Notes under the pieces: model-generated
What the model was told of the DNA's origin: nothing
Databases searched by the model: none
What the model saw: only the letters and a program-made list of their open reading frames with translations
Source of the DNA: a virus
Taxonomy: Duplodnaviria > Heunggongvirae > Uroviricota > Caudoviricetes
IMG/VR virus record: IMGVR_UViG_2574180019_000006
Length of the DNA stretch: 64,000 nucleotides
Direction: 5' to 3' (one strand)
Program-made: the position numbers and the translations under genes
Part shown: positions 1-64,000 of the stretch, piece by piece
Position numbering within the stretch: the first letter of the stretch is position 1
How the letters are laid out: the number at the start of each line of letters is the position of its first letter

Positions 1-282
1 CAAAGATAGCCTGCTCACCGCAATCTACATCAGACATGTAAAACGTGAGTTCGACCTCGAATACCACAGCGAAGAAGAGCTTAACCTTGTTGACCCACGT
101 CCAAAAGCTGGCGTCATAAGCATAAACGCAGCGCGTAAAAAGCCCACTGACGCGCTGTAACCCTCCAGATCGTATATTGGCGTAGATAGAATCTACGCCT
201 CCTCAAAATAGCTCTCATAGCGTTCTACAGTGATCCTGTCTTATTTTTAGTCATACAGACAAGCAAAGTTGCGCCACAATAA

Positions 283-302
283 ATAGGTATATACTTACTT
301 AT
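283..302. promoter_or_regulatory. Copy of recurrent intergenic palindrome (ataggtatatacttacttat), family TAGGTAAGTA..TACTTACCTA
   Basis: Near-palindromic 20-mer; same family seen at >=12 intergenic positions in window. Confidence 0.35.
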
Positions 303-414
303 AAATTTTGTATATTAAGGCGCTCGTTTCATTCATAACATACCGTTATGCATAGTTGTTTACCTTCTCATTGCTCTTAAAATTTGTATCAAAATAACCA
401 CAAAGGAAAAACAC

Positions 415-1500
415 ATGACTTTGCCATACGGCGTCATTTCTGACTGCCACTACCACAAATGGGATGCGTTCTCCACGACGAACGCAGAGGGACTTAACTC
501 CAGACTTGAAATACAGTTGGAAGCAACGAAAGAAGCAGCCATCGCCATGAAGAAGGCCGGTTGTAAGTACATGTTGGTTGCCGGTGATACATTTCACGTC
601 CGAGGAACTGTGTCCCCTTCTGTTTTGCATTACGTAACTGAAACGTACAAGTGGATTATCAACGAGCTTGATCTGACAGTAGTAATGCTGGCCGGTAATC
701 ACGATCTTGAAACCAACGATTCAGTATATAGCGCCAACGCAGCAGCATCGCTGAGTTCTATCGGCGTGGTAATCGTATGTGGCAAACGCCCACACTCAAT
801 AAAAATTGGTGATGTGACTGTCCACCTGATTAGCTGGCGTAACAATCATGCGGAGCTTATCAGCGATCTGAAAGCATTACGTAAGAGCGTAGAAGGTGAT
901 AATCATGACGTTGTTATCCATACATCCATTAACAAAGCCATTCCAACAATGCCTGACGTCGGTATCGATGCGCAGGAGTTAAAGGATATCGGCTTTCGTC
1001 TCGTGCTTAGTGGGCATTACCACAACCACAAAGAGGTCATTCCTGGAGTTATCAGTGTCGGTGCGCTGACCCATCAAAATTGGGGAGATGTTGGATCTCT
1101 GGCTGGTTACATGATCGTAAACCCGGACGGCAGTTTCAGTCACTACGAAACCAGTGCGCCTAAATTCATTAACCTGGAAGATTATGTTGCCGATGACCAA
1201 ATTCGCGGCAACTACGTGCGTTTCCGCGCCGTAATTGAGAACGATGAAGAAGGCATTAAGTACCAGAACATCCTCAAAACAATGGGTGCAAAAGGTGTCG
1301 TGTGCAACTTCATCCGTAAGTCATCAATGATGGAAGGGACAGCAAGCACAACGGAAACCAGCAAAATCGATAGCCTGGGAGAGTCGGTATCTGCTTATTG
1401 CAAGATTGTCCACGATACTGACGGCGGATTTGATCTGAGCAAGTTGGATATTTTGTGTCAGGAAATCCTCACCGAAGCGGAGAGTTCGGAGGCTGTGTGA
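415..1500 (+). CDS. SbcD/Mre11-family calcineurin-like phosphoesterase (DSB-processing nuclease subunit)
   Basis: Metallophosphatase motifs in order: DCHYH, GDTFH, GNHD, GHYH; immediately upstream of SbcC-like ATPase; RBS aaagga before ATG. Confidence 0.7.
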   Translation: MTLPYGVISDCHYHKWDAFSTTNAEGLNSRLEIQLEATKEAAIAMKKAGCKYMLVAGDTFHVRGTVSPSVLHYVTETYKWIINELDLTVVMLAGNHDLETNDSVYSANAAASLSSIGVVIVCGKRPHSIKIGDVTVHLISWRNNHAELISDLKALRKSVEGDNHDVVIHTSINKAIPTMPDVGIDAQELKDIGFRLVLSGHYHNHKEVIPGVISVGALTHQNWGDVGSLAGYMIVNPDGSFSHYETSAPKFINLEDYVADDQIRGNYVRFRAVIENDEEGIKYQNILKTMGAKGVVCNFIRKSSMMEGTASTTETSKIDSLGESVSAYCKIVHDTDGGFDLSKLDILCQEILTEAESSEAV

Positions 1501-1729
1501 GGCAAAGTCGTTATGGGAGCTTTCGAGACTTTGCCATCACGATGAAAAGACTTGAACGAGGCCAGACGGTGATGTTTCACAAGCCCTACCCGCCACAAGG
1601 AAATCCCGTAGCGTTTTATCTTGGAAGGTTAACCAGAAAAGGCGTATTGAGGCGCAGATCCTTCCCGGCGCATACGGAGTTCAGATTGAAAGAAGGTCAA
1701 AAGCTAACACACGGTATCAAAGGTGTTAT

Positions 1730-3646
1730 ATGAAGTTTTTAAAGCTCCAGGTTGAGAATTTTATGGCTATCGCCAGCGCGGAGGTCGAGTTAGATCAGCG
1801 TGGTTTAGTGCTCATTCAGGGTGTTAATAGTGATGATAGTTCCGCATCAAGTAATGGCTCTGGAAAGTCAACGCTAATGAATAGCCTGATGTGGTGTCTT
1901 TATGGCGAAACAGCTCATGGTGTGAAGGGTGACGATGTGTTGTCTACCGACCATGAAAAGAACTGTCGTGTTGCAGTAACCATCGAGGATGAAGGCAAGA
2001 GATATGCGATCATTCGTCACCGTAAACACAAAGAGTTCAAAAATCGGCTTATCGTTCGTGGTGAAGACGGCGATATGACGAAAGGCAAAGATGCGCTGAC
2101 GCAAGAGTTCGTCGAGCGTCTGATCGGTGCATCTAAAGAGGTTTTCATGGCTTCCATCTATGCGAGCCAAGAAGCTATGCCAGATTTACCTGGAATGTCC
2201 GACAAAAACCTCAAAACCATCGTAGAAGAAGCCGCTGGCGTTGACAGACTGACACGCGCCTACGCTATTGCTCGTGAGCGAGCTAATGCAGCTGCCGCAC
2301 GTATGGATGTGGTTAAAACCAAATTGGAGTCGACAATCTCGACCATTGAGGCAACACAGTCAGAAATTGAGTCAGCGAAAGCCTCCTCTGAATCATGGGA
2401 GCAAGAGCGTTCTAAACGTTATGACGATGCCCTGGCTGGGCTGGCCAGTGCCGAAGTTGAGTTAACGGAAGTTGAACTTGAGATCCGCACTCTTCCCGAA
2501 CAGATCCGTGATACCGAGAAGGCAATCGAAAGTGAGCGCAAAAAGTTAGCCTCAAAAGAAGAACATGACGCCAAGTTGCTCAAAGTTCGTGGTGCGATAA
2601 CTGATATTCGGGCAAGCATCAAAGCTACAGAAAATAGTCAGGCTGATGCAATGAGCCGCGCGCGTAATTTTAAGACCAAAGCAGAAGAGGTTGGTACTAA
2701 AGTGGGATCACCATGCCCTACTTGTGGCAAAGCCTACTGCGAAGAAGATCTATCAACGGTGAAGGAGAATTTCATTGAACAAGCACGTCAGGAAATTGGT
2801 CAGGCGAAGACACTTGCAGAGGCAATGGCTAAACACAAAACGAATCTTGAGAAAGCGTTAAGCATTGAGTCTGCCCTTGTTAAAACGACACCTGATGTAA
2901 CGGCTATCATTGCCCGGATTGAAGAGCTTACGAAACAACTCTCATCTTTGCGTCATCGTGAGAAGGAGGTTGTTGCTATTGAGTCTCTTGTGACTCGTGC
3001 TCGTACTGAGGTCGATCGTATATCAAAAGAGATTAATCCGTTTATTGCTCTTATCGCCAGACACGAAGATAACCTGGTATCCAGTAAGTCTACCTTCAAG
3101 TCCTTAAAAGATGAGTTGAAGGCTATTCAGGAACAAACGTTGCTATTGGAAAAAGCTCGTCAGGTCTACTCTCCTGCCGGGGTGCGTTCTCATATTTTGA
3201 CGTCTGTTACGCCTTTCCTGAATACACGCACTGCCGAGTATCTCAATACGTTGTCTGACGGGAATATTACTGCTGAGTGGTCGACGATGGATGTCACTAA
3301 AAAAGGTGAGTATCGCGACAAATTCAACATTAGTGTGCAGAAGAAAGGTTCAAGTAAGTCGTTCCAGACCCTCTCTGGTGGTGAGAAGCGGAAGGTTCGC
3401 ATTGCGTGTTCTTTGGCATTGCAGGATCTGGTTAGTAACCGGGCGAGTAAAAACATCGATTTGTTTATCGGCGACGAAATTGACGATGCACTCGATACAG
3501 CCGGTCTTGAACGCCTCATGGGTATTCTGGAGTCCAAAGCTCGCGAGCGAGGTACTGTGCTGATTATCTCCCATAAAGAGATGAAGTCATGGTTCCGGGA
3601 AACTATTACGCTGGAAGTTAAAGAGGGGCGCAGCTATGTCGTTTAA
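1730..3646 (+). CDS. SbcC/Rad50-family ATPase
   Basis: N-terminal Walker A GSGKST, long central coiled-coil with CPTCGKAYC zinc-hook-like CxxC, C-terminal ABC signature LSGGEKRKV and Walker B DEIDDALD; 638 aa. Confidence 0.75.
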   Translation: MKFLKLQVENFMAIASAEVELDQRGLVLIQGVNSDDSSASSNGSGKSTLMNSLMWCLYGETAHGVKGDDVLSTDHEKNCRVAVTIEDEGKRYAIIRHRKHKEFKNRLIVRGEDGDMTKGKDALTQEFVERLIGASKEVFMASIYASQEAMPDLPGMSDKNLKTIVEEAAGVDRLTRAYAIARERANAAAARMDVVKTKLESTISTIEATQSEIESAKASSESWEQERSKRYDDALAGLASAEVELTEVELEIRTLPEQIRDTEKAIESERKKLASKEEHDAKLLKVRGAITDIRASIKATENSQADAMSRARNFKTKAEEVGTKVGSPCPTCGKAYCEEDLSTVKENFIEQARQEIGQAKTLAEAMAKHKTNLEKALSIESALVKTTPDVTAIIARIEELTKQLSSLRHREKEVVAIESLVTRARTEVDRISKEINPFIALIARHEDNLVSSKSTFKSLKDELKAIQEQTLLLEKARQVYSPAGVRSHILTSVTPFLNTRTAEYLNTLSDGNITAEWSTMDVTKKGEYRDKFNISVQKKGSSKSFQTLSGGEKRKVRIACSLALQDLVSNRASKNIDLFIGDEIDDALDTAGLERLMGILESKARERGTVLIISHKEMKSWFRETITLEVKEGRSYVV

Positions 3647-4379
3647 ATTAAGCCGCTCGCAGTTTTTGCAGGTATTTGCAGTGATGCAGTCGATAAAACT
3701 GATCAATGGGCATACTTCCAATGGTGCGGCTCCACGTATTCTGTGGAGCAGCAACAATATTGACGGAGTACAATTCGCCGCGTTGCTTGGTCTAATATCC
3801 GAGACACCATTGATGCAAAGTTTGAAATCACTACCACCTGGATGTATTGCGCCGATCCTGATTAATCCTTTTGTTGAGGGGGGATATCTTCCCAACGTCG
3901 GGCCTGGGTTTATTGCATCCCATGAAACTGAAGATCTTAACATTAATAGCGAAGGGTTCTTTGGGGGAATGGGTGCGCATCACTGTATGGCTTTCACGAA
4001 CCTTATTCGACTTGCCAATAAGCGGGTGGATAGTTTGGCATCGCCAGGTGATGCTTTTACTGGTTTCCTTATCCAAAGGAGGGATAAAAAGTACAGTACG
4101 GACAAACTACAGTTTGTTGGTAAGTATGGAGAAATGGTAGAAATCGAACTTCAGCTCCCTCATGTTTTAGCAAACGATAGTGCAGACAGTCGGAGGCTGT
4201 TGGGCATCATGCGTCATTTCATAGCAAGTGGTGTTAAACATGCCGCAGATAAACGTGTCACGCAGGAAAATGAGTATTCAGACTTTGCAAACTATCCCCA
4301 ACCAACGTTGCAAACGGCAATAGTAGCCAATTCGTTGGAGGCGAGATTATTGGAAAACCCTATATGGGGAACATGGTAA
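3636..4379 (+). CDS. hypothetical protein (247 aa)
   Basis: ORF overlapping SbcC-like stop by 11 nt (operon-like coupling); no recognisable motif. Confidence 0.45.
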   Translation: MSFKLSRSQFLQVFAVMQSIKLINGHTSNGAAPRILWSSNNIDGVQFAALLGLISETPLMQSLKSLPPGCIAPILINPFVEGGYLPNVGPGFIASHETEDLNINSEGFFGGMGAHHCMAFTNLIRLANKRVDSLASPGDAFTGFLIQRRDKKYSTDKLQFVGKYGEMVEIELQLPHVLANDSADSRRLLGIMRHFIASGVKHAADKRVTQENEYSDFANYPQPTLQTAIVANSLEARLLENPIWGTW

Positions 4380-4388
4380 GGAGACTAT

Positions 4389-4958
4389 ATGAGTAAAAAA
4401 ATCAGCGTAGTTGGTGTTGATCCCTCAATGAGCAACTTTGGGCTTGCTGTGGGCACTTTAGACCTTGAGACGGACGAACTTGAGATTCACGGCCTTACTC
4501 TTGTTGAGACTAAAGCGGGGAGTAACAAAAAGACCGTTCGTGTGAACAGTGACGATCTGCGCCGAGCCAGTGAAATATGGCGTGTTGCGAAGCCAATCAT
4601 TGATAAGGCAAATATGGTTTTTTGTGAGCTACCGGTTGGGAGCCAAAACTCTCGTTCGCAGACGTCTTACGGTATTTGTATCGGTGTACTTGCGTGTGTG
4701 GATAAGCCATTGATCCAGGTTACTCCAAACGAAATCAAGCATTTTGTCGGCAATAAACTTACTACATCGAAAGAAGAGATTATCCAGTGGGCTACGAAAA
4801 AACACCCTAAAGCACCGTGGCTGCGTCGTAAGCAATCTGGACAGGATGTTCTCGTGAACAAAAACGAACATTTGGCTGATGCGGTGGCTGCCATCCATAC
4901 CGGTATGCAAACAGATCAGTTCCGCCAGGTGCGCGATGTTCTTAAGTCTCTCATTTGA
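4389..4958 (+). CDS. putative RuvC-like Holliday-junction resolvase
   Basis: N-terminus VVGVDPSMSNFGLAV resembles RuvC/A22-type resolvase motif I; strong RBS ggtaaggagac; adjacent to recombination nuclease genes. Confidence 0.4.
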   Translation: MSKKISVVGVDPSMSNFGLAVGTLDLETDELEIHGLTLVETKAGSNKKTVRVNSDDLRRASEIWRVAKPIIDKANMVFCELPVGSQNSRSQTSYGICIGVLACVDKPLIQVTPNEIKHFVGNKLTTSKEEIIQWATKKHPKAPWLRRKQSGQDVLVNKNEHLADAVAAIHTGMQTDQFRQVRDVLKSLI

Positions 4959-4965
4959 TTTCATT

Positions 4966-4986
4966 GATAGGTAAGTGCTTATCTAT
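4966..4986. promoter_or_regulatory. Intergenic palindrome gataggtaagtgcttatctat
   Basis: Member of recurrent palindromic element family, directly after stop of preceding gene. Confidence 0.35.
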
Positions 4987-4992
4987 TAACAT

Positions 4993-5022
4993 GGGCCACT
5001 ATATTTAGTGGCCCTCTTTATT
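4993..5022 (+). terminator. Rho-independent terminator-like hairpin
   Basis: gggccactatatttagtggccc stem-loop followed by tctttattt. Confidence 0.5.
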
Positions 5023-5031
5023 TGGTGATAC

Positions 5032-7347
5032 ATGATAAGCATCGTAAAACGTAACGGCCAAACAGAGCCGTTATCCGAAGAAAAATACAACCGCGTCGTA
5101 ATGTATGGCGTAGAAGGCATTCGTGGTGTAAGCGCATCCGCTGTAGCAATGGGAGCTGCGGCCAGCATTTTTGATGGGATGACCACCAGCCAGTTGCATG
5201 AGGCTTTGGTTAAATCTGCCGCTGATTTGATCTCACCAGAAGCACCAAATTACTCACAGGTGGCTGCCCGCCTGAACATTTTTAAAATCCGCAAAGATGC
5301 CTTCGGTCGTTACGACTATCCGAACTTCTACCAACACATTGTCAAGAACGTTAACAAGGGCGTTTATGACAAGGATTTGCTGACACATTATTCGTTTGAA
5401 GAGATCGAAGAACTCGGCAATTACATTAAGCCTAAACGTGACGATCTTTTTGGCTATGCAGCTACGGTGCAGTTGCAAAGCAAATACCTCGTTCAAAACC
5501 GTGTTACTGGTGAGATTCATGAGGGGCCGCAACATATCTATATGCTGGTAGGCATGTGTCTGTTCCAGAATTGGGAAGACGACTGCGCTGGCAAAACACG
5601 TATGGAGATGGTCAAAGGTTTCTATGACGTTACAAGTACGTTCAAACTGTCTCTGCCCACACCAATCATGGCCGGCGTCCGTACTCCTACCCGTCAGTTC
5701 TCCAGTTGTGTGCTGATTGAGTCTGGCGATAGTCTGAAAGGGATTAGTGCAGCTTCAGCCGCAATTATCGACTACGTTTCACGTCGTGCTGGAATTGGTA
5801 TTGGTTTTGGCCGTATCCGTGCGCTGGGCAGCGAGATCCGCAATGGTGAAGCCACCCATACCGGAGTTATTCCATTCCTGAAGCATTTCCAGACGGCTGT
5901 TAAATCTTGTTCGCAAGGTGGTGTTCGTGGTGGCGCAGCAACAGCGTTTTACCCGATCTGGCATCTTGAAGTTGAAAGTCTGCTGGTGGTGAAAAATAAC
6001 CGTGGTATTGATGAAAACCGCGTTCGCCATCTTGATTACGGCGTCATGAGTAACCGTCTAATGTACCGTCGACTCGTCAGAAGCGAGAACATCACTCTGT
6101 TCAGCCCGCATGATGTGCCTGATATGTACGAAGCCTTCTTCACAGACCAGGAGCTGTTTGAAAAGCTGTACCATAAATACGAAGCCGATGATTCAATTCG
6201 CAAGAAGTCAGTACCTGCCATTGAGCTGTTCTCATCTCTGATGCAGGAACGAGCGTCCACGGGCCGAATTTATATTGCGAACGTCGATCATATTAATGAG
6301 CATGGCGCTTTCATTCCTGCTCTTGCACCTGTCCGCCAGTCAAACCTGTGTATGGAGATCACCCTACCCACCCGTCCACTGGCATTTACCGACGACCCGA
6401 ACGGTGAGATCGCGCTATGCACTTTATCCGCTTTTAACCTCGGAGCCATCCGTTCACTGGAGTCTCTTAAAGAGGTGGCGTTCTATGCCGTTGCTGCACT
6501 GGATTCGTTACTGGATTATCAAGACTATCCGATGGAGGCAGCCGAAGTGCCTGCCAAAGCTCGTCGTAGCTTGGGAATTGGTGTAACCAACTTTGCTTAT
6601 TACCTGGCAAAGAATGGCGTTCGTTATTCTGATACCGCTGGCAATAAACTGGTGCATGAAACGTTCGAAGCTATCCAGTATTACCTTCTTGATGCCAGCT
6701 GCCGACTTGCTGAAGCAAAAGGTGAGTGTGACTGGTTTGAGCAGACCAAATACGCAATTGGTCAGTTGCCGATCGACCATTACCGTTCTTCATTAGACGA
6801 AAGTGGCGAAACCAACTTTGAGTTAAAGATGCCGTGGGAAGAACTGCGTGAACGTATTGCAAAATACGGCCTTCGCAACTCCACACTGACGGCACAAATG
6901 CCATGCGAGACTTCCAGCCAGATCACTAATTCCACCAACGGCATCGAACCGCCTCGTGGCCCGGTGTCGGTGAAATCTTCTAAGGACGGCATCGTTAAGA
7001 TGGTCGTGCCTGAGTTTGAAAAACTGAAGGAACAGTATGAATACCTGTGGGATATGCCGGACAACCGCGGCTATCTGACAAAGGTGGCGATCATCCAGAA
7101 GTTCTTTGACCAGGCTATTTCAGCCAATACCAACTATGACCCTTCTCGCTTTGAAGGCGATAAAGTCCCAATGATGACGCTACTGTCAGATTTGCTTCTC
7201 GCCTACAAGATGGGAGTTAAAACGCTTTACTACCACAACACCAGAGATGGTGCAGGAAAGCGTGATGACGACGAACCGCAGAATCCACTGGCGCAAGCTG
7301 TAGCCGTCGAGCCAGAAGATGAGTGCGACGGAGCCTGCAAAATCTGA
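5032..7347 (+). CDS. nrdA: Ribonucleotide reductase class Ia large subunit
   Basis: 771 aa; N-terminal ATP-cone-like VKRNGQTEPLSEEKY; C-terminal tail ...EDECDGACKI matches NrdA redox-active C-terminus; followed by nrdB. Confidence 0.9.
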   Translation: MISIVKRNGQTEPLSEEKYNRVVMYGVEGIRGVSASAVAMGAAASIFDGMTTSQLHEALVKSAADLISPEAPNYSQVAARLNIFKIRKDAFGRYDYPNFYQHIVKNVNKGVYDKDLLTHYSFEEIEELGNYIKPKRDDLFGYAATVQLQSKYLVQNRVTGEIHEGPQHIYMLVGMCLFQNWEDDCAGKTRMEMVKGFYDVTSTFKLSLPTPIMAGVRTPTRQFSSCVLIESGDSLKGISAASAAIIDYVSRRAGIGIGFGRIRALGSEIRNGEATHTGVIPFLKHFQTAVKSCSQGGVRGGAATAFYPIWHLEVESLLVVKNNRGIDENRVRHLDYGVMSNRLMYRRLVRSENITLFSPHDVPDMYEAFFTDQELFEKLYHKYEADDSIRKKSVPAIELFSSLMQERASTGRIYIANVDHINEHGAFIPALAPVRQSNLCMEITLPTRPLAFTDDPNGEIALCTLSAFNLGAIRSLESLKEVAFYAVAALDSLLDYQDYPMEAAEVPAKARRSLGIGVTNFAYYLAKNGVRYSDTAGNKLVHETFEAIQYYLLDASCRLAEAKGECDWFEQTKYAIGQLPIDHYRSSLDESGETNFELKMPWEELRERIAKYGLRNSTLTAQMPCETSSQITNSTNGIEPPRGPVSVKSSKDGIVKMVVPEFEKLKEQYEYLWDMPDNRGYLTKVAIIQKFFDQAISANTNYDPSRFEGDKVPMMTLLSDLLLAYKMGVKTLYYHNTRDGAGKRDDDEPQNPLAQAVAVEPEDECDGACKI

Positions 7348-7366
7348 CATATGGTGGGGGATATCC

Positions 7367-8705
7367 CATAAGCGCTAACTTAAGGGTTGTGGTATTACGC
7401 CTGATATGATTTAACGTGCCGATGAATTACTCTCACGATAACTGGTCAGCAATTCTGGCCCATATTGGTAAGCCCGAAGAACTGGATACTTCGGCACGTA
7501 ATGCCGGGGCTCTAACCCGCCGCCGCGAAATTCGTGATGCTGCAACTCTGCTACGTCTGGGGCTGGCTTACGGCCCCGGGGGGATGTCATTACGTGAAGT
7601 CACTGCATGGGCTCAGCTCCATGACGTTGCAACATTATCTGACGTGGCTCTCCTGAAGCGGCTGCGGAATGCCGCCGACTGGTTTGGCATACTTGCCGCA
7701 CAAACACTTGCTGTACGCGCCGCAGTTACGGGTTGTACAAGCGGAAAGAGATTGCGTCTTGTCGATGGAACAGCAATCAGTGCGCCCGGGGGCGGCAGCG
7801 CTGAATGGCGACTACATATGGGATATGATCCTCATACCTGTCAGTTCACTGATTTTGAGCTAACCGACAGCAGAGACGCTGAACGGCTGGACCGATTTGC
7901 GCAAACGGCAGACGAGATACGCATTGCTGACCGGGGATTCGGTTCGCGTCCCGAATGTATCCGCTCACTTGCTTTTGGAGAAGCTGATTATATCGTCCGG
8001 GTTCACTGGCGAGGATTGCGCTGGTTAACTGCAGAAGGAATGCGCTTTGACATGATGGGTTTTCTGCGCGGGCTGGATTGCGGTAAGAACGGTGAAACCA
8101 CTGTAATGATAGGCAATTCAGGTAATAAAAAAGCCGGAGCTCCCTTTCCGGCACGTCTCATTGCCGTATCACTTCCTCCCGAAAAAGCATTAATCAGTAA
8201 AACCCGACTGCTCAGCGAGAATCGTCGAAAAGGACGAGTAGTTCAGGCGGAAACGCTGGAAGCAGCGGGCCATGTGCTATTGCTAACATCATTACCGGAA
8301 GATGAATATTCAGCAGAGCAAGTGGCTGATTGTTACCGTCTGCGATGGCAAATTGAACTGGCTTTTAAGCGGCTCAAAAGTTTGCTGCACCTGGATGCTT
8401 TGCGTGCAAAGGAACCTGAACTCGCGAAAGCGTGGATATTTGCTAATCTACTCGCCGCATTTTTAATTGACGACATAATCCAGCCATCGCTGGATTTCCC
8501 CCCCAGAAGTGCCGGATCCGAAAAGAAGAACTAACTCGTTGTGGAGAATAACAAAAATGGTCATCTGGAGCTTACAGGTGGCCATTCGTGGGACAGTATC
8601 CCTGACAGCCTACAAAACGCAATTGAAGAACGCGAGGCATCGTCTTAACGAGGCACCGAGGCGTCGCATTCTTCAGATGGTTCAACCCTTAAGTTAGCGC
8701 TTATG
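7367..8705. mobile_element. IS186 (IS4 family) insertion sequence, ~1339 bp
   Basis: Terminal inverted repeats cataagcgctaacttaagggttg (7367-7389) and caacccttaagttagcgcttatg (8683-8705); flanked by 10-bp direct repeat ggggatatcc (7357-7366 and 8706-8715); encodes 372-aa transposase recognised as IS186. Confidence 0.85.
7416..8534 (+). CDS. insL: IS186 transposase
   Basis: 372-aa ORF filling the IS; N-terminus MNYSHDNWSAILAHIGKPEELDTSARNAGALTRRREIRD recalled as IS186 transposase. Confidence 0.85.
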   Translation: MPMNYSHDNWSAILAHIGKPEELDTSARNAGALTRRREIRDAATLLRLGLAYGPGGMSLREVTAWAQLHDVATLSDVALLKRLRNAADWFGILAAQTLAVRAAVTGCTSGKRLRLVDGTAISAPGGGSAEWRLHMGYDPHTCQFTDFELTDSRDAERLDRFAQTADEIRIADRGFGSRPECIRSLAFGEADYIVRVHWRGLRWLTAEGMRFDMMGFLRGLDCGKNGETTVMIGNSGNKKAGAPFPARLIAVSLPPEKALISKTRLLSENRRKGRVVQAETLEAAGHVLLLTSLPEDEYSAEQVADCYRLRWQIELAFKRLKSLLHLDALRAKEPELAKAWIFANLLAAFLIDDIIQPSLDFPPRSAGSEKKN

Positions 8706-8754
8706 GGGGATATCCCCACCTTCTCTTTGATTTGTAAGCCTTGTTTAAACACAT

Positions 8755-8775
8755 AAGATAACAACTTGTTTAAAC
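8755..8775. promoter_or_regulatory. Palindrome AAACAA-N-TTGTTT upstream of nrdB (operator or 5'-UTR hairpin)
   Basis: ataacaacttgtttaaac ~30 nt upstream of ATG; same motif recurs upstream of many ORFs. Confidence 0.4.
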
Positions 8776-8802
8776 GCACCAAAAAAGAAAAAGGAAAAAC
8801 AC

Positions 8803-9945
8803 ATGTCATATTCAACGTTCCGTTTGGGTGCTAATGATGCAACCAAAGAGCCTATGTTCCTCGGACAATCTGTCAACGTGGCACGTTACGATCAGCAAAA
8901 ATACCGTGATTTTGAAAAGTTGATTGAACGTCAATTGTCTTTCTTCTGGCGGCCGGAAGAAGTTGATATTTCGAGCGATCGTATCGACTTCAACACGAAG
9001 CTGCGGGACCACGAACGTCACATTTTTCTGAGCAATCTCCGTTATCAAACGTTACTCGATTCAGTTCAGGGACGTAGTCCAAATGCAACGCTGCTGCCGC
9101 TTATCTCTATTCCTGAACTGGAAACGTGGGTTGAAACGTGGTCTTTCTCTGAGACTATCCATAGCCGCAGCTACACCCACATTATTCGTGGCATGGTGGA
9201 CGATCCGAGCATTGTTTTTGACGGTATTGTTACGGATGAAGAAATCATCAACCGAGCGATCAGTATCTCTGCTGAATATGACAGGCTTTATGGGATGACC
9301 TGCGAGCGCCAGTCGTTAGGTGAGAAGGAATTTGAGCGTCTGTACGTAAATGAATATGGCTGGGAGCCATACCCTTTGCATCGTCAGCTTTTCCGCACGT
9401 TGGTGTCCATTAATGCGCTTGAGGCGATCCGTTTCTACGTAAGTTTTGCATGTACGTTTGCCTTTGGTGAACGGAAGTTGCTTGAGGGTAACACCAAAAT
9501 TATGCGCTTTATTGCCCGTGATGAAGCTCTGCATTGCGAAGGAACTGAACGCATGATCCGCTTCATGCGTACCGGTCGCGAAGGTTTATTGTGGAAAGAG
9601 ATTGCTGCTGATGAAGAAAACGTCATTTACGACACCATGAAATCAGTCGCCGAACAAGAAATGAACTGGGCAGACTATCTCTTCAAAGACGGTTCGATGA
9701 TTGGTTTAAACGCGGATATTCTCAAAACCTATGTAAAATACCGCACCAATCTGGCTATGAATCGTCTTGGCCTGAAGGCTTTATTTCCAGAAGTTACCAC
9801 TGATCCGCTGGTCTGGATGAACAAGTGGTTGTTAACCGACACACTGCAAATTGCACCACAAGAGGCAGAGCAAAGCACATATCTGGTAGGTCAGATCGAT
9901 TCTACCGTGGATAAGGCTTCTCTAAGCCAGTTTGCAGACCTGTAA
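8803..9945 (+). CDS. nrdB: Ribonucleotide reductase class Ia small subunit
   Basis: 380 aa; near-colinear with E. coli NrdB as recalled ([83 protein letters not shown]). Confidence 0.9.
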
Positions 9946-10022
9946 ACCGATACAAAGCATTATGTGGCCTGGCAACGCTGGGCCACAATGGATCACAAGA
10001 ATTAAGAAGGAGCAAAACTAGC

Positions 10023-10892
10023 ATGAACTTTACCAAACTGACTGACCACCTGAAACTTGCCACCGATCGACTCATTGGATTTAAGCCAGAACCATATGAG
10101 TTGCATGAAGGCCATGGTGTAGCCACTGAAAGTATTTACAAGATGGTCGATCAGTTTCATGAACTCTTCCAGCATCCGAGACGCGTTATGCCGACACCAG
10201 AGCTGCTTCGTCTCCGTGCAAGCCTGATTCATGAAGAAGCTGTAGTGGAAGGTATTCCAGCCGCAATGAATGGGGATATTGAGCAACTGCTGGATGCAAT
10301 GGCCGACTTTTTATACGTTGGTGTTGGTACGATGGTCGCCATCAAAGGTGGTATTTCTACCGGCATGACTTATTACACGCAGGAACAGAGCATTGATCGC
10401 TTTATGCAGACAATTTTTGTGCCTGGTAACACTGTTTTCGATGATATGGCAATGCCATTTCAGGAAGCTCGTGAGGCGTCATGTATGCTCGAAGAGCTGG
10501 CAGATAAACTTGAGAAGAAGACTGTTAAGGATTCTGAGCTGATTCAGGAACTGCGCCGTGTAATGAACAAAATCTATGTGGCGTGCATGATGACTTATCG
10601 ACTGGCTGATTTTCTCGGTATCAATGTCGTCGAGCTGGTTGGCGAAATTCATCGGTCCAACATGACAAAATTATGGCCTGCAGATGCCGAAGAGCGTCGC
10701 CATGCTGTGGCCAACTGCAAATACGACTCTTCTGACCTGGGATTTCGCCATGCTGATGGCACCGATAAGATGATCGGTTTTCGAATTTCCGATGGAAAGA
10801 TTCTGAAGTCTCCAACCTATAGTGATGTCGATTTATCCTCCTTTGTTGAGCAAGCTAAAGCCTCAGCAATGTACGGAATGATCAAAAAATAA
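10023..10892 (+). CDS. putative all-alpha NTP pyrophosphohydrolase (MazG/dimeric-dUTPase-like)
   Basis: Segment IHEEAVVEGIPAAMNGDIEQLLDAMADFLYV fits MazG-type E-E-x2-E ... E-x2-D-x2-D-F-L pattern; nucleotide-metabolism neighbourhood. Confidence 0.4.
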   Translation: MNFTKLTDHLKLATDRLIGFKPEPYELHEGHGVATESIYKMVDQFHELFQHPRRVMPTPELLRLRASLIHEEAVVEGIPAAMNGDIEQLLDAMADFLYVGVGTMVAIKGGISTGMTYYTQEQSIDRFMQTIFVPGNTVFDDMAMPFQEAREASCMLEELADKLEKKTVKDSELIQELRRVMNKIYVACMMTYRLADFLGINVVELVGEIHRSNMTKLWPADAEERRHAVANCKYDSSDLGFRHADGTDKMIGFRISDGKILKSPTYSDVDLSSFVEQAKASAMYGMIKK

Positions 10893-10960
10893 TTGTAGGT
10901 AGTTATCTATCTGTGTATATTGCGCTGGCGCGTTAAATTTCTGAAACAACTATTCGTTTT

Positions 10961-10988
10961 TGGTGGCCTATGGCCACCATTTTTTTAT
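10961..10988 (+). terminator. Rho-independent terminator
   Basis: tggtggcctatggccacca hairpin followed by T7 run. Confidence 0.55.
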
Positions 10989-11036
10989 CTGTCTGGTCTT
11001 GTTCTCTCAATAAATGTAAACTCACGCAATGAATAA

Positions 11037-12167
11037 GTGGTTACTTATCTTTGTGAGGTTTTTGTGTCACTCCTTTTGAATCGTGAGCATACGAACGGTC
11101 AGGTAACAAACGCATCGTATGCAAAAGTTATTGAGACGGTGCTTAAAAGCGGCGTGCAGGCTGATGATCGCACAGGCACTGGTACTTTAAGCACCTGTTA
11201 CGTTCCCTCTTACTACATGCTTACTGGTGGGACTGTGCCGCTTATTTCTGGAAAGGCGGTAAATCTTAAGCCACTGCTTGTCGAACTTGAGTGGTATCTG
11301 AAAGGCACGGGCAACATCCAATTTCTCAAGGATAACGGCGTTAAGATTTGGGATGCATGGGCCGATGAGAATGGCGATTTGGGGCCGGTTTACGGTAAGC
11401 AGTGGCGTCGATGGGAAGATACCCGCATCGTGAGCCATAGTGAATATCTGAGCAAGATCGCTACTTTCCGTGAACGCGGGTACAAAGTCGAGGGATACCT
11501 GGGTATCAGTGAAGATCGCGTAGTGCTGTCCCGTGAAATCGATCAGCTACAGCGTATTGTCGATACACTGCGCACGAACCCTACCGATCGTCGCATCATG
11601 CTTAACGCATGGAACGTAGGCGAGCTTGAGGATATGAAACTGCCACCTTGCCACTTTGTCTTCTCTTTGTGGAGTCGTGAACTGGATTTTGAAACCCGTT
11701 TAACGATGGCAACTGACATTGGTCTTCAACACAGTCGCCTCGGTTACGAGTCTATCTACACCAAGATGCTATACGATCTGGAGATGGACGGCAGTGTTAC
11801 TGAAACTGAACTGGATGAACTTGGAATCCCCAAACGCATCCTCAACTCCTGCCTCGTACAGCGTAGCGTAGACACTTTTGTTGGTATGCCATTCAATATT
11901 GCTGGCTATGGCATTCTCACTCATTTTCTCGCGAAGATTACGGGTCACATGGCCGGTGCATTTGTGCATTTTGGCTTTGACGTGCATTTGTACAACAACC
12001 ACATGGAAGGTGTGTGTGAGCTAATGCAACGACAGGCTCCAGAGCATTCAGATCCGGTCGTTATATTCCCTAATGAATGGTCTGAGCTGGATGATTTCAA
12101 ATGGGACGAGATTCTTATTCTTGGCTATGCCCCTCTACCGTGGATCAAGGTTCCAGTGGCGGTGTGA
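11037..12167 (+). CDS. thyA: Thymidylate synthase (ThyA-like) with two large insertions; true start probably GTG at 11064
   Basis: Conserved ThyA blocks DDRTGTGTLS, WADENGDLGPVYGKQWR, DRRIMLNAWNVGELEDMKLPPCHFVFSLW (catalytic Cys), VDTFVGMPFNIAGYGILTHF, HLYNNHME, GYAPLPWIKVPVAV; ~35-aa and ~60-aa inserts relative to E. coli ThyA. Confidence 0.8.
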   Translation: MVTYLCEVFVSLLLNREHTNGQVTNASYAKVIETVLKSGVQADDRTGTGTLSTCYVPSYYMLTGGTVPLISGKAVNLKPLLVELEWYLKGTGNIQFLKDNGVKIWDAWADENGDLGPVYGKQWRRWEDTRIVSHSEYLSKIATFRERGYKVEGYLGISEDRVVLSREIDQLQRIVDTLRTNPTDRRIMLNAWNVGELEDMKLPPCHFVFSLWSRELDFETRLTMATDIGLQHSRLGYESIYTKMLYDLEMDGSVTETELDELGIPKRILNSCLVQRSVDTFVGMPFNIAGYGILTHFLAKITGHMAGAFVHFGFDVHLYNNHMEGVCELMQRQAPEHSDPVVIFPNEWSELDDFKWDEILILGYAPLPWIKVPVAV

Positions 12168-12168
12168 T

Positions 12169-12582
12169 ATGGCAAGAGGTATGTATGTCTTATGCGAAAT
12201 TGAAGGTGTGCTGGCAAATACCAGCCATCGTAAATCTGTATCTGACTCGGATGCAGGCCAATTCATTGCAGGTGATGAACTCATTTTCCCCACCAGCCGT
12301 ATGTTGCGTGGTTTTGCTCGCTCAGGGGCTGAAGTGGTGCTTATCAGTAGCCGCTCTGAAACTCTTGAAGCGCCCACTAAACGATGGCTGAAAGATTTTG
12401 GTGTTGATTACGACTGGCTTCATCTCGTACCGAATAGCACCAGTTATGAGAAGCATATTAAGCGCACATTAGCGGAGCATAAAGGCGATCTGCTTATCGC
12501 TGCGCTGGTGCACGATCCTCGACTCCGTGCCGCTTTAGCTGACTCTCATCATAGACCGGTCATCTATGAGGTGAGCAAATGA
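12169..12582 (+). CDS. hypothetical protein (possible HAD-like fold, non-canonical)
   Basis: ORF between thyA and DHFR; ATG overlaps thyA stop region; no canonical DxDGT motif. Confidence 0.35.
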   Translation: MARGMYVLCEIEGVLANTSHRKSVSDSDAGQFIAGDELIFPTSRMLRGFARSGAEVVLISSRSETLEAPTKRWLKDFGVDYDWLHLVPNSTSYEKHIKRTLAEHKGDLLIAALVHDPRLRAALADSHHRPVIYEVSK

Positions 12583-13055
12583 AGATGATAGCTGCTGTTG
12601 GCCGTAACTATGAGATCGGCATAGCGAATGAACTGCCCTGGCGTTGTTCTACCGATCTGAAGCTATTTAAGAGACTCACCAAAAACGCCACTGTCGTTAT
12701 GGGGCGTAAAACGATGGAAAGTCTCAAACGCCCTCTTCCAGAGCGTCATAACCTCGTTTTGACGCGCTCTCATGGCTTTGTACCAAATGGATTCTACCCT
12801 GCTGGTGTGGATGATGTGTTGCGATTACCAGAGCCTGTGTGGGTGATTGGCGGGGAACAAATTTACTCGCTATTCATGCCGCATGTTGAAGAGATTTGGC
12901 TCTCCCACATCGGCGTTGATGTGCCAAACGCCGATGCATTCTTCCCGGCAAGCATGATGCGTAATTTAGGCTTTGTGCCTGTTGAAACAGCTTATACCCA
13001 ACGAGCCAGCGAGGAAGAGCCTGGCTTTTCGCAGATCGTATACAGAAGGTCGTAA
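12579..13055 (+). CDS. folA: Dihydrofolate reductase
   Basis: 158 aa; MKMIAAVGRNYEIGIANELPWRCSTDLKLFKRLTKNATVVMGRKTMESL colinear with E. coli FolA N-terminus; RBS gaggtg. Confidence 0.8.
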   Translation: MKMIAAVGRNYEIGIANELPWRCSTDLKLFKRLTKNATVVMGRKTMESLKRPLPERHNLVLTRSHGFVPNGFYPAGVDDVLRLPEPVWVIGGEQIYSLFMPHVEEIWLSHIGVDVPNADAFFPASMMRNLGFVPVETAYTQRASEEEPGFSQIVYRRS

Positions 13056-13699
13056 TGGATTACCGGATTGGGATCACTGGTGCTCAGGGCAGTGGGAAAA
13101 CAACCCTGGCTAAATATATCGACAAACATTACGGAATCCCTTACGTGGATGCTGGTGTCGGAAGTTTGATGAGCCGCCTCGGTGTTCGAGTAGGTGATTC
13201 TATGCCTCTATATGAGCGGCTTCAGATTCAAATGGAAATAGCAAAGCATATAGAGCTACTTACGCGTGGTGCTGAAGGCTTTGTTATCGATCGCACACCT
13301 GCTGATGTTATGGCCTACACGTTGGATTTGGTCGGCCATACAAATGAAGATCGGTGTATTGAGTTAGCCCTCGATATCGAAAAGTTTTGCCACAAAACTG
13401 CTATTTCAAACTTTAACGCCATTGCTGGCCTACGCCCGGGGGTCGCTCTCTCAGAGCGAGATTACTTGCGGTCACAACGAGCATCATTAGACCGTCTGTA
13501 TGTCGCTCGTATTGATGCGTTGATGTGCGGGGAACTGACAAAAATTCACCTGCATCCGCAAAGGGGAGATCTGCAAACCTTCGTCGTTTCCAACCGGTAT
13601 CGCACAGTTGAAGCAAGAGCCAGATCAGTGATGAGAATGCTAGATAACGCTGTAGAAAAGATAGAAAACCGGTTCTGTGGCCGAGTGACCGTTCATTAG
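13055..13699 (+). CDS. P-loop NTPase, putative (deoxy)nucleotide kinase
   Basis: Walker A GITGAQGSGKTT at N-terminus; ATG overlaps upstream stop (TAATG); nucleotide-metabolism context. Confidence 0.5.
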   Translation: MDYRIGITGAQGSGKTTLAKYIDKHYGIPYVDAGVGSLMSRLGVRVGDSMPLYERLQIQMEIAKHIELLTRGAEGFVIDRTPADVMAYTLDLVGHTNEDRCIELALDIEKFCHKTAISNFNAIAGLRPGVALSERDYLRSQRASLDRLYVARIDALMCGELTKIHLHPQRGDLQTFVVSNRYRTVEARARSVMRMLDNAVEKIENRFCGRVTVH

Positions 13700-13760
13700 A
13701 AATTGTTCGCCTCTTCGACATTGCGACAATAAAACTCTCAAAATGGGTTAAGGATAAAAA

Positions 13761-14180
13761 ATGTTTAGTGAAATGTTGCTTGAAGATGAACTGGATCGGA
13801 AAACAACAGAGGCTTTGATTCGTGTAGCGGACGAACATTCCCGGTCGCTTATGAGCGATCGAGAGGCTCGTCTGGCTATTCGTGCCATATTCGAAACTGC
13901 GCAGGGGCTTGTTGGTACACAAGTGGGTGAAGCCATTAACATCGCCATGTCTCAGTTCAGTGAAGGCAGTAAAAAGCCTCTGTTTCCTATGCATTTGATG
14001 CTGGCTGGTGGCACAGTGCTTTATATCTCTGTTTGTCTGGATAGCAACCAAATCAATATTCTCAACACTGTGTCAGGTAAGTGGAAAGATCCGATTGTCT
14101 GTGAAACCAGTGAAGAAACTTTGAAAAAAGCGGCTCAATTTGTACGTAGCGCACTACTTAAGGGCGCTAAGAAGTTGTAA
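13761..14180 (+). CDS. hypothetical protein (139 aa)
   Basis: ORF with RBS aagga 8 nt upstream. Confidence 0.45.
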   Translation: MFSEMLLEDELDRKTTEALIRVADEHSRSLMSDREARLAIRAIFETAQGLVGTQVGEAINIAMSQFSEGSKKPLFPMHLMLAGGTVLYISVCLDSNQINILNTVSGKWKDPIVCETSEETLKKAAQFVRSALLKGAKKL

Positions 14181-14189
14181 GGAGTTCTG

Positions 14190-14747
14190 ATGACAACGAT
14201 TGTTGCAGGCATCGATATCGAGTCTACGGGACTGGATTTCCTTGCTGGTCATAAAATTATTGAAATCGCAATTACCCGCTATGAACTGGAGACACAGAGA
14301 CATATTGATAGTCTGGAGATGCGTTTTAACCCTCGCAGAAACATAGATCCGAAAGCTCAAGCCGTTCATGGCATTTCATTGGAACAGCTCGCAGCTGAAC
14401 CTTTGTTGTCAAATCATGCCAGCGAAATTGGCGCTTATATGGGGGCATGTAGTGTGTGGGTTGCTCATAACGGCGAAGCATTTGATATACCATTTATTCG
14501 ACACGAGTTTTCAGGGTATGGAGTAAGACTGCCAGAAGTTCCTGTTATAGATACTATGTTATCGGGATTGTGGGCCACAGAAGACGGTAAACGTCCCCGC
14601 CTTGAAGAGTTGGCCTTCTCTCTTGGCTTTATATACGATCATGCCAAAGCACATAGTGCCTTATATGACACAAACTTAATGATGCAATGCTTCTTTAAGG
14701 CACGTAATAAGTACGGATTTTTTAAATTACCCTCTGAAATTGTGTAA
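14190..14747 (+). CDS. DnaQ-like 3'-5' exonuclease (DEDDh family)
   Basis: Exo I IDIESTGLD, Exo II VAHNGEAFDIPFI, Exo III HSALYDTNLM; RBS aaggag. Confidence 0.7.
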   Translation: MTTIVAGIDIESTGLDFLAGHKIIEIAITRYELETQRHIDSLEMRFNPRRNIDPKAQAVHGISLEQLAAEPLLSNHASEIGAYMGACSVWVAHNGEAFDIPFIRHEFSGYGVRLPEVPVIDTMLSGLWATEDGKRPRLEELAFSLGFIYDHAKAHSALYDTNLMMQCFFKARNKYGFFKLPSEIV

Positions 14748-14749
14748 AA

Positions 14750-14787
14750 CAAAAGCCTACTTTAAAAAGTTTAAAGTAGGCTTTTTT
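14750..14787 (+). terminator. Rho-independent terminator
   Basis: aaaagcctactttaaa...tttaaagtaggcttttttt perfect hairpin plus T-run. Confidence 0.6.
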
Positions 14788-14904
14788 TAAAGAACAGTCG
14801 CCTTTCAATCATTTCCTGCCTGTATTTAATACTTTTCCGCCTGATAGGTTTAGTCAAAATGCAGCCATCGAAACGCAAATGTAACCAAACAGAAGGAGAC
14901 TTAC

Positions 14905-15714
14905 ATGAGTTCGGTTGAAAATGTAATGACAAATGATGATCTGGACGAGCTGACAGCCATGTTGCAATCACTTGATGAACCAGTAAAAAAAGCTGCACAG
15001 GTTGAAAATACTGATGATATTGACGATCTGCTGCTCGGCCTAGATGCTGGCGTAGCCATGAGTTCTGATGATGTTGCCGAAGAACTGTTCAATGAAGAAA
15101 AAGCAGGTGATTTCAGCTCTGCTTTAAATGAGTTGGAGTTAGCGCATGAGCCTATAAACGTAATTAACGCTGAAAGTGTTGAAGCTGCCGAAAACGAGCC
15201 AGAACAATTGGGATTTATTGAGGTTGAAGAGTGTGTTGAGGTTAATGATGAATTAAAAGTTCAACAGTCAAATGATAGCAATACAAATAAAAAAGCTCGT
15301 ACTGCAAGAGGTCCTCGTTTTACTTTAAGTGATAAAGATGATTCGTTTTTCAATAAAGCGGGCTTAGAAAAAGATATTTTCTTAGACGCTTACGATAACG
15401 CGCCTGTCAAAGCAAAGGATAAGATATTAAACCTTCTTAATTGGTTTAGCGGAGGTCCAGATATTAGTGTTTACACGGTAATTTCCATGAGACACCTTCT
15501 CACAGAAAAGAAGGCTACAAGTAATAGTATTAAGATTGCTTTAATGAGCAATCCAGAAAAACCGTATCCGCTTAACACTGCGTCAACTCAGGCTGGGCAA
15601 ATGATGGCTGTATTTCCAGCGACAGGAATTGCCGTTAGAGACGGTGGAAATCTAACATTGAACGAAGAATCACCGATCGTTAAGAAGTTTGTCGCGGAGT
15701 ACACTATTGGATGA
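14905..15714 (+). CDS. hypothetical protein with strongly acidic N-terminal ~110 aa
   Basis: 269-aa ORF, RBS aaggag; N-terminus rich in D/E (DDLDELTAMLQSLDEP...ENTDDIDDLLLGLD). Confidence 0.5.
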   Translation: MSSVENVMTNDDLDELTAMLQSLDEPVKKAAQVENTDDIDDLLLGLDAGVAMSSDDVAEELFNEEKAGDFSSALNELELAHEPINVINAESVEAAENEPEQLGFIEVEECVEVNDELKVQQSNDSNTNKKARTARGPRFTLSDKDDSFFNKAGLEKDIFLDAYDNAPVKAKDKILNLLNWFSGGPDISVYTVISMRHLLTEKKATSNSIKIALMSNPEKPYPLNTASTQAGQMMAVFPATGIAVRDGGNLTLNEESPIVKKFVAEYTIG

Positions 15715-15866
15715 CGTTCCCCTACTTAAAATAAAGCCCATAGAGAGCTTTATAGTACTGGGTAAGCCAATCACATACCCAGCACCACAAAAACGCGCCA
15801 GAGAGCTTCTCGTTTGCATTTCTGGCGCGTTTTATTTGATTGCCAGACATAAAATCAAATGCAAAA

Positions 15867-15886
15867 ATAGGTATATACTTACCTAT
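15867..15886. promoter_or_regulatory. Intergenic palindrome ataggtatatacttacctat
   Basis: Near-perfect palindrome of recurrent family, 10 nt upstream of MTase start. Confidence 0.35.
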
Positions 15887-15897
15887 CGAGAAAGAAG

Positions 15898-16491
15898 ATG
15901 ATTGCAGCCGAAAAAATCAAACAGCGAAAGCGCGACAACTCTCTTCGTGACCTCTGGAGAACACCTGACTGGCTGTTTTCTGCCATTCAACGTTATCTTG
16001 GAGTGACATTTGATGTTGACGTTGCCTGCAACAAGGACAATGCAAAGCTGCCTAATTTCATAGGCGTTGAGCGTGATGCTTTGAAATCTGAATGGGGACA
16101 GCCAGGTACAATTGCCTTCCTCAATCCACCCTACTCCAAAATCTACCCCTGGATTGATGCGGCTATACGTGAGCAGGCTCGCGGAGTTACAACAGTGATG
16201 CTAATTCCTCAATCCCTAGATACAAAGTGGTATGAGCGTGCAACAGAGTGTGCGAATGAGACGATTATTCTGTCTGGTGGCCGCGTAGCGTTTGTCGAGC
16301 CTGACGTAAATCTGGGTCAGGTAGAAGTAAACATCAACCCAGGTGGCAGTATGCTCGTTGTTTTTCGAGGATTCTGTCAGGACGCTGGGCACTCTATAAG
16401 CAAGATCCCTTTGGACGTCATGAAAAGTCTGGGAGGGTATGATCCTGCGAATGTGATCAGGAAAAAAAGACCATCAAAGAAGGCTGCTTAG
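15898..16491 (+). CDS. DNA N6-adenine methyltransferase (phage Dam-like family)
   Basis: 197 aa; WRTPDWLF N-terminal motif and catalytic FLNPPYS typical of phage N6-adenine MTases. Confidence 0.8.
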   Translation: MIAAEKIKQRKRDNSLRDLWRTPDWLFSAIQRYLGVTFDVDVACNKDNAKLPNFIGVERDALKSEWGQPGTIAFLNPPYSKIYPWIDAAIREQARGVTTVMLIPQSLDTKWYERATECANETIILSGGRVAFVEPDVNLGQVEVNINPGGSMLVVFRGFCQDAGHSISKIPLDVMKSLGGYDPANVIRKKRPSKKAA

Positions 16492-16520
16492 TTTGTTCTG
16501 GCGTCTGTAATTAGCCTGCT

Positions 16521-16565
16521 TCTGTATATATAAATAACTACATATTAATTATTAATATACGGAAG
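16521..16565. repeat. AT-rich palindromic element, copy 1 of 2 (ctgtatatataaata...ttaatatacggaag)
   Basis: ~55-bp element with conserved flanks duplicated at 47571-47625. Confidence 0.5.
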
Positions 16566-16676
16566 AAGGCTGTTTTGTATCAGAGACTCCAGACCTGAAC
16601 ATCACTACAGAATCCACTAGAGCCCCTTCCCAGACGCTTTAAAATCGATTTTATAAACCACTTTAAGGAAACCAAC

Positions 16677-16907
16677 ATGTCATACCCGACTAATGTCGTT
16701 GCGCTCGTAGAGAGCGATTTTCTGGCCCAGGCTCGTGAAATGATGAAAGATCGTGAGCAGGCTTTCAACTTGTACGAATGGGCAATTAAGTGCTTGCATC
16801 TTGGCGAGCATCGCGAACTTGTTGAACAGCTTTTAGGTGAGTTGATCAATGAGGTGTTTGCCTTGAATGTTCAACTACATGGTAGAGAAAATAATCAATC
16901 ACAATGA
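16677..16907 (+). CDS. hypothetical small protein (76 aa)
   Basis: ORF with RBS aaggaa 6 nt upstream of ATG. Confidence 0.4.
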   Translation: MSYPTNVVALVESDFLAQAREMMKDREQAFNLYEWAIKCLHLGEHRELVEQLLGELINEVFALNVQLHGRENNQSQ

Positions 16908-17487
16908 TAGATAAGTACAAACTATTCATAAAGTGAATTGTAAGTGCTAAGATCTGATAGTTTCCAGTCGTAGACTGGAGACTCGACCTGATGGGTGGGG
17001 GTAAGCGTCACTGGCGTCAGGTTTAAAAAAGCTCACTACCAGCGTAGAACTGGTGCCGTTTAGGTGTCGGGGAAGGGGGAACCAAAGTGAGCAGAGACAA
17101 GGGTCACTTTATGATTGTCGAGTCTGGGGTGTTTCGAGAGGTTGAATCCAGTACTCCCCTTCATAAAGTGTGGGAAGATCTCGGTTCTGGGGTGCTGTCA
17201 TCCATAACTTCCCAAGTCTAAGCTGGCAGTAGACTTAGACCATAACTTTTCAGGTTATGAAACGACCAGGTTGGTGAGAGATTTATACTCACCTCCCTGG
17301 GAGAGTATTACCTGAAAAGACAACCTCTCACTTCGTTCGAGGTGAACTTCACTCACTTCGTTCGTTCAGTTCAGGTTTATAAAAACCTGTTCTGGGAAGT
17401 AATTTGTTTATTTTAATAATTATTAACACGCACGCGTGTGCGCACGCGCGAGGAAAAATCGGCGCGGCGCTTGATTCAGGAGTTTAT

Positions 17488-18078
17488 ATGACGACGAAGA
17501 CACCAGCCCGATCGCAAGCAAAAACTCGCAAAAAAGCCAAAAACAAAAATTCTCCCCGCACCAATCCCACAACGCCTGTCGTAGAGTTCAATCCCCAGCT
17601 TAAAACCGTGAAAATCTTCAGTGATGGCTCTTGCCTTAAAAATCCGGGTGGCCCGGGCGGTTACGGTATCGTTCTTCAGTATCGTGGAGAGGAACGCGAG
17701 TTCTCAGATGGTTTTCATAGCACCACCAATAACCGCATGGAGATGATGGGGGCACTTATCGGGCTGGAGCGTTTGAAATATCCATGCAACGTTATTTTGC
17801 ACTCTGATAGCCAGTATCTGAAAAACGGCATGACACAGTGGATGAAATGGTGGAAACGCAATGGATGGATGACTTCTGACAAAAAACCGGTAAAGAATGT
17901 TGATCTGTGGAAGCGTCTGGATGAGGCCGCAAGTCGACATAATGTTCGCTGGAAGTGGGTTAAAGGTCACGCCGGGCATCGTGAAAATGAAATATGTGAT
18001 CGACTCGCGAAGATCGCAGCTTTTTCAGCAGCAGATATGCCTCACAAGAAAGATATTGGTTTTGTTTATAACAAATAG
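17488..18078 (+). CDS. rnhA: Ribonuclease HI with N-terminal basic extension
   Basis: Core [84 protein letters not shown] colinear with E. coli RnhA; ~40-aa Lys/Arg/Thr-rich leader; RBS aggag before ATG 17488. Confidence 0.85.
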
Positions 18079-18226
18079 TAAGTAAGTGTTTACCTATCAT
18101 TTTAAATCATGTATCTTATCGGCGTCAGGATGACAATGTGTCGGTAAGACACAGTTCCAGGATGGAACGAGAAAGGCGGCTGGCAATCGCCAGCCGCAAC
18201 TCTTTCTGACACTGGATGGAGTCCAC

Positions 18227-18721
18227 ATGGCACGTCAAACCTATTTCACTTCTGTAACTAAACGTCCTCGTTCTTTACGTCAAATTTTGGCCGAATTATT
18301 TAGCGGTCGTGTTATGTCACGCCTTGATGAACTAGAGACTACCGTTCGGTTGCTGAATGAACGTTTAGATAATCAAGCGTCAGTTGTTGCGAACGTGGGG
18401 GCGATTGTTGCCTCTGGTTCTTCACGCGAAGCGAAAAATGCACGGCCTTTAGTGAAGGAGAAAAACAACAAGGACAGTTCGAATGGAAAATTTTCAAAGA
18501 AAGAGGCTGAAACCAATGGCCTACGTTCTCATTATAGTTTCACTGGCGACGGTAGCCGTTCCAGCCGGTCAGAGCCTTTTGATGCCGGATTCATCCACCA
18601 CCACACCTTCGTCGACGACAATTACCACCACTCCAGTGGAGCGTCCTGTCACTCTGGATGGGATGGCGGTGGATGCGATACCTCAAGTTCATCCAGTTAC
18701 TCAGGATCATGCTGTGACTAA
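18227..18721 (+). CDS. hypothetical protein; 3' half overlaps next ORF in another frame (extent uncertain)
   Basis: RBS ggatggag upstream; N-terminal half coiled-coil-like, C-terminal half low-complexity G/S/C-rich. Confidence 0.3.
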   Translation: MARQTYFTSVTKRPRSLRQILAELFSGRVMSRLDELETTVRLLNERLDNQASVVANVGAIVASGSSREAKNARPLVKEKNNKDSSNGKFSKKEAETNGLRSHYSFTGDGSRSSRSEPFDAGFIHHHTFVDDNYHHSSGASCHSGWDGGGCDTSSSSSYSGSCCD

Positions 18722-18734
18722 GGCGGTTGTATGA
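18516..18734 (+). CDS. putative secreted/membrane-anchored Thr/Pro-rich protein
   Basis: RBS aagagg 9 nt upstream of ATG 18516; N-terminal signal-like MAYVLIIVSLATVAVPAGQ then TTTPSSTTITTTP linker. Confidence 0.4.
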   Translation: MAYVLIIVSLATVAVPAGQSLLMPDSSTTTPSSTTITTTPVERPVTLDGMAVDAIPQVHPVTQDHAVTKAVV

Positions 18735-18919
18735 ACTGGTTTTCAAATCACTTTGGAAAAATTTGGCTGGCAATTCTTGCCCTCATGGCCGCCGGTTGGG
18801 TATCGAACATTATAAAACTTGTTTGCTCTGGCGATCTCCAGTTTCAGGCTGGCATGACCTTAGCTCGTGTAGTTGGGATTTTTATTTTTCCAGTCGGTTC
18901 GGTACTTGGTTATTTCTGA
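18731..18919 (+). CDS. small membrane protein (62 aa, two predicted TM segments)
   Basis: ATG overlaps upstream stop (ATGA); hydrophobic stretches IWLAILALMAAGWV and VVGIFIFPVGSVLGYF. Confidence 0.4.
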   Translation: MNWFSNHFGKIWLAILALMAAGWVSNIIKLVCSGDLQFQAGMTLARVVGIFIFPVGSVLGYF

Positions 18920-18973
18920 CGGTTGTTAGTGCATATGCATTGACCGTCTTTGCGCAAGCAATTTATTTAACTA

Positions 18974-18990
18974 GAAAACAACTTGTTTTG
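18974..18990. promoter_or_regulatory. Palindrome gaaaacaacttgttttg upstream of TerB-like gene
   Basis: AAACAA-N-TTGTTT family, ~25 nt upstream of ATG followed by aaaaggaaaacacATG. Confidence 0.4.
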
Positions 18991-19012
18991 ACAAATAACA
19001 AAAGGAAAACAC

Positions 19013-19438
19013 ATGTTAGGTTTCTTCAAAAAGAAAACTCGTAAAGCTGTTATCGAAGTCAAAAAAATGGAGAACCGTGATGCGGTTGAGGCCACCGTGT
19101 GGGGCGCGTACATGATCTCCTATGCCGACGGCACATGTGACGCAAAAGAAATTGCCATTCTTGAGAAGACAATTGCAGCTCTGCCTGCGTTTTCTCCGTT
19201 TGCTGGTGAAATTGCCCAAATGAGCGCCAATATCCGTGCTCGTTACGAAGCGTCCCCTCGTTCTGCTAATGCACAGGCTATTCGTGAGCTGTCTGATATT
19301 GCGGGGACTCCAGAGGCGGTCGATGTTTTGTGTCTGTGCCTTGATATTGCCGATCAGGACGGCATTGGTGAACAAGAAGAGCAGGCACTGAAAAAGATCG
19401 CCCAGGCGCTTCAGTTGTCACTGGATGCTTATCTCTAA
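19013..19438 (+). CDS. putative TerB-like domain protein
   Basis: 141 aa; two acidic Asp/Glu-rich helical repeats (YADGTCDAKEIAILEK; DQDGIGEQEEQALKK) resembling TerB/DjlA-N fold; assignment tentative. Confidence 0.35.
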   Translation: MLGFFKKKTRKAVIEVKKMENRDAVEATVWGAYMISYADGTCDAKEIAILEKTIAALPAFSPFAGEIAQMSANIRARYEASPRSANAQAIRELSDIAGTPEAVDVLCLCLDIADQDGIGEQEEQALKKIAQALQLSLDAYL

Positions 19439-19596
19439 TGCTTGAGAGATTCCGGCTTGTGATCGTCATTGCTCTTCTGGTGATGGCGGTTTTGGTGGAT
19501 TTTACGGGAAAGATGATGTCTGTCATTTCTGATGGCGTCCTCATTGGTTTGGCGATCTACTTCGCTTATCCGTTAGTTCGTAAAGCAAAGTGTTAA
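19438..19596 (+). CDS. small hydrophobic membrane peptide (52 aa)
   Basis: Not in ORF track (<60 aa); ATG overlaps upstream stop (TAATG); sequence MLERFRLVIVIALLVMAVLVDF...; followed by terminator. Confidence 0.35.
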   Translation: MLERFRLVIVIALLVMAVLVDFTGKMMSVISDGVLIGLAIYFAYPLVRKAKC

Positions 19597-19599
19597 TGA

Positions 19600-19626
19600 C
19601 AAGGGCCAAATGGCCCTTGTGTTTCG
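19600..19626 (+). terminator. Rho-independent terminator
   Basis: caagggccaaatggcccttg hairpin followed by tgtttcg. Confidence 0.5.
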
Positions 19627-19702
19627 TTGACCGAAATAGAGAGTTTGCACCTTTACGTTTAGCTTGCTCCCCTTTTATGCCACATCACAATAAAGCCAAT
19701 AA

Positions 19703-19720
19703 GAAAACAACTTGTTTAAG
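19703..19720. promoter_or_regulatory. Palindrome gaaaacaacttgtttaag
   Basis: AAACAA-N-TTGTTT family upstream of ORF 19736. Confidence 0.4.
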
Positions 19721-19735
19721 CATTAGGAAAAACAC

Positions 19736-20302
19736 ATGTGCAAGAAATGCAAAGCGATAGCTGATGAACAAAACGCCTTATTCGAAGAAATGGATGCTAA
19801 TGAACTGGTCAAAATGTTAGCCATTCTTCGAGGAATAGAAGACGTTTCCATATTTGAGAGACTGTTTACAATACTTAATTTTAATTCCACCTTTGAAGAG
19901 CCAACTCAGATTGTAGCTTTGGCACACCATTTCGGTGTTCATTACCTTGCTGAAAAAGAGAGAGCTGATAAGTTGCAAGCGACTTTGGATATGGTGAGCG
20001 AGACTCAAGAAACTGATGACGGTAACAAAAGTGAGACGATTATTGCCAGCAAAGATCGTGAAATTGCCGGGCTTAAATCCTCTCTAACGATGTTGATGTC
20101 TGCAATCAACCTTATGTCTTCTAAAGCAGGTTCTAAAATGCCATCACTAAACAGCGACGATCCGATGGCCGTTCGCCAGCTTTTAGGTGCAATGGCCGAC
20201 CAGCTCGACGACACAAAGAGTCGCCTTGAAGACATGATGCGGGAGCTCACGCATCGCCATGACTTGAATAAGCAGCCGCACAAAACGCAATACGCACTCT
20301 AA
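19736..20302 (+). CDS. hypothetical protein (188 aa)
   Basis: ORF preceded by conserved ggaaaaacacATG leader. Confidence 0.45.
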   Translation: MCKKCKAIADEQNALFEEMDANELVKMLAILRGIEDVSIFERLFTILNFNSTFEEPTQIVALAHHFGVHYLAEKERADKLQATLDMVSETQETDDGNKSETIIASKDREIAGLKSSLTMLMSAINLMSSKAGSKMPSLNSDDPMAVRQLLGAMADQLDDTKSRLEDMMRELTHRHDLNKQPHKTQYAL

Positions 20303-20319
20303 TACAGCACCAGTCGACA

Positions 20320-20343
20320 GGGGGCGACAGCCCCCATTTTTAC
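20320..20343 (+). terminator. Rho-independent terminator
   Basis: gggggcgacagccccc hairpin followed by attttta. Confidence 0.5.
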
Positions 20344-20443
20344 GCCTTAAATCTGCTGTAACGCCTATGAATGCAGCTTTTATGCCTTTTCAAGTTTGCG
20401 ATAATTACACCAATCAGAAAACAAATTATTTAATGGTGTAATT

Positions 20444-22129
20444 ATGAATACAGCCCTTTCCATCATCGACGATGCCAGCTCAAACACGGCTATCGACTAT
20501 CGTCAGGAAATGAATGTCATCCACGAAATCGTGGCCGAGTGCGAGAAAGAGATCGCCTTCATGTATCAGGTACACGACTTCGTTTATGGCGACGAACGCC
20601 ACAACATGATTAATCGCCTGCTGAGACTAAACCATCGACCAGATGAAGATCGCTCGCGTTTAAATCGAGGTTGGTTGGATAAAGTCGATCTGGAATGGGT
20701 GAAACAGAATATTTGGGCCGAGTACTGGAGGAAGGTCACGGACATGACTAACGTTTTGCTGATCATGCCAGCTTCCCGTCGAGATGAGTGGCGCGAGCAG
20801 TTTATAGAGGGCAAACAGGAAGTCATCAAAACTGACAGAACCGGCTACCAGATGAAGGTTAAAGAGTTCGTTGGTGTACCGGAGTTCAAAGCAGAAACGG
20901 TCATACCCACGATGCTTAATTTGCTGAATGACAGGCACAAATATCTCTCTGAGCGCGTGTATGGCTTGTTTAAGGCGCTGAGTCCTGCGCACAAGACAAA
21001 TAAGACAAACGGTTTCAGCGAGCGGCTGATAATCGCTGACTGCATTTCTGATTTCTGGCGGGACAGCGTTAGCGTGAACTATCGCAAAGAGGACTACATC
21101 GACGATCTGCGTGTCTTGCTTCATTTCTTCGCGCACAAAGAATTTATTACCATCAACCGCACTGCTGAGGTGCTATCAGCTGCGTATCGGGCAAACGACT
21201 GCCAGACCGGTGACTGGATGAACGTCGATGGAAATCTGATGCGCGTGAAGATGTTCAAGAACGGCAACGTTCACTTTGAAATACATCCTGACGTGGCCTG
21301 GAAGTTGAATGAGGTGCTGGCTTACAGTATGCCTGCTGCAATCCCCGCGCCATGTCGCACCGCGCCAAAAACACGGGCACCAAAGCAGTTCGGGTTAATC
21401 CAGAAGACGATCTCCGTGCCGGTTCGCACTGCGCTTCGTGACGGGCGATTGAGCAAAGACAAAGGCGTATGGTACTTCTCTGATTCAGCTCTCCAGAAGT
21501 CGCAGGTGGAAGAGCTTGAGCGCACACTGAGCTTCATTGGCGGCGTGCAGGAGAAAAAACACTGGCAGTTCCCGTATGACATCGTCCATACGCTAAATAC
21601 GATTGTGGCTACCGGATTAATACCGGATACAAAATCACACCAGTTCTACCCTACCCCACGCTTGATTGCTGAGTACGTTGCCAGAGCCACTGAATTGAAG
21701 CCTGGTGAGAAGCTGCTGGAGCCTCAAGCCGGACGTGGGGATCTTCTGGCCTATATTAACGCCGATCTGGAAGATGTTACCTGCATAGAAATCGCACCTC
21801 TCTTCGCTGATATCCTGCGTGGAAAAGGGTATACGAACACGATTTGCTGCGACTTCATAAAGTGGTCTGAGGACAACGCAGGTTATCAGTTCGACAAAAT
21901 CGTTATGAACCCGCCGTACTCGCTTGGTCGTCATAGAGAGCACACTCTGGCTGCGCTTGGGCATCTGAAAGTCGGCGGGCGTCTTGTAGCAGTATTGCCG
22001 GGCACTGCGCCAATACTGGACTGGATGACGATGGATAATTACGTTTATGCCAGAGGGAAGTCGTTTACCAACGAGTTTGAAGACACAGGGATCACAGTCA
22101 GCGTATACGTTTTCAAACGCGTTAAATGA
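20444..22129 (+). CDS. two-domain protein with C-terminal N6-adenine DNA methyltransferase domain
   Basis: 561 aa; C-terminal AdoMet motif I LEPQAGRGDL and catalytic motif IV VMNPPYS; N-terminal ~380 aa of unknown function. Confidence 0.6.
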   Translation: MNTALSIIDDASSNTAIDYRQEMNVIHEIVAECEKEIAFMYQVHDFVYGDERHNMINRLLRLNHRPDEDRSRLNRGWLDKVDLEWVKQNIWAEYWRKVTDMTNVLLIMPASRRDEWREQFIEGKQEVIKTDRTGYQMKVKEFVGVPEFKAETVIPTMLNLLNDRHKYLSERVYGLFKALSPAHKTNKTNGFSERLIIADCISDFWRDSVSVNYRKEDYIDDLRVLLHFFAHKEFITINRTAEVLSAAYRANDCQTGDWMNVDGNLMRVKMFKNGNVHFEIHPDVAWKLNEVLAYSMPAAIPAPCRTAPKTRAPKQFGLIQKTISVPVRTALRDGRLSKDKGVWYFSDSALQKSQVEELERTLSFIGGVQEKKHWQFPYDIVHTLNTIVATGLIPDTKSHQFYPTPRLIAEYVARATELKPGEKLLEPQAGRGDLLAYINADLEDVTCIEIAPLFADILRGKGYTNTICCDFIKWSEDNAGYQFDKIVMNPPYSLGRHREHTLAALGHLKVGGRLVAVLPGTAPILDWMTMDNYVYARGKSFTNEFEDTGITVSVYVFKRVK

Positions 22130-22149
22130 TAGGTAAATACTTACCTAAT
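22128..22149. promoter_or_regulatory. Intergenic palindrome gataggtaaatacttacctaat
   Basis: Recurrent palindromic element family directly after MTase stop. Confidence 0.35.
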
Positions 22150-22190
22150 TTGTGTAAGAATGTAGTTACTAAACGATAAGAGAAAAACAC

Positions 22191-22895
22191 ATGAACAACC
22201 TCCAGTTAGAGCATTTTAACGTCACAGGCCATTCTGATTTTCCTTTCAAGTTTACATTGAAAGGTTATGCAGAGGATGCGGTAGGCCAGATCATTATTGA
22301 TAAAGGCATCGTTAAGTTTGAGGGGAATTTTGATGAATCCGCGAAAACATTCATAGACTTCGTTGCCAAACGTTGGAGCGAGCAATGGAAAGACCTGGAA
22401 AAGCGCGCTAATGAGTTTGATCGGTTCATGGATGCAATGGATACAGCAAAAGAGGCTCTTGCTGCCGGGACTCCGTTAGATCTGGAGTCACTTTTCAACG
22501 GCGAAGTGGCCTCTGCGATGTTCGCCACCATGTTCGCGGGTGAGTTCGTCCGCAGCGGTGCCAAAAACTACCTTGAGCTGGATTACAACGTCCCTGCAAT
22601 TGGCGACTTCGTCGTTACCATCCAACGCAAAGAAGGTAAGACGCCAGGTGAACGCGTCGCAGAGCTTGAGGCCGTTGTGGAACAGCGTAACGGAGAGTGT
22701 GACCGTTTGATCAACGAGCTTCATGCACTTCGGGAAGAAAGAATATGTGCGGGTAGCAATACACGTAATGCTGCGGATATCTACTTCCAGTTAGTCGAGG
22801 AATGCCAGATTCCACCAGGTGGCTCTCTTGTCGATTACGTCAGACATTTAATGGCGGAAGTTAACTCCAGCCATAAAGATGGTGAGGTGCGCTGA
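22191..22895 (+). CDS. hypothetical protein (234 aa)
   Basis: ORF with conserved gagaaaaacacATG leader. Confidence 0.45.
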   Translation: MNNLQLEHFNVTGHSDFPFKFTLKGYAEDAVGQIIIDKGIVKFEGNFDESAKTFIDFVAKRWSEQWKDLEKRANEFDRFMDAMDTAKEALAAGTPLDLESLFNGEVASAMFATMFAGEFVRSGAKNYLELDYNVPAIGDFVVTIQRKEGKTPGERVAELEAVVEQRNGECDRLINELHALREERICAGSNTRNAADIYFQLVEECQIPPGGSLVDYVRHLMAEVNSSHKDGEVR

Positions 22896-23275
22896 TGTTT
22901 GGCATTGACGCACAGCGTGTAGCCGCTTTTGCAAAAAGCCCTCTTGATAATCCCTTGTCTCGTAGTGAGCAAATGGAGCTGGCAAGGCTTTTTCTTCACA
23001 TTCAAAAACAGGCAGACATTTTCAATAACATGCCTAATCAACCTATTCTGGATGGTCACATCCAGATGGTCATTAACAGTCATGAGAAAGGCTGGGCTGC
23101 AATCGTCCCCTGCACAATTACATACAAGTTGGCGAAAGAGGTTCAAGAGTTTCGAAAAGCCAGTGTCGAATCGGAGGCTACCAAAGCCGCAATAAACACT
23201 CTTATTCGCATGGGGTTCACATGGAACGGTGGAGCCTACTGGCAAGCACCTCACCCCATTTTATCCGGCAATTAG
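22895..23275 (+). CDS. hypothetical protein (126 aa)
   Basis: ATG overlaps upstream stop (ATGA coupling). Confidence 0.45.
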   Translation: MFGIDAQRVAAFAKSPLDNPLSRSEQMELARLFLHIQKQADIFNNMPNQPILDGHIQMVINSHEKGWAAIVPCTITYKLAKEVQEFRKASVESEATKAAINTLIRMGFTWNGGAYWQAPHPILSGN

Positions 23276-23305
23276 ACGCTACAAATCCTTCGGCATGAAT
23301 AAATA

Positions 23306-23340
23306 AAGGCCATAAGTTGTGGCCTTAAATAAATTGTTTT
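23306..23340 (+). terminator. Rho-independent terminator
   Basis: aaaggccataagttgtggcctt hairpin followed by aaataaattgtttt. Confidence 0.45.
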
Positions 23341-23394
23341 CCACCTTTTCTTATTTGTGAAAATAACCACAACTAGAAAACAACGGAGTTAAGA

Positions 23395-24036
23395 ATGTCT
23401 AGTATTTCCGAAGCTCATATGTTCGCCGCTGGCGCTCATGGTGGCGTTGGTCAGAAAAGAAAATATACCGGCGAAGACTACATCAACCACCCGGTTGCGG
23501 TCCGAGAGATTGTTGCATTGCATGACGGAACCGTGGAGATGCAAATCGCGGCGCTTCTGCATGATGTGGTCGAAGACACCCATGTAACCATAGAGATGGT
23601 TCGTGATCACTTCGGTGAGCGCGTAGCTGAAATGGTTCAGGCTCTGACCAACATTGCAAGGCCAGAAGACGGCAATCGAATACAGCGTTTCATCATCAAT
23701 GTCCGGGAGCTGGAGCAAAATCTCGACATGCAGACGCGCATGATCAAGCTGGCTGACCTGCTCGACAATACCTCTTCTATCGTGAGTCGCGATCCCGAGT
23801 TTTCAGCTGTCTACCTCGCAGAGAAAGAACTGATGCTGGACGTACTCTTTCACGGCAAAGAGATTGGTGCCAACGCTGATGTTGTCGAGTACATGGAGAG
23901 GATAGGTATAGAACACCCGTTGCTATTAAGCGCAATGGCGAAAGTCACTGAAGGTATTGCGCTTCTGAAACCGGTACACATCAAACGTTATGAAAAACAC
24001 AAATCGCTGATCTGGAGCGCGTGGGAGGCTGCATGA
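23395..24036 (+). CDS. HD-domain phosphohydrolase, RelA/SpoT-hydrolase-like (putative small alarmone hydrolase)
   Basis: HPVAVREIVALHDG ... AALLHDVVEDT matches the RelA/SpoT HD (p)ppGpp-hydrolase signature; 213 aa, no synthetase domain; RBS acggag. Confidence 0.6.
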   Translation: MSSISEAHMFAAGAHGGVGQKRKYTGEDYINHPVAVREIVALHDGTVEMQIAALLHDVVEDTHVTIEMVRDHFGERVAEMVQALTNIARPEDGNRIQRFIINVRELEQNLDMQTRMIKLADLLDNTSSIVSRDPEFSAVYLAEKELMLDVLFHGKEIGANADVVEYMERIGIEHPLLLSAMAKVTEGIALLKPVHIKRYEKHKSLIWSAWEAA

Positions 24037-24575
24037 AGGTCGAAAAAATAGATGTTCTTTCCTTTGTGCTGACGGATCTGGAACGCCTCGATCCGGTTCG
24101 AGTAATGATTGAAAACTACGAACCTGGTAAGGGAAGAATCACCATCATCTGCTACGGAAAAGCGTGGACTGCGGCTTGGTTTGCTATGGGCGGTGATGAT
24201 GTGCAGACGTTCATTAAGCGGGTCAGCAACGAGTATCTAATCGGCTATTTCGACTCTCAACTGCGAAGCACGGTCGACGATGACAACGATGCAAATCTGC
24301 TTTTCGTGAAGTCAGAAATCATAAAGTTACGAAGAGAGAGAGAAATCGACGCCGTACTGGCTCGTGAAATGTGGGACGAGGCGGAAAACGCCGATGACGT
24401 AAAAGAAAGCTGCTGTTGTTTCGGCGTCGGTAACAAACTGCTGAATCTCTTTGGTGATGATCCGTGGTATGCCGACTGGCCAACGGTACCAAACCCGAAA
24501 TACCAGTATCTGGAACGCATTGTGAACGCGGTACGTGAAGGGCTGAAAGAGTTAGACAAGTTAGAGGCATCGTAA
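24033..24575 (+). CDS. hypothetical protein
   Basis: ATG 24033 preceded by gggagg; overlaps upstream stop. Confidence 0.45.
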   Translation: MKVEKIDVLSFVLTDLERLDPVRVMIENYEPGKGRITIICYGKAWTAAWFAMGGDDVQTFIKRVSNEYLIGYFDSQLRSTVDDDNDANLLFVKSEIIKLRREREIDAVLAREMWDEAENADDVKESCCCFGVGNKLLNLFGDDPWYADWPTVPNPKYQYLERIVNAVREGLKELDKLEAS

Positions 24576-24997
24576 TGAGAGAGAAAATCAAGAACCCGGT
24601 CGTCGTATTGTATAAACGGGAAACCAGCGATTCTTATGCGGTATCCATCACTGATGGAAGCCAGAACATGCACGATGGTCTGCTAATGGCCTCCGTATCT
24701 CCTGATGATTCTGACTACCCTTTCGCCACTTTCGCTATGGTTGGTTACTACATGGCTGCCGAAATTGAGAAGTTGCGTGTTGAGCTGGAGACCGTTAAAC
24801 AGCGGGAAAAGGATCTGTTTATGGAAAATGTTCGACTTAAGTCAGGTATAGCCGGTCTGATACACCTCGGTATTCGATATGCGGATGTTGAGGTCATGAA
24901 AATTGCTGGAGATGCCCAGCTTTCTACTCCATGCACTGACAGCATCATAAACAGCATTGCAGCAGGCATTTTCACCAAAGAGGGGGCAGCACGATGA
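24575..24997 (+). CDS. hypothetical protein (140 aa)
   Basis: TAATG start/stop overlap; RBS agagg. Confidence 0.45.
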   Translation: MREKIKNPVVVLYKRETSDSYAVSITDGSQNMHDGLLMASVSPDDSDYPFATFAMVGYYMAAEIEKLRVELETVKQREKDLFMENVRLKSGIAGLIHLGIRYADVEVMKIAGDAQLSTPCTDSIINSIAAGIFTKEGAAR

Positions 24998-25179
24998 GAA
25001 CACTAGAGGTTCGCGCTGAAGACGTAATCCCTGGTGATGTGCTCATAACATCTAAAGGTCAACAATGTGCGGTTAAATCTTTTTGGATGGAAAATGACAA
25101 AGTGACTCTGTTCGGTACGGATGGTTCCGAAACTGATTATGACTACGACGAATTGCTTGTTGTTGAGAGAGCTGCCTAA
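24994..25179 (+). CDS. hypothetical small protein (61 aa)
   Basis: RBS agaggggg; coupled in operon. Confidence 0.35.
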   Translation: MRTLEVRAEDVIPGDVLITSKGQQCAVKSFWMENDKVTLFGTDGSETDYDYDELLVVERAA

Positions 25180-25832
25180 TGACCACCGTTAACAATAAGA
25201 AATGCTACCCAAGCGAGAAATATCTTAATGAGCTGATCACCAACATTGAGTTTGCTGCAAGGGCACCAGTTGAAGTCGTGAGAGCGATTGCAGCAGAGCT
25301 ACAGAAGCACCGTAAGGCCTATGCCAATACAGCCGCATCTAAGGATGGTTGGATAAGCTGTAGTGAGCGAATGCCTGTAATTGGCGAGCTAAATTGGAGA
25401 ACTAGTTTTCCTTTACTGGTTATGTGTGAGATCGGCGTTATACCTGCTTATTACGGCTTTGTGAGCGTTAATGGTGATAGGCATTATGGCTTTATGGAGA
25501 GTCTTAAATACGGAGACGATAACGGCAACCATCCTCAAACTAATGAATATGGTCTGATTAGCAATGTCACACACTGGATGCCACCACCAGAACGCCGCAG
25601 GAGTCGAACAGTGAATAAAGCAGAGTTATTTCAGAAAATATCGGCTCTCGCGACTGAATGTCACGCTATAGCATCTGAGCTTGATGTTGGCGGTGAACGA
25701 ACCGAGATGTTCGAAATATACAGTGTGCTGCGCAATCTCTGTCGGCGTGGCTACGCTACTCAGGTAGGGCGAATGACTAACCCACTACTCTCATCCTGTG
25801 ATGAGGATGACTCGGATGAGGATGACGAATGA
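25179..25832 (+). CDS. hypothetical protein with acidic C-terminal tail
   Basis: 217 aa, ends ...CDEDDSDEDDE; RBS gagagag. Confidence 0.45.
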   Translation: MTTVNNKKCYPSEKYLNELITNIEFAARAPVEVVRAIAAELQKHRKAYANTAASKDGWISCSERMPVIGELNWRTSFPLLVMCEIGVIPAYYGFVSVNGDRHYGFMESLKYGDDNGNHPQTNEYGLISNVTHWMPPPERRRSRTVNKAELFQKISALATECHAIASELDVGGERTEMFEIYSVLRNLCRRGYATQVGRMTNPLLSSCDEDDSDEDDE

Positions 25833-26212
25833 TGCATAAATCAGTAGCCGGTGAGCTTCAGAAGGAAGTCGATAATACCACTGATCTATTGGACGATATT
25901 TTAAGCATTCTCGCGCTGCTTGAGGCTGGTGATTGGTCAGAACATTGCACTAAAACAGAGCTAGGCGGTCGGCTTGAAAGAGAGATTACACGACTGATTA
26001 GCGATGCCCAAAATGATTTGTCACCTGAGCATCTCCCCTGCGATGTAGTTCTTGTGCCAGGGATGAGGATACACGAAGGCGTCAGAACGAAAACATTATT
26101 AACCGCATTACAGAGAAGAGCCGAACTAAGCTCGCGGATAAAGTTGATGCCATCCAAAATATTTGATGTCGTCAAATTTACGCCATCGCAACATACTGAG
26201 AGAGATAAATGA
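25829..26212 (+). CDS. hypothetical protein (127 aa)
   Basis: Overlapping start/stop with neighbours. Confidence 0.4.
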   Translation: MMHKSVAGELQKEVDNTTDLLDDILSILALLEAGDWSEHCTKTELGGRLEREITRLISDAQNDLSPEHLPCDVVLVPGMRIHEGVRTKTLLTALQRRAELSSRIKLMPSKIFDVVKFTPSQHTERDK

Positions 26213-26841
26213 GCACGGTAGCGAAAGATCTCACAGAAGATATTCTCAATGAAATTATTGCTGGTGCAAATACCTCGCTTGAGCAACTTCTTGCGTTAGC
26301 TCTGAGAGCCGAACGTCGAGACAGAAAACGTTTTTATGAGCGATTGCCAGGGAAGCGACCAGATAGATCGGATGAAGAAGGTTGCGATATAGACTACATG
26401 GAGCCTTCAGAGATTTATCAACTTGGTAAAGATGACGGCTGGAACGCTTATCACGATGCTGTGATGAAGTTGGATGAAAAAGTTAAACCTCTTTCTCGAC
26501 CGGTAGATCACGGTTTCCGCGATAACTGCGAATGCTCTAGTTGCCAGACCACGGCCCGTATTTGTTCCGAATTGACAGATAAGTCCAGCCTAATCTACGA
26601 AGTTAATGTAGGCGGTAATACATGGGTCGAATGCACAAGAGCTGCATACGTAAGAGCAAAAGACAAGGGTGAATTAACCAGAGTTGTTACCCATCACCCA
26701 AATGATGAGCTTAAAGATCACCAGATTAGAGAACTGGTGAACGAGTTGCGGGATATTGCGGTTCAGTACCACGGAGCGCAGCAATTGCGGGAGAAGATTG
26801 CCAGAGCAGTGAACAACTCAATTAGATCAGAAAGTATGTAG
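26209..26841 (+). CDS. hypothetical protein with Cys cluster (CECSSCQTTARIC)
   Basis: 210 aa; RBS gagagag; last gene before left boundary of host-like block. Confidence 0.45.
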   Translation: MSTVAKDLTEDILNEIIAGANTSLEQLLALALRAERRDRKRFYERLPGKRPDRSDEEGCDIDYMEPSEIYQLGKDDGWNAYHDAVMKLDEKVKPLSRPVDHGFRDNCECSSCQTTARICSELTDKSSLIYEVNVGGNTWVECTRAAYVRAKDKGELTRVVTHHPNDELKDHQIRELVNELRDIAVQYHGAQQLREKIARAVNNSIRSESM

Positions 26842-26899
26842 TCAATACAATAAAATGGCCCCATTTGGATGGGGCCGGTAACAACTAGCATTATGGGCG

Positions 26900-27260
26900 C
26901 TGGTTGACGTACTCAATGATCGCTTCGATGATTGCGAACATAGGCGGCACGATTTTGAAAAGTAAGTTAAGCACTATAGGCCTCACTTAGTTTTATCGCA
27001 CCTAGCTGCAAATACCTTTGAGCTTGCCTTTGCAGTTGCAATATCTGTAGTCGCCAGATACTTACGGCACGATTTCGAGTTAAGGTAAGGTTTTAGAGTC
27101 ACCAAAAACCTGGACTTAAATCTTCTTTGAGAACAACGATGTTTAGTAAATGGTCATTATTACCTAGTATGACCACTCAACGTTTCTTGATGAATCCAGT
27201 ACATTCGGTTAATCTTAGCTCAGTCGCCAGATACTTATGGCTCAGGAACAGAGCCGCAAA
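26900..27260. repeat. Non-coding region with three degenerate ~30-40-bp repeats (cggcacgattt(t/c)ga..; agtcgccagatactta(c/t)gg)
   Basis: Units at ~26936-26975, ~27048-27100 and ~27220-27245 share cores by eye; no ORF; lies at junction between phage-like genes and host-like block. Confidence 0.4.
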
Positions 27261-27275
27261 CTCTGTTTCCTTTTA

Positions 27276-27309
27276 AAAAGCCCAGCCTAGTCAACTGGGC
27301 TTTTTAATG
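27276..27309 (+). terminator. Rho-independent terminator
   Basis: aaaagcccagcctagtcaactgggcttttt. Confidence 0.5.
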
Positions 27310-27600
27310 TCTATTTTTAACCCAACATACCCTCAATACTGCAACATCAGTGTCTTGCGAATTAAGATAGTGTGAATAGATTTTTCATGCAAGTGCATAA
27401 GCCTGTGGATAACTCAGGAAGGAAAAAGTGACTTCTGCGCACTTTAGACCGGACAAGGCGTTCGAAAAAGTCAATGGGAAGAAAAAATTTGTTAAAAATA
27501 ACGTTTGTTTGAATTGTATATATTTATGCCTTTCAATAGTTAGCATCTTATTAACATCTTTTTTAAGAGATAGAGTTCAAAAATATATAGCTTCAATATA

Positions 27601-27620
27601 TACTGTATGTGTATACAGTA
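27601..27620. promoter_or_regulatory. LexA (SOS) box
   Basis: tactgtatgtgtatacagta = CTGT-N8-ACAG palindrome matching the LexA operator consensus, 16 nt upstream of the UmuD'-like start with RBS aagagg between. Confidence 0.7.
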
Positions 27621-27636
27621 TTAAGAGGCGAGTATT

Positions 27637-28026
27637 ATGGGCTTCCCTTCTCCTGCGGCGGATTATGTTGAGAGCCGTATTTCTCTTGATCAGCAGATAA
27701 TTAGACATCCTTCAGCGACCTACTTCATGAGAGCGGCTGACAGCCATCATCGTGAGGGAATATTGCAGGGCGCATTGCTGGTGGTCGATTCCTCACTTAC
27801 CCCGGTTGATGGTTCTCTGCTTGTATGCGCTCTGGATGGGGAATATCGCGTAAAAAGATACCGGAAGTATCCACGTCAGCATCTGGAGGATTTAAGAACT
27901 GGTAAGAAGGAAGCATTGCCAAAGGATGACGATGGATGCACGGGCAGCAATGCCGTGTTTGGTGTGATCACTCACATTATCAACGACGCAAGAAGTGGCG
28001 AGTTTGATGATTGTCCCGTGATGTAG
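27637..28026 (+). CDS. UmuD'-like S24 peptidase-family protein (starts at the position equivalent to the UmuD autocleavage product)
   Basis: MGFPSPAADYVESRISLDQQIIRHPSATYF nearly identical to E. coli UmuD residues ~25-55 as recalled; Ser of GDS(M) retained as ADSH and Lys in VKRY; C-terminal third diverged; no umuC follows. Confidence 0.7.
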   Translation: MGFPSPAADYVESRISLDQQIIRHPSATYFMRAADSHHREGILQGALLVVDSSLTPVDGSLLVCALDGEYRVKRYRKYPRQHLEDLRTGKKEALPKDDDGCTGSNAVFGVITHIINDARSGEFDDCPVM

Positions 28027-28037
28027 GAGAACTGATT

Positions 28038-28063
28038 AGGCGGTGCAATGCACCGCCTTTTTA
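28038..28063. terminator. Bidirectional terminator hairpin between UmuD'-like gene and mrp
   Basis: aggcggtgcaatgcaccgcc hairpin with T-run on plus strand; convergent gene ends. Confidence 0.5.
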
Positions 28064-29164
28064 TCACACTGCGCGGAATGCGATTTCGCCAGGTATTACT
28101 TCACCTTGCCAATACATTTGGGCAGCAACGCGATCTGCGAGGTCACGATAAATAGCTGTAAATTCGCTATCTGGACGACTAATAACGGTTGGTGTTCCGT
28201 TATCCAGATCTTCACGAAGAGAGATATGAAGTGGCATTTGGCCTAACAACTGCGTGTTGTATTTCTCGGCCAGTTTCTGTGCGCCACCGGTGCCAAAAAT
28301 TGGCTCGTGATGACCGCAGTTACTGCAAATATGCACACTCATGTTTTCAACGATACCCAGTACCGGCACTTCGACTTTTTCGAACATCACAATGCCTTTC
28401 TTCGCATCGATCAGCGCGATGTCTTGCGGCGTAGTTACCACAACCGCACCAGTTACAGGAATGTTCTGCGCCAGCGTCAACTGAATATCACCAGTGCCCG
28501 GCGGCATATCGAGAACAAGATAGTCCAGATCAGGCCACAATGTTTCCTGCAACATCTGCATTAACGCCTTGCTCGCCATCGGTCCACGCCACACCATTGC
28601 ATTGTCGTCGGTGACCAGATAACCAATAGAGTTGGTTGCCAGGCCATGAGACATGATAGGTGCCATGTGAGTACCGTCAGGTGAGGTTGGACGTTGGTTT
28701 TCCGCGCCCAGCATGGTTGGAATTGATGGACCATAGATATCGGCATCCAAAATACCAACTTTCGCACCTTCAGCAGCCAACGCCAGTGCCAGGTTTACCG
28801 CCGTGGAGGATTTACCCACGCCGCCCTTGCCTGAGCTGACGGCGATAATGTTCTTAACGCCATTAATGCCTGGTTGGTTTTTGACACGCTTAAGCGTGGC
28901 AATGTTGTACGACAGCTTCCAGTCAATAGCCTTTGCGCCAGTGATACGGAGCAGATCACCACTACATTGCTCTTTCAGGTCTTCAAAAGGCTTATTCCAC
29001 ACGAAAGGCATGATTAGTTCGACATGCAGTGTGTCATCCATCAACGCAACATGGTGTAACGCTTTAAGCGTAGTCAGGTTGTGTTTCAGGGTTGGGTGCT
29101 GAAAATTAGCCAGCGTACCGGCTACCATTGCTCTCAGGGCATCCGGCGATTTGGACTCGCTCAT
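28064..29164 (-). CDS. mrp: Mrp/ApbC Fe-S cluster carrier ATPase (ParA/MinD-family)
   Basis: 366 aa; deviant Walker A SGKGGVGKSST, CxxC (CSNCG); near-identical by recall to enterobacterial Mrp/ApbC; divergent from metG as in the E. coli chromosome. Confidence 0.9.
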   Translation of the reverse strand: MSESKSPDALRAMVAGTLANFQHPTLKHNLTTLKALHHVALMDDTLHVELIMPFVWNKPFEDLKEQCSGDLLRITGAKAIDWKLSYNIATLKRVKNQPGINGVKNIIAVSSGKGGVGKSSTAVNLALALAAEGAKVGILDADIYGPSIPTMLGAENQRPTSPDGTHMAPIMSHGLATNSIGYLVTDDNAMVWRGPMASKALMQMLQETLWPDLDYLVLDMPPGTGDIQLTLAQNIPVTGAVVVTTPQDIALIDAKKGIVMFEKVEVPVLGIVENMSVHICSNCGHHEPIFGTGGAQKLAEKYNTQLLGQMPLHISLREDLDNGTPTVISRPDSEFTAIYRDLADRVAAQMYWQGEVIPGEIAFRAV

Positions 29165-29321
29165 CCCGTCTCCTTTATTTTAATTTGCGCAATTGTCGCC
29201 TTGTAGTGTACTCCAGCTACGACATTTAATCATTTATGAGAAATGCTGTTATCACATGGCAGACATAAGGCCATTTTGTTACTATCAAGCCCCTTTTCAC
29301 TACAAAGAAGTAATGCCTACT

Positions 29322-31355
29322 ATGACCCAAGTCGCGAAGAAAATTCTGGTGACGTGCGCGCTGCCGTACGCTAACGGCTCAATCCACCTCGGCCATATGC
29401 TGGAGCACATCCAGGCTGATGTCTGGGTTCGTTACCAGCGAATGCGCGGCCACGAGGTTAATTTCATCTGTGCCGACGATGCCCACGGTACGCCAATCAT
29501 GCTGAAAGCACAGCAGCTTGGTATCACACCGGAACAGATGATTGGCGAAATGAGTCAGGAACATCAGACTGATTTCGCAGGCTTTAACATCAGCTATGAC
29601 AACTATCACTCTACGCACAGCGAAGAGAACCGTCAGTTGTCCGAGCTTATCTATACTCGCCTGAAAGAGAACGGTTTTATTAAAAACCGCACCATCTCTC
29701 AGCTGTACGACCCGGAAAAAGGCATGTTCCTGCCGGACCGTTTTGTAAAAGGCACATGCCCGAAATGTAAAGCGCCGGATCAATACGGCGATAACTGTGA
29801 AGTCTGCGGCGCGACATACAGCCCGACGGAACTGATCGAGCCGAAATCAGTGGTTTCTGGCGCTACCCCGGTAATGCGTGATTCCGAACACTTCTTCTTT
29901 GATCTGCCCTCTTTCAGCGAAATGTTGCAGGCATGGACCCGCAGCGGTGCGTTGCAGGAGCAGGTGGCAAACAAAATGCAGGAGTGGTTTGAATCTGGCC
30001 TGCAACAGTGGGATATCTCCCGTGACGCACCTTACTTCGGTTTTGAAATTCCGAACGCACCGGGCAAATACTTCTACGTCTGGCTGGACGCGCCGATTGG
30101 CTACATGGGTTCCTTCAAGAATCTGTGCGACAAACGCGGCGATACCACCAGCTTCGATGAATACTGGAAGAAAGACTCCACCGCCGAGCTGTACCACTTC
30201 ATCGGTAAAGATATTGTTTACTTCCACAGCCTGTTCTGGCCTGCCATGCTGGAAGGCAGCAACTTCCGCAAGCCGACCAACCTGTTTGTTCACGGCTATG
30301 TGACGGTGAACGGCGCGAAGATGTCCAAGTCTCGCGGCACCTTTATTAAAGCCAGCACCTGGCTGAATCATTTTGACGCCGACAGCCTGCGTTACTACTA
30401 CGCTGCGAAACTCTCTTCGCGCATTGATGATATCGATCTCAATCTGGAAGATTTCGTTCAGCGTGTGAATGCCGATATCGTTAACAAAGTGGTTAACCTG
30501 GCCTCCCGTAATGCAGGCTTTATCAACAAGCGTTTTGACGGCGTGCTGGCAAGCGAACTGGCTGACCCGCAACTGTACAAAACCTTTACTGATGCCGCTG
30601 AAGTGATTGGCGAAGCATGGGAAAGCCGCGAATTTGGTAAAGCTATCCGTGAAATCATGGCATTGGCTGACCTGGCTAACCGCTATGTCGATGAACAGGC
30701 TCCGTGGGTGGTGGCGAAGCAGGAAGGACGCGATGCCGATCTGCAGGCGATTTGCTCTATGGGCATTAACCTGTTCCGCGTGCTGATGACGTACCTGAAG
30801 CCGGTACTGCCGAAACTGACTGAACGTGCAGAAACATTCCTGAATACAGAACTGACCTGGGATGGTATCCAGCAACCGCTGCTGGGCCATAAAGTGAATC
30901 CGTTCAAGGCACTGTATAACCGTATCGATATGAAGCAGGTTGAAGCACTGGTGGAAGCATCTAAAGAAGAAGTGAAAGCAGCTGCCACGCCAGTAACTGG
31001 CCCGCTGGCAGATGATCCGATTCAGGAAACCATCACCTTTGATGACTTCGCCAAAGTTGACCTGCGCGTGGCGCTGATTGAAAACGCAGAGTTTGTAGAA
31101 GGTTCTGACAAACTGCTTCGCCTGACGCTGGATCTCGGTGGTGAAAAGCGTAATGTCTTCTCAGGCATCCGTTCCGCTTATCCAGATCCACAGGCACTGA
31201 TTGGTCGTCACACCATTATGGTGGCTAACCTGGCACCACGTAAAATGCGCTTCGGTATCTCTGAAGGCATGGTGATGGCTGCTGGCCCTGGCGGGAAAGA
31301 TATCTTCCTGTTAAGCCCGGATGTCGGTGCTAAACCTGGCCACCAGGTTAAGTAA
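29322..31355 (+). CDS. metG: Methionyl-tRNA synthetase
   Basis: Starts [30 protein letters not shown] (HIGH motif), KMSKS present, C-terminal tRNA-binding domain; essentially colinear with E. coli MetG as recalled; ORF-track start 29193 is an upstream in-frame extension. Confidence 0.95.
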
Positions 31356-31376
31356 TTAAGCAACCATTCTTCACAA

Positions 31377-31405
31377 TGCCCAGCAATACGCTGGGCATTT
31401 TCATA
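31377..31405 (+). terminator. Rho-independent terminator of metG
   Basis: atgcccagcaatacgctgggcat hairpin followed by tttcat. Confidence 0.5.
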
Positions 31406-31436
31406 TAGACACAACCCCTTCTGACTTTAACAAACC

Positions 31437-31504
31437 CTAAAACAATTTGTTTTCTACCTTTTGTTGATTGAGATAATAAGCCACATAAGAAAACAAATTG
31501 TTTC
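31437..31504. promoter_or_regulatory. Two tandem AAACAA-N-TTGTTT palindromes immediately right of metG
   Basis: taaaacaatttgttttc (31437-31454) and gaaaacaaattgtttc (31489-31504); first phage-type motif after host block. Confidence 0.4.
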
Positions 31505-31516
31505 GGAGTGGTTGAA

Positions 31517-31816
31517 ATGTTGAACATTACCCAAGCCTACCAGGTGGCATTGATCAGTTCATCTCATACATCAGAGGAAGATGCTCGCCGATTCATGATC
31601 GCAAGCAATGAGCTGGATTGGGTTTCACAAATTGACGGCGGTTGTATTGTCCACGCCGGGTTACAGGATGATGTCTGGAAAGAGGACTTGCGTCGATATG
31701 GTATATCCGAAGGCGCAATTGCTAACATTCAGAAAGTACTTGATGTAGGCTTTGACTGTGTACATTTTGATTGTGGTGCGCCGATCGTTGAAGGGCTTGA
31801 GTGCTGGTGTTGGTAG
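31517..31816 (+). CDS. hypothetical protein (~100 aa)
   Basis: ATG 31517 preceded by ggag; ORF track begins at GTG 31508. Confidence 0.4.
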   Translation: MLNITQAYQVALISSSHTSEEDARRFMIASNELDWVSQIDGGCIVHAGLQDDVWKEDLRRYGISEGAIANIQKVLDVGFDCVHFDCGAPIVEGLECWCW

Positions 31817-31947
31817 AGTGTATAAGCGGATCAATGAGTTACGGAAACAGTTAATAATGAGGAGCTTGTAATAAGCTGTATACCCTAGAAAAGCTAGACT
31901 AGGGAATAAAATGACGTGAAACTGGGCGGGACAGTAAATAATTCCGA

Positions 31948-33177
31948 ATGATAATTGAACAAATAACCCCTTGCTCGGAGCTTGGAATGACTGATACCGC
32001 TTTTTCAAAATCGTTACAAAAAGAAGTCGATCCTGAGCAGTACTTGGCGCTAAAGAATTTAGATGACAGCTCGGTTCATGCTATTGCCCGTGACGATATC
32101 ATCTGCCCCATTTGCAAAGTTGGAGGTGGTTCGTTCGTTAGAGCCACTAGGAATGGTGGCTATCACAAGAAGGCGCATTTCAGATTTACCGGTGAAGATG
32201 GTCAAGGCCATCATCCATCATGTGATTTCTATGGAGATAGATTAACATCTGAGGTGAAGCAGCACCTTGTCTCATTCACAAAAGATCGAACAAAGTATTC
32301 GCAGGTAATACGAAAGCTGGTCTGTGCCGGCATACAGGAAGGGATATTTACTCAAGAAAAAATGTGGCAGATGAGGGAATGGTTCTTCAATAAGCGAAAG
32401 GATTCCACATTTGAAATATGGTTAGAAAGCGAGCATTTAGACTGGCTTTATTATATTAGTGGGTTACGTGATGCATATCTAGCATGGACAACTCCTGATA
32501 TTCTACCTTTCGCGCCCATTCAGGTTACTGTCCCTGGTTTTTCTTGGAGGCGTGCGATTGACAAAGAGGTGCTAAGAGTTCACATCAAGACTCTCCAGCA
32601 ATTGCGTGAAATTTCAGTCTCACATAGTGACATTGCTGTAATCTTAGAACACATAAACAATAATCGTGACCGCACAATTCTCGATCCATCGCATTTGGAG
32701 GACGAGATAAGTAAGACCTATAAGCTTACTAGTTTTGTGATGGGCAATTACATTGAGTTTCAGACAAAAACGGTTAGCGACAGAGCATACGGGGAAGCTA
32801 AGTTTCTGGCATTTGCAGCACTTTTGTTGTTCGTGTCAGATTGGGACCTCAACATTGCTATTGGTAAGTTTTCTAAGATTGCCAGAGTGAAGGAGGTTGA
32901 TGACATGCTGGCTGGTAATTTCATTGGTCTTAATCCTTACTTCCGATACGACCTGGCTAATGCAGTGAAGAGATTGCAGGATAACTGGCCGATTGAATAC
33001 CAAGAGTTGGAGCATTGGAATGTTGAGAAATCCATGCGTGACGCATATGAAAAGTGGCGTGCGACAGAGCCTGAATTCGCTCCACCCCTATTGCCAGACT
33101 TGTATATTGCCAAACATGAGAAAGAAGTCGCACAAGACGAGCAAGTCAGGCAGTGGATTAAGAACGGGGATGTTTGA
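31948..33177 (+). CDS. hypothetical protein with N-terminal Cys/His zinc-ribbon-like motif (alternative start 31987)
   Basis: 409-aa ORF; CPICK...HHPSCDF cluster; AT-rich upstream region without the phage-type leader; ggag RBS before ATG 31987. Confidence 0.5.
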   Translation: MIIEQITPCSELGMTDTAFSKSLQKEVDPEQYLALKNLDDSSVHAIARDDIICPICKVGGGSFVRATRNGGYHKKAHFRFTGEDGQGHHPSCDFYGDRLTSEVKQHLVSFTKDRTKYSQVIRKLVCAGIQEGIFTQEKMWQMREWFFNKRKDSTFEIWLESEHLDWLYYISGLRDAYLAWTTPDILPFAPIQVTVPGFSWRRAIDKEVLRVHIKTLQQLREISVSHSDIAVILEHINNNRDRTILDPSHLEDEISKTYKLTSFVMGNYIEFQTKTVSDRAYGEAKFLAFAALLLFVSDWDLNIAIGKFSKIARVKEVDDMLAGNFIGLNPYFRYDLANAVKRLQDNWPIEYQELEHWNVEKSMRDAYEKWRATEPEFAPPLLPDLYIAKHEKEVAQDEQVRQWIKNGDV

Positions 33178-33299
33178 GTGTAATTAGCTTAATCAATCAG
33201 TTGATAATGGCGGTCACAATTTGATTCTTTTCTATAAGAATCCGTTGATCGCCACTACTCCCCTTCCATAGCTGCAATCATACCCTTAAATATCAATAG

Positions 33300-34100
33300 G
33301 TTATGGTTGTTTATACAAATAAGAAAACAACTAAATAACAGATCAACGAAACGTCAACGCTTTCACCCGATTTGGTCTAAAAAATTGACGTTTTCACACA
33401 TCACTTCTTATACCCGTAACTCTACGCAGCAGACAGCGCCACAGCGTCCAATTTTCACCACAGACGACCCAACACACTACCAACAAAAACACACGCTCAA
33501 AATCGCTCCCGTTGCGTTACACAACCATATAAACAACTTATTTTCAGGCATAACAAAACAACTAAATAACACACATGCCATTCCCAAAAACAACCAACCT
33601 CTTTATGGCAGGCTACCGAAAAGACCCACCTCTTCTCCCCAGGCTACCGGACAACCAACCTAACTTTCACAGGCAATCCGAAAACATTCATACGCGCAAT
33701 ACCCACGACACGCCATTCCCCAAACAGCGAAGAAACACCAGAATCACTGAAACCCCAACGAAGCCTGTAACCGCAAGGATTCTCTCAATCCCAAAAGACA
33801 CGAAACATAACAATCACGGGAAATACCATTACCCAATACACGAATAACTACAAAAGCCTTTCACACACTCCAGACAAACAACTCAAACACAATAACGAAA
33901 GGAATCGCCCACCTGCCATTACTCCATACACGGAGAAGAACAATCACCAAAACGACGAGAACACCCCATAGAAGAACCACCGCAAAACGAACGAAACCAC
34001 ATACACCGACAGAGAGAACAACACACCCAATTCACCAACAGAAATAGTCGCCGTATAGAACGTTCTGGAAGGAGTGAGCATTAACGCCTATAGAGAGGTT
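33300..34100. other. ORF-free, strongly strand-asymmetric (A+C-rich, G-poor on plus strand) region with internal short repeats
   Basis: No ORF >=60 aa on minus strand; plus-strand ORFs are low-complexity; repeated aaaacaactaaataaca units; composition visibly skewed. Confidence 0.5.
33590..33670. repeat. ~80-bp repeat R, copy 1 (caaccaacctc...caggctaccg...cccacct...ggctaccgg...aactttc)
   Basis: ~75% identical by eye to copy at 37115-37200. Confidence 0.45.
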
Positions 34101-34246
34101 GAGACAGATAAAAACAACATGTATAGCGAAGAAGCCAGGTATGTATAAGTGGGGAGGGAAGGAGGGGTGTCGCCTCCTTTTTCGTATTTATTCAACTCCT
34201 GATTTTATCCCCCCGTAACACCCCTACGGTCAGCCTTCGGTCCATA

Positions 34247-34385
34247 CAGGGAAAAGGTTGCATCCCGCTACAGAAACGGCTGGGTTGCCTTCGGGGAACG
34301 GCTGGGGATTTTCAGGGAAACGGTCGAGTTGCCTGTGTGGATTTCGGGAAAAGGCTCGATGCCGGTTCAGGAACGGCGGCGTACC
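34247..34385. repeat. Iteron-like tandem array 1: six degenerate ~22-bp units with core (C)AGGGAAA(A/C)GG(C/T)TG
   Basis: cagggaaaaggttgcat / cagaaacggctgggttgc / ggggaacggctgggg / cagggaaacggtcgag / cgggaaaaggctcgatg / caggaacggcggcg in direct orientation. Confidence 0.55.
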
Positions 34386-34710
34386 GGTATAGCGAGAGGG
34401 AGAGTTGCGGCTACCCACCTGTAATGTGCGGGAAGAAGAGAGGCGCTCACGTAGGCGGACTTGCTTACCGCTGGATTCCCTCTGAATGCCCAGCTACAGC
34501 GTAATTGTGCCAGACAGCCAACGGGGCACAATCGATTTCAGTAGGTTTTTGGGGAGAGGATTACTCTGCCACCAGCCACTTTCGGCCACTAAATCAGAAT
34601 AATGTAAAAAGTGTACTCGGTACTGAACCTGAAAACTCACTGCCAAAACCACATTCACCGGAATAAAATCCTTTTTCGCCTGTGCGTTATTGCGATAATA
34701 ACACCAACAA

Positions 34711-34727
34711 GTAAACAACATGTTTAG
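34711..34727. promoter_or_regulatory. Palindrome gtaaacaacatgtttag
   Basis: AAACAA-N-TTGTTT family upstream of ORF 34758. Confidence 0.4.
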
Positions 34728-34757
34728 ACGTTATATAAACGAAGTGAGGATGAAGAG

Positions 34758-34976
34758 ATGATTAAGATGCCTGTGACGGTTGAGGTGTGGGGCGTGGATT
34801 CCCTGGCTGAGTGTCTGGATGCAGTGGGGCCGGAGTTGTACCGCAAGTTGTGGTCGTTCGTCCCGGCAGAAGGGGAATCGCCCAAAGGGAAGGATATCTG
34901 GCACCTGCTGAGTGAAGATGAAAAGCGGGAGCTGGTGGACGCGGTACACAGCGAGTTCCCGGGCGACGAAGATTAA
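34758..34976 (+). CDS. hypothetical small protein (72 aa)
   Basis: RBS gaggatgaagag; preceded by conserved palindrome. Confidence 0.4.
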   Translation: MIKMPVTVEVWGVDSLAECLDAVGPELYRKLWSFVPAEGESPKGKDIWHLLSEDEKRELVDAVHSEFPGDED

Positions 34977-35114
34977 GAGTGAGGCCACCAGCACGGTGGC
35001 TTTTGTCGCTATTAACCTCCGGGCAGCGCAGCACCGTAACGATATACTTTGTGGCCGTTTTCTTACTGGTATTATTTACGCAATTCAGAAAACAACATGT
35101 TTAAGGATTGCGTT

Positions 35115-35444
35115 ATGTTTGCAAATATCGACATCAACCAAATCAAGAAAATGACTCAAAAAGAGTTTGACCAGTTTTATGAGTTAGAAGGTTGGTCTTC
35201 CACGCTGATCAATTCGCGCTGGGTGCTTGAGCTGATGACTCGTGATGATGCTCCTGCTTTGATTATTTGCGACCTGGGTGAAGATGCTGACTTTATGGAT
35301 ATGAGCGAATTTTGTGTGGACACATACAACCGCAGCCAGAAGTACTACTTCACATGCGATAGCGAGAATGACGTTATTTCTAAGGTCTATCTTCACCTCG
35401 TCCAGCATTGGGACGTTCAGGAGTTTCTTGAAGTATTCGAGTAA
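35115..35444 (+). CDS. hypothetical protein (~109 aa)
   Basis: ATG 35115 with RBS aagga 7 nt upstream; ORF track starts at TTG 35049; upstream promoter-like ttgtgg-N-tatttacgc and palindrome 35088-35105. Confidence 0.4.
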   Translation: MFANIDINQIKKMTQKEFDQFYELEGWSSTLINSRWVLELMTRDDAPALIICDLGEDADFMDMSEFCVDTYNRSQKYYFTCDSENDVISKVYLHLVQHWDVQEFLEVFE

Positions 35445-35597
35445 CCCCAACCAAAGCCAGCATTGCTGGCTTAATTTCTCTATAGCCGCAGGGAAGAACC
35501 TGCATATCGCTCATGCGCCTGATCAATATGCTTTGTAGCCGTTTTCTTACTGGTATTATTTACGCCATTGAGAAAACAAGTTGTTTACGGAGTTGTA

Positions 35598-35909
35598 ATG
35601 AAAAAATCATTGGTTCTTGGTCTGGACAAAGACCAGAAGAGAAAAGAGAAGCCTGCGCTGGTTGCTCAATTAACTTTGCTGGACATCGTTGCCAATGGAA
35701 CCTCTATTCGTCTGTTCCGTGAAACAGCGGTGTCTTTCGATAAAAACACCTTTACTCGTTATGTAATGAATGTTCGTCGCCAGCGTGGAAAAGGCTGGGT
35801 GGCATTTCAAAGAATGTGGCCGGAACATCAGCTCGAACTGGCTTTGATGGAAGTTAACCGCGTGGCCCAGCAAGAGATTCAGAGAGCATCAGTGATGGCA
35901 ATAGCCTGA
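35598..35909 (+). CDS. hypothetical protein (~103 aa)
   Basis: ATG 35598 with RBS acggag; ORF track starts at TTG 35568; upstream ~45-bp block duplicated from 35051-35090 plus palindrome 35572-35588. Confidence 0.45.
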   Translation: MKKSLVLGLDKDQKRKEKPALVAQLTLLDIVANGTSIRLFRETAVSFDKNTFTRYVMNVRRQRGKGWVAFQRMWPEHQLELALMEVNRVAQQEIQRASVMAIA

Positions 35910-35943
35910 TAATGTGCAAGTGGCAATTAGTCGACAGTACGAC

Positions 35944-35973
35944 AGCCCCGCCATCCTTACGGGGCTTTTTTGT
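35944..35973 (+). terminator. Rho-independent terminator
   Basis: agccccgccatccttacggggct hairpin followed by tttttgt. Confidence 0.6.
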
Positions 35974-35976
35974 ATT

Positions 35977-35992
35977 GTAAGTATATACTTAC
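35977..35992. promoter_or_regulatory. Perfect palindrome gtaagtatatacttac
   Basis: Recurrent palindromic element family; identical 16-mer at 56623-56638. Confidence 0.4.
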
Positions 35993-36035
35993 GATCATAG
36001 AATATAAAAATAACCAAAACACTACGGAGAGTGAA

Positions 36036-36431
36036 ATGACCGTTAAACGCGAAAAACTGACAGTTGATGTTTACTATGCCTCTGAAACCGCCGAAGGTAA
36101 GAATGTGGCAAAAATTACCGTTGTTACGTACAACACCGAAACTGGTGCCGAAGTCCAGGCCAGTACGATCGTTCGTAAAGGTGATGCCTCCGGCGGCGAG
36201 TACGCGACTCAATACCAGTCCATTCTCGATGCAACTGACCCGCTGCTGCTGAAAATCGAGAACTACTTCCGCCAGGTTGATGAAGAGGTGTTTGAAACCA
36301 TGATGAATATGGTTAACACCGTATTCGCCTCCAGCCTGAATACCAACACTACCTGGATTGGTCAGTACGGCCTGCGCATTACCTCTGGCATTCCTGCCGA
36401 CACCTTAATCCCTGAAAGCGTATTCGCTTAA
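36036..36431 (+). CDS. hypothetical protein (~131 aa)
   Basis: ATG 36036 preceded by acggagag; followed by terminator ggcgcgtaaaccgcgcc-tttt. Confidence 0.45.
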   Translation: MTVKREKLTVDVYYASETAEGKNVAKITVVTYNTETGAEVQASTIVRKGDASGGEYATQYQSILDATDPLLLKIENYFRQVDEEVFETMMNMVNTVFASSLNTNTTWIGQYGLRITSGIPADTLIPESVFA

Positions 36432-36548
36432 TCCTCTTTAAATGGCGCGTAAACCGCGCCATTTTATTAAGCCCGATAACAATTTGTTTTCTGCCTTATC
36501 TGATTTGTGAAAATGATTTCACTGAAGCAACTTAATAAGGAAACCATC

Positions 36549-36923
36549 ATGGGACTTGATATCTATATCGAGACACAGCCTAAAAACGATCTGAATAACG
36601 AGGCATCCAGAAAGCAGGTTGCTTACTTCCGTAAGTTCAATGCGCTCGTTGGGTGGATGGAGCGCAACGTAGGTGAAGTCGAAAATTGTGAGCTTTTAGA
36701 ATTAACGATGAATGACATTTGTTTTCTGAAGGCTCATTTGATGCACATAAACGAAAGTAATTGCGAAGAGTACTTGCCTACCCGGGAAGGTTTTTTCTTC
36801 GGCAGTCAGGAGTACGATGAAGGTTACTGGCATGATGTGGGGCAGTTGAAAGAGCTTGTGGAAGATCTGATTAAGAACCACGACTTTCACAATAACAGAC
36901 TGACCTTCTGCGCCTGGTGGTAA
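36549..36923 (+). CDS. hypothetical protein (~124 aa)
   Basis: ATG 36549 with RBS aaggaaacc; palindrome gataacaatttgttttc at 36475-36491. Confidence 0.45.
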   Translation: MGLDIYIETQPKNDLNNEASRKQVAYFRKFNALVGWMERNVGEVENCELLELTMNDICFLKAHLMHINESNCEEYLPTREGFFFGSQEYDEGYWHDVGQLKELVEDLIKNHDFHNNRLTFCAWW

Positions 36924-36925
36924 AT

Positions 36926-37069
36926 ATGGGCGATTTCAAGAAACGCCTGAAGGAAAGAGCCGAGATGGTCAGAAAGCAAAACGCCTCTTCTGTCATCAGA
37001 TACGCAAGGCAGTTTAGTCGCAACAACAAATCAGTTGAGGAAAAGATCCTTAGCGTAATCGTGCGATAA
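36926..37069 (+). CDS. hypothetical small basic protein (47 aa)
   Basis: Not in ORF track; ATG 3 nt after upstream stop; followed by hairpin aggccatcagcattggtggcct. Confidence 0.3.
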   Translation: MGDFKKRLKERAEMVRKQNASSVIRYARQFSRNNKSVEEKILSVIVR

Positions 37070-37114
37070 TTATTAAGGCCATCAGCATTGGTGGCCTTAA
37101 ATGACCATCTTGTT

Positions 37115-37200
37115 TCCCGCAGGCTAAAAACACCAACCTCTTACCTCCAGGCAACCGACAAACCCACCTGTTCCCGTCCGGCTACCGCAACTTTCCACTT
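37115..37200. repeat. ~80-bp repeat R, copy 2
   Basis: Matches 33590-33670 by eye (caccaacctctt...caggcaaccga...cccacct...ggctaccgc..aactttcc). Confidence 0.45.
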
Positions 37201-37273
37201 TGACGCCTTATTCGTACAACGATAATTAACACCAACAAGAAAACAATTTGTTATTTACGATAAGGAATTAATC

Positions 37274-37756
37274 ATGAATTTTATCGCTACTGTAAACGCA
37301 CCCGCACATGGCAATATCGCTGTAACGTTCTCTGACATTGAAAAACGAGTACTTGGTGCATGGCGCGACAATGAGACGGTAGAACTGTCAGCACAAGAAA
37401 AATGCATTATTGCACGCGACATCATTGGCAATCGTCGTTACTCGCGGGTATTTGAGAAAGCGTATGTGGTAAATTCTGGATTCGGAACGTTCGTCTTTCC
37501 GGTGCGCTCCGGGCGATTCTGCCAGTCCAAGCTGATTGAGTTCGCTACGCAGATTTCTTTCTGGATTAAAACTCAATCGTCGTTCAAATTTTCCGACGAT
37601 GAAGCAGTATCGCAGGGGATGCGGATCGCCAACAATGCAATTAAATGCAAAAACATTACGTATACCGCTGGCGTTGATACATGGAAACTGTTTTGCGCTA
37701 ACTTTATGCTGAATGTATACGCAAGCAACCGCATCCACATCCTTGATGGCGTGTAA
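37274..37756 (+). CDS. hypothetical protein (160 aa)
   Basis: ORF with palindrome gaaaacaatttgttat 20 nt upstream; terminator agagggccagaaacggccctttctc after stop. Confidence 0.45.
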   Translation: MNFIATVNAPAHGNIAVTFSDIEKRVLGAWRDNETVELSAQEKCIIARDIIGNRRYSRVFEKAYVVNSGFGTFVFPVRSGRFCQSKLIEFATQISFWIKTQSSFKFSDDEAVSQGMRIANNAIKCKNITYTAGVDTWKLFCANFMLNVYASNRIHILDGV

Positions 37757-37805
37757 CTGAGAAGAGGGCCAGAAACGGCCCTTTCTCTATAGCCACCAGC
37801 TGCCG

Positions 37806-37925
37806 CAGGGAAATTTTCAGAAACGGCGAGGAACGTATTCATGAGCCGACGGGGAACGGCCAGGATTTTTTCGGGAAACGGCTGCATTTGCCTTTGTGTA
37901 GAAAAAACATCGGGAAGCTGGTGGA
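37806..37925. repeat. Iteron-like tandem array 2 (agggaaatttt / agaaacggcgagg / ggggaacggccagg / cgggaaacggctgcat / gggaagctggtgg)
   Basis: Same GGGAAACGG-type core as array at 34247-34385, direct orientation, ~3.5 kb apart; single related unit also at ~35497-35513. Confidence 0.5.
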
Positions 37926-37929
37926 ATCC

Positions 37930-38360
37930 AACCAGCGGTTGTCGGACAGGTGAGCGGGGAAAATTATGATGACTTTCGTCACCTGAGACATCCAGATTTC
38001 TTTCGTAGCATAATCACATACGTGATTAAGTGGTGTGATTATGTGAAAAATCACGCGCACATAATACGCGAGCGGATACGGAACAAAACAAAATGCCGAT
38101 CCGCGCCGACAAATAAACGCGGATCATAAAGCAAGACTAAAAGCCAATGATTAACTATGCGCTATAACGCGTTTTAAGCGCGTTAATGTGTTAAGTAATG
38201 GGTATGTACTGGCAAGGATATAAAAGCGCGTCTATGGCGTTATTTTGGCGCTTATTTTTATGTTGTTGGAGTGAGTTAAAGACAATAAAAAACGCGCCAT
38301 CAATGGCGCGTTATTGTGGAAGTATTGGAAACGAAAAAAGCGCCCATAGTGGGCGCTCGA
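37930..38360. other. AT-rich non-coding region with multiple GC-cored hairpins (gcgccatcaatggcgc, gcgcccatagtgggcgc, acgcgttttaagcgcgt)
   Basis: No ORF; at least four related palindromes (another copy at ~38838-38855); upstream end of minus-strand gene block. Confidence 0.4.
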
Positions 38361-38362
38361 TT

Positions 38363-38593
38363 TTATTTGTGTAAACTGATTTTAAATCCCATTTCTACGA
38401 ACGCTTTTAACATTAAAAATATATCAGCGTCGTTCACGTCTGCTTTTTTTCGCTCCTGGTCGCTCAATAAGTCAATTTTGCGCGTCGTTTCATCTATAAG
38501 CTCGACTACACGCCCAGCGTAACCAGCGATCCCAGCGATGCGATTAACATAATATTCATTATGGACGTTAACGCCAGCGATAAGAACAAACAT
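38363..38593 (-). CDS. hypothetical protein (76 aa)
   Basis: Minus-strand ORF, last gene of minus-strand block. Confidence 0.4.
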   Translation of the reverse strand: MFVLIAGVNVHNEYYVNRIAGIAGYAGRVVELIDETTRKIDLLSDQERKKADVNDADIFLMLKAFVEMGFKISLHK

Positions 38594-38614
38594 GATTAAG
38601 CTCCTTAAAAAAAA

Positions 38615-38818
38615 TTAAATAGAATTTTGAAGTTTTCCGATTAATGCGCTTAAGCGTAAGTATTCACGTTTGCGCTTGCAATCTCGCTTGCTGTTAAGCA
38701 AATCAGAAAACGTAAAATTTAATTGGTCGCGTTGCGCGATCAAATCGTCGATTAATTCCAGTTTATAAGCGCGATAATTTGCGCGATATTCTGCGCGGAT
38801 CTTGTCATAGCTGACCAT
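38615..38818 (-). CDS. hypothetical protein (~67 aa)
   Basis: Internal ATG at 38818 preceded by aaggag; ORF track extends to 38863 through an upstream hairpin. Confidence 0.4.
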   Translation of the reverse strand: MVSYDKIRAEYRANYRAYKLELIDDLIAQRDQLNFTFSDLLNSKRDCKRKREYLRLSALIGKLQNSI

Positions 38819-38866
38819 CTTTAAAGCTCCTTTAAAGCGCCCATTGTGGGCGCTTGATTCCATTAA

Positions 38867-39526
38867 TTACGCTTTAAAAGCATCAGCTAAATAATTGTAG
38901 AAATCATTCTTGATAAAGCGATATTGCTGTGTACCAGCTTTGGCGCTCCCAGCTCCTTTGACTTTTTCAACAAGTCCGAGACGTTCGCAAAGATTGATCA
39001 ACTGGTTGGCTTGAGTATAGCCAGCGTCCAATTTAATTTCACACGCTTTTTTAGCTTCATTCATTAAATCGAAAACAGCGCCATTGGTGAACGTGTCGAT
39101 CTCGTCGTTAATCATATCGATTAAAGCGAATACACGAGATCCAGACATATCAGCGATGGAATAAATGCATTTACCAGATTTAATTGATTTAACCAGATAA
39201 ACCAGTTTTTCCAGAGAATAACTATTAGTCATTGCATCACGAAAAAATACTTCTGGCGCTTGTTTGCTTGCTTTAATCGCATAGTAGAAAACAGAGCACA
39301 ATTTTTCGTCTTCTACAGCGTTTACAACGTTGTTGATGAAGTAAGCTAGTTTAGTGGTCGCAGCTTGCATATTTGCTTTGTCTGCTTTGGTGTGCGTACC
39401 ATTTTTATAATGTTCGTTATATGTTTGAGTTGCCAGATCTGCTTTTTCGCGCAGCTCGTCGGATACAATAGATGCAGCTTCAATGATGGACTTTTTAGAA
39501 ATGATAATGTTAGCCATGATGGACAT
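38867..39526 (-). CDS. hypothetical protein (~216 aa)
   Basis: Minus-strand ORF; probable start at second ATG (39517) 8 nt after aagg. Confidence 0.5.
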   Translation of the reverse strand: MSIMANIIISKKSIIEAASIVSDELREKADLATQTYNEHYKNGTHTKADKANMQAATTKLAYFINNVVNAVEDEKLCSVFYYAIKASKQAPEVFFRDAMTNSYSLEKLVYLVKSIKSGKCIYSIADMSGSRVFALIDMINDEIDTFTNGAVFDLMNEAKKACEIKLDAGYTQANQLINLCERLGLVEKVKGAGSAKAGTQQYRFIKNDFYNYLADAFKA

Positions 39527-39812
39527 CCTTACGAAAAATTAAAATGAATTTATTTTTTACTGTCGTTAGCTAGCTCGCTTTCGACGAGTTCAATTATCGA
39601 TACGTGAAAAAAGATTGCAAGTATTTTTTTTAAATTTTCTGCAGGGATGAAAGTCCTAGAAATAAAAGCGAGATCGTCGAAGGTGTTCCCTAAATAAATA
39701 ATCAATTCGGGCCTTTAACCTTATATATTTATACGGAGTGGCATCGAAAGAGTTTTAAATGAATGGCATGTAAAATAATAACCGGACTTAGCCGGTTATT
39801 ACCCTTATAGAT

Positions 39813-40337
39813 TTAAAATGGAAGGATTCGTTCAACCCAATCGAAGAAAACAAGTATTTTTCTGCCGTCTTCTAACTTAAGAGTGACCTGGCAAGCATCA
39901 ACGCCTCTTGACACCCCTTCTATTTCACGACCGTCTGTCATGTAGACCCTTATAGATTGGTCGTTTTGATAAGCCTTGCGACATATCGCAAAAAAGTCAC
40001 GGCGTGATGGCTGATTGTCAACATAGTCTGGATGTATTGTTAGCCTACCTTTGAACTCGCGAGCAATGTCATCGATTACACCTGATTCAATTGTGCTAAT
40101 GCGCTCAAGTGGGAGTCTTATACGATTTTCTTTATCATATGGAATCGGGCATAAATCTAGCTTATTGCGTGAAGGCATTGTCCCCTGAACGTACATGCAA
40201 AACACCTGACCGTCTTCAAGCGTGACTCTTACAGGAATGTTGTTCTTCCGCCAGAACATAAGTATGTTCTCAGCATGTTCGTAGTCTCGCGGCCAGACTT
40301 CAGCCGGTATGCCGTAGGTGATGTCCAATGTTCTCAT
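39813..40337 (-). CDS. hypothetical protein (174 aa), AT-rich cassette
   Basis: ATG overlaps stop of upstream gene (ATGA); RBS aagag; internal duplicated beta-rich segments (VRVTLEDGQVF / VTLKLEDGRKI). Confidence 0.5.
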   Translation of the reverse strand: MRTLDITYGIPAEVWPRDYEHAENILMFWRKNNIPVRVTLEDGQVFCMYVQGTMPSRNKLDLCPIPYDKENRIRLPLERISTIESGVIDDIAREFKGRLTIHPDYVDNQPSRRDFFAICRKAYQNDQSIRVYMTDGREIEGVSRGVDACQVTLKLEDGRKILVFFDWVERILPF

Positions 40338-40948
40338 TCTGATACTCTTAGAGGTGTTTTCAGCAATCCAAATTTAAATTCTTTATTACCAACGACCAAG
40401 AAGGGGACTTCAACATAGATTTTTTTATCGACGGATTTAGAGTTCGCTGTTTTCTTGATGTCGCGAACGATACGTTTTGTTGTGTTTTCATCAATAAACA
40501 ATACCTTCCCACTGGTATTCCCTTCAGTCTTAGCATAAGTGACAATAGGTTCTTCATTGCCAACTCTGATGTTCACTTGGCAACCCGTTGTAGCCATTTC
40601 ATCACAATAGAGTGTACCGTCTTGAATTTCTAAAACAATTCCAGATGGCTTCATGGCCTCGTTAGAGCTTACATTAGCGTTTTCTGGTACTGCGGTCCCG
40701 TTAATTTGCAACCGTAATCTTTCTGTTCCTGCATGAAGTATTGTTTCTTCTGCGTTATCTGAGAATCTATACCAGACTGGTTGAATCAGACCTCGTGATT
40801 TGTATTTTAGTACGTCTTCAGAAGTATACATGCTGTACGTTTTTTGCATGTCAGAGACGAAATCTGATAATGCGTTGGCGGAAAACGCCGGGAGGCATAT
40901 ACAAGCAAGGAGTAACGAAAGTTTCATTTTCATATCATGATAATCCAA
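40334..40948 (-). CDS. putative secreted or lipoprotein (~200 aa), AT-rich cassette
   Basis: N-terminal MKMKLSLLLACICLPAFSA signal-like segment (possible lipobox LLAC or SPase I site AFSA); ORF track begins at TTG. Confidence 0.5.
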   Translation of the reverse strand: MDYHDMKMKLSLLLACICLPAFSANALSDFVSDMQKTYSMYTSEDVLKYKSRGLIQPVWYRFSDNAEETILHAGTERLRLQINGTAVPENANVSSNEAMKPSGIVLEIQDGTLYCDEMATTGCQVNIRVGNEEPIVTYAKTEGNTSGKVLFIDENTTKRIVRDIKKTANSKSVDKKIYVEVPFLVVGNKEFKFGLLKTPLRVSE

Positions 40949-41437
40949 TTATTTAACATCACACTTTCTAAGTTTTTCTATTTGTTCTAATTTTTCATGA
41001 TCATCATTTAGATTTCCTTTGACTATCTCCGTTTCAAGTTTGCTGATTAGCATGTTAAGTGCGTTGTAGTTATTGCATTTTACTTTGTAGGCGTAGTATG
41101 ACCTTGTCCCTGGTTTTTGTACACCCATATCATTAAAGTTAGAGCTTAAAGTATAACCTTCAAGTTCAACCCCTTTTATTGTTGGAAGAATTATATTTAA
41201 TGGTTCTAATTTAAATGGGTAGATATAAATATGTGATATGAAGTACTCTTCTGAAGAGATTTTCTTCATGTCTTTTGTGATTGAAACTGAATATTTACGG
41301 TCCCGAGCGATATAAAATTTTGTACATTTGTACGGCTCTAAGTTGAATAGATAATATCTGTCTTTAAAAAGAACATCTTTTCCATGTGATATTTTATGTC
41401 GTAAAGAGTTAATTATTTTGTTTATAGAAATACTCAT
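40949..41437 (-). CDS. hypothetical protein (162 aa), AT-rich cassette
   Basis: Tightly packed with neighbours; Lys/Asn/Ile-rich composition. Confidence 0.5.
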   Translation of the reverse strand: MSISINKIINSLRHKISHGKDVLFKDRYYLFNLEPYKCTKFYIARDRKYSVSITKDMKKISSEEYFISHIYIYPFKLEPLNIILPTIKGVELEGYTLSSNFNDMGVQKPGTRSYYAYKVKCNNYNALNMLISKLETEIVKGNLNDDHEKLEQIEKLRKCDVK

Positions 41438-41582
41438 CTACAGTATCCGACCTTAGTTATCAATTGAAAAGCCTACAAATATCGTTCAGCCAATCAAGAA
41501 ATTTTTTCAGCCGGAGGTATGTACTTCAAAAAATGTGATGAATGTCACATGCAGGTGCTCTCATACACCTGCATGTAGACTA

Positions 41583-42182
41583 TTAATCATTCAATAATCT
41601 ATATTTTCTTTTGATTAAATCTTCACCTTTTTTGGTGAACACAAAACCAAATTGCGATTTTTTGTTCAGCCTAAGGACTCTGTTATCCAACGCATCGGTT
41701 GATGGAATCAATGTTTGATCATCTATCCAATTAAGTAGCGTAAGAAAGTTCAGCAGCCTCAACGTTGTTGTGCGAAGCTCTTTCGATATATTTTCAATGC
41801 TGGCAATTCGTCTTTCTTTTTTCTCAGGTGGTACAGATAATTGTTCTTGAGGTTTCGTGGGTAGATAATCAATTTCGTTTGCTGAATCGAATGATATGTG
41901 TGGCGTAATTTTGCTAAAAAAGCCTTTCGCTGACTCACTTGATAATAAACCAGACCTATTCATATCGTTTGTTATTCTGTACAGGAGTGGACTGTGTTTC
42001 ATTTCAGGATAACGTTGATAAAAGTTAAGCAATTCAAAAGCAGCATTAGCACCAACAAGAAAATCAGAAGGATCGCTGACTTTCCAGAAAGAATGATTTT
42101 TCTTAGCGCCAGTGGTGTCAACAAATGATAATTCTTTTAACCAACTCATGATGTGCTCCTTTCTAACAAGTGAGCACATCAT
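41583..42182 (-). CDS. hypothetical protein (~188 aa from ATG 42149), AT-rich cassette
   Basis: Strong RBS aaggag 6 nt before ATG 42149. Confidence 0.5.
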   Translation of the reverse strand: MMCSLVRKEHIMSWLKELSFVDTTGAKKNHSFWKVSDPSDFLVGANAAFELLNFYQRYPEMKHSPLLYRITNDMNRSGLLSSESAKGFFSKITPHISFDSANEIDYLPTKPQEQLSVPPEKKERRIASIENISKELRTTTLRLLNFLTLLNWIDDQTLIPSTDALDNRVLRLNKKSQFGFVFTKKGEDLIKRKYRLLND

Positions 42183-42214
42183 AGAATTAGTAGATAGGGG
42201 GTAAATATGAAATG

Positions 42215-42493
42215 TTACGGCAACCTGCTCAGTATTTCCTCTAGATCTTTTTTTGTCATATTGGAGTTCTCATAGATGCGCATGATTTTCTCACGCGTCT
42301 TAGCGGAAACCCCAACGGCAGATGTGACTTTGTCAAATTCAGCCATAGTCATCGTCTCCAGAATGGCATTGATAACTTCAGCCTTAGACATCTTGATTTT
42401 TTTCTCTTTGAGTTTTATTTGAAATTTTCCAAGTTTTTCATTGGCCTTATCAGACAATGCCACTTGGCAATAAGTTGTTTTCTTTTCGCTCAT
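42215..42493 (-). CDS. hypothetical protein (92 aa)
   Basis: Starts 2 nt after helicase stop (coupled). Confidence 0.4.
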   Translation of the reverse strand: MSEKKTTYCQVALSDKANEKLGKFQIKLKEKKIKMSKAEVINAILETMTMAEFDKVTSAVGVSAKTREKIMRIYENSNMTKKDLEEILSRLP

Positions 42494-42495
42494 AA

Positions 42496-44055
42496 CTAAT
42501 CTCGTTTCAGAACTCCAAAATCGAATGCGCCATCAACAGGCAATACACCTTCTGCAAAGCCAGGTGTGGTGTCGATGATGTGTTTTCGCTCATAAGAGTG
42601 AGACAACAGGTATTTGTTGCTAATGTCAATGAAATCAGTGATAAAACACACGTTTGCCTGATTCTTCTTGGCTCGTAAGCCACGACCGACACGTTGTCTC
42701 ATTTCAACTTCTGCTTTCCCACCACCAGCAAGAATGACCGCACCAACGCTTGGCACATCAACACCGACATCCAGAATAGTCGAGCCTATTAAAACATCTA
42801 TGTCGCCAGACGCTAAACTGTTCAGCTTTGCTTGCCTTGTCGACTGGTTCGATTCCCCATAAATGAAGTCAACTCTAAGGCCGGACTCTTTCATCATTTC
42901 CATCAGGATTTGCCCGTGGCGTTTAAGACGAACCAGAGTCATACAATTGAGAGAATGTTGCTTATAGAGCAATGCTTCGCGAACAATGGCCTCATTACGT
43001 CCCAAATTATACACGATCCCCAACTGATAAGCCTTTTGGTAGGCAGTGCTCATACCTACTCTAAAATTGAGGTGTTTGTTGGCAAGTTCTGCCTTGATTC
43101 TGGTCTCGTCCGGCTTGTAGGCAACTTTATGATAAAGGAAGTATGGCTTTGCCAGAATGCCTCTATCAATCAGGTACTTTTCCGTGACTTTTATTTCAAT
43201 TCGCCCGGCCACTGCCATCAGACGCATGTTGGCTTCCGTAGAATCCTTCATGAACGGCGTTGCCGTAAGCGCCAGGCGATAGTCTGCGTTCGCACATAAT
43301 CTGGCAATGTCATAGAAATTAGAGCCTGAAGACTCATGCGCCTCTTCCAGAATAAGAAGAGAGACACTTGAAAGGAAGCGTTTCACCAAGTCCCGACGTT
43401 TGAGGTGGTAGCTCTTCTTATCTGGAGTTGCATCGCGTGGTGGTTCTTCAAGGAAACTTGCCAGAGTTTGAACTGTAGCGACGTTGATATGTCGTGATAC
43501 CTGGAACTCACCCGAGCCAATGACTCCAACCTTTTGGTCTTTTAACCACGGTTCGCCATTTTCGGCGCGGTAGTCGATGGATCTCTGGAAGTTTTCGGCC
43601 ATCTGAAACATCAGAACAGAGCGGGTTGTTAAAAATAATGTCATTCGACCGATACGTGCAGCTGCTTTGCAGGCAACATTAGATTTCCCGCCACCAGTAG
43701 CGATCTGCGCAATCATCATTCCCTCTCGAACCAGTGTTTCCACAGTCTGATCCTGATATGCATAATCAGGATTGTATGGGAATGGGTTGACCGCCGGATT
43801 TGGCTTTCCAAGCGCCGGAGCTTTGTCTTTGCGGATATGAACACATTTGATGCCCGCCTTGTTCAAGTTCGCCGCTACAGGCTTGGCAAAGCCAGCAGGG
43901 AACGAGTTTTTACTCCAGTTGAACATCGTGCTTGTGCCCTTCCAGTCGCCAGTCTCGACTTCGTAGCTCAACATCTGTTGCACCAGTTGCTTTACCTTGT
44001 CATCTGCGCCAGAAATAAGTGCATTTACTGCGTTAGATACAATCCGAACAGTCAT
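42496..44055 (-). CDS. Superfamily 2 DNA/RNA helicase (DEAH-like)
   Basis: Motif I ATGGGKS, motif II LEEAHE, motif III TATP, motif VI QRVGRGLR; 519 aa; RBS aaggaaagagg. Confidence 0.75.
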   Translation of the reverse strand: MTVRIVSNAVNALISGADDKVKQLVQQMLSYEVETGDWKGTSTMFNWSKNSFPAGFAKPVAANLNKAGIKCVHIRKDKAPALGKPNPAVNPFPYNPDYAYQDQTVETLVREGMMIAQIATGGGKSNVACKAAARIGRMTLFLTTRSVLMFQMAENFQRSIDYRAENGEPWLKDQKVGVIGSGEFQVSRHINVATVQTLASFLEEPPRDATPDKKSYHLKRRDLVKRFLSSVSLLILEEAHESSGSNFYDIARLCANADYRLALTATPFMKDSTEANMRLMAVAGRIEIKVTEKYLIDRGILAKPYFLYHKVAYKPDETRIKAELANKHLNFRVGMSTAYQKAYQLGIVYNLGRNEAIVREALLYKQHSLNCMTLVRLKRHGQILMEMMKESGLRVDFIYGESNQSTRQAKLNSLASGDIDVLIGSTILDVGVDVPSVGAVILAGGGKAEVEMRQRVGRGLRAKKNQANVCFITDFIDISNKYLLSHSYERKHIIDTTPGFAEGVLPVDGAFDFGVLKRD

Positions 44056-44100
44056 AAACCTCTTTCCTTAGTGCCTTTTGTATGTTATTTGGCTATTATA

Positions 44101-44121
44101 ATAAGTAAGTGATTACTTAAT
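44101..44121. promoter_or_regulatory. Palindrome ataagtaagtgattacttaat in divergent promoter region
   Basis: Recurrent palindromic element family between divergently transcribed helicase and ParB-like genes. Confidence 0.35.
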
Positions 44122-44818
44122 GGATTGTAGCAATAAAATGGATGTAAAAATCACGATTTTGCAGGTTGATGTTGCCAACCTTCGCCCGAATACCTGGAAC
44201 ACCAATTCGGTTGGTGCGCAGAATTTTGAAAAACTGAAAGGTTCTATCGAAAAATTGGGCTTTTTTAAGCCAATTTTGGCTCGTGAACTTGAAGATGGAT
44301 TTTTTGAAATCCTCGGCGGCGAACATCGCTGGCGTGCCGCTATTGAGCAAGGAATTTCAACGGTTCCGGTGCTTTCTGTGGGCAAAATTAGCGATGTCGT
44401 AGCTAAACAGATGTCACTGGTGGACAACGAGCGATACGGTGAAGACGACCAAATCGCATTGCAACGCTTCATTGAAGAAATTCAGTCAGAGCTTGACTAT
44501 CAACTGTCTGAAATCGCCCCGTATGACGACGAAATCTCGATGGTTTTAGCAAAAGAGGCGGCAATCGACCTTGAAGCACTGGAGGCGTTGTCTCGTGGTA
44601 GTGATGAGCCTGTCGATACCGACAAACGAGAGAAAACCGAACGTGTGGGTGCGGAACATCAGACCATGCGCTTCAAAGTAACTTTCGATGCGTCAGATCG
44701 TGTTGCAGAAACCATAAAAAACATCATCAAAGAGCAGGCTATTAACACCGGTAATGAAATGGAGAACGCTGGTGAGGCTCTGGTGTGGCTGGTTGACTAC
44801 TACAAGGAGCGTATGTAA
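44120..44818 (+). CDS. ParB-like N-terminal nuclease-domain protein 1
   Basis: ParBc motif region ILGGEHRWRAAIEQG; 232 aa. Confidence 0.6.
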   Translation: MDCSNKMDVKITILQVDVANLRPNTWNTNSVGAQNFEKLKGSIEKLGFFKPILARELEDGFFEILGGEHRWRAAIEQGISTVPVLSVGKISDVVAKQMSLVDNERYGEDDQIALQRFIEEIQSELDYQLSEIAPYDDEISMVLAKEAAIDLEALEALSRGSDEPVDTDKREKTERVGAEHQTMRFKVTFDASDRVAETIKNIIKEQAINTGNEMENAGEALVWLVDYYKERM

Positions 44819-45486
44819 TGACCAAAAAGTTTGAAATCGTATATCGCGACCCGGCAGATCTTATTCCCTATGAGATGAATGCCAAAAAGCATGATGAACA
44901 GCAGATCCGAGATCTAGCCGCAGCCATTAAAAAGCGCGGATTTGACCAGCCAATTACGGTCGATAAGAACGACGTAATTATTACTGGCCACGGCCGCCGT
45001 GAGGCTGCAATTTTTGCTGGACTTGAGCGCGTACCGGTTATTGTTCGCGATGATCTCAGTGATGACGAGGTTCGTGCGAAGCGCCTTGAAGATAACCGAC
45101 TTGCCAGCATTGATTACGATGCAATTAAGCTACAGAAAGAGCTTGAGTCGCTTGTTCTGGACGATATCGAGGTTTTCGGCTTTGAAGAGCGTGAGTTGAA
45201 TGTTCTCGTTGGCAGTATGACAGAAGAAATGGACACCGACTCGCTAGTTATCGATCTTGGCGAAGAAACTAAACGACAGAAGGATGAACACACCGAGATC
45301 AGTCGTGAAGTTGCAGCGGAAGAAGTACGTGTTGTCGACGTATTGGGCTTTAAAACGCTCCCTGCTGGCTCTGCCATTGTTGTTGGTGATTTGCTTGCCC
45401 ACATGGAAGAAATGACGGGAGAAAGCGGGGTAGACGCATTTGTGGCATATGCGGAGAAGATCTCTTCCGGGGAGATGGCTGCATGA
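44818..45486 (+). CDS. ParB-like N-terminal nuclease-domain protein 2
   Basis: ITGHGRREAAIFAGLERVPVIV ParBc motif; RBS aaggagcg. Confidence 0.65.
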   Translation: MTKKFEIVYRDPADLIPYEMNAKKHDEQQIRDLAAAIKKRGFDQPITVDKNDVIITGHGRREAAIFAGLERVPVIVRDDLSDDEVRAKRLEDNRLASIDYDAIKLQKELESLVLDDIEVFGFEERELNVLVGSMTEEMDTDSLVIDLGEETKRQKDEHTEISREVAAEEVRVVDVLGFKTLPAGSAIVVGDLLAHMEEMTGESGVDAFVAYAEKISSGEMAA

Positions 45487-46121
45487 GCAAATACATCATC
45501 AACGTATCGTTTCAGACACGCGTAAATAAAACCACGCGCACGTTGGAAATCGCTGAGTCGTTCGGGCTTGGCCTGGACGAAAAAGAGTGGACGCTTTACG
45601 ACAATCTGGAGCTGGAAGTGAAGCAGGGCGATGTGGTGTACATTACCGGCCAATCCGGTTCCGGCAAATCCGTTGTGCTGCGCGAGCTGCAACACCAGAT
45701 GAAGGATGAAGGGCTATCTGTGGCCTCCATCGATGATTTTACCTTCGATAATGAGGTTAACGTCATTGACCAACTGGGCAAAACTACCAGTGATGCGCTT
45801 GGGTTGTTATCTATGGCTGGTCTGAACGATGCATATCTGTTTGTTCGCAAGCCTTCTGAAATGTCAGACGGTCAGAAATATCGTCTCAAGATTGCCAAAC
45901 TGATTGAGTCAGGCGCTAAAGTGTGGGCTGCTGACGAGTTCGGCGCTGTTCTCGACCGTGTAACCGCTCAGGTTGTGGCATCTAACCTCCAGCGTGCCGC
46001 TCGAAAGGTTGGTGCGACGGTAATGGTGGCGACGACTCACGAAGACCTGAAGAACGCGCTGCGCCCGGATATGCAGATCACCAAGCACTACAAAGAACGC
46101 GTGAAGGTGGAATATGCCTGA
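45483..46121 (+). CDS. ABC-type ATPase (stand-alone nucleotide-binding domain)
   Basis: Walker A GQSGSGKS, signature-like MSDGQKYR, Walker B WAADEFGAVLD, H-loop ATTHED. Confidence 0.6.
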   Translation: MSKYIINVSFQTRVNKTTRTLEIAESFGLGLDEKEWTLYDNLELEVKQGDVVYITGQSGSGKSVVLRELQHQMKDEGLSVASIDDFTFDNEVNVIDQLGKTTSDALGLLSMAGLNDAYLFVRKPSEMSDGQKYRLKIAKLIESGAKVWAADEFGAVLDRVTAQVVASNLQRAARKVGATVMVATTHEDLKNALRPDMQITKHYKERVKVEYA

Positions 46122-46368
46122 TTTGAAGATCGTAGAGCTGAAGCCATCGAAAGAGACTGATAACAACAACGTGGAAGTCATCCGCCTGCTGGAAGAAGCA
46201 CTTCAGCACGCCAGAGAAGGAAAAAGCCAGAGCCTGGCGCTGTTGATGATCAACAACGACGGCAGTGTTCTTGATTGCTGGCATAACGGCGGGCGCCCGT
46301 ATGTCATGGTAGGGGCGATGGAGTCTCTTCGCCTGGATTTCATCAATGCCAATATCGAGCGCAGGTGA
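46114..46368 (+). CDS. hypothetical protein (84 aa)
   Basis: RBS gaaggtgg; operon-coupled. Confidence 0.4.
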   Translation: MPDLKIVELKPSKETDNNNVEVIRLLEEALQHAREGKSQSLALLMINNDGSVLDCWHNGGRPYVMVGAMESLRLDFINANIERR

Positions 46369-46373
46369 TCGAG

Positions 46374-47264
46374 ATGGCAGATATCATCATCAAACGCTAC
46401 CGCCCTGAAGAGTTTCCGCGTCATCTGGACTTTCTGGAGCGAATGACTGTCACAAAGGGAACTGTAGAGGACTGGCACGCTCTTAAATCGCTTCACTACA
46501 AAACAGACGGCAAACCTTTCGCGCCAACATACTATCGCTGCGAACTGGATGACCGTCTGGTGGGCGTCGTGGTTATGGCTTACCCGAAACTTCTGCTGGC
46601 ACCTCGCCATCGCATGTTTCCTAAGTTGAAACCAACTACCAATACCACCGTGGCTAACCAGTACTGGGGCCGGTACGTGAATAACAACTTTGCGGTGATC
46701 AGCCGCTCAGTTGTGGATACTCAGTACCGTGGCGTAGGCGTCTCTTATCGAATGATTAACCTGGTTAGCAGGATGCATGACCGGCCAATCATTGAGATCC
46801 AGTCATCGATGAGCAAATACAATCCCTTCGCCATGAAAGCAGGGTTTAAGTTCATCCGCCCTGAGCGACCGAAGAGCTATGAAAGTGCACTGCGTGTGTT
46901 CCAGCGCCATTTCCGCTCCGACCCGGGTGATAACGAGGCGATCGTCAAAGAGTTGTTCGCTATGAGCGAGTCTCGTCGTCGCCGTGCACTGCGTGATCTG
47001 GTGGCGGACTACCACAAGAACAGTTCCCTGGCAAAAGCTGGGCGGAATCGTGGCACGACGATTCAGGACATTGCCGACAGTCTGGTGGACGAGGCCAGCA
47101 TTGTGAAGCTGCTCAAGGACATTCACAACCTGAGCTTTACGTCTCCGTTGTATGGTGTGTATCGAAACCCTGACTTTGGTCGTCGACTGCCTGACACGCT
47201 GCCACTGCTGGCATTCGACAAACAACCTTTGGATAAACCGTTAGAAATTGCTTTACCGGCATAA
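46374..47264 (+). CDS. putative GNAT-family acetyltransferase-like protein
   Basis: Motif A-like VVDTQYRGVGVSYRMINLV and motif B-like NPFAMKAGFKFI; ATG 46374 after aggtga (ORF track starts at GTG 46365). Confidence 0.45.
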   Translation: MADIIIKRYRPEEFPRHLDFLERMTVTKGTVEDWHALKSLHYKTDGKPFAPTYYRCELDDRLVGVVVMAYPKLLLAPRHRMFPKLKPTTNTTVANQYWGRYVNNNFAVISRSVVDTQYRGVGVSYRMINLVSRMHDRPIIEIQSSMSKYNPFAMKAGFKFIRPERPKSYESALRVFQRHFRSDPGDNEAIVKELFAMSESRRRRALRDLVADYHKNSSLAKAGRNRGTTIQDIADSLVDEASIVKLLKDIHNLSFTSPLYGVYRNPDFGRRLPDTLPLLAFDKQPLDKPLEIALPA

Positions 47265-47273
47265 GGATTTGCC

Positions 47274-47540
47274 ATGACGTTAACCGATAAACAAAAGGAC
47301 ATCATCAAAACGCTCAATCTCGGTTATGAGCGAGGTCATCTACTTGACCTGGACGAATTGCTTGAAGTTTTGCCGTACAAGACAACCAAGCAAAGTATCC
47401 AGTTCTCAATTCGCGCTCTGATAAAAAAGGGGCTGGTGGAGAAAGGGCATACGCGCCAACGCAGTGACAATCGCTATCACCGCCGAACTCTTGGGTTAAC
47501 TACTTTAGGTCGAGCCAAAGCGAAGTTACTGGTGATGTAA
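47274..47540 (+). CDS. hypothetical small protein, possible winged-helix DNA-binding
   Basis: 88 aa; RBS aaggatt. Confidence 0.35.
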   Translation: MTLTDKQKDIIKTLNLGYERGHLLDLDELLEVLPYKTTKQSIQFSIRALIKKGLVEKGHTRQRSDNRYHRRTLGLTTLGRAKAKLLVM

Positions 47541-47570
47541 TCGGTCTGGGAGCTTATTTAAAGACCTGTT

Positions 47571-47625
47571 TCTGTATATATAAATAATAAGTAACTTATT
47601 AAATATATACGGAAGCAGGCTTCGT
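47571..47625. repeat. AT-rich palindromic element, copy 2 of 2
   Basis: ttctgtatatataaataa...ttattaaatatatacggaagcaggct; conserved flanks shared with 16521-16565. Confidence 0.5.
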
Positions 47626-47680
47626 AAGACATGCCAGACCTAATTAAACACCCCAGAAAACAAGTTGGTTAGCAGATGCA

Positions 47681-47698
47681 GTAAACAAGTTGTTTTAG
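47681..47698. promoter_or_regulatory. Palindrome gtaaacaagttgttttag upstream of terminase small subunit
   Basis: AAACAA-N-TTGTTT family; a second half-degenerate copy at 47657-47671. Confidence 0.4.
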
Positions 47699-47735
47699 AG
47701 CGCATGGACGCGCTCTGTGTGTTTTAGAGGGATCT

Positions 47736-48368
47736 ATGACGGTCGAAAAAGACGAGGTAAAAACTCGCCTGACACCAGCGGAGTGGGCCGAAGCTGAAGC
47801 CAAATGGACGTCAGGCGAATATACACTCTCAAAGCTGGAGGAAGAGTACGGCATTCGTCGTGAAACACTCTCCAGACATTTCAAAAAGCGAGGATTAGAG
47901 AAAGGCGCGGACTCTGTTGGGAAGATGGTTCGTGAGTCTCTTAAATCTGACGCAGAGCTTCGCGCTAAAGCCCGTGCGGAAAAGATAGAAGAACGTCGTA
48001 CACGTTATGACGGCTGGGCGTATGCGTTGGGGCAGATGGTGATGGTCGAAGTCACTACGGCCAAACGTGAGGGTAAGCCTTTAGGGGCGATTGAGGATTC
48101 TCTCAAGAGCTTACAGAGAGCCAGTAATACCCTTGCAAAATGCTTTGAAGTTTCGTCCAAAGCATTGGGCATGGATCATGCGGAAAATGACGAGGAAGAA
48201 ATTCCGAACCTGGTATTTGGTGAGCTTACGCCTTCCCAGGTGGCGAAATTACGTCAGGAAGACGACGAGCCTGAAATCATCGATGACGAATTGCTTGAGA
48301 CGTTGGAAGAAGAAGCTCTAAGCGAATTTGATGCGACAGATGATGGAAGTGAAGGGGAGGACGAATAA
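47736..48368 (+). CDS. putative terminase small subunit
   Basis: 210 aa immediately upstream of and overlapping terminase large subunit; N-terminal HTH-like region, acidic C-terminus. Confidence 0.5.
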   Translation: MTVEKDEVKTRLTPAEWAEAEAKWTSGEYTLSKLEEEYGIRRETLSRHFKKRGLEKGADSVGKMVRESLKSDAELRAKARAEKIEERRTRYDGWAYALGQMVMVEVTTAKREGKPLGAIEDSLKSLQRASNTLAKCFEVSSKALGMDHAENDEEEIPNLVFGELTPSQVAKLRQEDDEPEIIDDELLETLEEEALSEFDATDDGSEGEDE

Positions 48369-49624
48369 TGGCAATCCCGTCCTCGCTCAGTCTTGTGCAA
48401 CTGCATTCTGGACAGATGAAAGTCTTCCAGTCTCCGCATCGATTTAAAGTTGTTTGTGCTGGTCGACGCTGGGGAAAATCCCGGTTGTCGATCTCCACTA
48501 TTATTCGTGCGGCGGCAAAGGAAAAAAAGCAAAGGGTCTGGTATGTCGCTCCTACTTACCAGATGGCTCGCCAGATTTTGTGGGACGATCTACAGGAAGT
48601 TCTGCCTCGTAAGTGGGTTAGGAAAAAGAACGACACCACGATGACAATCGTGTTGAAGAACGGTTCGGAGATCGCCCTCAAAGGTGCTGATAAGCCTGAC
48701 ACTCTGCGCGGCGTAGCGTTGCATTTTGTAGTGCTTGATGAATTTCAGGATATGAAGGCTGACACCTGGTACAAGGTGTTACGACCTACTCTTTCATCGA
48801 CACGCGGCGGTGCACTGATCATTGGTACGCCAAAAGGCTTCTCGGAATTTCACAAACTGTGGACTATAGGCCAGAACGTAGAGCTGCAAAGAAAGGGACA
48901 GTGGAAGAGCTGGCAGTTTGTAACTGCCGATTCTCCGTTTGTGCCTACGGCGGAAATTGAAGCTGCTAAGAACGATATGGACCCCAAATCGTTCGCTCAG
49001 GAGTACCTGGCCAGCTTTGAGAACATGTCCGGGCGCGTTTACTACCCGTTCGATCGTAACGTGCATGTAAAACCGCTTCAGTTCAACCCTCGGTTGCCTA
49101 TATGGGTAGGGCAGGACTTCAACATTGACCCGATGTCTTCAGTAATTTTGCAACCTCAGCCAAATGGTGAGCTATGGGCAATTGATGAATTGGTGCTCTT
49201 TTCCTCTAACACGGCAGAAGTTTGTGATGAGCTTGAGAGACGCTTCTGGCGCTGGAAATCACAGGTAACGGTATTTCCAGATCCGGCAGGTGCTTATCGC
49301 CAACATGCTCGTGGGGAGTCTGACGTAGACATATTCAAAGAGAAGGGATTCTTACGTGTCGATTATTCGAAAAAGCACCCGCCAATTGCGGATCGTGTTA
49401 ATGCTGTTAACCGAATGCTGATGTCCGCATCTGGAGATATCCGGCTGTATATCGATCCGAAGTGCAAGCATTTGATTGATTCACTGGAAAAAGTCATCTA
49501 CAAGCCTGGAACACGAGATATGGATAAGACAGGTGGCATTGAGCATAGTGCAGACGCATTGGGCTATCCAGTACATCGTAGGTATCCAGTCAAAAACCGT
49601 GTTATTCTTGGTGGTTCTCGATAG
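48368..49624 (+). CDS. Terminase large subunit
   Basis: Walker A-like VVCAGRRWGKS, Walker B-like HFVVLDEFQD, C-terminal nuclease-like Asp-rich region; followed by portal. Confidence 0.8.
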   Translation: MAIPSSLSLVQLHSGQMKVFQSPHRFKVVCAGRRWGKSRLSISTIIRAAAKEKKQRVWYVAPTYQMARQILWDDLQEVLPRKWVRKKNDTTMTIVLKNGSEIALKGADKPDTLRGVALHFVVLDEFQDMKADTWYKVLRPTLSSTRGGALIIGTPKGFSEFHKLWTIGQNVELQRKGQWKSWQFVTADSPFVPTAEIEAAKNDMDPKSFAQEYLASFENMSGRVYYPFDRNVHVKPLQFNPRLPIWVGQDFNIDPMSSVILQPQPNGELWAIDELVLFSSNTAEVCDELERRFWRWKSQVTVFPDPAGAYRQHARGESDVDIFKEKGFLRVDYSKKHPPIADRVNAVNRMLMSASGDIRLYIDPKCKHLIDSLEKVIYKPGTRDMDKTGGIEHSADALGYPVHRRYPVKNRVILGGSR

Positions 49625-49639
49625 GTAAGTAGTTATCTA
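49621..49639. promoter_or_regulatory. Palindrome ataggtaagtagttatcta between terminase and portal
   Basis: Recurrent palindromic element family. Confidence 0.35.
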
Positions 49640-49650
49640 AGGTTATTCAA

Positions 49651-51225
49651 ATGGAATTGAACGACAAACAAATTAAGGATCTGGTGGCGCGACGCCACCC
49701 GGAATACGAAAAGAAAAAAGAACATTGGGACTTCCTCGCCAGCACTTACGCTGGCGGGCGTGGTTGGTTTACAGACAATATCTTTCGTTACTTTAAAGAG
49801 GGAGATCAGGAGTTTAAGGAGCGAGTTGAACGTGCTTATCGCTTCAACCACACTCGTGAGGTGGTAAACCTCATCAACAAATATCTCTTTAAAGAAGACA
49901 TTCATAGAAATATCGAAGAGGCACCAGAGCAGATCCGCAATTTCTGGAAACGTGCGACTCGCCAGAATGCCTCTATTGACTCATTTATGGCCGCTATTGA
50001 TTTGCAGTCGTCTATTTACGGTCGCATATGGGTTGTTGTCGATAGCACGATGAGTGGTGATGTTGAGTCAGTAGCTGACGAGAAAAAGAAAGATGCTCGC
50101 GCCTACGCCTACTGGATTTCACCTCAGCAAATGCTGGATGTGGCATGGGACGACGACGGGAATATGTTGTGGGCGTTAATTGTGGAAGTCGCTCGTGATG
50201 ACGCAGATCCTTTTACTTCTACAGGTCAGGAATACCAACGTTATCGTCTGTGGGCACAAAACGAGTGGTATCTGTTCCGTGAGGAAGTGAAGAAGGGCGC
50301 TGGTGGAGCAGGTCGCCGTCAGGCAAAAGTTATTTTAGAGGATAGCGGTGAGCATAATCTCGGCGTAGTTCCTGTGTTTCCTGTTGATTGTATTGGAGAA
50401 AGTGAATCACCGTATTTCAGCCCATCGTTGATCGATGATATCGCTTATCTTGATCGTGCGGTTGCAAACTATCTGTCAAACCTTGATGCCATTATTCAGG
50501 ATCAGACATTTAGCCAGTTGGCTATACCGGTACAGTCGCTTTTACCTGGTGATGAAAACCACACTAAAGTGCTTGAAATGGGCACAAAGCGAGTCTTCAC
50601 CTACGATTCTGAAGGTGGAAACCAGCCGTTTTATCTGTCACCAGACCCGAAACAAGCTCAGATGATCATCACTACGATTAAGACGGTGATTAACGAAATC
50701 TACCATTCAGTTGGTGTAGCTGGTGAGCGAACGAAGCAGGACAACGCACAGGGAATCGATAATTCATCTGGTGCCGCAAAAATGTATGACTTCCAGCGTG
50801 TAAATAGCTTGCTTGTCACAAAAGCAGAGCGTCTGGAAAGGGCTGAACGCCAAATCATGCTACTGGTTGCGAAATGGATGGGGGCAGATCTGGACGAAGA
50901 CCACTCTTTAATTGCGTATCCAGAAAGTTTCGATATTCGTGGCCTTACTGATGAATTTTCTGTTGCCGAGAAACTGTCATTACTTCAGGCACCGGACTCT
51001 GTACGTCGTCACCAGATGGAAATGCTTATTGAGAAGATTTTCCCGAACATTACTGAGGCGATGAAAAAGGAATTTGATAAAGATCTCTTGAATTTTCCTC
51101 CAAAAAATGATCTAAATACCCTTGAAAATAAGTCAGTACTTACTTATGATCGTGGTACAGCCCAAGAAAGCGGGCAAGATCAACCCCGAGGGAATGGGGA
51201 CTCATCTACTCAAGAGAACGAGTGA
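49651..51225 (+). CDS. putative portal protein
   Basis: 524-aa ORF directly downstream of terminase large subunit, upstream of scaffold and capsid genes; assignment by synteny and size. Confidence 0.6.
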   Translation: MELNDKQIKDLVARRHPEYEKKKEHWDFLASTYAGGRGWFTDNIFRYFKEGDQEFKERVERAYRFNHTREVVNLINKYLFKEDIHRNIEEAPEQIRNFWKRATRQNASIDSFMAAIDLQSSIYGRIWVVVDSTMSGDVESVADEKKKDARAYAYWISPQQMLDVAWDDDGNMLWALIVEVARDDADPFTSTGQEYQRYRLWAQNEWYLFREEVKKGAGGAGRRQAKVILEDSGEHNLGVVPVFPVDCIGESESPYFSPSLIDDIAYLDRAVANYLSNLDAIIQDQTFSQLAIPVQSLLPGDENHTKVLEMGTKRVFTYDSEGGNQPFYLSPDPKQAQMIITTIKTVINEIYHSVGVAGERTKQDNAQGIDNSSGAAKMYDFQRVNSLLVTKAERLERAERQIMLLVAKWMGADLDEDHSLIAYPESFDIRGLTDEFSVAEKLSLLQAPDSVRRHQMEMLIEKIFPNITEAMKKEFDKDLLNFPPKNDLNTLENKSVLTYDRGTAQESGQDQPRGNGDSSTQENE

Positions 51226-51246
51226 TAAGTAACAAAAGGAATTTTT

Positions 51247-52134
51247 ATGAATCTGTGGCAAATGCTTTTGGCCCGTCGTGGTCTGATGGATGTCGCTGAA
51301 GCGCATGAGCGTGGAGGCGCTGGCGGTGTAGCTGCTGATAATGAGCAGAGCACACAAGATCCTGACAAACAGGGTGAACAAAAAGAGCAGCCGAAGGGCG
51401 ATGACGAATACGCTGGCATGACTCAGGAAGAGTTACTGGCCGAACTTCGTAAAACCAAGAAAGCTGGTGCTGAACTGCTGAAGGAGAACATGAAGCGCAA
51501 AGAGAAAGAGCGCACATTGGCCGATCAGCTTGCTCAGTACGGTGATATCGACCCGGCGCGTGCTCGCCAGCTTTTAGAAGCTGAACAGGCCGCAGAAAAT
51601 GCACGTCGTGAGGCGGAGCAAGCTGAACTGGAGCGTCGTGGTGAGTTCGATGCTGTTAAAAAACAGATGATCGAAGCACACCAGGCAGAGCTGGCACAGC
51701 GTGACGAACGTTATACAGCACTGGAAAGTGAAAACGCATCACTGAAATCTCAATTAGTCGAGATGACCGTGGGCGCTTCCTTCAGTAACTCTCTCTTCCT
51801 ACGTGACAAAGTTCTGATGACCCCGGCAAAAGCCCGCGTGATCTACGGTTCTCATTTTGAAGTGGGTGAAGACGGTAGCGTAGTGGGTTATGACAAACCG
51901 GCAGGTCATAAAGAACGAGCTGTTCTGGTTGACGGTGAAGGTAAGCCGTTGCCGTTTGAATCCGCGATTGAACGCATTGTGCGGGCAGATCCGGAAGCTG
52001 ACGCATTGATGCGTAGCGAAGCCAAGCAGGGTGTAGGCTCACATTCCAAATCGACCTACACAATATCCCAACCGAAGAACAAGTCGACTATGGATAAGTT
52101 GGCCTCCGGTCTGGGGAAAATTGGACTTAAGTAA
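51247..52134 (+). CDS. putative scaffolding protein
   Basis: 295 aa; long charged coiled-coil-like central region; located between portal and major capsid genes. Confidence 0.5.
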   Translation: MNLWQMLLARRGLMDVAEAHERGGAGGVAADNEQSTQDPDKQGEQKEQPKGDDEYAGMTQEELLAELRKTKKAGAELLKENMKRKEKERTLADQLAQYGDIDPARARQLLEAEQAAENARREAEQAELERRGEFDAVKKQMIEAHQAELAQRDERYTALESENASLKSQLVEMTVGASFSNSLFLRDKVLMTPAKARVIYGSHFEVGEDGSVVGYDKPAGHKERAVLVDGEGKPLPFESAIERIVRADPEADALMRSEAKQGVGSHSKSTYTISQPKNKSTMDKLASGLGKIGLK

Positions 52135-52159
52135 CATCTAAATCAAAGGGAATTGATAG

Positions 52160-53035
52160 ATGCCATTACTGCGTGAAGAAGCTGAAAAGCTGTCTAACAA
52201 CGAACTCGAACAGGGTGTGATCGAAACCATCATTGATCGCGATGACCTGTTTGCCATCCTGCCTTTTATGAAAATTAATTCAAAGGCATATCTGTACAAC
52301 CGTGAAAAAACGCTGAGCGAAGCTACTTTCATTGATGTGAACGACACCATCACCGAAGGTGCAGCAACCTTCGAAGAGAAAGTTGCGAAGCTGCGCATTC
52401 TGGCTGGCGACGTTGACGTCGACAAATTCCTGGCTACCACTATGGCTGATACCAACAACCAGCTGGCTATCCAGGTTCGTCAGAAAGTCAAAGGTCTGGC
52501 TCGTGCCTTCCGTCGCAATCTGATTGTTGGCGACTCCACCACTAACAACAAAGCCTTCGACGGCATTCCACGCCTGATGCACGCAGATCAGAAGATCGAC
52601 ATTGCAGGTGCATCTATGACTTTCTCCATGTTCGACGAACTGGTCGATGCGGTGAAAGATCTTGGTGCTGACTGCATCATGATGCGTTCTGAGCATCTTC
52701 GCGCATATCGTGCGCTGCTGCGAACTGTAAACGTAGGCCCGTCCGAAATCATGATGGAAAACTTCGGTCGACCAATGCTGTGCCATAACGGCGTTCCGTT
52801 TATCGTAAACGACTTCATTCCGACCGATGCTGGCAAAGCAAGCATCTACTGCCTGCATCTGTCAGAAGAGAACGGCGTTACTGGTCTGTATGGCGGCGAC
52901 AACGCAGGTATCGTTGTTGAAAACATTGGTACTGTACAGAACAAAGATGCAGTACGTACCCGTGTGAAGTGGTACTGCTCTCTGGCGAATAAGCACGATA
53001 AGGCTATCGCTGCACTGACCAATGTAAAAATTTAA
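52160..53035 (+). CDS. putative major capsid protein (HK97-fold size class)
   Basis: 291 aa following scaffold; RBS aaaggg; followed by palindrome and strong terminator. Confidence 0.6.
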   Translation: MPLLREEAEKLSNNELEQGVIETIIDRDDLFAILPFMKINSKAYLYNREKTLSEATFIDVNDTITEGAATFEEKVAKLRILAGDVDVDKFLATTMADTNNQLAIQVRQKVKGLARAFRRNLIVGDSTTNNKAFDGIPRLMHADQKIDIAGASMTFSMFDELVDAVKDLGADCIMMRSEHLRAYRALLRTVNVGPSEIMMENFGRPMLCHNGVPFIVNDFIPTDAGKASIYCLHLSEENGVTGLYGGDNAGIVVENIGTVQNKDAVRTRVKWYCSLANKHDKAIAALTNVKI

Positions 53036-53069
53036 TCAGTGTTGTAGATAAGTAATTATCTATGTTTAA

Positions 53070-53097
53070 GGGTGGGCTATACGCCCACCCTTTTTGT
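53070..53097 (+). terminator. Rho-independent terminator after capsid gene
   Basis: gggtgggctatacgcccaccc hairpin followed by tttttgt. Confidence 0.6.
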
Positions 53098-53108
53098 AGG
53101 AGCAAGAA

Positions 53109-54029
53109 ATGCCAGAACAAAAGATGAAGATTACGGAAGAGGCATTTTCGGATTTTACGGGGCATATGTGCCGCGCCGGATTTACCAATTCTATCTCCGA
53201 TGAACCTTTAACCGAGCGGCAACAAAGTCAGCTATCTGCTTGTTTGCAGGCGGTTCCCTTCTCCCAATCCGTAAACATAACTCCGGCTTCACCATCAGTT
53301 TTGGTTGGGAAAACTGTTCAACTTAGTGCAGGTATTAGTATGGGTAAGAGTGCCAGTTCATTTACCTGGAAGTCAGCCAATGATCAAATTGCAACCGTTA
53401 ACGGCACTGGATTAGTAACTGGCGTAGCCCCAGGCAAAGTAAAAATTACTGCAACTGATCAGGAAACCCAGCTTTCCGCTTCAGTGGAAGTCACCGTAAA
53501 TCCGGTAGCCGTTAAATCCGTAACGGTAACGCCAGACTCAACCTCTGTTGAGAAAGGGAAATCAGTCAGTCTGAAAGCGAATGTTCAGCCGTCAAATGCG
53601 ACGAATAAGGCAGTTACCTGGTCTTCCAAAAATGAAGACAAGGCAACGGTAGACCAGAGCGGGAACGTTACTGGTGTAGAAGTTGGCACTGCGACGATTG
53701 AGATCGTTTCCCAAGATGGCAGCAAAAAGGCAACTGCAACGGTGGAAGTAACTGCGCCTGTTGTGGCTGTTACCGGCGTCGAAATCGACCCAAATAGCAC
53801 AACCGTTGAGGCAAACAAAACTGTTCAGCTGACCGCAAATGTCGAGCCGGCAGGAGCCACAAATAAAACCGTTACTTGGGAATCCAAAAATACCGAGTTT
53901 GCAACGGTGGACAGCGAAACCGGTGTTGTAACTGGTGTTGCGGCTGGTACTGCCACAATCGAGGTTACTACCCAAGATGGTAGCCACAAAGCGACAGCGA
54001 CCGTAGAGGTCACTGCCGCACAGGAATAA
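53109..54029 (+). CDS. Ig-like (Big_2-type) domain virion protein, putative head decoration
   Basis: Three tandem ~85-aa repeats of pattern VTV.P.S..V..GK.V.L.A.V.P..ATNK.VTW.SKN...ATVD..G.VTGV..GTATIE. Confidence 0.6.
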   Translation: MPEQKMKITEEAFSDFTGHMCRAGFTNSISDEPLTERQQSQLSACLQAVPFSQSVNITPASPSVLVGKTVQLSAGISMGKSASSFTWKSANDQIATVNGTGLVTGVAPGKVKITATDQETQLSASVEVTVNPVAVKSVTVTPDSTSVEKGKSVSLKANVQPSNATNKAVTWSSKNEDKATVDQSGNVTGVEVGTATIEIVSQDGSKKATATVEVTAPVVAVTGVEIDPNSTTVEANKTVQLTANVEPAGATNKTVTWESKNTEFATVDSETGVVTGVAAGTATIEVTTQDGSHKATATVEVTAAQE

Positions 54030-54073
54030 CCGATATTGGGCGGCGAAAGCCGCCCAAGAGGAGAGAAAGCGTT

Positions 54074-54508
54074 ATGAAACCAGCAAAAATTGTTTTATTA
54101 GAACCGCAATTTTCCGGTTATTCGGGAATGCTGTGTGGCGTTCAGTTCGAGAACGGGGTATCCGTAGCGGAGTTGCCTTTTATCGATCAGCAAAGGATTT
54201 GTGCCTCAATGCGAGCATCAACAGTCGAGGGCAAAAATGTTTCTCCGTCTGCCGCATACAGTGATCGTGGCGAGTTGACCGCAGACCTGATTACCGAGCC
54301 AGCAGCACCTGGCATTGTGCCAATGAAACGTGGGACACCAGATGAACCGGCCAAACAGATCCAGACTTTCACACGAGAAGAGTTGGAGTCAATTGCAGAC
54401 AATGAAGGCATTGCCGGTCTACGTGTGATTGGTAATCAGGTTGGTGTCAAAGCGAAAGGAATTGTCGAGATGATTGAAGGCATCCTGAAAGCACAAGGCG
54501 GTGAGTAA
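54074..54508 (+). CDS. hypothetical virion protein (144 aa)
   Basis: Position in head/connector module; RBS gaggagag. Confidence 0.4.
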   Translation: MKPAKIVLLEPQFSGYSGMLCGVQFENGVSVAELPFIDQQRICASMRASTVEGKNVSPSAAYSDRGELTADLITEPAAPGIVPMKRGTPDEPAKQIQTFTREELESIADNEGIAGLRVIGNQVGVKAKGIVEMIEGILKAQGGE

Positions 54509-55341
54509 TGGCGCAGATCGACTCGTATCGTAGCGGTGAAGCTGTTTCCCTTTCATTTGCCTTCAACGTGCTGGATATCGAATCTGCTACCTACACAGTA
54601 AAGGACAGCACCGGGGCTATTCTCGTTGATGGCGAGCCGCTAGAAATTACCAGCGGTCAAATGTCGATTCCGGTTGTCGTGTCGGCTGAATATAACCAGC
54701 TCTCTGAGAAAGAGCGAGATCTGCGGTACGTCATTGTGAAGGCTGTTGCATCGGGTCTGACGCATGAAGAGCGGCAAATGTATGTTCTGCTGAATAGTTT
54801 TGAACTGTCGATACCAGAACAGTCGTTTGCAACTGTCGCTGATGCTCAAATGCAGGCGATCGATATGCTGAATGGGGACACTTTGCTGTCGGATGGTGAA
54901 GGCTTAATGCGCAAGCGTCTCATTGAGGCTACCAGACGAATTAAAACTTTACCGTTCTCAATCCGCAAAATTCTACGTATCGACTTTGACCGATACGATC
55001 GCCCTCAAAATATGCTGAATGTGTATGACATTCCGTGGGGAGCAGATGGAGCGTACCGGCATGATTTAGTCGATTGGGAAAAGATGACGCAGGAGAAGTT
55101 TGAAGAGTTCCCTGACTACTTCAAAGAAGCGTTGATGCTTGCCGTTGTCAACGAAGCGTGTGAGATCGCAAATGGCAATGATGTAGCCGCAGCACGAGAG
55201 GATGGCATTTTGTCAGAGTCCATCGGTGAAACAACCAACATGTACCGTACCGGTAAAGCTGCAAACGTGCATGTGGCTCGTAGTACCTGGCGCTTGCTGG
55301 TCAGTTACATCAACAACCGTATGATTGTTCGCCGTGCGTAA
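54508..55341 (+). CDS. hypothetical head-tail connector-region protein (277 aa)
   Basis: ATG overlaps upstream stop; synteny. Confidence 0.4.
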   Translation: MAQIDSYRSGEAVSLSFAFNVLDIESATYTVKDSTGAILVDGEPLEITSGQMSIPVVVSAEYNQLSEKERDLRYVIVKAVASGLTHEERQMYVLLNSFELSIPEQSFATVADAQMQAIDMLNGDTLLSDGEGLMRKRLIEATRRIKTLPFSIRKILRIDFDRYDRPQNMLNVYDIPWGADGAYRHDLVDWEKMTQEKFEEFPDYFKEALMLAVVNEACEIANGNDVAAAREDGILSESIGETTNMYRTGKAANVHVARSTWRLLVSYINNRMIVRRA

Positions 55342-55420
55342 CGCCAGTCGCATTATTTACTTTTGGTCGAAAGGGTTTTTGGCCAGTAATGAGAGCGACC
55401 GACAACAACAGGGAGAGAGC

Positions 55421-55765
55421 ATGAATATTTCATGGCAAACAGAAATTGCGATCTACCGCTTTGGCGCAAAGAACGTTTACGGCGAGGCGCAATTACAATT
55501 CGTCAGGAAGACGAATGTCGGCGTGGTTAAGTTCGAACAGAGTAATGAGAAATCGTCAGTTCGTGCTGATAGCTCTGGTAGTCGTGGTAAGGCGAGTCTG
55601 GAGCTGTTTGATGCTGTGTTAGTTGTCCCTTTAGAAGCGGCTGTACAACTTGATGATGTGCTGATCCTTGAAGGTCAAAAATTAAAGGTGTCCAGTGTTC
55701 ATCGCCGCTGGGGGCTACGAGGAAGACCTGGGCATCTTGAAGTGGGGGCGAATATATGGGTCTGA
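55421..55765 (+). CDS. hypothetical head-tail joining protein (~114 aa)
   Basis: ATG 55421 preceded by gggagagagc; ORF track starts at TTG 55325. Confidence 0.4.
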   Translation: MNISWQTEIAIYRFGAKNVYGEAQLQFVRKTNVGVVKFEQSNEKSSVRADSSGSRGKASLELFDAVLVVPLEAAVQLDDVLILEGQKLKVSSVHRRWGLRGRPGHLEVGANIWV

Positions 55766-56229
55766 AATACGATGCGCATCAGTTCAAACGTGCGGGGAAT
55801 AGACTCAATAACAGCCAGAAAGCATTTAAGCGATATCTTATTCGGGACATGGAAAAGCTGGCGCGTTTGGTTGAGCGTCTCAGCCGTGCAATGGCCCCGC
55901 TGGAAACCGGATCTCTGGAGACAGCCATCTTTGCCAGGGTGATTAAAGAAGGTTATTCAGGGCTGCGCATTGAGCTTTCTGTGTCTGGAGCAAAACCACG
56001 TCAGGGGCATCCGGGCGTAGAAGTCGGTGACTATGCTAAGTACATGGAGCTGGGTAAATACCGACTCGGTTATCTTTCTCGAATGAAGAACGTGACAAAC
56101 CCACCAATTGCCGGTGTTAAACCTCGTGTTGGGCCACACTTTCTGGAAAGAGCGGTGGAAATTAGCGAGAAGCAGTTCTCAGAAGCGATTCTTGAGGCTG
56201 CAAGAAAAGCCGGTTTTACGAGAGGTTAA
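55756..56229 (+). CDS. hypothetical tail-completion-region protein (157 aa)
   Basis: Overlaps upstream stop; synteny. Confidence 0.4.
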   Translation: MGLKYDAHQFKRAGNRLNNSQKAFKRYLIRDMEKLARLVERLSRAMAPLETGSLETAIFARVIKEGYSGLRIELSVSGAKPRQGHPGVEVGDYAKYMELGKYRLGYLSRMKNVTNPPIAGVKPRVGPHFLERAVEISEKQFSEAILEAARKAGFTRG

Positions 56230-56230
56230 T

Positions 56231-56614
56231 GTGTTTATCGAAGCGTTTGCAAGTTTGATGCAGAAGGCAAAGATTGGCACGGTCGGGACTGACATTTTCT
56301 GTCACTACTTGCCTGCCAATGTGAAATCTGGCGTCCTGCTTATTAACCCAAATACCGGTATCAGCATCGATCATGAGCTACAGGGCTTTTATCACGAATC
56401 ATTCACAATCATTGTGCGTGGTTCGTCAATTACTACGACGGTTGAGAAAGCCAATAAAATCATTGAGATGTTTCCAGTAGAGGAAACGGAATCTGGTGGT
56501 GTTTATTTTCGACTTGTACGACCGATGGCGATGCCAATCATTTATCCCAAAAATGATGGGGCATTAATAGAAGCAGGCATTCCTGTTGAATTTGCTGGCT
56601 ATTTATTGAATTAA
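56231..56614 (+). CDS. hypothetical tail-terminator-region protein (~128 aa, GTG start)
   Basis: GTG 56231 preceded by gagagg; ORF track extension 56108 overlaps previous gene. Confidence 0.35.
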   Translation: MFIEAFASLMQKAKIGTVGTDIFCHYLPANVKSGVLLINPNTGISIDHELQGFYHESFTIIVRGSSITTTVEKANKIIEMFPVEETESGGVYFRLVRPMAMPIIYPKNDGALIEAGIPVEFAGYLLN

Positions 56615-56621
56615 CTCAATT

Positions 56622-56639
56622 GGTAAGTATATACTTACT
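56622..56639. promoter_or_regulatory. Palindrome ggtaagtatatacttact upstream of major tail gene
   Basis: Core identical to 35977-35992. Confidence 0.4.
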
Positions 56640-56688
56640 ATTAGCGCAATGAATGCGTAGAATTAACGGAAAAAGGAGTTTTCCATCA

Positions 56689-57435
56689 ATGTCTAATACC
56701 CATGTAAAAAACATCAAACTTGGTGCCTGTAAGGTGTCGTTTGGTGGTGTGGATTTGGGTTACACCAAAGGTGGTGTTCAGGTTGAAATCGCAACCGAAA
56801 CGCTGAAAGTGACCGTAGACCAGCTGGGCCAGACCACGATCTCCGAGCTGATCCAGGGCCGCAACATCACCATTACTGCGCCGCTGGCTGAATCCGTGTT
56901 GAAAAACATGGTCGATCTGATGCCAGGTTCCACGCTGAGTTCTGGCGAAGATACCGTAACCATCACGTCTGCGCAGGGAGTGAACCTGATCGACGTTGCG
57001 AAAGAGTTGGTGCTGACCCCGCAGGATGCGACGGATTATATTCTGACCATCCCTAAAGCAGCAACCGCGGGTAACTTCACCATGACCTACCAGTCTGACG
57101 ACGTTCGCGTGTTCTCAGTTGAGTTTTCCGCTTACCCGGACGACGCTGGCGTGTTGGGGAAAATGAGCCTCCCAAAGCCGGTTGAGAGCGTCACGCTGAC
57201 CCCGTCTTCACCGACCGTAAAAGTGGGCACTAAAGTTCAATTGAGCGCAACCTTCACCCCGGCCGATGCAACCAATAAGACTGGCGTGTGGAGCTCTGAT
57301 GCGACTGATAAAGCGACCGTAGATCAGAACGGACTGGTAACTGGTAAAGCTGTCGGTTCAGCCAATATCACCTTCACAACTAATGACGGTGCCAAGAAGG
57401 CGACCAAAGCCGTCTCTGTAACTGCCGCAAGCTAA
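56689..57435 (+). CDS. Major tail protein with C-terminal Ig-like (Big_2) domain (lambda gpV-like architecture)
   Basis: ATG 56689 with RBS aaaaggag; C-terminal VTLTPSSPTVKVGTKVQLSATFTPADATNKTGVWSSDATDKATVDQNGLVTGKAVGSANITF Ig-like repeat; precedes chaperone and tape measure. Confidence 0.7.
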   Translation: MSNTHVKNIKLGACKVSFGGVDLGYTKGGVQVEIATETLKVTVDQLGQTTISELIQGRNITITAPLAESVLKNMVDLMPGSTLSSGEDTVTITSAQGVNLIDVAKELVLTPQDATDYILTIPKAATAGNFTMTYQSDDVRVFSVEFSAYPDDAGVLGKMSLPKPVESVTLTPSSPTVKVGTKVQLSATFTPADATNKTGVWSSDATDKATVDQNGLVTGKAVGSANITFTTNDGAKKATKAVSVTAAS

Positions 57436-57496
57436 ATTGTGATAACCCAAGAGGCCCATGGATGGGCCTCTGTATGAGTTTAAAAGGATTTAAACC

Positions 57497-57814
57497 ATGA
57501 CCAAATTACTCGATCTCGACTCCATTCTGCCGCCGAAAAAAAGCATCAAATTTGGTGGCAAAGAATATCCCATCGTTGAAATGACCGTCGGCCTCTTTGT
57601 TTCCATCAAGCAGATGGAAGGCAAAGATCTCATGAACATGTCTCCTGTTGAGCAAGTGACAGCTTATGCAGATCTGGTTCGTAAGGTTATCCCTTCAGTA
57701 CCTGACGAAGTTCTTGAAAAACTGACTGTTCCGCAACTCCAGCAGATCTTCACCTTCGCTATGGAAGTGATTGATGAAGAAAACGAAAAAGCGGCTGGCG
57801 AAGGGGCAAAGTAA
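57497..57814 (+). CDS. Tail assembly chaperone (gpG-like)
   Basis: 105 aa, acidic C-terminus, between major tail and tape measure genes. Confidence 0.55.
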   Translation: MTKLLDLDSILPPKKSIKFGGKEYPIVEMTVGLFVSIKQMEGKDLMNMSPVEQVTAYADLVRKVIPSVPDEVLEKLTVPQLQQIFTFAMEVIDEENEKAAGEGAK

Positions 57815-58164
57815 TTTCCCGCGATGAATCCGGGACAAGGACCGTCTCAATAGATCTCGGATTCTATTTCAGTCGTGTAGTTGCTCACTACGCCGTGTCG
57901 CCATTAGAGCTACTGAACGTTCCTCTCACGATGTTCTGGATGCTCAGTCGCAATATAGACCGTCTGCGTGCGGAAGAGGATGTCCGCAACTTACAAGTCG
58001 CTCGTGCGTCCCAGGCGGATGGCGAGGCTGTGAAGGCGTTCATGGAGGGTTTGCAACTCAGGATTGGAAGACCAGTCGTAACAGATAAAGTCTACGATCC
58101 AAGCCAGGATAAGGCAGACCCTGACGCCAAAGAGCAACTGATGCAAATATTTGGCAGAGGATGA
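57778..58164 (+). CDS. -1 frame extension for putative gpGT-like frameshift product
   Basis: Frame -1 relative to chaperone is open from 57778 to 58164; overlap window contains GAAAAAG (57785-57791); ends 8 nt before tape-measure ATG. Confidence 0.4.
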   Translation, partial: RKRKSGWRRGKVISRDESGTRTVSIDLGFYFSRVVAHYAVSPLELLNVPLTMFWMLSRNIDRLRAEEDVRNLQVARASQADGEAVKAFMEGLQLRIGRPVVTDKVYDPSQDKADPDAKEQLMQIFGRG

Positions 58165-58171
58165 CAAGGGA

Positions 58172-61100
58172 ATGTCACAAAACGTAGAGTTTATCCTGTC
58201 GCTGGAAGACAAACAGTTTACAGCGTCAATCGATCGTGCGGGGAAACTGCTTACTCGATTTGGTGAGCAGGTAACAAAGCCTGCTCAAAAAATCCAAACC
58301 TTTGAACGCTCTTTGGGTTCGGTCGCCCGTATCATTGGCGTTCTGGAAAGCAAGCTCGATTCTACGGCAGATAAACTACAGGATGTAGCTGCCGGTTTTG
58401 AGCTTGCTTCAGATGCTACGCGTAAAATGCGTGGCAACATCACCAGCCTCAATTCTGGTCTTAAAGCCCTGATTGAGCGCGTCGATACGACAACTTCTTC
58501 AGTAGATAAACTCACCGCGTCATTACGTAAAGTGCAATCAGAGCTAAATGATTTCTCTGATTGGGCGACCTATGCAAGCAAAAGCGCAAGCCGCTTTGGT
58601 ACGGAGGTCAAAGAAGCCTCTGCGTCCGTGAGTGGCATGAATACGCGCCTTAATACCACGACGAAGCGACTCAGTAATTGGGGTGTCACAACGAGTCAGG
58701 CTGCCGAGGGACTGAAAAAGGTTCGTGAGCAGATGGACGAAGTTATCGGACGTCAGCAACTGATTAGCAAGCCGGTACGCGTTCGTACATCTGGAAGTGG
58801 CGATGGTGGTAGCGGGCGGCGTAGCGGCGCTTCTGGCCATAGCGGTAAAAGTAACGAAGGAGGTATGTTCTCTGGCCTTCGTGGCAACATTTTCCTGCTT
58901 GGCGAGATCGGAGATGCAGCCAGAACGGTTACTGACATCATGTTTGGGTGGCAGAAGCCTATTGTTGAAGCTGCGGCCGAAATGGAACGTATGCGGGTGA
59001 TGCTTCGAGGGTTGAATAAGGAGAAGTCCAACCCTGGCCAGGCTGCCGCCGATGACATGAAGTACATCGTAGACATGGCTCAAAATGCGCCGTTCGCGAT
59101 GCAGGCGTTAACAGATTCCTTCGTGAAGTTTCGTTCTGCTGGCTTAGATCCAACCGATGGTTCTCTGAAGGCGCTGGTGGACTCCGTTGCTCGTTTTGGT
59201 GGTGATAGTGAGCTGTTGAAACGTGCGGCTGTGGCCGTTCAGCAGATGTCCGGTAAGGGCGTTGTGTCAATGGAAGAGCTACGTCAGCAATTAGGTGAAG
59301 CCGTTCCTAACGCGATGCAGGCAATGGCAGACGCCGCAGGCATCACTATGGGGGAACTGACTAAAGCCGTTGCCAGCGGTACGGTTGAGGCAAAACAGGC
59401 GTTGTCTCTGATGTTTGTTGGTCTGCGTGCGGAGAATGAGAACGCAGCGAAAGACATGATGCAAACCTACACAGGTGCGCTGGCGCAACTTCAGACGTCA
59501 TTCACGTTATTTGCTGATCGGGTTGGTCAGGCCGGATATCTGGATTCTCTATCGAAGGGGATGAAAGAACTGGCTTCAATCATGAATAGCGCCGAAGGGA
59601 TTTCGTTTGCCAATTCTTTAGGTTCGGGGTTAACAACGGCAATCGATGGGTTGCGTCAGCTTGCTCAATGGTTAGCAAAGAACCAAGAGCTGGTAATTAA
59701 TCTCGGTAAGATCGTGGCCGCGATGGTTGCGTTCAAACTGATGCGAGCAGGGATCATGGGGGTAGTTGGCGCTGGGAGCCAGATGGTTAGCACCTTTGCC
59801 ACGATGGCGACCGCCATACAGACTCCATTTAACCTCGGCGCTACAGCAGTAACTCGATTCAATCGTGCGGCACGTATGGGGCTGGCTCCGATCCCCTCTC
59901 TTATTTTCGCCATCCGTGGGGCGATTACGGGGCTTAAAGGCGCTTTTGCTGGATTAACGGCGTTCATTGCAGCAAACCCTATAGGGGCAGCATTTACAGT
60001 TGCCACAGTAGCTGTTGCTGGCCTAATCACGTACATGACCATGCTCCGCAGCGAAACTTCAAAGGTCGTTGACGAGATTAGGAAAATACCAGAGGCGATG
60101 ACGGCGGCCAAACGTGCACAGATGGCGGAGTATAAAGCGCGTCTTGAGCAACAAATCACGCAAAAGGAACAAGAGTTAAAATCTGGCGAAAAGGTGGTTT
60201 ATGGGCCGGGTATGGCCGGAACTACAGTAAAGATTAATCAGGATGAACGTAAGCGTATAGAAAATGAGCTAAATGACCTTCGTAAGAAACGCGATAAAAC
60301 TACTGGGGCAATTGAACGCGGAGACATTGCCGTAGCCAAACGTCTTGCAAAAGATGCGGCAGAATCACAGATAGAGAAAATACGGGAAGAGAATAGAGAC
60401 TTTGCGGCAACATTCGCTAAAGCTCGTCAAGAGGCTCTGGAGAAGATCCAAAAAATCAATGATGACGATTCACTTTCTGATGACGAAAAGAACAAGCTAT
60501 TGGCACCGTTACGTGAAACGGTAAACAAAAGCTATCTGGAGCCTGCGCAAAAACTGGTTGATTCACTTTCTTCTCGTAAGAATGCGACCGAGAAGCAAAT
60601 TGCGACTCTTAATGATCAGCTTGAAAAAGCCAAAAAGGATGGAAATACCGAGCAGATCCAGAAACTGCAAGGCAGTATTCGTGGTTATCAGGAGCATTTG
60701 GAAGCCGTTGCTCAGGAGCTGACTCAGGCAGAGTTCGAGAGAGATAACGCGGCCAAAACTGGTAAGGGCGTAATGTCAAACCAGGGGACTGTTCTTGGGT
60801 TAGGTACAACTGATAAAGCTGCTCAGAAGGCGTTGGCGCAATATATGCGAAACCAGATGGATTCTGCGACTTATCAGCGTACTTTGCCTGACGGCACTCC
60901 GATGATGGACTTCGAAGGTAAGCCGATTATTGGGCCTAAACAACTCAAGACGCAGCTTAATTTGCAGAAAGCATCCAGTGCCAGCTCTCTGGAGAAAATG
61001 AGCGATGAAGAGCGTGCCGCAGCCATTGCTGCACTGACTAAAGCTCGTGAACAGGATGCAGCAGCTGCCGAGAAAGCAGCCCAACGATCAGCTAACGCCT

Positions 61101-62749
61101 CGCAGCGTGCGGCCAAGAAGGAACAGGCAGCGCAACAGAAACTGGCAGCCGGATACCAGAAGGCTCTGGACAAAGCCGATCAGCTTATGGGGCAAATGGG
61201 TGAAAGCTCTAAGGCTACGGTATCGTTTGATCAGTCTCTTCGTGATACAACGAAATCGCTGACAGATTTGGCTAATGCGGTTCCTAACGAGTTCATCACT
61301 CAAGAGATGATCGACAAGGCGAAAAAACGTCTTGAAGACCTCAAAAATGCGACACCTGAATATCGCGAGATGTTTAATCGCCGCAATGTTGAGCAGATGA
61401 TCTCCACTTGGGCACCGGAGGCGGATTCCATTATTAGTGCTGGCTATACGCCGTCTCGCGAAGAGAAAGTTGCTGATTTCGAAGACACCTACAACCGCAA
61501 TCTCAAAGCGTTGATAGAACTTCGTGATAAGGCGTCTGATCCTAAAGTTGTGGCGCTTTATACAAAGAAAATCAATCAACTGATTGCTGCTGGCAATACC
61601 GCGCTTATTAAAGAGACGGGGACTGCGACGCAGAAGTTGGCACTGGAATACGAAAACCTGGCAGAGCAGATCGAAAGCACCTGGACTGATTTGTTTAGTG
61701 GCTTAACTGATGTCCTGACTGATTTCGTTATTAACGGGAAGATGAGCTTCTCCAGCCTATCTCAGTCCATTTTGAAAGATATCACCAATATGGTCGTGAA
61801 GTCGCAGATCACGCTGCCTCTAATGAACATGTTGGGGATGGGAACCACCGCAGCTGGTAGTTCACAGAGTGGTAATTTGCTGACCGGGGTTGCTTCCGCC
61901 GTTGCCAATCAAGGGGTACGAATGGGCAACACTGTTAACGGCGACAAGTCGGTAGGAGAAGCCACGAAGGAGACGTCCAGTTCGGTAACTGGATTGGGGC
62001 AAACAACACAGCAGACCACCAGCGCAATTGGCACAGCAACAAATGCGATTGGTAGCTGGGTATCGGGGCTATTTGATAGCACCGAAGCCAAAGATGCTGA
62101 GACAAAAGCCGTGAAGGACTCCATCTTCTCGATGCAGAACCTCAGCTCTGTTACCGGCGCGCTGTCTGCCGCGTTTGCAATGCTTGGAGCTAATGCTTCC
62201 GGCTCTGGTAATAAGTGGTTGAGTTTTGGAGCAACGGTTGCATCTGGTCTTGTTTCAGCTTGGGCTGGCGGTGGATTCGATGGATTGATGTCCGGTTCTT
62301 CTGGCTCAACTTCCGGGTTCAACAATCTGACCAGTTCTGCTGCCGATGGCACGAATGGTATTCCTGCAATTCCGAAGTTTGCAAATGGTGGCATATTCGG
62401 AAAAGACGGCGTGATCCCGCTCCGGGCATACCAGAAAGGCGGTATTGCTAACTCGCCTCAATTAGCGTTGTTTGGGGAAGGTTCTATGAATGAGGCGTAT
62501 GTTCCATTGCCTGATGGCCGAACAATCCCTGTAACGCTCAGTACCGATGGTATGAGTGGAGGCGGAAATGTTCTTTCTCCTGTATCAATTGAGATCAACG
62601 TCCATAGTGACGGTAGCACGACAGAATCCGGCGATACAGAAAGCATATGGAACAATGCCGCTCAACGGATGAAAGCAATCGCGCTTGAGACTATCGCTCA
62701 AGAGAAACGCCCTGGCGGATCACTCAACCCAAACACTCAACGTAACTAA
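58172..62749 (+). CDS. Tail tape measure protein
   Basis: ~1525 aa from ATG 58172 (ORF track TTG 58151); long alpha-helical Ala/Gln/Lys-rich sequence with central hydrophobic segment and Gly-rich C-terminal region. Confidence 0.85.
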   Translation: MSQNVEFILSLEDKQFTASIDRAGKLLTRFGEQVTKPAQKIQTFERSLGSVARIIGVLESKLDSTADKLQDVAAGFELASDATRKMRGNITSLNSGLKALIERVDTTTSSVDKLTASLRKVQSELNDFSDWATYASKSASRFGTEVKEASASVSGMNTRLNTTTKRLSNWGVTTSQAAEGLKKVREQMDEVIGRQQLISKPVRVRTSGSGDGGSGRRSGASGHSGKSNEGGMFSGLRGNIFLLGEIGDAARTVTDIMFGWQKPIVEAAAEMERMRVMLRGLNKEKSNPGQAAADDMKYIVDMAQNAPFAMQALTDSFVKFRSAGLDPTDGSLKALVDSVARFGGDSELLKRAAVAVQQMSGKGVVSMEELRQQLGEAVPNAMQAMADAAGITMGELTKAVASGTVEAKQALSLMFVGLRAENENAAKDMMQTYTGALAQLQTSFTLFADRVGQAGYLDSLSKGMKELASIMNSAEGISFANSLGSGLTTAIDGLRQLAQWLAKNQELVINLGKIVAAMVAFKLMRAGIMGVVGAGSQMVSTFATMATAIQTPFNLGATAVTRFNRAARMGLAPIPSLIFAIRGAITGLKGAFAGLTAFIAANPIGAAFTVATVAVAGLITYMTMLRSETSKVVDEIRKIPEAMTAAKRAQMAEYKARLEQQITQKEQELKSGEKVVYGPGMAGTTVKINQDERKRIENELNDLRKKRDKTTGAIERGDIAVAKRLAKDAAESQIEKIREENRDFAATFAKARQEALEKIQKINDDDSLSDDEKNKLLAPLRETVNKSYLEPAQKLVDSLSSRKNATEKQIATLNDQLEKAKKDGNTEQIQKLQGSIRGYQEHLEAVAQELTQAEFERDNAAKTGKGVMSNQGTVLGLGTTDKAAQKALAQYMRNQMDSATYQRTLPDGTPMMDFEGKPIIGPKQLKTQLNLQKASSASSLEKMSDEERAAAIAALTKAREQDAAAAEKAAQRSANASQRAAKKEQAAQQKLAAGYQKALDKADQLMGQMGESSKATVSFDQSLRDTTKSLTDLANAVPNEFITQEMIDKAKKRLEDLKNATPEYREMFNRRNVEQMISTWAPEADSIISAGYTPSREEKVADFEDTYNRNLKALIELRDKASDPKVVALYTKKINQLIAAGNTALIKETGTATQKLALEYENLAEQIESTWTDLFSGLTDVLTDFVINGKMSFSSLSQSILKDITNMVVKSQITLPLMNMLGMGTTAAGSSQSGNLLTGVASAVANQGVRMGNTVNGDKSVGEATKETSSSVTGLGQTTQQTTSAIGTATNAIGSWVSGLFDSTEAKDAETKAVKDSIFSMQNLSSVTGALSAAFAMLGANASGSGNKWLSFGATVASGLVSAWAGGGFDGLMSGSSGSTSGFNNLTSSAADGTNGIPAIPKFANGGIFGKDGVIPLRAYQKGGIANSPQLALFGEGSMNEAYVPLPDGRTIPVTLSTDGMSGGGNVLSPVSIEINVHSDGSTTESGDTESIWNNAAQRMKAIALETIAQEKRPGGSLNPNTQRN

Positions 62750-62791
62750 CTATCGACTGCCCCGACCGGGGCGGTCTCACAAGGATGTGAG

Positions 62792-63127
62792 ATGGAAAGA
62801 CAAACGTTTAATTGGTATCCAGATTACGAATCTGAAAAGAGCGTAAAACCGAATGTAACGGTACTTAATTTTGGTGATGACTACGAGCAGCGACAGGCTC
62901 AAGGTCTTAATCGTATTAAAGAAGAATGGTCGTTAACCTTTACCAGATCATACAACGAAATTAATGCAATCGATGACTTCCTGACTGAGCGAGCAGGCGT
63001 TGAGTCGTTCTATTGGGTTAATCCAAGAGGAAAACGGATTGTAGTTGTATGTGACAGTCATACGGTCAAGCGATATCAGGGGTACTGTGTCTTAACTGCT
63101 ACATTCAGACAAGTATTTGAGGCTTAA
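62792..63127 (+). CDS. Minor tail protein, lambda gpM-like
   Basis: 111 aa; FNWYPDYE...LNFGDDYEQRQAQGLN...SLTF...ESFYW...RYQGY resembles lambda gpM as recalled; directly after tape measure. Confidence 0.7.
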   Translation: MERQTFNWYPDYESEKSVKPNVTVLNFGDDYEQRQAQGLNRIKEEWSLTFTRSYNEINAIDDFLTERAGVESFYWVNPRGKRIVVVCDSHTVKRYQGYCVLTATFRQVFEA

Positions 63128-63133
63128 GCATCT

Positions 63134-63159
63134 GGATAAGTAAGTACTAATTTACTATC
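63134..63159. promoter_or_regulatory. Palindrome-family element ggataagtaagtactaatttact
   Basis: Recurrent palindromic element family. Confidence 0.3.
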
Positions 63160-63209
63160 ATTGTGGCGTTGACAGGATGTTAGCGCCTACTTATTTCAAG
63201 GATGAAACA

Positions 63210-63908
63210 ATGGGAATTAAAGCTGATATTCAGAGCTTATCTCCCTCTGCACTCATTGAGTTGTTCGTACTGGATATGTCGAACACAACTTCAGGGGGGA
63301 AGCTATTCTTCCACGCCGGAACAAACGAACTGATGCAACCGGTCGTCTGGCAAGGAGTGACATACGAGCCGTGGCCAATCAAAGCATCAGGCTTTGACAA
63401 AACTGGCCAGGGAACGTTGCCACGTCCAAAAATTCAGGTATCGAACTTTGCCGGAACCGTCTCTGCGGAAGTTCAGGCGAACGACGATCTTGTTGGCTGC
63501 CGCATTATTCGCAAGATGACGCTGGCTCGCTTCCTCGATGCCGTTAATTTTAAAGACGGTAATCCAACAGCAGATCCAAACCAACATTTCCCGGATGAAA
63601 TGTGGTTTATCGAACAGAAAACGCTCGAAACTCATCAGGTTGTCGAGTTTGAGTTGTCCAGTGTGTTCGATTTGATGGGGGTGCAACTGCCGTATCGTCA
63701 GATCATTAAAAACACCTGCCCGTGGAAATACCGAGGGCCAGAATGCGGCTATACCGGTCCATATTTCGACAAAAATAACCAGCAGACGTCTATGTCTGGT
63801 GCTGATTACTGCACAAAACGTTATGACGCCTGTAATGCGCGTCGGAATTATTTTGCCAACGGAGTGATCCATTTTGGCGGGTTTATTGGAGCTACGCGAT
63901 ATGGGTAA
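63210..63908 (+). CDS. Minor tail protein, lambda gpL-like
   Basis: WQGVTYEPWPIKASGFDKTGQGTLPRPKIQVSNF, ARFLDAVNFKDGNPTADPNQ, NTCPWKYRGPECGYTGP, NGVIHFGGFIGA colinear with lambda gpL as recalled; ATG 63210 with RBS aagga. Confidence 0.8.
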   Translation: MGIKADIQSLSPSALIELFVLDMSNTTSGGKLFFHAGTNELMQPVVWQGVTYEPWPIKASGFDKTGQGTLPRPKIQVSNFAGTVSAEVQANDDLVGCRIIRKMTLARFLDAVNFKDGNPTADPNQHFPDEMWFIEQKTLETHQVVEFELSSVFDLMGVQLPYRQIIKNTCPWKYRGPECGYTGPYFDKNNQQTSMSGADYCTKRYDACNARRNYFANGVIHFGGFIGATRYG

Positions 63909-63939
63909 TAAAGCAATCCCTGAGCTTGGCTCTGATGTT

Positions 63940-64000
63940 ATGCAGCAAATCTATCTCTGCGCCATAAATCGCTACCCTAATGAAGCGTGTGGCTTTCTGG
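63940..64000 (+). CDS. Partial (5' end only) tail tip protein, lambda gpK-like; alternative start 63901
   Basis: Translation MQQIYLCAINRYPNEACGFL matches the N-terminal JAB/MPN-like start of gpK-family proteins; truncated by window end. Confidence 0.45.
   Translation, partial: MQQIYLCAINRYPNEACGFL

Follow-up and report, generated by a model that had tools for sequence, protein, structure and literature searches.

What kind of virus does a 64,000-nt stretch of caudoviral DNA (hereafter the window) come from, when it carries its own nucleotide-metabolism genes alongside a lambda-like siphovirus tail module? A reading made from the sequence alone had favoured a phage-plasmid like Salmonella phage SSU5 and plasmid pHCM2 over a T5-type virulent phage, and database comparison supported this: structural proteins were 86–97% identical to those of both elements. 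We put at roughly 93% the probability that the window is a slice of a pSLy3-type phage-plasmid of the SSU5 supergroup, that is, of a temperate Escherichia siphovirus with a circular, low-copy plasmid of ~110 kb as its prophage in place of an integrated element. The type is ordinary and previously known (pSLy3, pECOH89 and Cyrano, in the SSU5 family). SSU5-type elements have been described from 2012–2014 on and received a systematic treatment in 2021, and databases already contain near-identical plasmids, so the window itself has little discovery value. What matters is correct annotation: the label should read pSLy3-type SSU5-supergroup phage-plasmid with the trimethoprim-resistance-associated dfrA51, not untyped plasmid or lytic T5-like phage.

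The closest record was pPRO_A-1374-6M-A_2, a circular E. coli plasmid of 111,954 bp, with 23 differences plus an IS186 insertion over 62.6 kb (99.96% identity) and none across 44–64 kb (100% identity). In that same interval, pSLy3 (NZ_CP015915) was 98.4% identical at 99% coverage, SSU5 about 81% identical, and Klebsiella types 81–82% identical at about two-thirds coverage. The plasmid pECOH89 (NC_023916), published as a phage-like plasmid (PMC3999498), was 98.9% identical across 1–24 kb, and phage Cyrano, which is pLF82 (OV696614), was 96.8–98.3% identical to the window. At least 80% of positions 1–24,000 was held by 181 of 5,426 complete E. coli genomes. The relatives were circular records of 103–127 kb, and circularity, raised as a check by the sequence-only reading, was borne out in all close relatives, which are non-mobilizable plasmids of ~110 kb.

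Against SSU5, 49.1 kb of the 64 kb (77%) aligned in one collinear series at ~78% nucleotide identity, and pHCM2 aligned likewise; all 26 tested proteins had 78–98% amino acid identity to both. The window has two features of the SSU5 supergroup (Pfeifer et al. 2021), a gene repertoire collinear with SSU5 and a siphovirus packaging, head and tail set (TerL, portal, scaffold, major capsid protein (MCP), tail completion, major tail, tape measure (TMP), gpM-like and gpL-like proteins). By nucleotide identity and coverage it was nearer to pSLy3-type plasmids than to SSU5_pHCM2, pKpn or pMT1. The ~78% identity, the 23% of the window left unaligned and the divergent Rep of its relatives set it apart from the strict SSU5_pHCM2 group. 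On this sequence relatedness, the window belongs to the pSLy3 group, the sister of SSU5_pHCM2; the earlier family guess held, and the exact group within the supergroup is refined.

The predicted content falls into four parts (Table 1): DNA metabolism and recombination (SbcCD, RuvC, NrdAB, ThyA, DHFR, an exonuclease, Dam and RNase H); a variable accessory and regulatory region (HumD under putative SOS control, the captured mrp-metG pair, small ORFs and an FljA-family regulator); a ParB_N/ABC-ATPase cluster; and the genes for packaging, head and tail as far as gpL.

Table 1 Features of the 64,000-nt window (percentages are amino acid identity to SSU5)
Feature	Position	Strand	Evidence
SbcD-like	415–1500	+	Pfam Metallophos; 87%
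SbcC-like	1730–3646	+	AAA_23, SMC_N, SbcC_Walker_B; 82%
RuvC-like Holliday junction resolvase	4389–4958	+	phrog_159 E=3e-57; PGAP 'RuvC family protein' in relative
NrdA, class Ia ribonucleotide reductase alpha	5032–7347	+	Ribonuc_red_lgC E=3e-131 and ATP-cone
IS186, between nrdA and nrdB	7367–8705	+	transposase ORF 7416–8534
NrdB, ribonucleotide reductase beta	8803–9945	+	Pfam Ribonuc_red_sm E=4.5e-46
ThyA	11064–12167	+	Pfam Thymidylat_synt
HAD-like phosphatase	within 11064–13055, between ThyA and DHFR	+	
DHFR (DfrA51)	12579–13055	+	Pfam DHFR_1; NCBIfam trim_DfrA51 (NF047324)
Dam-family N6-adenine DNA methyltransferase	15898–16491	+	PF05869 E=2.9e-38; NPPY at residue 76
RNase HI	17488–18078	+	Pfam RNase_H E=1e-44
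Second putative N6-adenine methyltransferase, 561 aa	20444–22129	+	DUF4942; phrog_6263 E=4e-299; NPPY at residue 489
LexA box TACTGTATGTGTATACAGTA	27601–27620	+	one mismatch to SOS-box consensus
HumD/UmuD'-like S24 peptidase	27637–28026	+	NCBIfam HumD E=2e-66; downstream of LexA box
apbC/mrp	28064–29164	-	NCBIfam ApbC 759 bits
metG	29322–31355	+	NCBIfam MetG 1019 bits
ORF-poor, regulatory-looking region	33300–35600	+	5 of 12 copies of motif AGA-AAACAAC(W)TGTTT
Remaining motif copies	8759, 18976, 19705, 31440, 31491, 47658, 47683		
FljA-family protein (Pfam 'repressor of phase-1 flagellin')	39813–40337	-	PF03614 E=3e-80, full length; phrog_1444 'transcriptional repressor'
DEAD/DEAH (UvsW-like) helicase	42496–44055	-	Pfam ResIII, DEAD, Helicase_C; 92%
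ParB_N-domain protein 1	44120–44818	+	Pfam ParB_N
ParB_N-domain protein 2	44818–45486	+	Pfam ParB_N
ABC-type ATPase	45483–46121	+	Pfam ABC_tran
Small ORF, then 299-aa protein	46365–47264 (299-aa protein)	+	
DNA-binding terS-like protein	47736–48368	+	Pfam/PHROG
TerL, 418 aa	48368–49624	+	96.9%
Portal, 524 aa	49651–51225	+	92.9%
Scaffold, 295 aa, separate gene	51247–52134	+	phrog_206, DUF6651; 90.3%
MCP, 291 aa	52160–53035	+	phrog_212; 94.5%
Ig-like decoration protein	53109–54029	+	Pfam/PHROG
Connector and lambda-like tail module	54074–63908	+	PHROG matches
Tail completion protein	55756–56229	+	PHROG
Ig-domain major tail protein	56689–57435	+	PHROG
Chaperone-position ORFs	57497–57814, 57940–58164	+	
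TMP, 1525 aa	58172–62749	+	86.6%; length equals Cyrano TMP
gpM-like	62792–63127	+	phrog_14
gpL	63177–63908	+	TIGR01600 phage_tail_L E=1e-119

Every item of the gene content listed beforehand was found. The nrdAB, thyA, DHFR, rnhA and SbcCD-like genes were all identified by Pfam domain matches, and SSU5 and pHCM2 have the same nucleotide-metabolism set. Both methyltransferase genes are present, but a strict Pfam classification makes only the first one Dam-type; the PHROG label of the second is 'DNA methyltransferase'. The DHFR scored 338.2 bits against the NF047324 cutoff of 322 and was 90.5% identical to the SSU5 protein that defined dfrA51, described from that phage (PMC12217456); resistance is predicted from sequence. 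The lambda-like tail module and the small capsid protein with its separate scaffold were likewise confirmed, and in relatives gpK/I/J homologues follow directly beyond the window end.

The window contained no replication initiator, iterons (0 matches in the iteron search), ParA or toxin–antitoxin genes, so the plasmid state of this replicon rests on relatives. In these, rep and par genes lay beyond the window, where the sequence-only reading had suggested looking. The plasmid with 99.96% identity encodes a 404-aa Rep_3 initiator that shares 50% identity with pHCM2 RepA; its gene stops 0.7 kb to the left of window position 1, next to 11 iterons (consensus ACCGCTGACAGCATA), and the Rep/iteron locus spans 0.7–2.4 kb to the left of the window. 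The Rep position in relatives is syntenic with that of pHCM2 RepA, and their replicons typed as rep_cluster_488, not IncFIB. The near-identical plasmid, SSU5 and pHCM2 all encode, beyond the window region, a ParA-like ATPase of 222 aa together with a partner of 117 aa, and the near-identical plasmid has, elsewhere, a TacAT pair (TacA/GNAT toxin) and a tyrosine recombinase. By extension from near-identical relatives, the iteron origin with its Rep_3-family initiator would drive replication, the small ParA cassette would serve partition, TacAT stabilisation and the tyrosine recombinase resolution. The ParB-like proteins of the window are there as claimed, but they are poor evidence of partition. 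They are conserved phage genes adjoining terminase: the cluster at 44120–47264 (phrog_723, 930, 293 and 886) is 87–98% identical to SSU5 genes 125–129, in the same order. These proteins probably do not serve in partition.

The IS186 copy was 100% identical to K-12 IS186A over 1344 nt. It has the features of IS186 (IS4 family): terminal inverted repeats (CATAAGCGCTAACTTAAGGGTTG and its complement), an IS4-family DDE transposase by HMM match, and, where 10–12 bp of a G-run/C-run target are expected to be duplicated, a 10-bp duplication, GGGGATATCC, at 7357–7366 and 8706–8715. In pPRO_A-1374-6M-A_2 the site is unoccupied and reads GGGGGATATCCCC. All database matches split at the insertion and none carried it, and this IS186 in the nrdA–nrdB spacer is the sole trait peculiar to the present element. 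Its complete identity to the K-12 element speaks for recent residence in E. coli. That part of the earlier argument, in which the IS and captured host genes together signalled residence in Escherichia, therefore stands; the part that leaned on mrp-metG does not, as set out below.

T5 and its relatives are also siphoviruses with genomes of ~110–120 kb and their own nrdAB, thyA, DHFR and RNase H, and it is this resemblance that makes a strictly virulent T5-like (Demerecviridae) origin worth weighing. In T5, a virulent phage, the scaffolding domain is fused to the capsid protein. The window instead encodes a 291-aa MCP with a separate, unfused 295-aa scaffold, places humD under LexA control, has no tRNA genes by ARAGORN (relatives have tRNA-Asn/Thr/Ser genes beyond the window region), and has hundreds of near-identical circular plasmids among bacterial genome assemblies. 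TerL is remotely similar to T5-like terminases (24–25% identity over 91% of its length) and ~97% identical to that of SSU5 and pHCM2; 12 records matched it at 95% or more, all SSU5-like, and the next best beyond the group reached 39%. MCP (94.5%), portal (~93%) and TMP (~86%) likewise group with SSU5 and pHCM2, and no nucleotide search returned any T5-like record. These results refute a T5-like identity, to which we give practically no chance. Scarcely more credible is an SSU5-like prophage integrated in a chromosome, or a chimeric assembly. Topology is not readable from the window alone and relatives encode a tyrosine recombinase, but the records holding most of the window were all plasmids or phage genomes, and SSU5-type elements are reported to occur only outside the chromosome across thousands of complete genomes (PMC9600943). 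Chromosomal matches in E. coli genomes, at 7,758 places with a median of 3 per genome, are most simply, and presumably, IS186 copies.

A more serious rival keeps the SSU5-type descent and plasmid maintenance and proposes that this copy is a defective 'phage-like plasmid' that no longer completes the lytic cycle. It draws on the pSLy3-type element of E. coli strain 166F4, which was not packaged after mitomycin C (PMC9600943, PMC12977533), on the IS186 interrupting the nrdA–nrdB operon, which could lower lytic fitness, and on a 1-bp indel at 36791 that gives one small ORF a different end from its counterpart in the closest plasmid. Yet every packaging, head and tail ORF of the window has its full length, equal to that in virion-forming SSU5 and Cyrano, and lies within the interval identical to the closest plasmid; nrdB retains its own upstream palindromic motif (8759) downstream of IS186, and the host has its own nrdAB. 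SSU5 was isolated as a phage, and Cyrano/pLF82 had a copy number of 5.5, was induced 39-fold by ciprofloxacin and formed siphovirus particles (qPCR, TEM; PMC9928086). We consider a defective copy unlikely, and favour a pSLy3-type phage-plasmid in which, by analogy with Cyrano, DNA damage would induce siphovirus particles with a head of ~76 nm and a tail of 260 nm.

The sequence-only reading had correctly recognised captured host genes: apbC/mrp and metG are divergent as on the K-12 chromosome, with which the block is collinear at 88.9% nucleotide identity. Genome alignments showed the block to be absent from SSU5 and pHCM2. It is common to ~188 plasmids at 95–99% identity (CYRAN_99/100 in Cyrano) and has diverged from E. 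coli by 5% in metG and 17% in mrp; because of this spread and divergence, sequence comparison indicates an old, lineage-wide capture, not a recent gain from the present host. Among the best 80 of at least 590 loci, a set without E. albertii, E. fergusonii or E. marmotae chromosomes, no donor could be named; an 'Enterobacter hormaechei' chromosome with values identical to K-12 is probably mislabelled. Plasmid-borne metG and mrp bore signs of purifying selection and a mosaic history. A literature search found no paper treating metG together with SSU5. The E. coli lineage may carry a selected second methionyl-tRNA synthetase with an ApbC partner, its metG continuing to exchange sequence with the host chromosomal gene.

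With up to 3 mismatches allowed, the SOS-box search gave six matches where chance predicts 1.0. The palindromic motif AGA-AAACAAC(W)TGTTT occurred at 12 unique sites against 0.4 expected, all intergenic and in one orientation. Copies lie 11–45 nt upstream of start codons: those of nrdB and terS in the window, of parA and dnaB in pPRO_A-1374-6M-A_2, and of terS, parA and a CobT-like gene in SSU5. The motif is found across the SSU5 family, at 14–16 copies per genome in pPRO_A, SSU5 and pHCM2 (15–16 in the latter two). It may mark a family-wide regulon of the SSU5 supergroup, undescribed so far, and the FljA-family protein may read it as a transcriptional or 5'-UTR translational switch. That the supergroup holds both such an undescribed regulon and a selected metG/ApbC pair with metG exchange is a doubtful proposition. 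On a small scale, the motif, the FljA-family regulator and metG/mrp selection may be of use to those working on phage-plasmid regulation.

The FljA-family gene sits in a low-GC variable block (37–39% GC at 38–42 kb). It is hypervariable, with 831 plasmid records mostly at 60–80% identity, and the phage-plasmid literature searched made no mention of fljA. A candidate structured RNA at 34190–34480 was rejected (folding z-score +1.78), and an Rfam scan of the whole window gave no family at gathering score. Among ten proteins taken from the variable region and from the ParB/ABC cluster, PADLOC recognised no defence system, only generic helicase, ATPase and ParB-domain similarities.

Among known systems, the pSLy3-group plasmids (pSLy3, pECOH89, pLF82/Cyrano, pPRO_A-1374-6M-A_2 and pLAU-OXA1) are closest, at 96–99.96% nucleotide identity across the whole window, and share its gene order, mrp-metG block, DfrA51, ParB_N/ABC cluster and structural genes. 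They differ in lacking IS186 at 7367–8705 in every compared record and in their alleles of the low-GC block, the pECOH89 FljA-family protein being only 78% identical; some carry ISEcp1-blaCTX-M-15, positioned beyond the window region. Salmonella phage SSU5 (JQ965645) and S. Typhi plasmid pHCM2 (NC_003385), from another host genus, are collinear with the window and have the same nucleotide-metabolism set, head and tail genes and palindromic motif, but not the mrp-metG block. More distant are Yersinia pestis pMT1 and Klebsiella pKpn-type phage-plasmids, which share the structural module at 80–90% nucleotide identity over about two-thirds of that region, as well as an FljA-family gene, and have group-specific plasmid genes (PMC7969092).

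In nucleotide searches, 797 plasmid records matched the structural third of the window (44-64 kb), and over 180 of these are non-mobilizable E. coli plasmids of roughly 110 kb at 95-99% identity. Matches among phages numbered 12 records, which include the Escherichia phages CMS-2020a, PhiR41_1 and Cyrano as well as Salmonella phage SSU5, at 81% identity. The remaining two thirds of the window gave the same picture, and 181 of the 5,426 genomes in a complete-genome E. coli set contain 80% or more of the window's initial 24 kb. The best relative was the circular E. coli plasmid pPRO_A-1374-6M-A_2 (pPRO_A; 111,954 bp), which, IS186 apart, shows only 23 differences from the window across 62.6 kb, none of them within 44-64 kb. 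Identity to pSLy3, the plasmid that names the E. coli group within the SSU5 supergroup of phage-plasmids, is 98.4% over the structural region, and identity to pECOH89 is 98.9% over 1-24 kb.

The sequence-only reading had likened the element to SSU5 and the S. Typhi plasmid pHCM2 rather than to T5-type phages, and the structural proteins bear this out. The genomes of SSU5 and pHCM2 were rebuilt from their records for a local comparison with the window. Against each, 49.1 of the 64 kb can be aligned as one collinear series with a mean identity of ~78%, and all 26 tested window proteins have homologues in both, at 78-98% identity. Structural proteins are 85.5-97% identical to those of SSU5/pHCM2 (TerL 96.9/96.7%, portal 92.9/92.7%, major capsid protein (MCP) 94.5/94.5%, tape measure protein (TMP) 86.6/85.5%). 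In tblastn against all phage records, TerL matched 12 SSU5-type records at 95% or more, the next best being a Ralstonia phage at 39%; T5-like phages (Epseptimavirus and Tequintavirus types) reached 24-25%. Clustering of the structural proteins with a strictly lytic genus, which would have spoken against the sequence-only reading, is not seen. Overall, assignment to the pSLy3 type of the SSU5 supergroup, and not to the SSU5_pHCM2 group proper, is supported.

Within the 64-kb window, coding density is high, nearly all genes lie on the plus strand, GC content is 37-52% and no tRNA genes were found. Domain searches confirmed every gene named from sequence alone, identifying SbcD-like, SbcC-like, NrdA, NrdB and ThyA proteins, a MazG/PRA-PH-type pyrophosphohydrolase, DHFR, a DnaQ-like 3'-5' exonuclease, a Dam-family methyltransferase, RNase HI, a TerB-like protein, an HD phosphohydrolase, a HumD/UmuD'-like S24 peptidase, ApbC/Mrp, MetG, a DEAD-box helicase, two ParB_N-domain proteins and an ABC-type ATPase. 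Where two Dam-type methyltransferases had been proposed, two methyltransferases are present, but only one is Dam by Pfam; a DUF4942 protein (561 aa) carries the PHROGs label DNA methyltransferase and an NPPY motif at residue 489. Packaging, head and tail genes form one complete run: a terS-like gene, TerL (418 aa), portal (524 aa), the predicted separate scaffold (295 aa) and small MCP (291 aa), an Ig-like decoration protein, a tail completion protein, an Ig-domain major tail protein, TMP (1525 aa), a gpM-like protein and gpL. The DHFR scores above the NCBIfam cutoff for DfrA51, a type defined from SSU5 in 2025 whose expression from plasmid vectors raises trimethoprim MICs in E. coli (PMC12217456). 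This DfrA51-type DHFR is a backbone gene of the element, not transposon cargo.

Coordinates of features in the window and, in the last row, in pPRO_A
Feature	Position	Strand	Detail
IS186	7367-8705		nrdA-nrdB spacer
DHFR (DfrA51-type)	12579-13055
LexA box	27601-27620		TACTGTATGTGTATACAGTA
mrp-metG block	28064-31355
Palindrome sites	8759, 18976, 19705, 31440, 31491, 33531, 34112, 34713, 35090, 35574, 47658, 47683	coding	AGA-AAACAAC(W)TGTTT
C/A-rich segment	33300-34100		~800 nt; G-poor, ORF-poor
Terminator-like hairpin	34152-34185		after C/A-rich segment
Indel cluster versus pPRO_A	34114; 34208		12 bp; 3 bp
FljA-family gene	39813-40337	-	174 aa
ParB_N/ABC-type ATPase cluster	44120-47264
Iteron array of pPRO_A	14331-14869 of L004, a piece of the pPRO_A record		eleven iterons, consensus ACCGCTGACAGCATA

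No Rep, iterons or ParA were found within the 64-kb window, and a search beyond it, in the near-identical pPRO_A, recovered both a replication initiator and a ParA-like ATPase. The 404-aa Rep_3-family initiator ends ~0.7 kb left of window position 1; the RepA of pHCM2 is 50% identical to it and shares its syntenic position. The iteron array lies on the 3' side of the Rep_3 gene, ~1.9-2.4 kb left of window position 1, and is the probable oriV. The ParA-like ATPase (222 aa) has a 117-aa partner; type Ib partition cassettes have this layout, in which both ParA and its partner are small. Also outside the window region, pPRO_A carries a TacA/GNAT toxin pair, a tyrosine recombinase next to an HTH regulator, and genes for DnaE, a DnaB-like helicase, a ligase and a RecA-like protein; in pLAU-OXA1 a primase is annotated at the corresponding position. 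Further, pPRO_A encodes three tRNAs there, along with the rest of the tail, fibre and lysis genes.

ParB-like proteins had also been cited for the plasmid lifestyle. Two ParB_N proteins are indeed present, but we do not count them as evidence of partition, because they adjoin the packaging genes and an ABC-type ATPase and are conserved in SSU5 (87-90% identity). Their cluster, directly upstream of the terminase genes, further comprises an 84-aa ORF and a 299-aa protein; the latter and the ATPase are 98% identical in SSU5, the top values in the window and above the capsid protein. No defence-system match was found in the cluster.

The IS186 copy is genuine: it is 100% identical over 1344 nt to K-12 IS186A, ends in the expected terminal inverted repeats and is flanked by a 10-bp target duplication (GGGGATATCC; target G5-ATAT-C4), and the uninterrupted site is seen in pPRO_A. 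All plasmid, phage and complete E. coli records compared lack IS186 at this site, where every alignment splits. It is the sole element-specific feature, and a trivial insertion.

In the mrp-metG block the two genes diverge just as on the E. coli chromosome, and the correspondence extends almost exactly from the stop codon of one gene to that of the other. It is absent from SSU5 and pHCM2, and occurs in 188 plasmids at 95-99% identity, mostly from E. coli with a few from E. albertii, E. fergusonii and Shigella; Cyrano carries it as CYRAN_99/100, and CYRAN_99 is among the genes expressed in the Cyrano lysogen (PMC9928086). Relative to K-12, metG is 94.7% identical, about the distance from E. coli to sister Escherichia species, and mrp 82.7% identical, a greater distance than separates E. 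coli from Citrobacter or Salmonella, so that mrp falls outside all sampled genera. Given this divergence, the pair was not recently captured from the present host. The record CP170191.1, labelled as the Enterobacter hormaechei strain B56 chromosome, gives the same mrp-metG identities as E. coli K-12 and is probably mislabelled. Among four plasmid copies compared, metG dN/dS is 0.011-0.030 and mrp shows 22-35 synonymous against 0-2 non-synonymous differences; since differences are overwhelmingly synonymous, both genes have been under strong purifying selection while plasmid-borne. Plasmid metG alleles are up to 5.6% apart, as much as from K-12, and their polymorphic sites are mosaic, with long K-12-like tracts in some alleles. 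The histories of mrp and metG are discordant. We infer that the block may be an old capture from a non-E. coli enterobacterium, and that metG later recombined with alleles on host chromosomes. The case for long residence in Escherichia, made from the IS and the host genes, still stands: IS186 carries the part on recent residence, and mrp-metG is an ancestral trait of the lineage.

The HumD/UmuD'-like gene is preceded, at 17 nt, by a near-perfect LexA box that overlaps a promoter-like site. The box links the element to the host SOS response, and the gene is probably under host SOS control. Cyrano/pLF82, 97-98% identical to the window and with a TMP likewise of 1,525 aa, is maintained at 5.5 copies per cell, shows DNase-protected genomes 32-fold above plasmid background and 39-fold induction by ciprofloxacin, and has had a siphovirus particle attributed to it (head 76 nm, tail 259 nm) (PMC9928086). 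Activity is not universal among relatives: mitomycin C did not lead to packaging of one pSLy3-type element from E. coli (PMC9600943), and because of it a defective phage-like plasmid stays a live, if rather unlikely, reading of this copy.

Candidate regulatory features were also seen. The window has 12 copies of the palindrome where 0.4 would be expected, all of them intergenic and in the same orientation. Most precede a start codon by 11-45 nt, as do all those whose downstream gene could be identified; these genes are nrdB, several small ORFs and the TerB-like and terS-like genes. In whole genomes, pPRO_A, SSU5 and pHCM2 have 14-16 copies each (<0.4 in shuffles), including copies upstream of parA-like and dnaB-like genes in pPRO_A and of terS, parA and a CobT-like gene in SSU5. 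The motif, of which we found no published description, may be a promoter, operator or 5'-UTR element specific to the family. As nrdB keeps a copy downstream of IS186, the insertion may not silence it, and polarity on nrdB is uncertain. In a low-GC block (38-42 kb) lies a full-length, hypervariable FljA-family protein ('repressor of phase-1 flagellin', E=3e-80), ~35% identical to an annotated phase-1 flagellin repressor. It is found in 831 plasmid records across the whole SSU5 supergroup, mostly at 60-80% identity and at 95% or more in only 42; pECOH89 has 78% despite a backbone identity of 98.9%. An immunity-type regulator is our guess; fljA was absent from the 15 phage-plasmid papers that a literature search listed. 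Just past the C/A-rich segment comes the sole indel cluster relative to pPRO_A; Rfam gave no match in 33300-34260, and an adjoining G-rich stretch folds no better than shuffles.

We regard the palindrome, the FljA-family variability and the mrp/metG history as modest leads, not findings. The type of element is already known, with near-identical sequences public and the family well characterised: pECOH89 has been known since 2014 as a 'phage-like plasmid' with pHCM2 and SSU5 as relatives (PMC3999498), the definition of the SSU5 supergroup and of its pSLy3 group dates from 2021 (PMC7969092), and dedicated typing profiles now exist for both (PMC12977533).

Follow-up and report, generated by a model that had tools for sequence, protein, structure and literature searches.

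What does a near-palindromic sequence do when it recurs at the boundaries between genes throughout a viral genome? The window analysed here is a stretch of 64,000 nucleotides (64 kb) from an E. coli phage-plasmid of the SSU5/pHCM2 type. A sequence-only reading had proposed that such an element, present in at least 12 copies, is a family of promoters or operators recognised by an element-encoded regulator or a sigma-like factor, and that it marks the transcription units. The recurrence is real. A 20-bp PWM, set against a first-order Markov null made of shuffles, finds 13 strong copies (at least 16 bits) in the 64-kb window where 0.02 are expected. The frequency is also above chance for the string TAGGTAAGTA, which, with at most one mismatch, is matched 13 times as against 2.0 expected, a count reached in none of 100 shuffles.

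The consensus is a 20-bp palindrome, ATAGGTAAGT-ACTTACCTAT, composed of two inverted and abutting half-sites (ATARGTAAGT) whose centres are about one helical turn apart. Its centre contains GTAC, and the flanks outside the 20 bp are at background information content. The longer form given initially, TAGGTAAGTA(n)TACTTACCTA, fits just two 16-mer variants; the perfect 16-mer GTAAGTATATACTTAC, said to be identical in two copies, is indeed found at exactly 35977 and 56623. Judged from the sequence, the half-sites of these conserved variants (20-mers at 35973 and 56619) lie 4 bp further apart than those of the main class. A rigid dimer should not tolerate such a change, and this observation is a counterpoint to a dimeric-repressor model.

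Twelve of the 13 strong sites are intergenic in a window that is ~90% coding (P ~2e-11), and at eight of them the upstream stop codon lies 0-10 nt before the start of the site. The intergenic placement initially claimed holds for all strong sites but the intragenic copy at 51128. Eleven of the 12 coordinates initially listed hold a significant copy (all those of Table 1 other than 10891, 11029, 16907 and 51128), while 10894 holds only a weak match shortened by 2 bp; the strong copies at 11029 and 51128 were absent from that list. The description of copies in both arms of the element was inaccurate: apart from the site at the only divergent junction (44.1 kb), every copy is found in a region of + strand transcription. 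Two stretches, the - strand block (38.3-44.0 kb) and the region from 22.2 to 35.9 kb, are free of sites.

Table 1. Copies of the palindrome in the window, with neighbouring promoter matches (-35 hexamer, spacer length, -10 hexamer) and terminators, and their counterparts in related elements.
Position	Sequence	Location	Score (bits)	Promoter and terminator features	Counterparts in relatives
283-302	ATAGGTATATACTTACTTAT	Upstream of sbcD (415)	24.8		Cyrano 63199, SSU5 63080, pJN2-26 343; -10 offset class +30; extended -10 (TGnCATAAT) 9 nt downstream
4967-4986	ATAGGTAAGTGCTTATCTAT	8 nt past ruvC-like stop, upstream of nrdA	26.6	Site is in spacer of TTGATA-17-TAACAT (4964-4992); terminator-like hairpin 4993-5014 after site	Same promoter arrangement in SSU5 and pJN2-26
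10891-10910	Weak shortened copy (10894)	Over mazG-like stop codon; doubtful	9.4-9.8		None of at least 11 bits in Cyrano
11029-11048	ATGAATAAGTGGTTACTTAT	Directly upstream of thyX ribosome-binding site	19.9		Cyrano 72595, SSU5 72511, pJN2-26 9789
15867-15886	ATAGGTATATACTTACCTAT	11 nt upstream of adenine methyltransferase start	25.5	TTGCCA-17-(TG)AAAAAT (15840-15868) ends at motif position 2, so site would cover +1	Perfect consensus in SSU5 and pJN2-26; TGnAAAAAT conserved
16907-16926	ATAGATAAGT....	Half-site-only copy	11.7		Fuller palindrome in SSU5, ATCGGTAAGTACTTACCATT
18078-18097	GTAAGTAAGTGTTTACCTAT	Begins on last base (18078) of RNase H-like gene stop codon	23.7		27.4 bits in SSU5 and pJN2-26
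22129-22148	ATAGGTAAATACTTACCTAA	Begins on last base (22129) of DUF4942 gene stop codon; second weak copy nearby at 22154 (10.6 bits)	26.2	Extended -10 TGTAAGAAT 7 nt downstream, so site would cover -35 region; offset class +28	Offset class conserved in SSU5
35973-35992	Variant; perfect 16-mer at 35977-35992	Preceded by terminator		Site is within TTGTAA-17-TAGAAT (consensus match)	
44101-44120	ATAAGTAAGTGATTACTTAA	82-bp divergent region, UvsW-like helicase (-) / parB-like gene (+)	22.4	TATAAT (44097-44102) abuts site, usable on both strands	Present in Cyrano, SSU5 and pJN2-26
49621-49640	ATAGGTAAGTAGTTATCTAA	Over terL stop codon, 10 nt before portal start	24.0	No recognisable promoter in 26-nt terL/portal gap	Same place in SSU5 and pJN2-26, 26-29 bits
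51128-51147	ATAAGTCAGTACTTACTTAT	Intragenic, 3' end of portal gene	25.2	Site is in spacer of TTGAAA-17-TATGAT (51122-51150), 10/12, best late-region promoter match; next gene 99 nt past it	20-mer identical in SSU5 and pJN2-26; -10 is TATCAT in pJN2-26
53044-53063	GTAGATAAGTAATTATCTAT	8 nt past major capsid gene stop	22.0	Terminator-like hairpin 53070-53086 after site	Perfect consensus in pJN2-26
56619-56638	Variant ATTGGTAAGTATATACTTAC; 16-mer at 56623-56638	Upstream of Ig-domain tail protein gene	18.3	Site is embedded in TTGAAT-18-TATACT (56606-56635)	TTGAAT/C-18-TATACT conserved in SSU5 and pJN2-26
63136-63155	ATAAGTAAGTACTAATTTAC	8 nt past tail M gene stop	20.1	Site is in spacer of TGGATA-17-TATCAT (63133-63161), offset class +21; terminator-like hairpin 63165-63187 after site	Offset likewise in SSU5

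A motif search of related genomes showed that the copies keep their orthologous positions in Cyrano, SSU5 and Klebsiella pJN2-26 while single bases turn over. These three elements carry ~20-30 copies each, and in Cyrano and SSU5, of each of which ~91-100 kb was scanned, 17-21 sites reach at least 15 bits. SSU5, which was isolated as a plaque-forming phage, is devoid of the integrase-repressor module and retains the sites. A scan of IMG/VR with the 15-base core was uninformative, the matches listed being SSU5-like contigs and probable chance matches. The host motifs for OxyR, TyrR, MqsA and LexA do not appear to fit the spacing.

The two halves of the palindrome vary independently. Of the cells compared, 85.5% are paired; shuffling gives 85.0%, and a value as high is reached in 176 of 500 shuffles. 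Among 55 unique sites, 285 cells are Watson-Crick pairs against a permutation mean of 284, and the pair 4:17 is G:C in 15, G:T in 9, A:C in 12 and A:T in 11 of them (Fisher P = 0.56). A hairpin, whether of RNA or of single-stranded DNA, was rejected since neither of the two covariation tests shows covariation. Because the halves drift independently and A:C is as common as G:T, the pattern fits recognition of double-stranded DNA by a dimeric protein.

A second feature is the association of the sites with promoters. In the four genomes, 24 of the 47 strong sites overlap a + strand sigma-70-like match, where 4.0 would be expected; this is six times the rate for random intergenic positions, the promoter calls being consensus matches only. 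Such matches are depleted overall in the window. No flanking promoter element was found at a single fixed offset around the 20-mers. The position of the motif relative to the -10 hexamer falls instead into five discrete classes (-3, +12, +18, +21 and +28 to +30), which are conserved among orthologues and place the sites on +1, within the spacer or across the -35 region. A position that differs from site to site and is nevertheless conserved between orthologues is what would be expected of an operator bound by a repressor, not of a promoter read by a special sigma factor. Around half of the sites lack a recognisable promoter. This is the case in the 26-nt terL/portal gap, which makes 49621 a candidate roadblock site.

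Which protein might bind these sites? The most likely candidate is encoded outside the window, beside the integrase gene, and is an XRE-type HTH protein of 126-128 residues (CYRAN_45 in Cyrano). It matches PHROG 8, "transcriptional regulator", with E = 1e-11, its matches to Pfam HTH_19, HTH_37 and HTH_3 are all below the curated cut-offs, and no S24 peptidase domain was detected in it. The sequence GGTAAGTNCTTACC stands 31-45 nt upstream of the start codon of the repressor homologue, straight after TTTACA-16-TAATAT, and the core GGTAAGYACTTACC lies directly 3' of TAATAT upstream of CYRAN_45 homologues. GGTAAGTNCTTACC is exact in pJN2-26 and in 46 of 55 IMG/VR loci. Four of the nine other loci were aligned, and each differs from it by one base; the repressors encoded at these loci are 56% to 100% identical. 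This site departs from the consensus at its outer positions. The presence of the palindrome core at the repressor's own promoter implies negative autoregulation. CYRAN_45 transcripts in LF82 lysogens exceed the prophage background 10-fold (PMC9928086, Table 1). When the 13 other lysogen-expressed genes of that table are placed on the Cyrano site map, none turns out to lie immediately after a strong site. The motif is the same in E. coli and Klebsiella although their repressors share just 56% identity, an observation that is itself a counterpoint to the repressor model.

A palindrome with independent halves, a six-fold excess of promoter overlap and a variant at the promoter of the putative repressor together support the view that the sites are an operator family for an element-encoded regulator. 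We consider it probable that they are the operators of a single dimeric, sequence-specific repressor, encoded by the phage-plasmid and acting on double-stranded DNA. The excess over chance, the conserved positions, the lysogen transcripts and the retention of the sites in SSU5 also speak for this reading. The part of the earlier proposal that invoked an element-encoded regulator and the marking of transcription units is thus retained. The sites are distributed across the lytic portion of the genome, namely the genes for nucleotide metabolism and replication, the operon of parB-like and terminase genes, and the head, tail and lysis genes. At the roughly half that lie on host-type sigma-70 promoters, the bound repressor would exclude RNA polymerase, and the lytic units would be kept off while the element replicates as a plasmid. 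Where there is no room for a promoter, as between terL and portal, the sites would probably serve as roadblocks against read-through. The repressor would also repress its own promoter through the palindrome core situated behind the -10 hexamer.

A global regulator of the ParB/KorB type could, in principle, play the same role. Two proteins with a ParB_N domain are encoded directly downstream of site 44101 (44120-44818 and 44818-45486), and either might bind the palindrome at its many locations. Proteins of the ParB family bind palindromes as dimers, and KorB acts both promoter-proximally and distally. However, the search for an HTH domain in these proteins found nothing beyond ParB_N, and the site at the promoter of the XRE repressor is more simply explained by autoregulation. 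Moreover, neither gene is among those expressed in Cyrano lysogens (PMC9928086, Table 1), which makes them poor candidates for silencing lytic genes. We regard this possibility as unlikely.

The other part of the earlier proposal, a promoter for a sigma-like factor, was not borne out, and the broader idea that an element-encoded activator or sigma-like factor turns on early and late genes through these sites appears quite unlikely. Sites do precede operons of both early and late type, and several contain or abut -10-like hexamers. Nevertheless, the motif is symmetric with independent half-sites, and its offset from the -10 hexamer ranges between -3 and +30, while activators and sigma factors require a fixed geometry; an activator could not work from several of the positions (on +1, within the spacer). 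The overlapped promoters look like ordinary host sigma-70 promoters, no gene for a sigma factor or RNA polymerase is listed in the annotations of Cyrano, SSU5 and pJN2-26, and the promoter of the lysogeny repressor gene itself contains a copy.

Could the palindrome act once transcribed? It would then form an 8-bp intergenic hairpin and serve as a translational operator, a stabiliser or a processing site. Sites follow a stop codon and precede the next ribosome-binding site, some of them within 10-17 nt of the start codon, and the window encodes a possible binder on the - strand (39813-40337), a full-length member of the Pfam family Flag1_repress (E = 3e-80). All SSU5-like elements, the Klebsiella ones among them, have retained this FljA-like protein, and its modelled tandem Sm/Hfq-like fold also counts for the RNA reading. 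Base pairing is not maintained, however: on the transcribed strand, A:C mismatches (21) are about as numerous as G:U (23), and the former persist in orthologues (18078/SSU5 79904, Cyrano 31296, Cyrano 59399). Furthermore, a protein that binds single-stranded RNA would have no need of both inverted halves, and no site lies upstream of the FljA-like gene. We therefore hold an RNA-level function to be very unlikely.

The FljA-like protein was also rejected as a binder. Although it is a core gene product of the group, it is modelled as a tandem Sm/Hfq-like fold without an HTH. The candidate repressor is encoded by 865 PLSDB plasmids and the FljA-like protein by 831, a shared phyletic distribution such that presence or absence cannot separate the two. 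The E. coli K-12 fliC leader bears only a loose resemblance to the motif, and a search of genome contigs for the FljA-like protein gave four close loci.

Finally, a dispersed repeat devoid of regulatory function (a recombination or mosaic boundary, a nuclease or methylase target, or a selfish mini-element) would account for the location at module boundaries and for the central GTAC but is highly improbable given the 20-bp length, the strict intergenic placement, the conservation at orthologous positions with each half drifting on its own, the close register with promoter hexamers, itself conserved, and flanks that show neither repeat structure nor information above background.

If the sites are repressor operators, their closest analogues appear to be the dispersed C1 operators of P1 and the stoperators of mycobacteriophages. 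P1 is a plasmid prophage of enterobacteria whose C1 operators, asymmetric 17-mers (ATTGCTCTAATAAATTT), are scattered over ~100 kb on lytic promoters, in varying positions. The present element is likewise a plasmid prophage with many dispersed operators, for one predicted repressor, over the promoters of lytic genes. Unlike in P1, where the binder is of the C1 family, the candidate here is a small HTH protein of the XRE type, and the operator is a symmetric 20-bp palindrome whose sequence is unrelated. In IncP plasmids, KorB exerts a global, co-ordinate repression from a palindromic operator, OB, found about 12 times round the plasmid. The repetition of a palindrome round a plasmid is common to both systems, but the sequences are unrelated and KorB is of the ParB family, whose representatives here are the less likely binders. 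LexA boxes and lambdoid cI operators resemble the present sites in being palindromes of ~20 bp with half-sites one helical turn apart, in their variable placement (-35, spacer, +1) and in the autoregulatory copy at the promoter of the regulator. Lambdoid operators, however, form clusters at OL and OR, in contrast to the dispersed sites here, and as the candidate repressor has no S24 peptidase domain, its induction must differ from that of the LexA/cI type.

The stoperators of cluster A mycobacteriophages (L5 gp71 type) number more than 20, occupy promoters and short intergenic spaces, and have been proposed to stop both initiation and elongation (PMC9283540). The phage-plasmid sites are comparable in number, and many of them are in short promoterless intergenic spaces, such as 49621 and the sites that follow stop codons. 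In both systems there is a lytic relative without the repressor: D29, which is said to derive by deletion from a temperate parent (PMC5712189), and SSU5, where the sites are kept. Stoperators, on the other hand, are asymmetric 13-mers whose orientation follows transcription and which are bound by a two-domain monomer (PMC9283540), whereas the sites described here are palindromic and the candidate is a 128-residue protein with a single HTH. Orientation cannot matter for symmetric sites, in contrast with stoperators.

A more far-reaching view, which we put forward tentatively and hold to be rather doubtful, is that the palindromes form a genome-wide, stoperator-like silencing grid throughout the SSU5/pHCM2/pMT1/pKpn/pSLy3 group. 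A symmetric site and a small XRE dimer would be its elements, and promoterless sites would halt elongating RNA polymerase at nearly every module boundary. This group includes carriers of resistance genes and, in Yersinia pestis, plasmids of the size of pMT1. Were the grid to exist, a single code would operate in ~850 sequenced plasmids, and cargo genes would owe their expression to a position outside it.

Phage-plasmids of the SSU5 type occur commonly in Escherichia, Klebsiella, Enterobacter, Salmonella and Yersinia, the two core regulators being encoded by ~830-865 plasmids of PLSDB. No regulator of the SSU5-like group is named in a 2024 review on how phage-plasmids are regulated (PMC11652158), and no description or sequence of the motif was found in the searchable literature. 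The putative operator map predicts lytic transcription units and promoters. It may also explain which cargo genes stay expressed in the plasmid state, and it offers handles for inducing, curing or engineering SSU5-like elements. The repressor/operator pair provides a route to predicting immunity groups. A further point in favour of the repressor model is that a Providencia plasmid whose repressor homologue is just 39% identical has a related but shifted dispersed motif, RTAnGTAT-N4-ATACSTAY, its PWM being scored on the same data used to refine it.

The dispersed palindrome is real, conserved and functionally constrained, and is probably the set of operators through which the phage-plasmid's repressor acts. 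The sequence-only reading had claimed at least 12 copies of a near-palindromic intergenic element. In the window, TAGGTAAGTA is matched 13 times when up to one mismatch is allowed (2.0 expected), and the sequence at the 12 places listed gives the true unit as a 20-bp palindrome, with halves ATAGGTAAGT and ACTTACCTAT. Scanned with a symmetrised PWM, the window yields 13 sites scoring 16 bits or more, whereas 0.02 would be expected under a first-order Markov null, so that the recurrence is indeed above chance. Eleven of the 12 coordinates hold; only a weak and shortened match is present at 10894, and strong copies at 11029 and 51128 had been missed. Although coding sequence takes up about 90% of the window, 12 of the 13 strong sites lie between genes (P about 2e-11). 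In eight cases the site begins no more than 10 nt past the upstream stop codon, and the next start codon follows a strong site at 10 to 129 nt. The placement of copies in "both arms" was incorrect, since the PWM scan of the window finds no strong site at 22.2-35.9 kb or in the minus-strand block.

By megablast, window positions 20-32 kb are 96-98% identical to Escherichia phage CMS-2020a, Cyrano (pLF82) and PhiR41_1, with more distant matches to Salmonella phage SSU5 and Klebsiella phage-plasmids. Given these relatives and the gene layout, assigned by synteny with the Cyrano annotation, the window is part of an SSU5/pHCM2-type phage-plasmid of ~108 kb. The motif is found at orthologous intergenic positions in Cyrano, SSU5 and Klebsiella pJN2-26 (where two copies are perfect consensus), and also in Buttiauxella, Kluyvera and Yersinia pestis contigs. 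Orthologues differ by single bases, chiefly within the four to six bases at the centre, and information content drops to background beyond the 20 bp. Cyrano and SSU5 each carry 17-21 sites of at least 15 bits (roughly 91-100 kb scanned).

Gene layout of the window and sigma-70-like matches that coincide with the motif
Feature	Position	Strand	Remark
sbcCD, nrdAB, thyX, adenine methyltransferase (dam-like) gene, Ea genes	first part of window
Accessory region including metRS	after Ea genes, before minus-strand block
Minus-strand block	38.3-44.05 kb	-	FljA-family gene and UvsW-like helicase
Two parB-like genes, terminase, portal, capsid, tail genes	last part of window
TTGATA-17-TAACAT	4964-4992	+	on motif
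TTGCCA-17-(TG)AAAAAT	15840-15868	+	on motif
TTGAAA-17-TATGAT	51122-51150	+	on motif
TTGAAT-18-TATACT	56606-56635	+	on motif
TGGATA-17-TATCAT	63133-63161	+	on motif

As the repressor itself, we infer a 126-128-aa XRE-type protein that adjoins the integrase gene in Cyrano, E. coli relatives and Klebsiella elements and is annotated as a putative repressor (CYRAN_45). Its Pfam HTH matches are sub-threshold and its PHROG match is 'transcriptional regulator'; the window holds no homologue. Upstream of its gene, a promoter (TTTACA-16-TAATAT) is directly followed by CGGTAAGCACTTACC, which puts the first base of the -10 hexamer at -3 from motif position 1. Of the 55 IMG/VR loci that have a repressor homologue, 46 carry the core GGTAAGTNCTTACC exactly, as does pJN2-26; four of the nine others were aligned, and each is one base off. 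Repressor identity across these loci ranges from 56% to 100%. In LF82 lysogens, CYRAN_45 is transcribed 10-fold over the prophage background (PMC9928086 Table 1). Set against the Cyrano site map, the same table shows that none of the 13 other lysogen-expressed genes lies directly downstream of a strong site, and that about 20 site-linked operons are silent. The integrase and XRE-repressor module sits between tRNA genes and cobT in Cyrano and its E. coli and Klebsiella relatives; SSU5 (NC_018843, around 42.5-42.8 kb) is without it and keeps the sites, in keeping with SSU5 being a lytic derivative without a repressor. In the more distantly related Providencia plasmid CP096299.1, whose homologue is only 39% identical, the dispersed motif is related but shifted: RTAnGTAT-N4-ATACSTAY. 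Its 14 copies in 1-34877, several directly 3' of -10-like hexamers, compare with about 1 expected, an excess overstated by refining the PWM on the same sequence.

By analogy with KorB, the two ParB_N proteins whose genes adjoin the 44101 site are possible binders, but they are not among the lysogen-expressed genes.

The key question is whether the palindrome is instead the stem of an RNA or single-stranded DNA hairpin, because the sites fall after stop codons and before ribosome-binding sites, and one of the window's genes codes for a protein of the FljA family, whose members are mRNA-binding repressors. Over an 8-bp stem, however, 37 sites show 85.5% paired cells against 85.0% in column-preserving shuffles, 176 of 500 of which pair at least as well. 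A sequence-only model gave 55 unique sites from five genomes and, with all of them oriented on the transcribed strand, the purine/pyrimidine pair 4:17 is G:C in 15, G:T in 9, A:C in 12 and A:T in 11 (Fisher P = 0.56). Watson-Crick cells number 285 against a permutation mean of 284, G:U and A:C cells 23 and 21, and A:C mismatches are retained among orthologues. With no pairing excess and A:C as common as G:U, both halves therefore drift independently toward one half-site. Such drift is characteristic of a symmetric dimer that recognises double-stranded DNA rather than of an RNA or single-stranded DNA stem.

An operator reading also agrees with how the sites lie relative to promoters. The window has fewer sigma-70-like matches than dinucleotide shuffles (15 against 28.5 at 1-20 kb, 9 against 21.3 at 44-64 kb), yet those on the plus strand coincide with the motif. 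When these criteria, supplemented by a more permissive rule for the extended -10, are carried over to four genomes, a promoter-like match overlaps 24 of the 47 strong sites, against 4.0 expected at random intergenic positions. The first base of the -10 hexamer lies at -3, +12, +18, +21 or +28 to +30 from motif position 1, each class being kept among orthologues; the site would thus cover +1, fill the spacer or cover the -35 region, all positions predicted to exclude RNA polymerase. An activator or sigma factor site would need a fixed geometry, which is found in none of these positions. In the 44.1 kb divergent region, one site abuts a TATAAT usable on both strands. At some sites a promoter would not fit, as at 49621, where terL and the portal gene are only 26 nt apart; such sites are candidate roadblocks, and the motif would gain in interest if they stop elongation.

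The logic resembles that of the plasmid prophage P1, with its dispersed C1 operators, and of cluster A mycobacteriophages, which have >20 operator and stoperator sites (PMC9283540). In lacking the repressor module but keeping the sites, SSU5 is comparable to D29, a lytic mycobacteriophage reported to derive by deletion from a temperate parent (PMC5712189). In anatomy the motif is like the LexA box, a classical dimeric HTH operator: a 20-bp palindrome, half-sites one turn apart, and an autoregulatory copy. The P1 C1 and stoperator families are defined by asymmetric sites and specific protein families, both lacking here, so that the motif may be said only to work like them and is not filed as a member of either. 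The searchable literature, which leaves out several key subscription papers, describes neither this motif nor a regulator of SSU5-like elements.

The 16-mer reported as identical at 35977 and 56623 is exact. The variants that share it (GTAAGTATATACTTAC; 35973-35992 and 56619-56638) carry a TATACT -10 at the centre, and their half-sites are separated by an extra 4 bp, a spacing at odds with binding by a rigid dimer. The variant at 56619 is kept in SSU5 and pJN2-26.

At 4964-5014 and 63133-63187 (also 53044-53086), the operator/promoter directly precedes a terminator-like hairpin, so that the predicted start lies inside its 5' arm. Upstream transcripts would terminate there; those initiated at the regulated promoter would be unable to fold into it.

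Within the minus-strand block, 38000-42200 is a low-GC (37-39%) stretch and a variable accessory spot adjoining the FljA-like gene; two genes (40334-40948 and 40949-41437) stand where Cyrano has one plus-strand lipoprotein gene.

A second repeat family, at 16515-16569 and 47565-47619, consists of 15-bp inverted arms (CCTGCTTCYGTATAT; 4 matches against 0.09 expected) around a 25-nt AT-rich loop holding a half-site-like sequence. It is kept in Cyrano, SSU5 (three copies) and pJN2-26, and may be a terminator or have to do with packaging or replication. The linear SSU5 record, as deposited, is opened within the loop of the copy that precedes terS; the Cyrano record stops next to its own copy.

Follow-up and report, generated by a model that had tools for sequence, protein, structure and literature searches.

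IS186 in a terminator-like hairpin between nrdA and nrdB of an SSU5-like phage-plasmid

In the window analysed here, a 64,000-nucleotide stretch of the IMG/VR viral record IMGVR_UViG_2574180019_000006, the two genes of a class Ia ribonucleotide reductase are separated by a 1.35-kb block. Two key questions raised by this locus are: (i) how the block came to lie between the genes; and (ii) whether it affects the expression of the downstream gene. The upstream gene, nrdA (5032-7347, + strand), is intact, encodes an alpha subunit of 771 amino acids and ends in a TGA stop at 7345-7347; its product scores 1300.6 bits against NCBIfam NF006578 (cut-off 813) and has the Pfam domains ATP-cone, Ribonuc_red_lgN and Ribonuc_red_lgC. 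The downstream gene, nrdB (8803-9945, + strand), is also intact and encodes a beta subunit of 380 amino acids, with a match to PF00268 and a score of 609.1 bits against NF006576 (cut-off 346). The lengths of NrdA and NrdB are those of CYRAN_69 and CYRAN_70 of Escherichia phage Cyrano, respectively.

The bulk of the block is a complete IS186 of 1339 bp (7367-8705, + strand). From tip to tip, all 1339 of its 1339 bases are shared with IS186A, IS186B and IS186C of E. coli K-12 MG1655, which belong to the IS4 family and which NCBI also annotates as IS186B/IS421, and 100% matches are found in many E. coli genomes. The left terminal inverted repeat, CATAAGCGCTAACTTAAGGGTTG, lies at 7367-7389 on the + strand, and its perfect complement, the right repeat, lies at 8683-8705 on the - strand; neither has a mismatch. 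The element begins with this 23-mer at 7367 and closes with its reverse complement at 8705, and these are the only two exact matches in the 64-kb window, one per strand, with none expected from shuffled sequences. The sole long open reading frame between the terminal repeats is the transposase gene insL (7422-8534, + strand; 370 amino acids from an ATG, in a frame open from a GTG at 7416), whose translation equals InsL1 of K-12. InsL scores 93.7 bits against Pfam PF01609, DDE_Tnp_1 (cut-off 23), and 133.3 bits against NCBIfam NF033592, the IS4-family transposases (cut-off 115).

A preliminary description of the locus had called the element a complete IS186 with both terminal inverted repeats, and had proposed aligning the repeats and the transposase to reference sequences. 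The match to the K-12 copies and to InsL1 bears this out, and from the K-12 identity together with the intact InsL it follows that the element is a standard, intact IS186. Its identity to active K-12 copies implies that this copy should be competent for transposition. By every defining feature that can be tested the element is IS186, and the only soft point is a target slightly off the published consensus, discussed below. A composite transposon or a larger mobile unit was also considered, but the window has only one pair of IS186 ends and both flanks are collinear with Cyrano, which excludes such a unit.

The borders of the element point to transposition as its route of entry. According to the preliminary description, a direct repeat flanks the element, starting 9 bp past the nrdA stop, and the insertion lies between nrdA and the nrdB leader. 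All of this is seen at the locus. A gap of 9 nt (CATATGGTG, 7348-7356) separates the nrdA stop from the left copy of GGGGATATCC (7357-7366, + strand), and the right copy, identified from the sequence and by a repeat search, occupies 8706-8715 on the same strand. The left copy makes up the last 10 bp of a hairpin remnant (GGTGGGGGATATCC, 7353-7366, + strand) whose intact form is present in the empty site of relatives. The exact direct repeat returned by the repeat search is 13 nt long (TGGGGGATATCCC, 7355-7367 and 8704-8716, spacing 1349); it exceeds the 10-bp duplication because the first C and the last TG of the element coincide with bases of the target. The duplication measures 10 bp if the 23-bp inverted repeats bound the element, and at most 12 bp, and a 10-bp match at precisely these two ends would arise by chance with a probability of about 1e-6 (4^-10, by arithmetic).

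Relatives that lack the element provide the empty site. In Cyrano and in CMS-2020a, read base by base, the site is TGACATATGGTGGGGGATATCCCCACCTTCTC, with the 10-mer present once, and the uninterrupted target GGTGGGGGATATCCCCACC also occurs once in each. Because the 10-mer is single-copy in the empty sites, the flanking 10-mers are a true target-site duplication rather than a pre-existing repeat. The preliminary description had named relatives in which the 10-mers prove not to be a duplication as able to overturn its account, and the comparison comes out in its favour. These observations also bear on the alternative of an assembly artefact, in which a chromosomal IS186 of the host was misjoined into the phage-plasmid contig. 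IS186 is a multi-copy repeat, with identical or near-identical copies in 2221 of 5426 complete E. coli genomes (~40%) and a median of 3 copies per genome having any, and such repeats do cause misassemblies. A misjoin, however, would not duplicate 10 bp of a single-copy target and place the copies precisely at the two inverted-repeat tips; moreover, the flanks are collinear on both sides, and an independent public assembly, CP116917.1, has IS186 at the identical position. We therefore regard a misjoin as very improbable, and take the block to be a true insertion.

The replicon that received the element was compared with Escherichia phage Cyrano (OV696614): over the full length of the window the two align at 96-99% identity, the exceptions being the IS and a few exchanged accessory modules. 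Cyrano encodes terminase, capsid and tail genes as well as RepA, ParA and ParB, and the nrdA region of the window is 77.6% identical to that of Salmonella phage SSU5. The collinearity with Cyrano, the combination of phage and plasmid genes and the match to SSU5 thus identify the replicon as an SSU5-like phage-plasmid, in keeping with its earlier designation as a phage. The K-12 copies IS186A, IS186B and IS186C are chromosomal, whereas the window copy resides on this phage-plasmid. SSU5-like elements are common in E. coli as "plasmids" of roughly 110 kb, with 175 records in PLSDB and 204 genomes in RefSeq that contain this end of nrdA. Members of the SSU5 group distinguished solely by an IS acquired or lost are already on record (bioRxiv 10.1101/2025.09.12.675607; the text of that study contains 0 occurrences of IS186 or nrdA), and in experimental evolution IS186 has been observed to jump into the consensus site of a plasmid (PMC6925257).

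The target itself is of the kind that IS186 is known to use, with a qualification. The published motif is GGGG(N6/N7)CCCC, with a 6- or 7-bp core at 57 of 59 sites (Lee et al. 2016, PMC5009759); cores of 4 or 5 bp account for the 2 other sites among the 59, and 7 of the 59 have one or two mismatches in the palindrome (PMC5009759). Read plainly, the window target is GGGGG-ATAT-CCCC, with a core of 4/5 bp. The preliminary description had presented the target as GGGG-ATAT-CCCC and as consistent with IS186 preference; this holds for the kind of target, a G-run facing a C-run, but the short core is atypical against the published N6/N7. The K-12 copies offer a second way to read the site. All three lie in perfect GG|GG-N6-CC|CC targets, with a 10-bp duplication composed of GG, N6 and CC, and the cuts at the window site lie in the same register with respect to the C-run. 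In that register the window target becomes TG|GG-GGATAT-CC|CC, with a single mismatch (the outermost G is T), and the canonical 10-bp stagger predicts a duplication at precisely the place where it is observed. The one-mismatch N6 reading therefore accounts for the cut positions better than GGGG-ATAT-CCCC does. The consensus of saiSree and colleagues from 2001 is reportedly broader, (G)>=4 N3-6 (C)>=4, and the window site would fit it exactly.

Like the K-12 copies, which also lie in short G-run/C-run hairpins, the window copy has entered a potential RNA structure; IS186C sits in a terminator-like hairpin after nupC, as the window copy does after nrdA. The empty site contains the 19-nt hairpin GGTGGGGGATATCCCCACC, with a G+C-rich stem of 7-8 bp followed by the T-rich TTCTCTTTGA, and a terminator scanner calls it terminator-like. 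It folds at -17.4 kcal/mol (z = -2.7), and both of its junction derivatives fold no better than shuffled sequences. nrdA is followed by a homologous hairpin in two further phages, pJN2-26 of Klebsiella (GGGGAGATATCCCC) and SSU5 of Salmonella (GGGGAGAAATCCCC), and in these two SSU5-type elements the homologous position carries a perfect GGGG-N6-CCCC. The retention of the hairpin, though the nrd region is only ~77% identical, suggests a real function at the end of the nrdA transcript.

The same site has been occupied in another replicon. In the plasmid p113_MLI102 (CP116917.1) of E. coli MLI102 from Mali, which belongs to the same SSU5-like backbone family and matches the 6-kb flanks of the window at 99.6%, IS186 lies at the identical position with the same GGGGATATCC duplication, in the opposite orientation. 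That copy has 5 missing bases and 1 substitution, all in C/G homopolymer runs, and its insL is frameshifted; these differences may be sequencing or assembly errors. The parsimonious reading is that the window and CP116917.1 represent two independent insertions, because IS186 is documented to strike hot spots repeatedly and in both orientations. Entry into a given site in either orientation has been described (PMC5009759; PMC6925257; PMC3045373), and the lon promoter, fimA and menC are hot spots directed by the GGGG...CCCC palindrome (PMC5009759; PMC3045373; PMC3861542). Because the cut positions are equal in both orientations, it is the target, not the orientation of the element, that fixes the stagger.

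We consider the site to be a minor recurrent hot spot of IS186. With its 2 insertions it resembles lon, fimA and menC, at which independent insertions recur precisely and in either orientation, although the recurrence is far weaker (2 records among ~380), and it differs from hot spots of that type in being a terminator-like hairpin between two genes rather than a promoter or coding sequence. The motif GGGG(N3-7)CCCC occurs at only 2 loci in the whole 108-kb Cyrano genome, so that recurrence at this site needs no selection to explain it.

A different history would have IS186 ancestral at the site, with precise excision in the relatives, so that the window and CP116917.1 would carry a single old insertion that was later inverted. 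This scenario could draw on the occupation of the same site in two plasmids and on the lon promoter, from which IS186 has been observed to excise precisely (PMC3861542), but several observations argue against it. The hairpin is single-copy in Cyrano, in CMS-2020a and in the Klebsiella and Salmonella SSU5-type elements, and a synthetic junction query detected no IS186-occupied site among 435 PLSDB records of the Klebsiella/Salmonella lineage. The window element shows zero divergence from the K-12 copies, an in-place inversion would require recombination across 23-bp inverted repeats, and independent insertion at one site in both orientations is documented behaviour of IS186. An ancestral element thus has hardly any probability in our estimate, and two independent insertions remain the preferred reading. 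As to the 435 records in themselves, IS186 seems to be largely an element of E. coli and Shigella, so that their empty sites say little about the site.

Within E. coli, the occupied site is rare. An orientation-independent junction query, composed of 230 bp of nrdA flank and the 23-bp inverted repeat, was matched in full by 1 of the 175 PLSDB records that hold the flank, namely CP116917.1, with 172 of the 175 covering at least 80% of the query. The corresponding count for RefSeq E. coli was 0 of 204 genomes holding the flank (at least 80% covered in 200). Among the matches listed for the two collections, all except that of CP116917.1 end at the first base of the IS. Together these amount to ~370 related E. 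coli records without IS186 at the site, in collections that overlap. An orientation-specific junction query of 551 bp was covered to at least 80% by no RefSeq E. coli record, and the exact junction 29-mer had 0 matches in viral, species-representative genome and metagenome contig collections.

Over ~4.65 kb, the matched flanks of the insertion show 100.0% identity to NZ_MG904996.1, a plasmid without the IS. This plasmid was considered as an IS-free twin of the whole window and rejected, the identity being 100.0% only locally and 98-99.7% across the window, with module differences; consequently, recency cannot be quantified from a twin. The lack of divergence between the element and other IS186 copies, the 100.0% identity of the flanks to NZ_MG904996.1 and the absence of the insertion from relatives nevertheless lead us to conclude, from the sequence comparisons, that the insertion between nrdA and nrdB is real and recent. 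The preliminary description had derived its recent date from the intact duplication. The date stands on the identity of the element, the identity of the flanks and the IS-free relatives, whereas a 10-bp duplication is weak evidence for recency.

From these observations the following course can be proposed. We are highly confident that the element came from an IS186 resident in E. coli, which transposed into the SSU5-like phage-plasmid as the latter replicated in an IS186-carrying host. By analogy with the IS4 family, whose studied members are Tn5 and Tn10, the DDE transposase InsL would bind the 23-bp ends, excise the element and join it to a target, the GGGG and CCCC runs on either side serving for recognition. 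The sequence itself shows that IS186 entered the G-run/C-run hairpin 3′ of nrdA and that a staggered cut gave the canonical 10-bp duplication. The insertion was a simple one: it left nrdA and nrdB whole, and elsewhere the backbone keeps the gene order of IS-free relatives.

Transcription around the site may nonetheless have changed. The insertion would split the terminator-like hairpin, so that the left junction loses it and the right junction keeps a shortened form, TGGGGGATATCCCCA, with the T-rich tail CCTTCTCTTT (8704-8728, + strand; called in the terminator-like scan). The right junction also restores a GGGG(N4/5)CCCC motif, and its fold is weaker than that of the empty site. With the hairpin split and insL pointing the same way as nrdA, transcripts of nrdA probably now extend into insL. 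The downstream gene would lose any read-through from nrdA and keep its own conserved leader, the 87 bp between the insertion and nrdB, which are untouched. This leader contains a candidate sigma-70-like promoter, TTGTAA-16 nt-TAAGAT (8732-8759, + strand; 8/12 matches), proposed on the basis of conservation: the TTG, the TAAGAT and their spacing are invariant in an alignment of Cyrano, Klebsiella pJN2-26 and Salmonella SSU5. A sigma-70 scan of positions 7000-9000 and of the empty site called no promoter at the threshold of 9 of 12, and the nrdB candidate falls below it. If the element at 8732-8759 is the nrdB promoter, the IS may mainly remove read-through, with a modest effect; the effect on nrdB may thus be small, since the interval from the insertion to the gene retains a conserved promoter-like element.

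An effect on the phage-plasmid as a whole is probably small as well. A class Ia reductase is encoded by nrdAB on the chromosome of the E. coli host, and a relative of the window replicon, p4_0.2, is maintained as a plasmid even though an IS3-family element interrupts its nrdA. These two facts indicate that the nrd genes are not needed for the plasmid state, and they are also the grounds for expecting a small net effect of IS186.

The opposite view is that the insertion is functional and was selected, being either strongly polar on nrdB and the genes downstream, or a source of transcription that re-drives them from a promoter in IS186 or at a hybrid junction. Polarity on nrdB, or its renewed expression owing to the insertion, had been raised as a possibility in the preliminary description. 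The arrangement of the region could favour such an effect: nrdA, nrdB and the genes that follow, among them genes of nucleotide metabolism (MazG-like, thyX and dhfr), lie close together in one orientation; insL points the same way as nrdB, with only weak terminator-like sites on the + strand of the IS; no consensus-grade promoter is called between the IS and nrdB; and the site has been struck twice. A literature search for an outward promoter in IS186 returned nothing usable. Recurrence, however, is explained by target specificity alone, with 2 candidate sites per 108 kb, and the opposite orientations of the two insertions argue against selection for an orientation-dependent promoter effect. 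Further evidence against selection comes from the very low frequency of the insertion (1/175 and 0/204), from the retention of the conserved TTGnnn-16-TAAGAT element downstream of the insertion and from the dispensability of nrdA in p4_0.2. On balance we think it unlikely that the insertion is functional and selected, and prefer a recent insertion of small net effect.

A more speculative idea is that the conserved nrdA hairpin serves as a standing landing pad for IS186 in the SSU5-like phage-plasmids of E. coli, with packageable elements ferrying IS186 in virions and insL expression coupled to induction. IS186-loaded elements would stay packageable because all phage and plasmid genes are left intact. 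If the idea were correct, loss of the nrdA terminator would let nrdA transcription of the lytic cycle enter insL and couple transposition to phage induction, and IS186 could travel between strains inside virions. We rate this as quite improbable.

With both the element and its way of choosing targets familiar, and no gene interrupted, the insertion is an ordinary finding of a kind already known, and it leaves the understanding of IS186, of ribonucleotide reductase genes and of phage-plasmids unchanged. It is mildly notable only in that one base position has been reused in two phage-plasmids and that the 10-bp stagger is fixed on an off-consensus site. For annotation, its value is that the 1.35-kb block between nrdA and nrdB can be labelled as IS186 plus its duplication and not as phage-plasmid cargo. 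The locus also illustrates cleanly, in a natural setting, how IS186 chooses its target, with a fixed 10-bp stagger set by a G-run/C-run hairpin. It indicates that IS186 tolerates a shortened or one-mismatch motif, and that one base position can receive what appear to be two independent insertions in opposite orientations. An SSU5-like phage-plasmid, finally, can acquire a host IS without loss of a gene.

A minor observation concerns the nrdB leader, which contains two direct repeats, CTTGTTTAAACACA and CTTGTTTAAACGCA, 25 bp apart (8740-8778, + strand) and conserved across genera. The motif CTTGTTTAAAC was considered as a dispersed, genome-wide phage promoter or operator motif and rejected, its only exact copies being the two in this leader; at one mismatch it has 5 matches against 1.6 expected, a number reached by 3 of 100 shuffles.

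The target rule of IS186, GGGG...CCCC, may have a general side-effect, namely insertion into terminator hairpins. The site that holds the K-12 copy IS186C (NC_000913.3, 2514273-2515617) is AAAAAAGCCGGGGATAATTCCCCGGTTTTTTTA, which lies after nupC and has the look of a bidirectional intrinsic terminator. The hairpin that follows nrdA, into which IS186 inserted in the window, has a homologue in SSU5-type elements of Klebsiella and Salmonella that is a perfect GGGG-N6-CCCC target (L009 2544-2557 and L010 4356-4369, respectively), and IS186 was found at this hairpin in that lineage in 0 of 435 PLSDB records, presumably because the hosts are without IS186. Within the window itself, the sole further target that conforms to the IS186 consensus is GGGGGCGACAGCCCCC (20320-20335), with an N6/N7 core; it is unoccupied, and sits in a short segment (20245-20379) that stands in place of about 1 kb of sequence of the IS-free relative Escherichia phage Cyrano.

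Inside the IS186 copy, the start codon of the transposase gene insL is overlapped by an inverted repeat of 14 nt (7414-7427 and 7486-7499; 86% complementary, 58 nt apart). In IS10 and IS50 the start codon is known to be sequestered in transcripts that read through from outside, and by analogy the repeat could act in this way on insL. The IS186 copy of the E. coli plasmid CP116917.1 differs by five missing bases and one substitution, all of them in C/G homopolymer runs, and its insL is frameshifted as a result; this pattern suggests homopolymer errors of long-read sequencing, not genuine decay.

The nrdB leader contains two direct repeats, CTTGTTTAAAC(A/G)CA, located 25 bp apart (8740-8753 and 8765-8778), each enclosing the palindrome GTTTAAAC, together with a candidate promoter (8732-8759). 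Also present is an invariant block, ATAAGATAA, which in comparison with Klebsiella pJN2-26 and Salmonella SSU5 is more conserved than the surrounding coding DNA. The repeats and the ATAAGATAA block may constitute a promoter or operator of nrdB; the element bears no obvious likeness to the NrdR box.

In the related SSU5-like plasmid p4_0.2 (NZ_CP023851.1), an IS3-family element lies within nrdA (locus about 1050-2360), and the PLSDB gene table for this plasmid is without an nrdA CDS, which indicates that the plasmid state does not require the nrd genes.

Five accessory-module segments of the window, at 20245-20379, 23369-24622, 26007-26500, 31807-33201 and 40325-41469, lack a megablast match in Cyrano; the sole exception, at 24622-24777, is weak (81%). 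One segment encodes an HD-domain protein (23395-24036), and several ORFs of these segments, including one of 409 aa at 31948-33177, gave no Pfam match. Finally, at window 47602/47603 the sequence matching the last base (108379) of the linear Cyrano record is directly joined to that matching its first, a continuity that fits a genome of circular or circularly permuted form.
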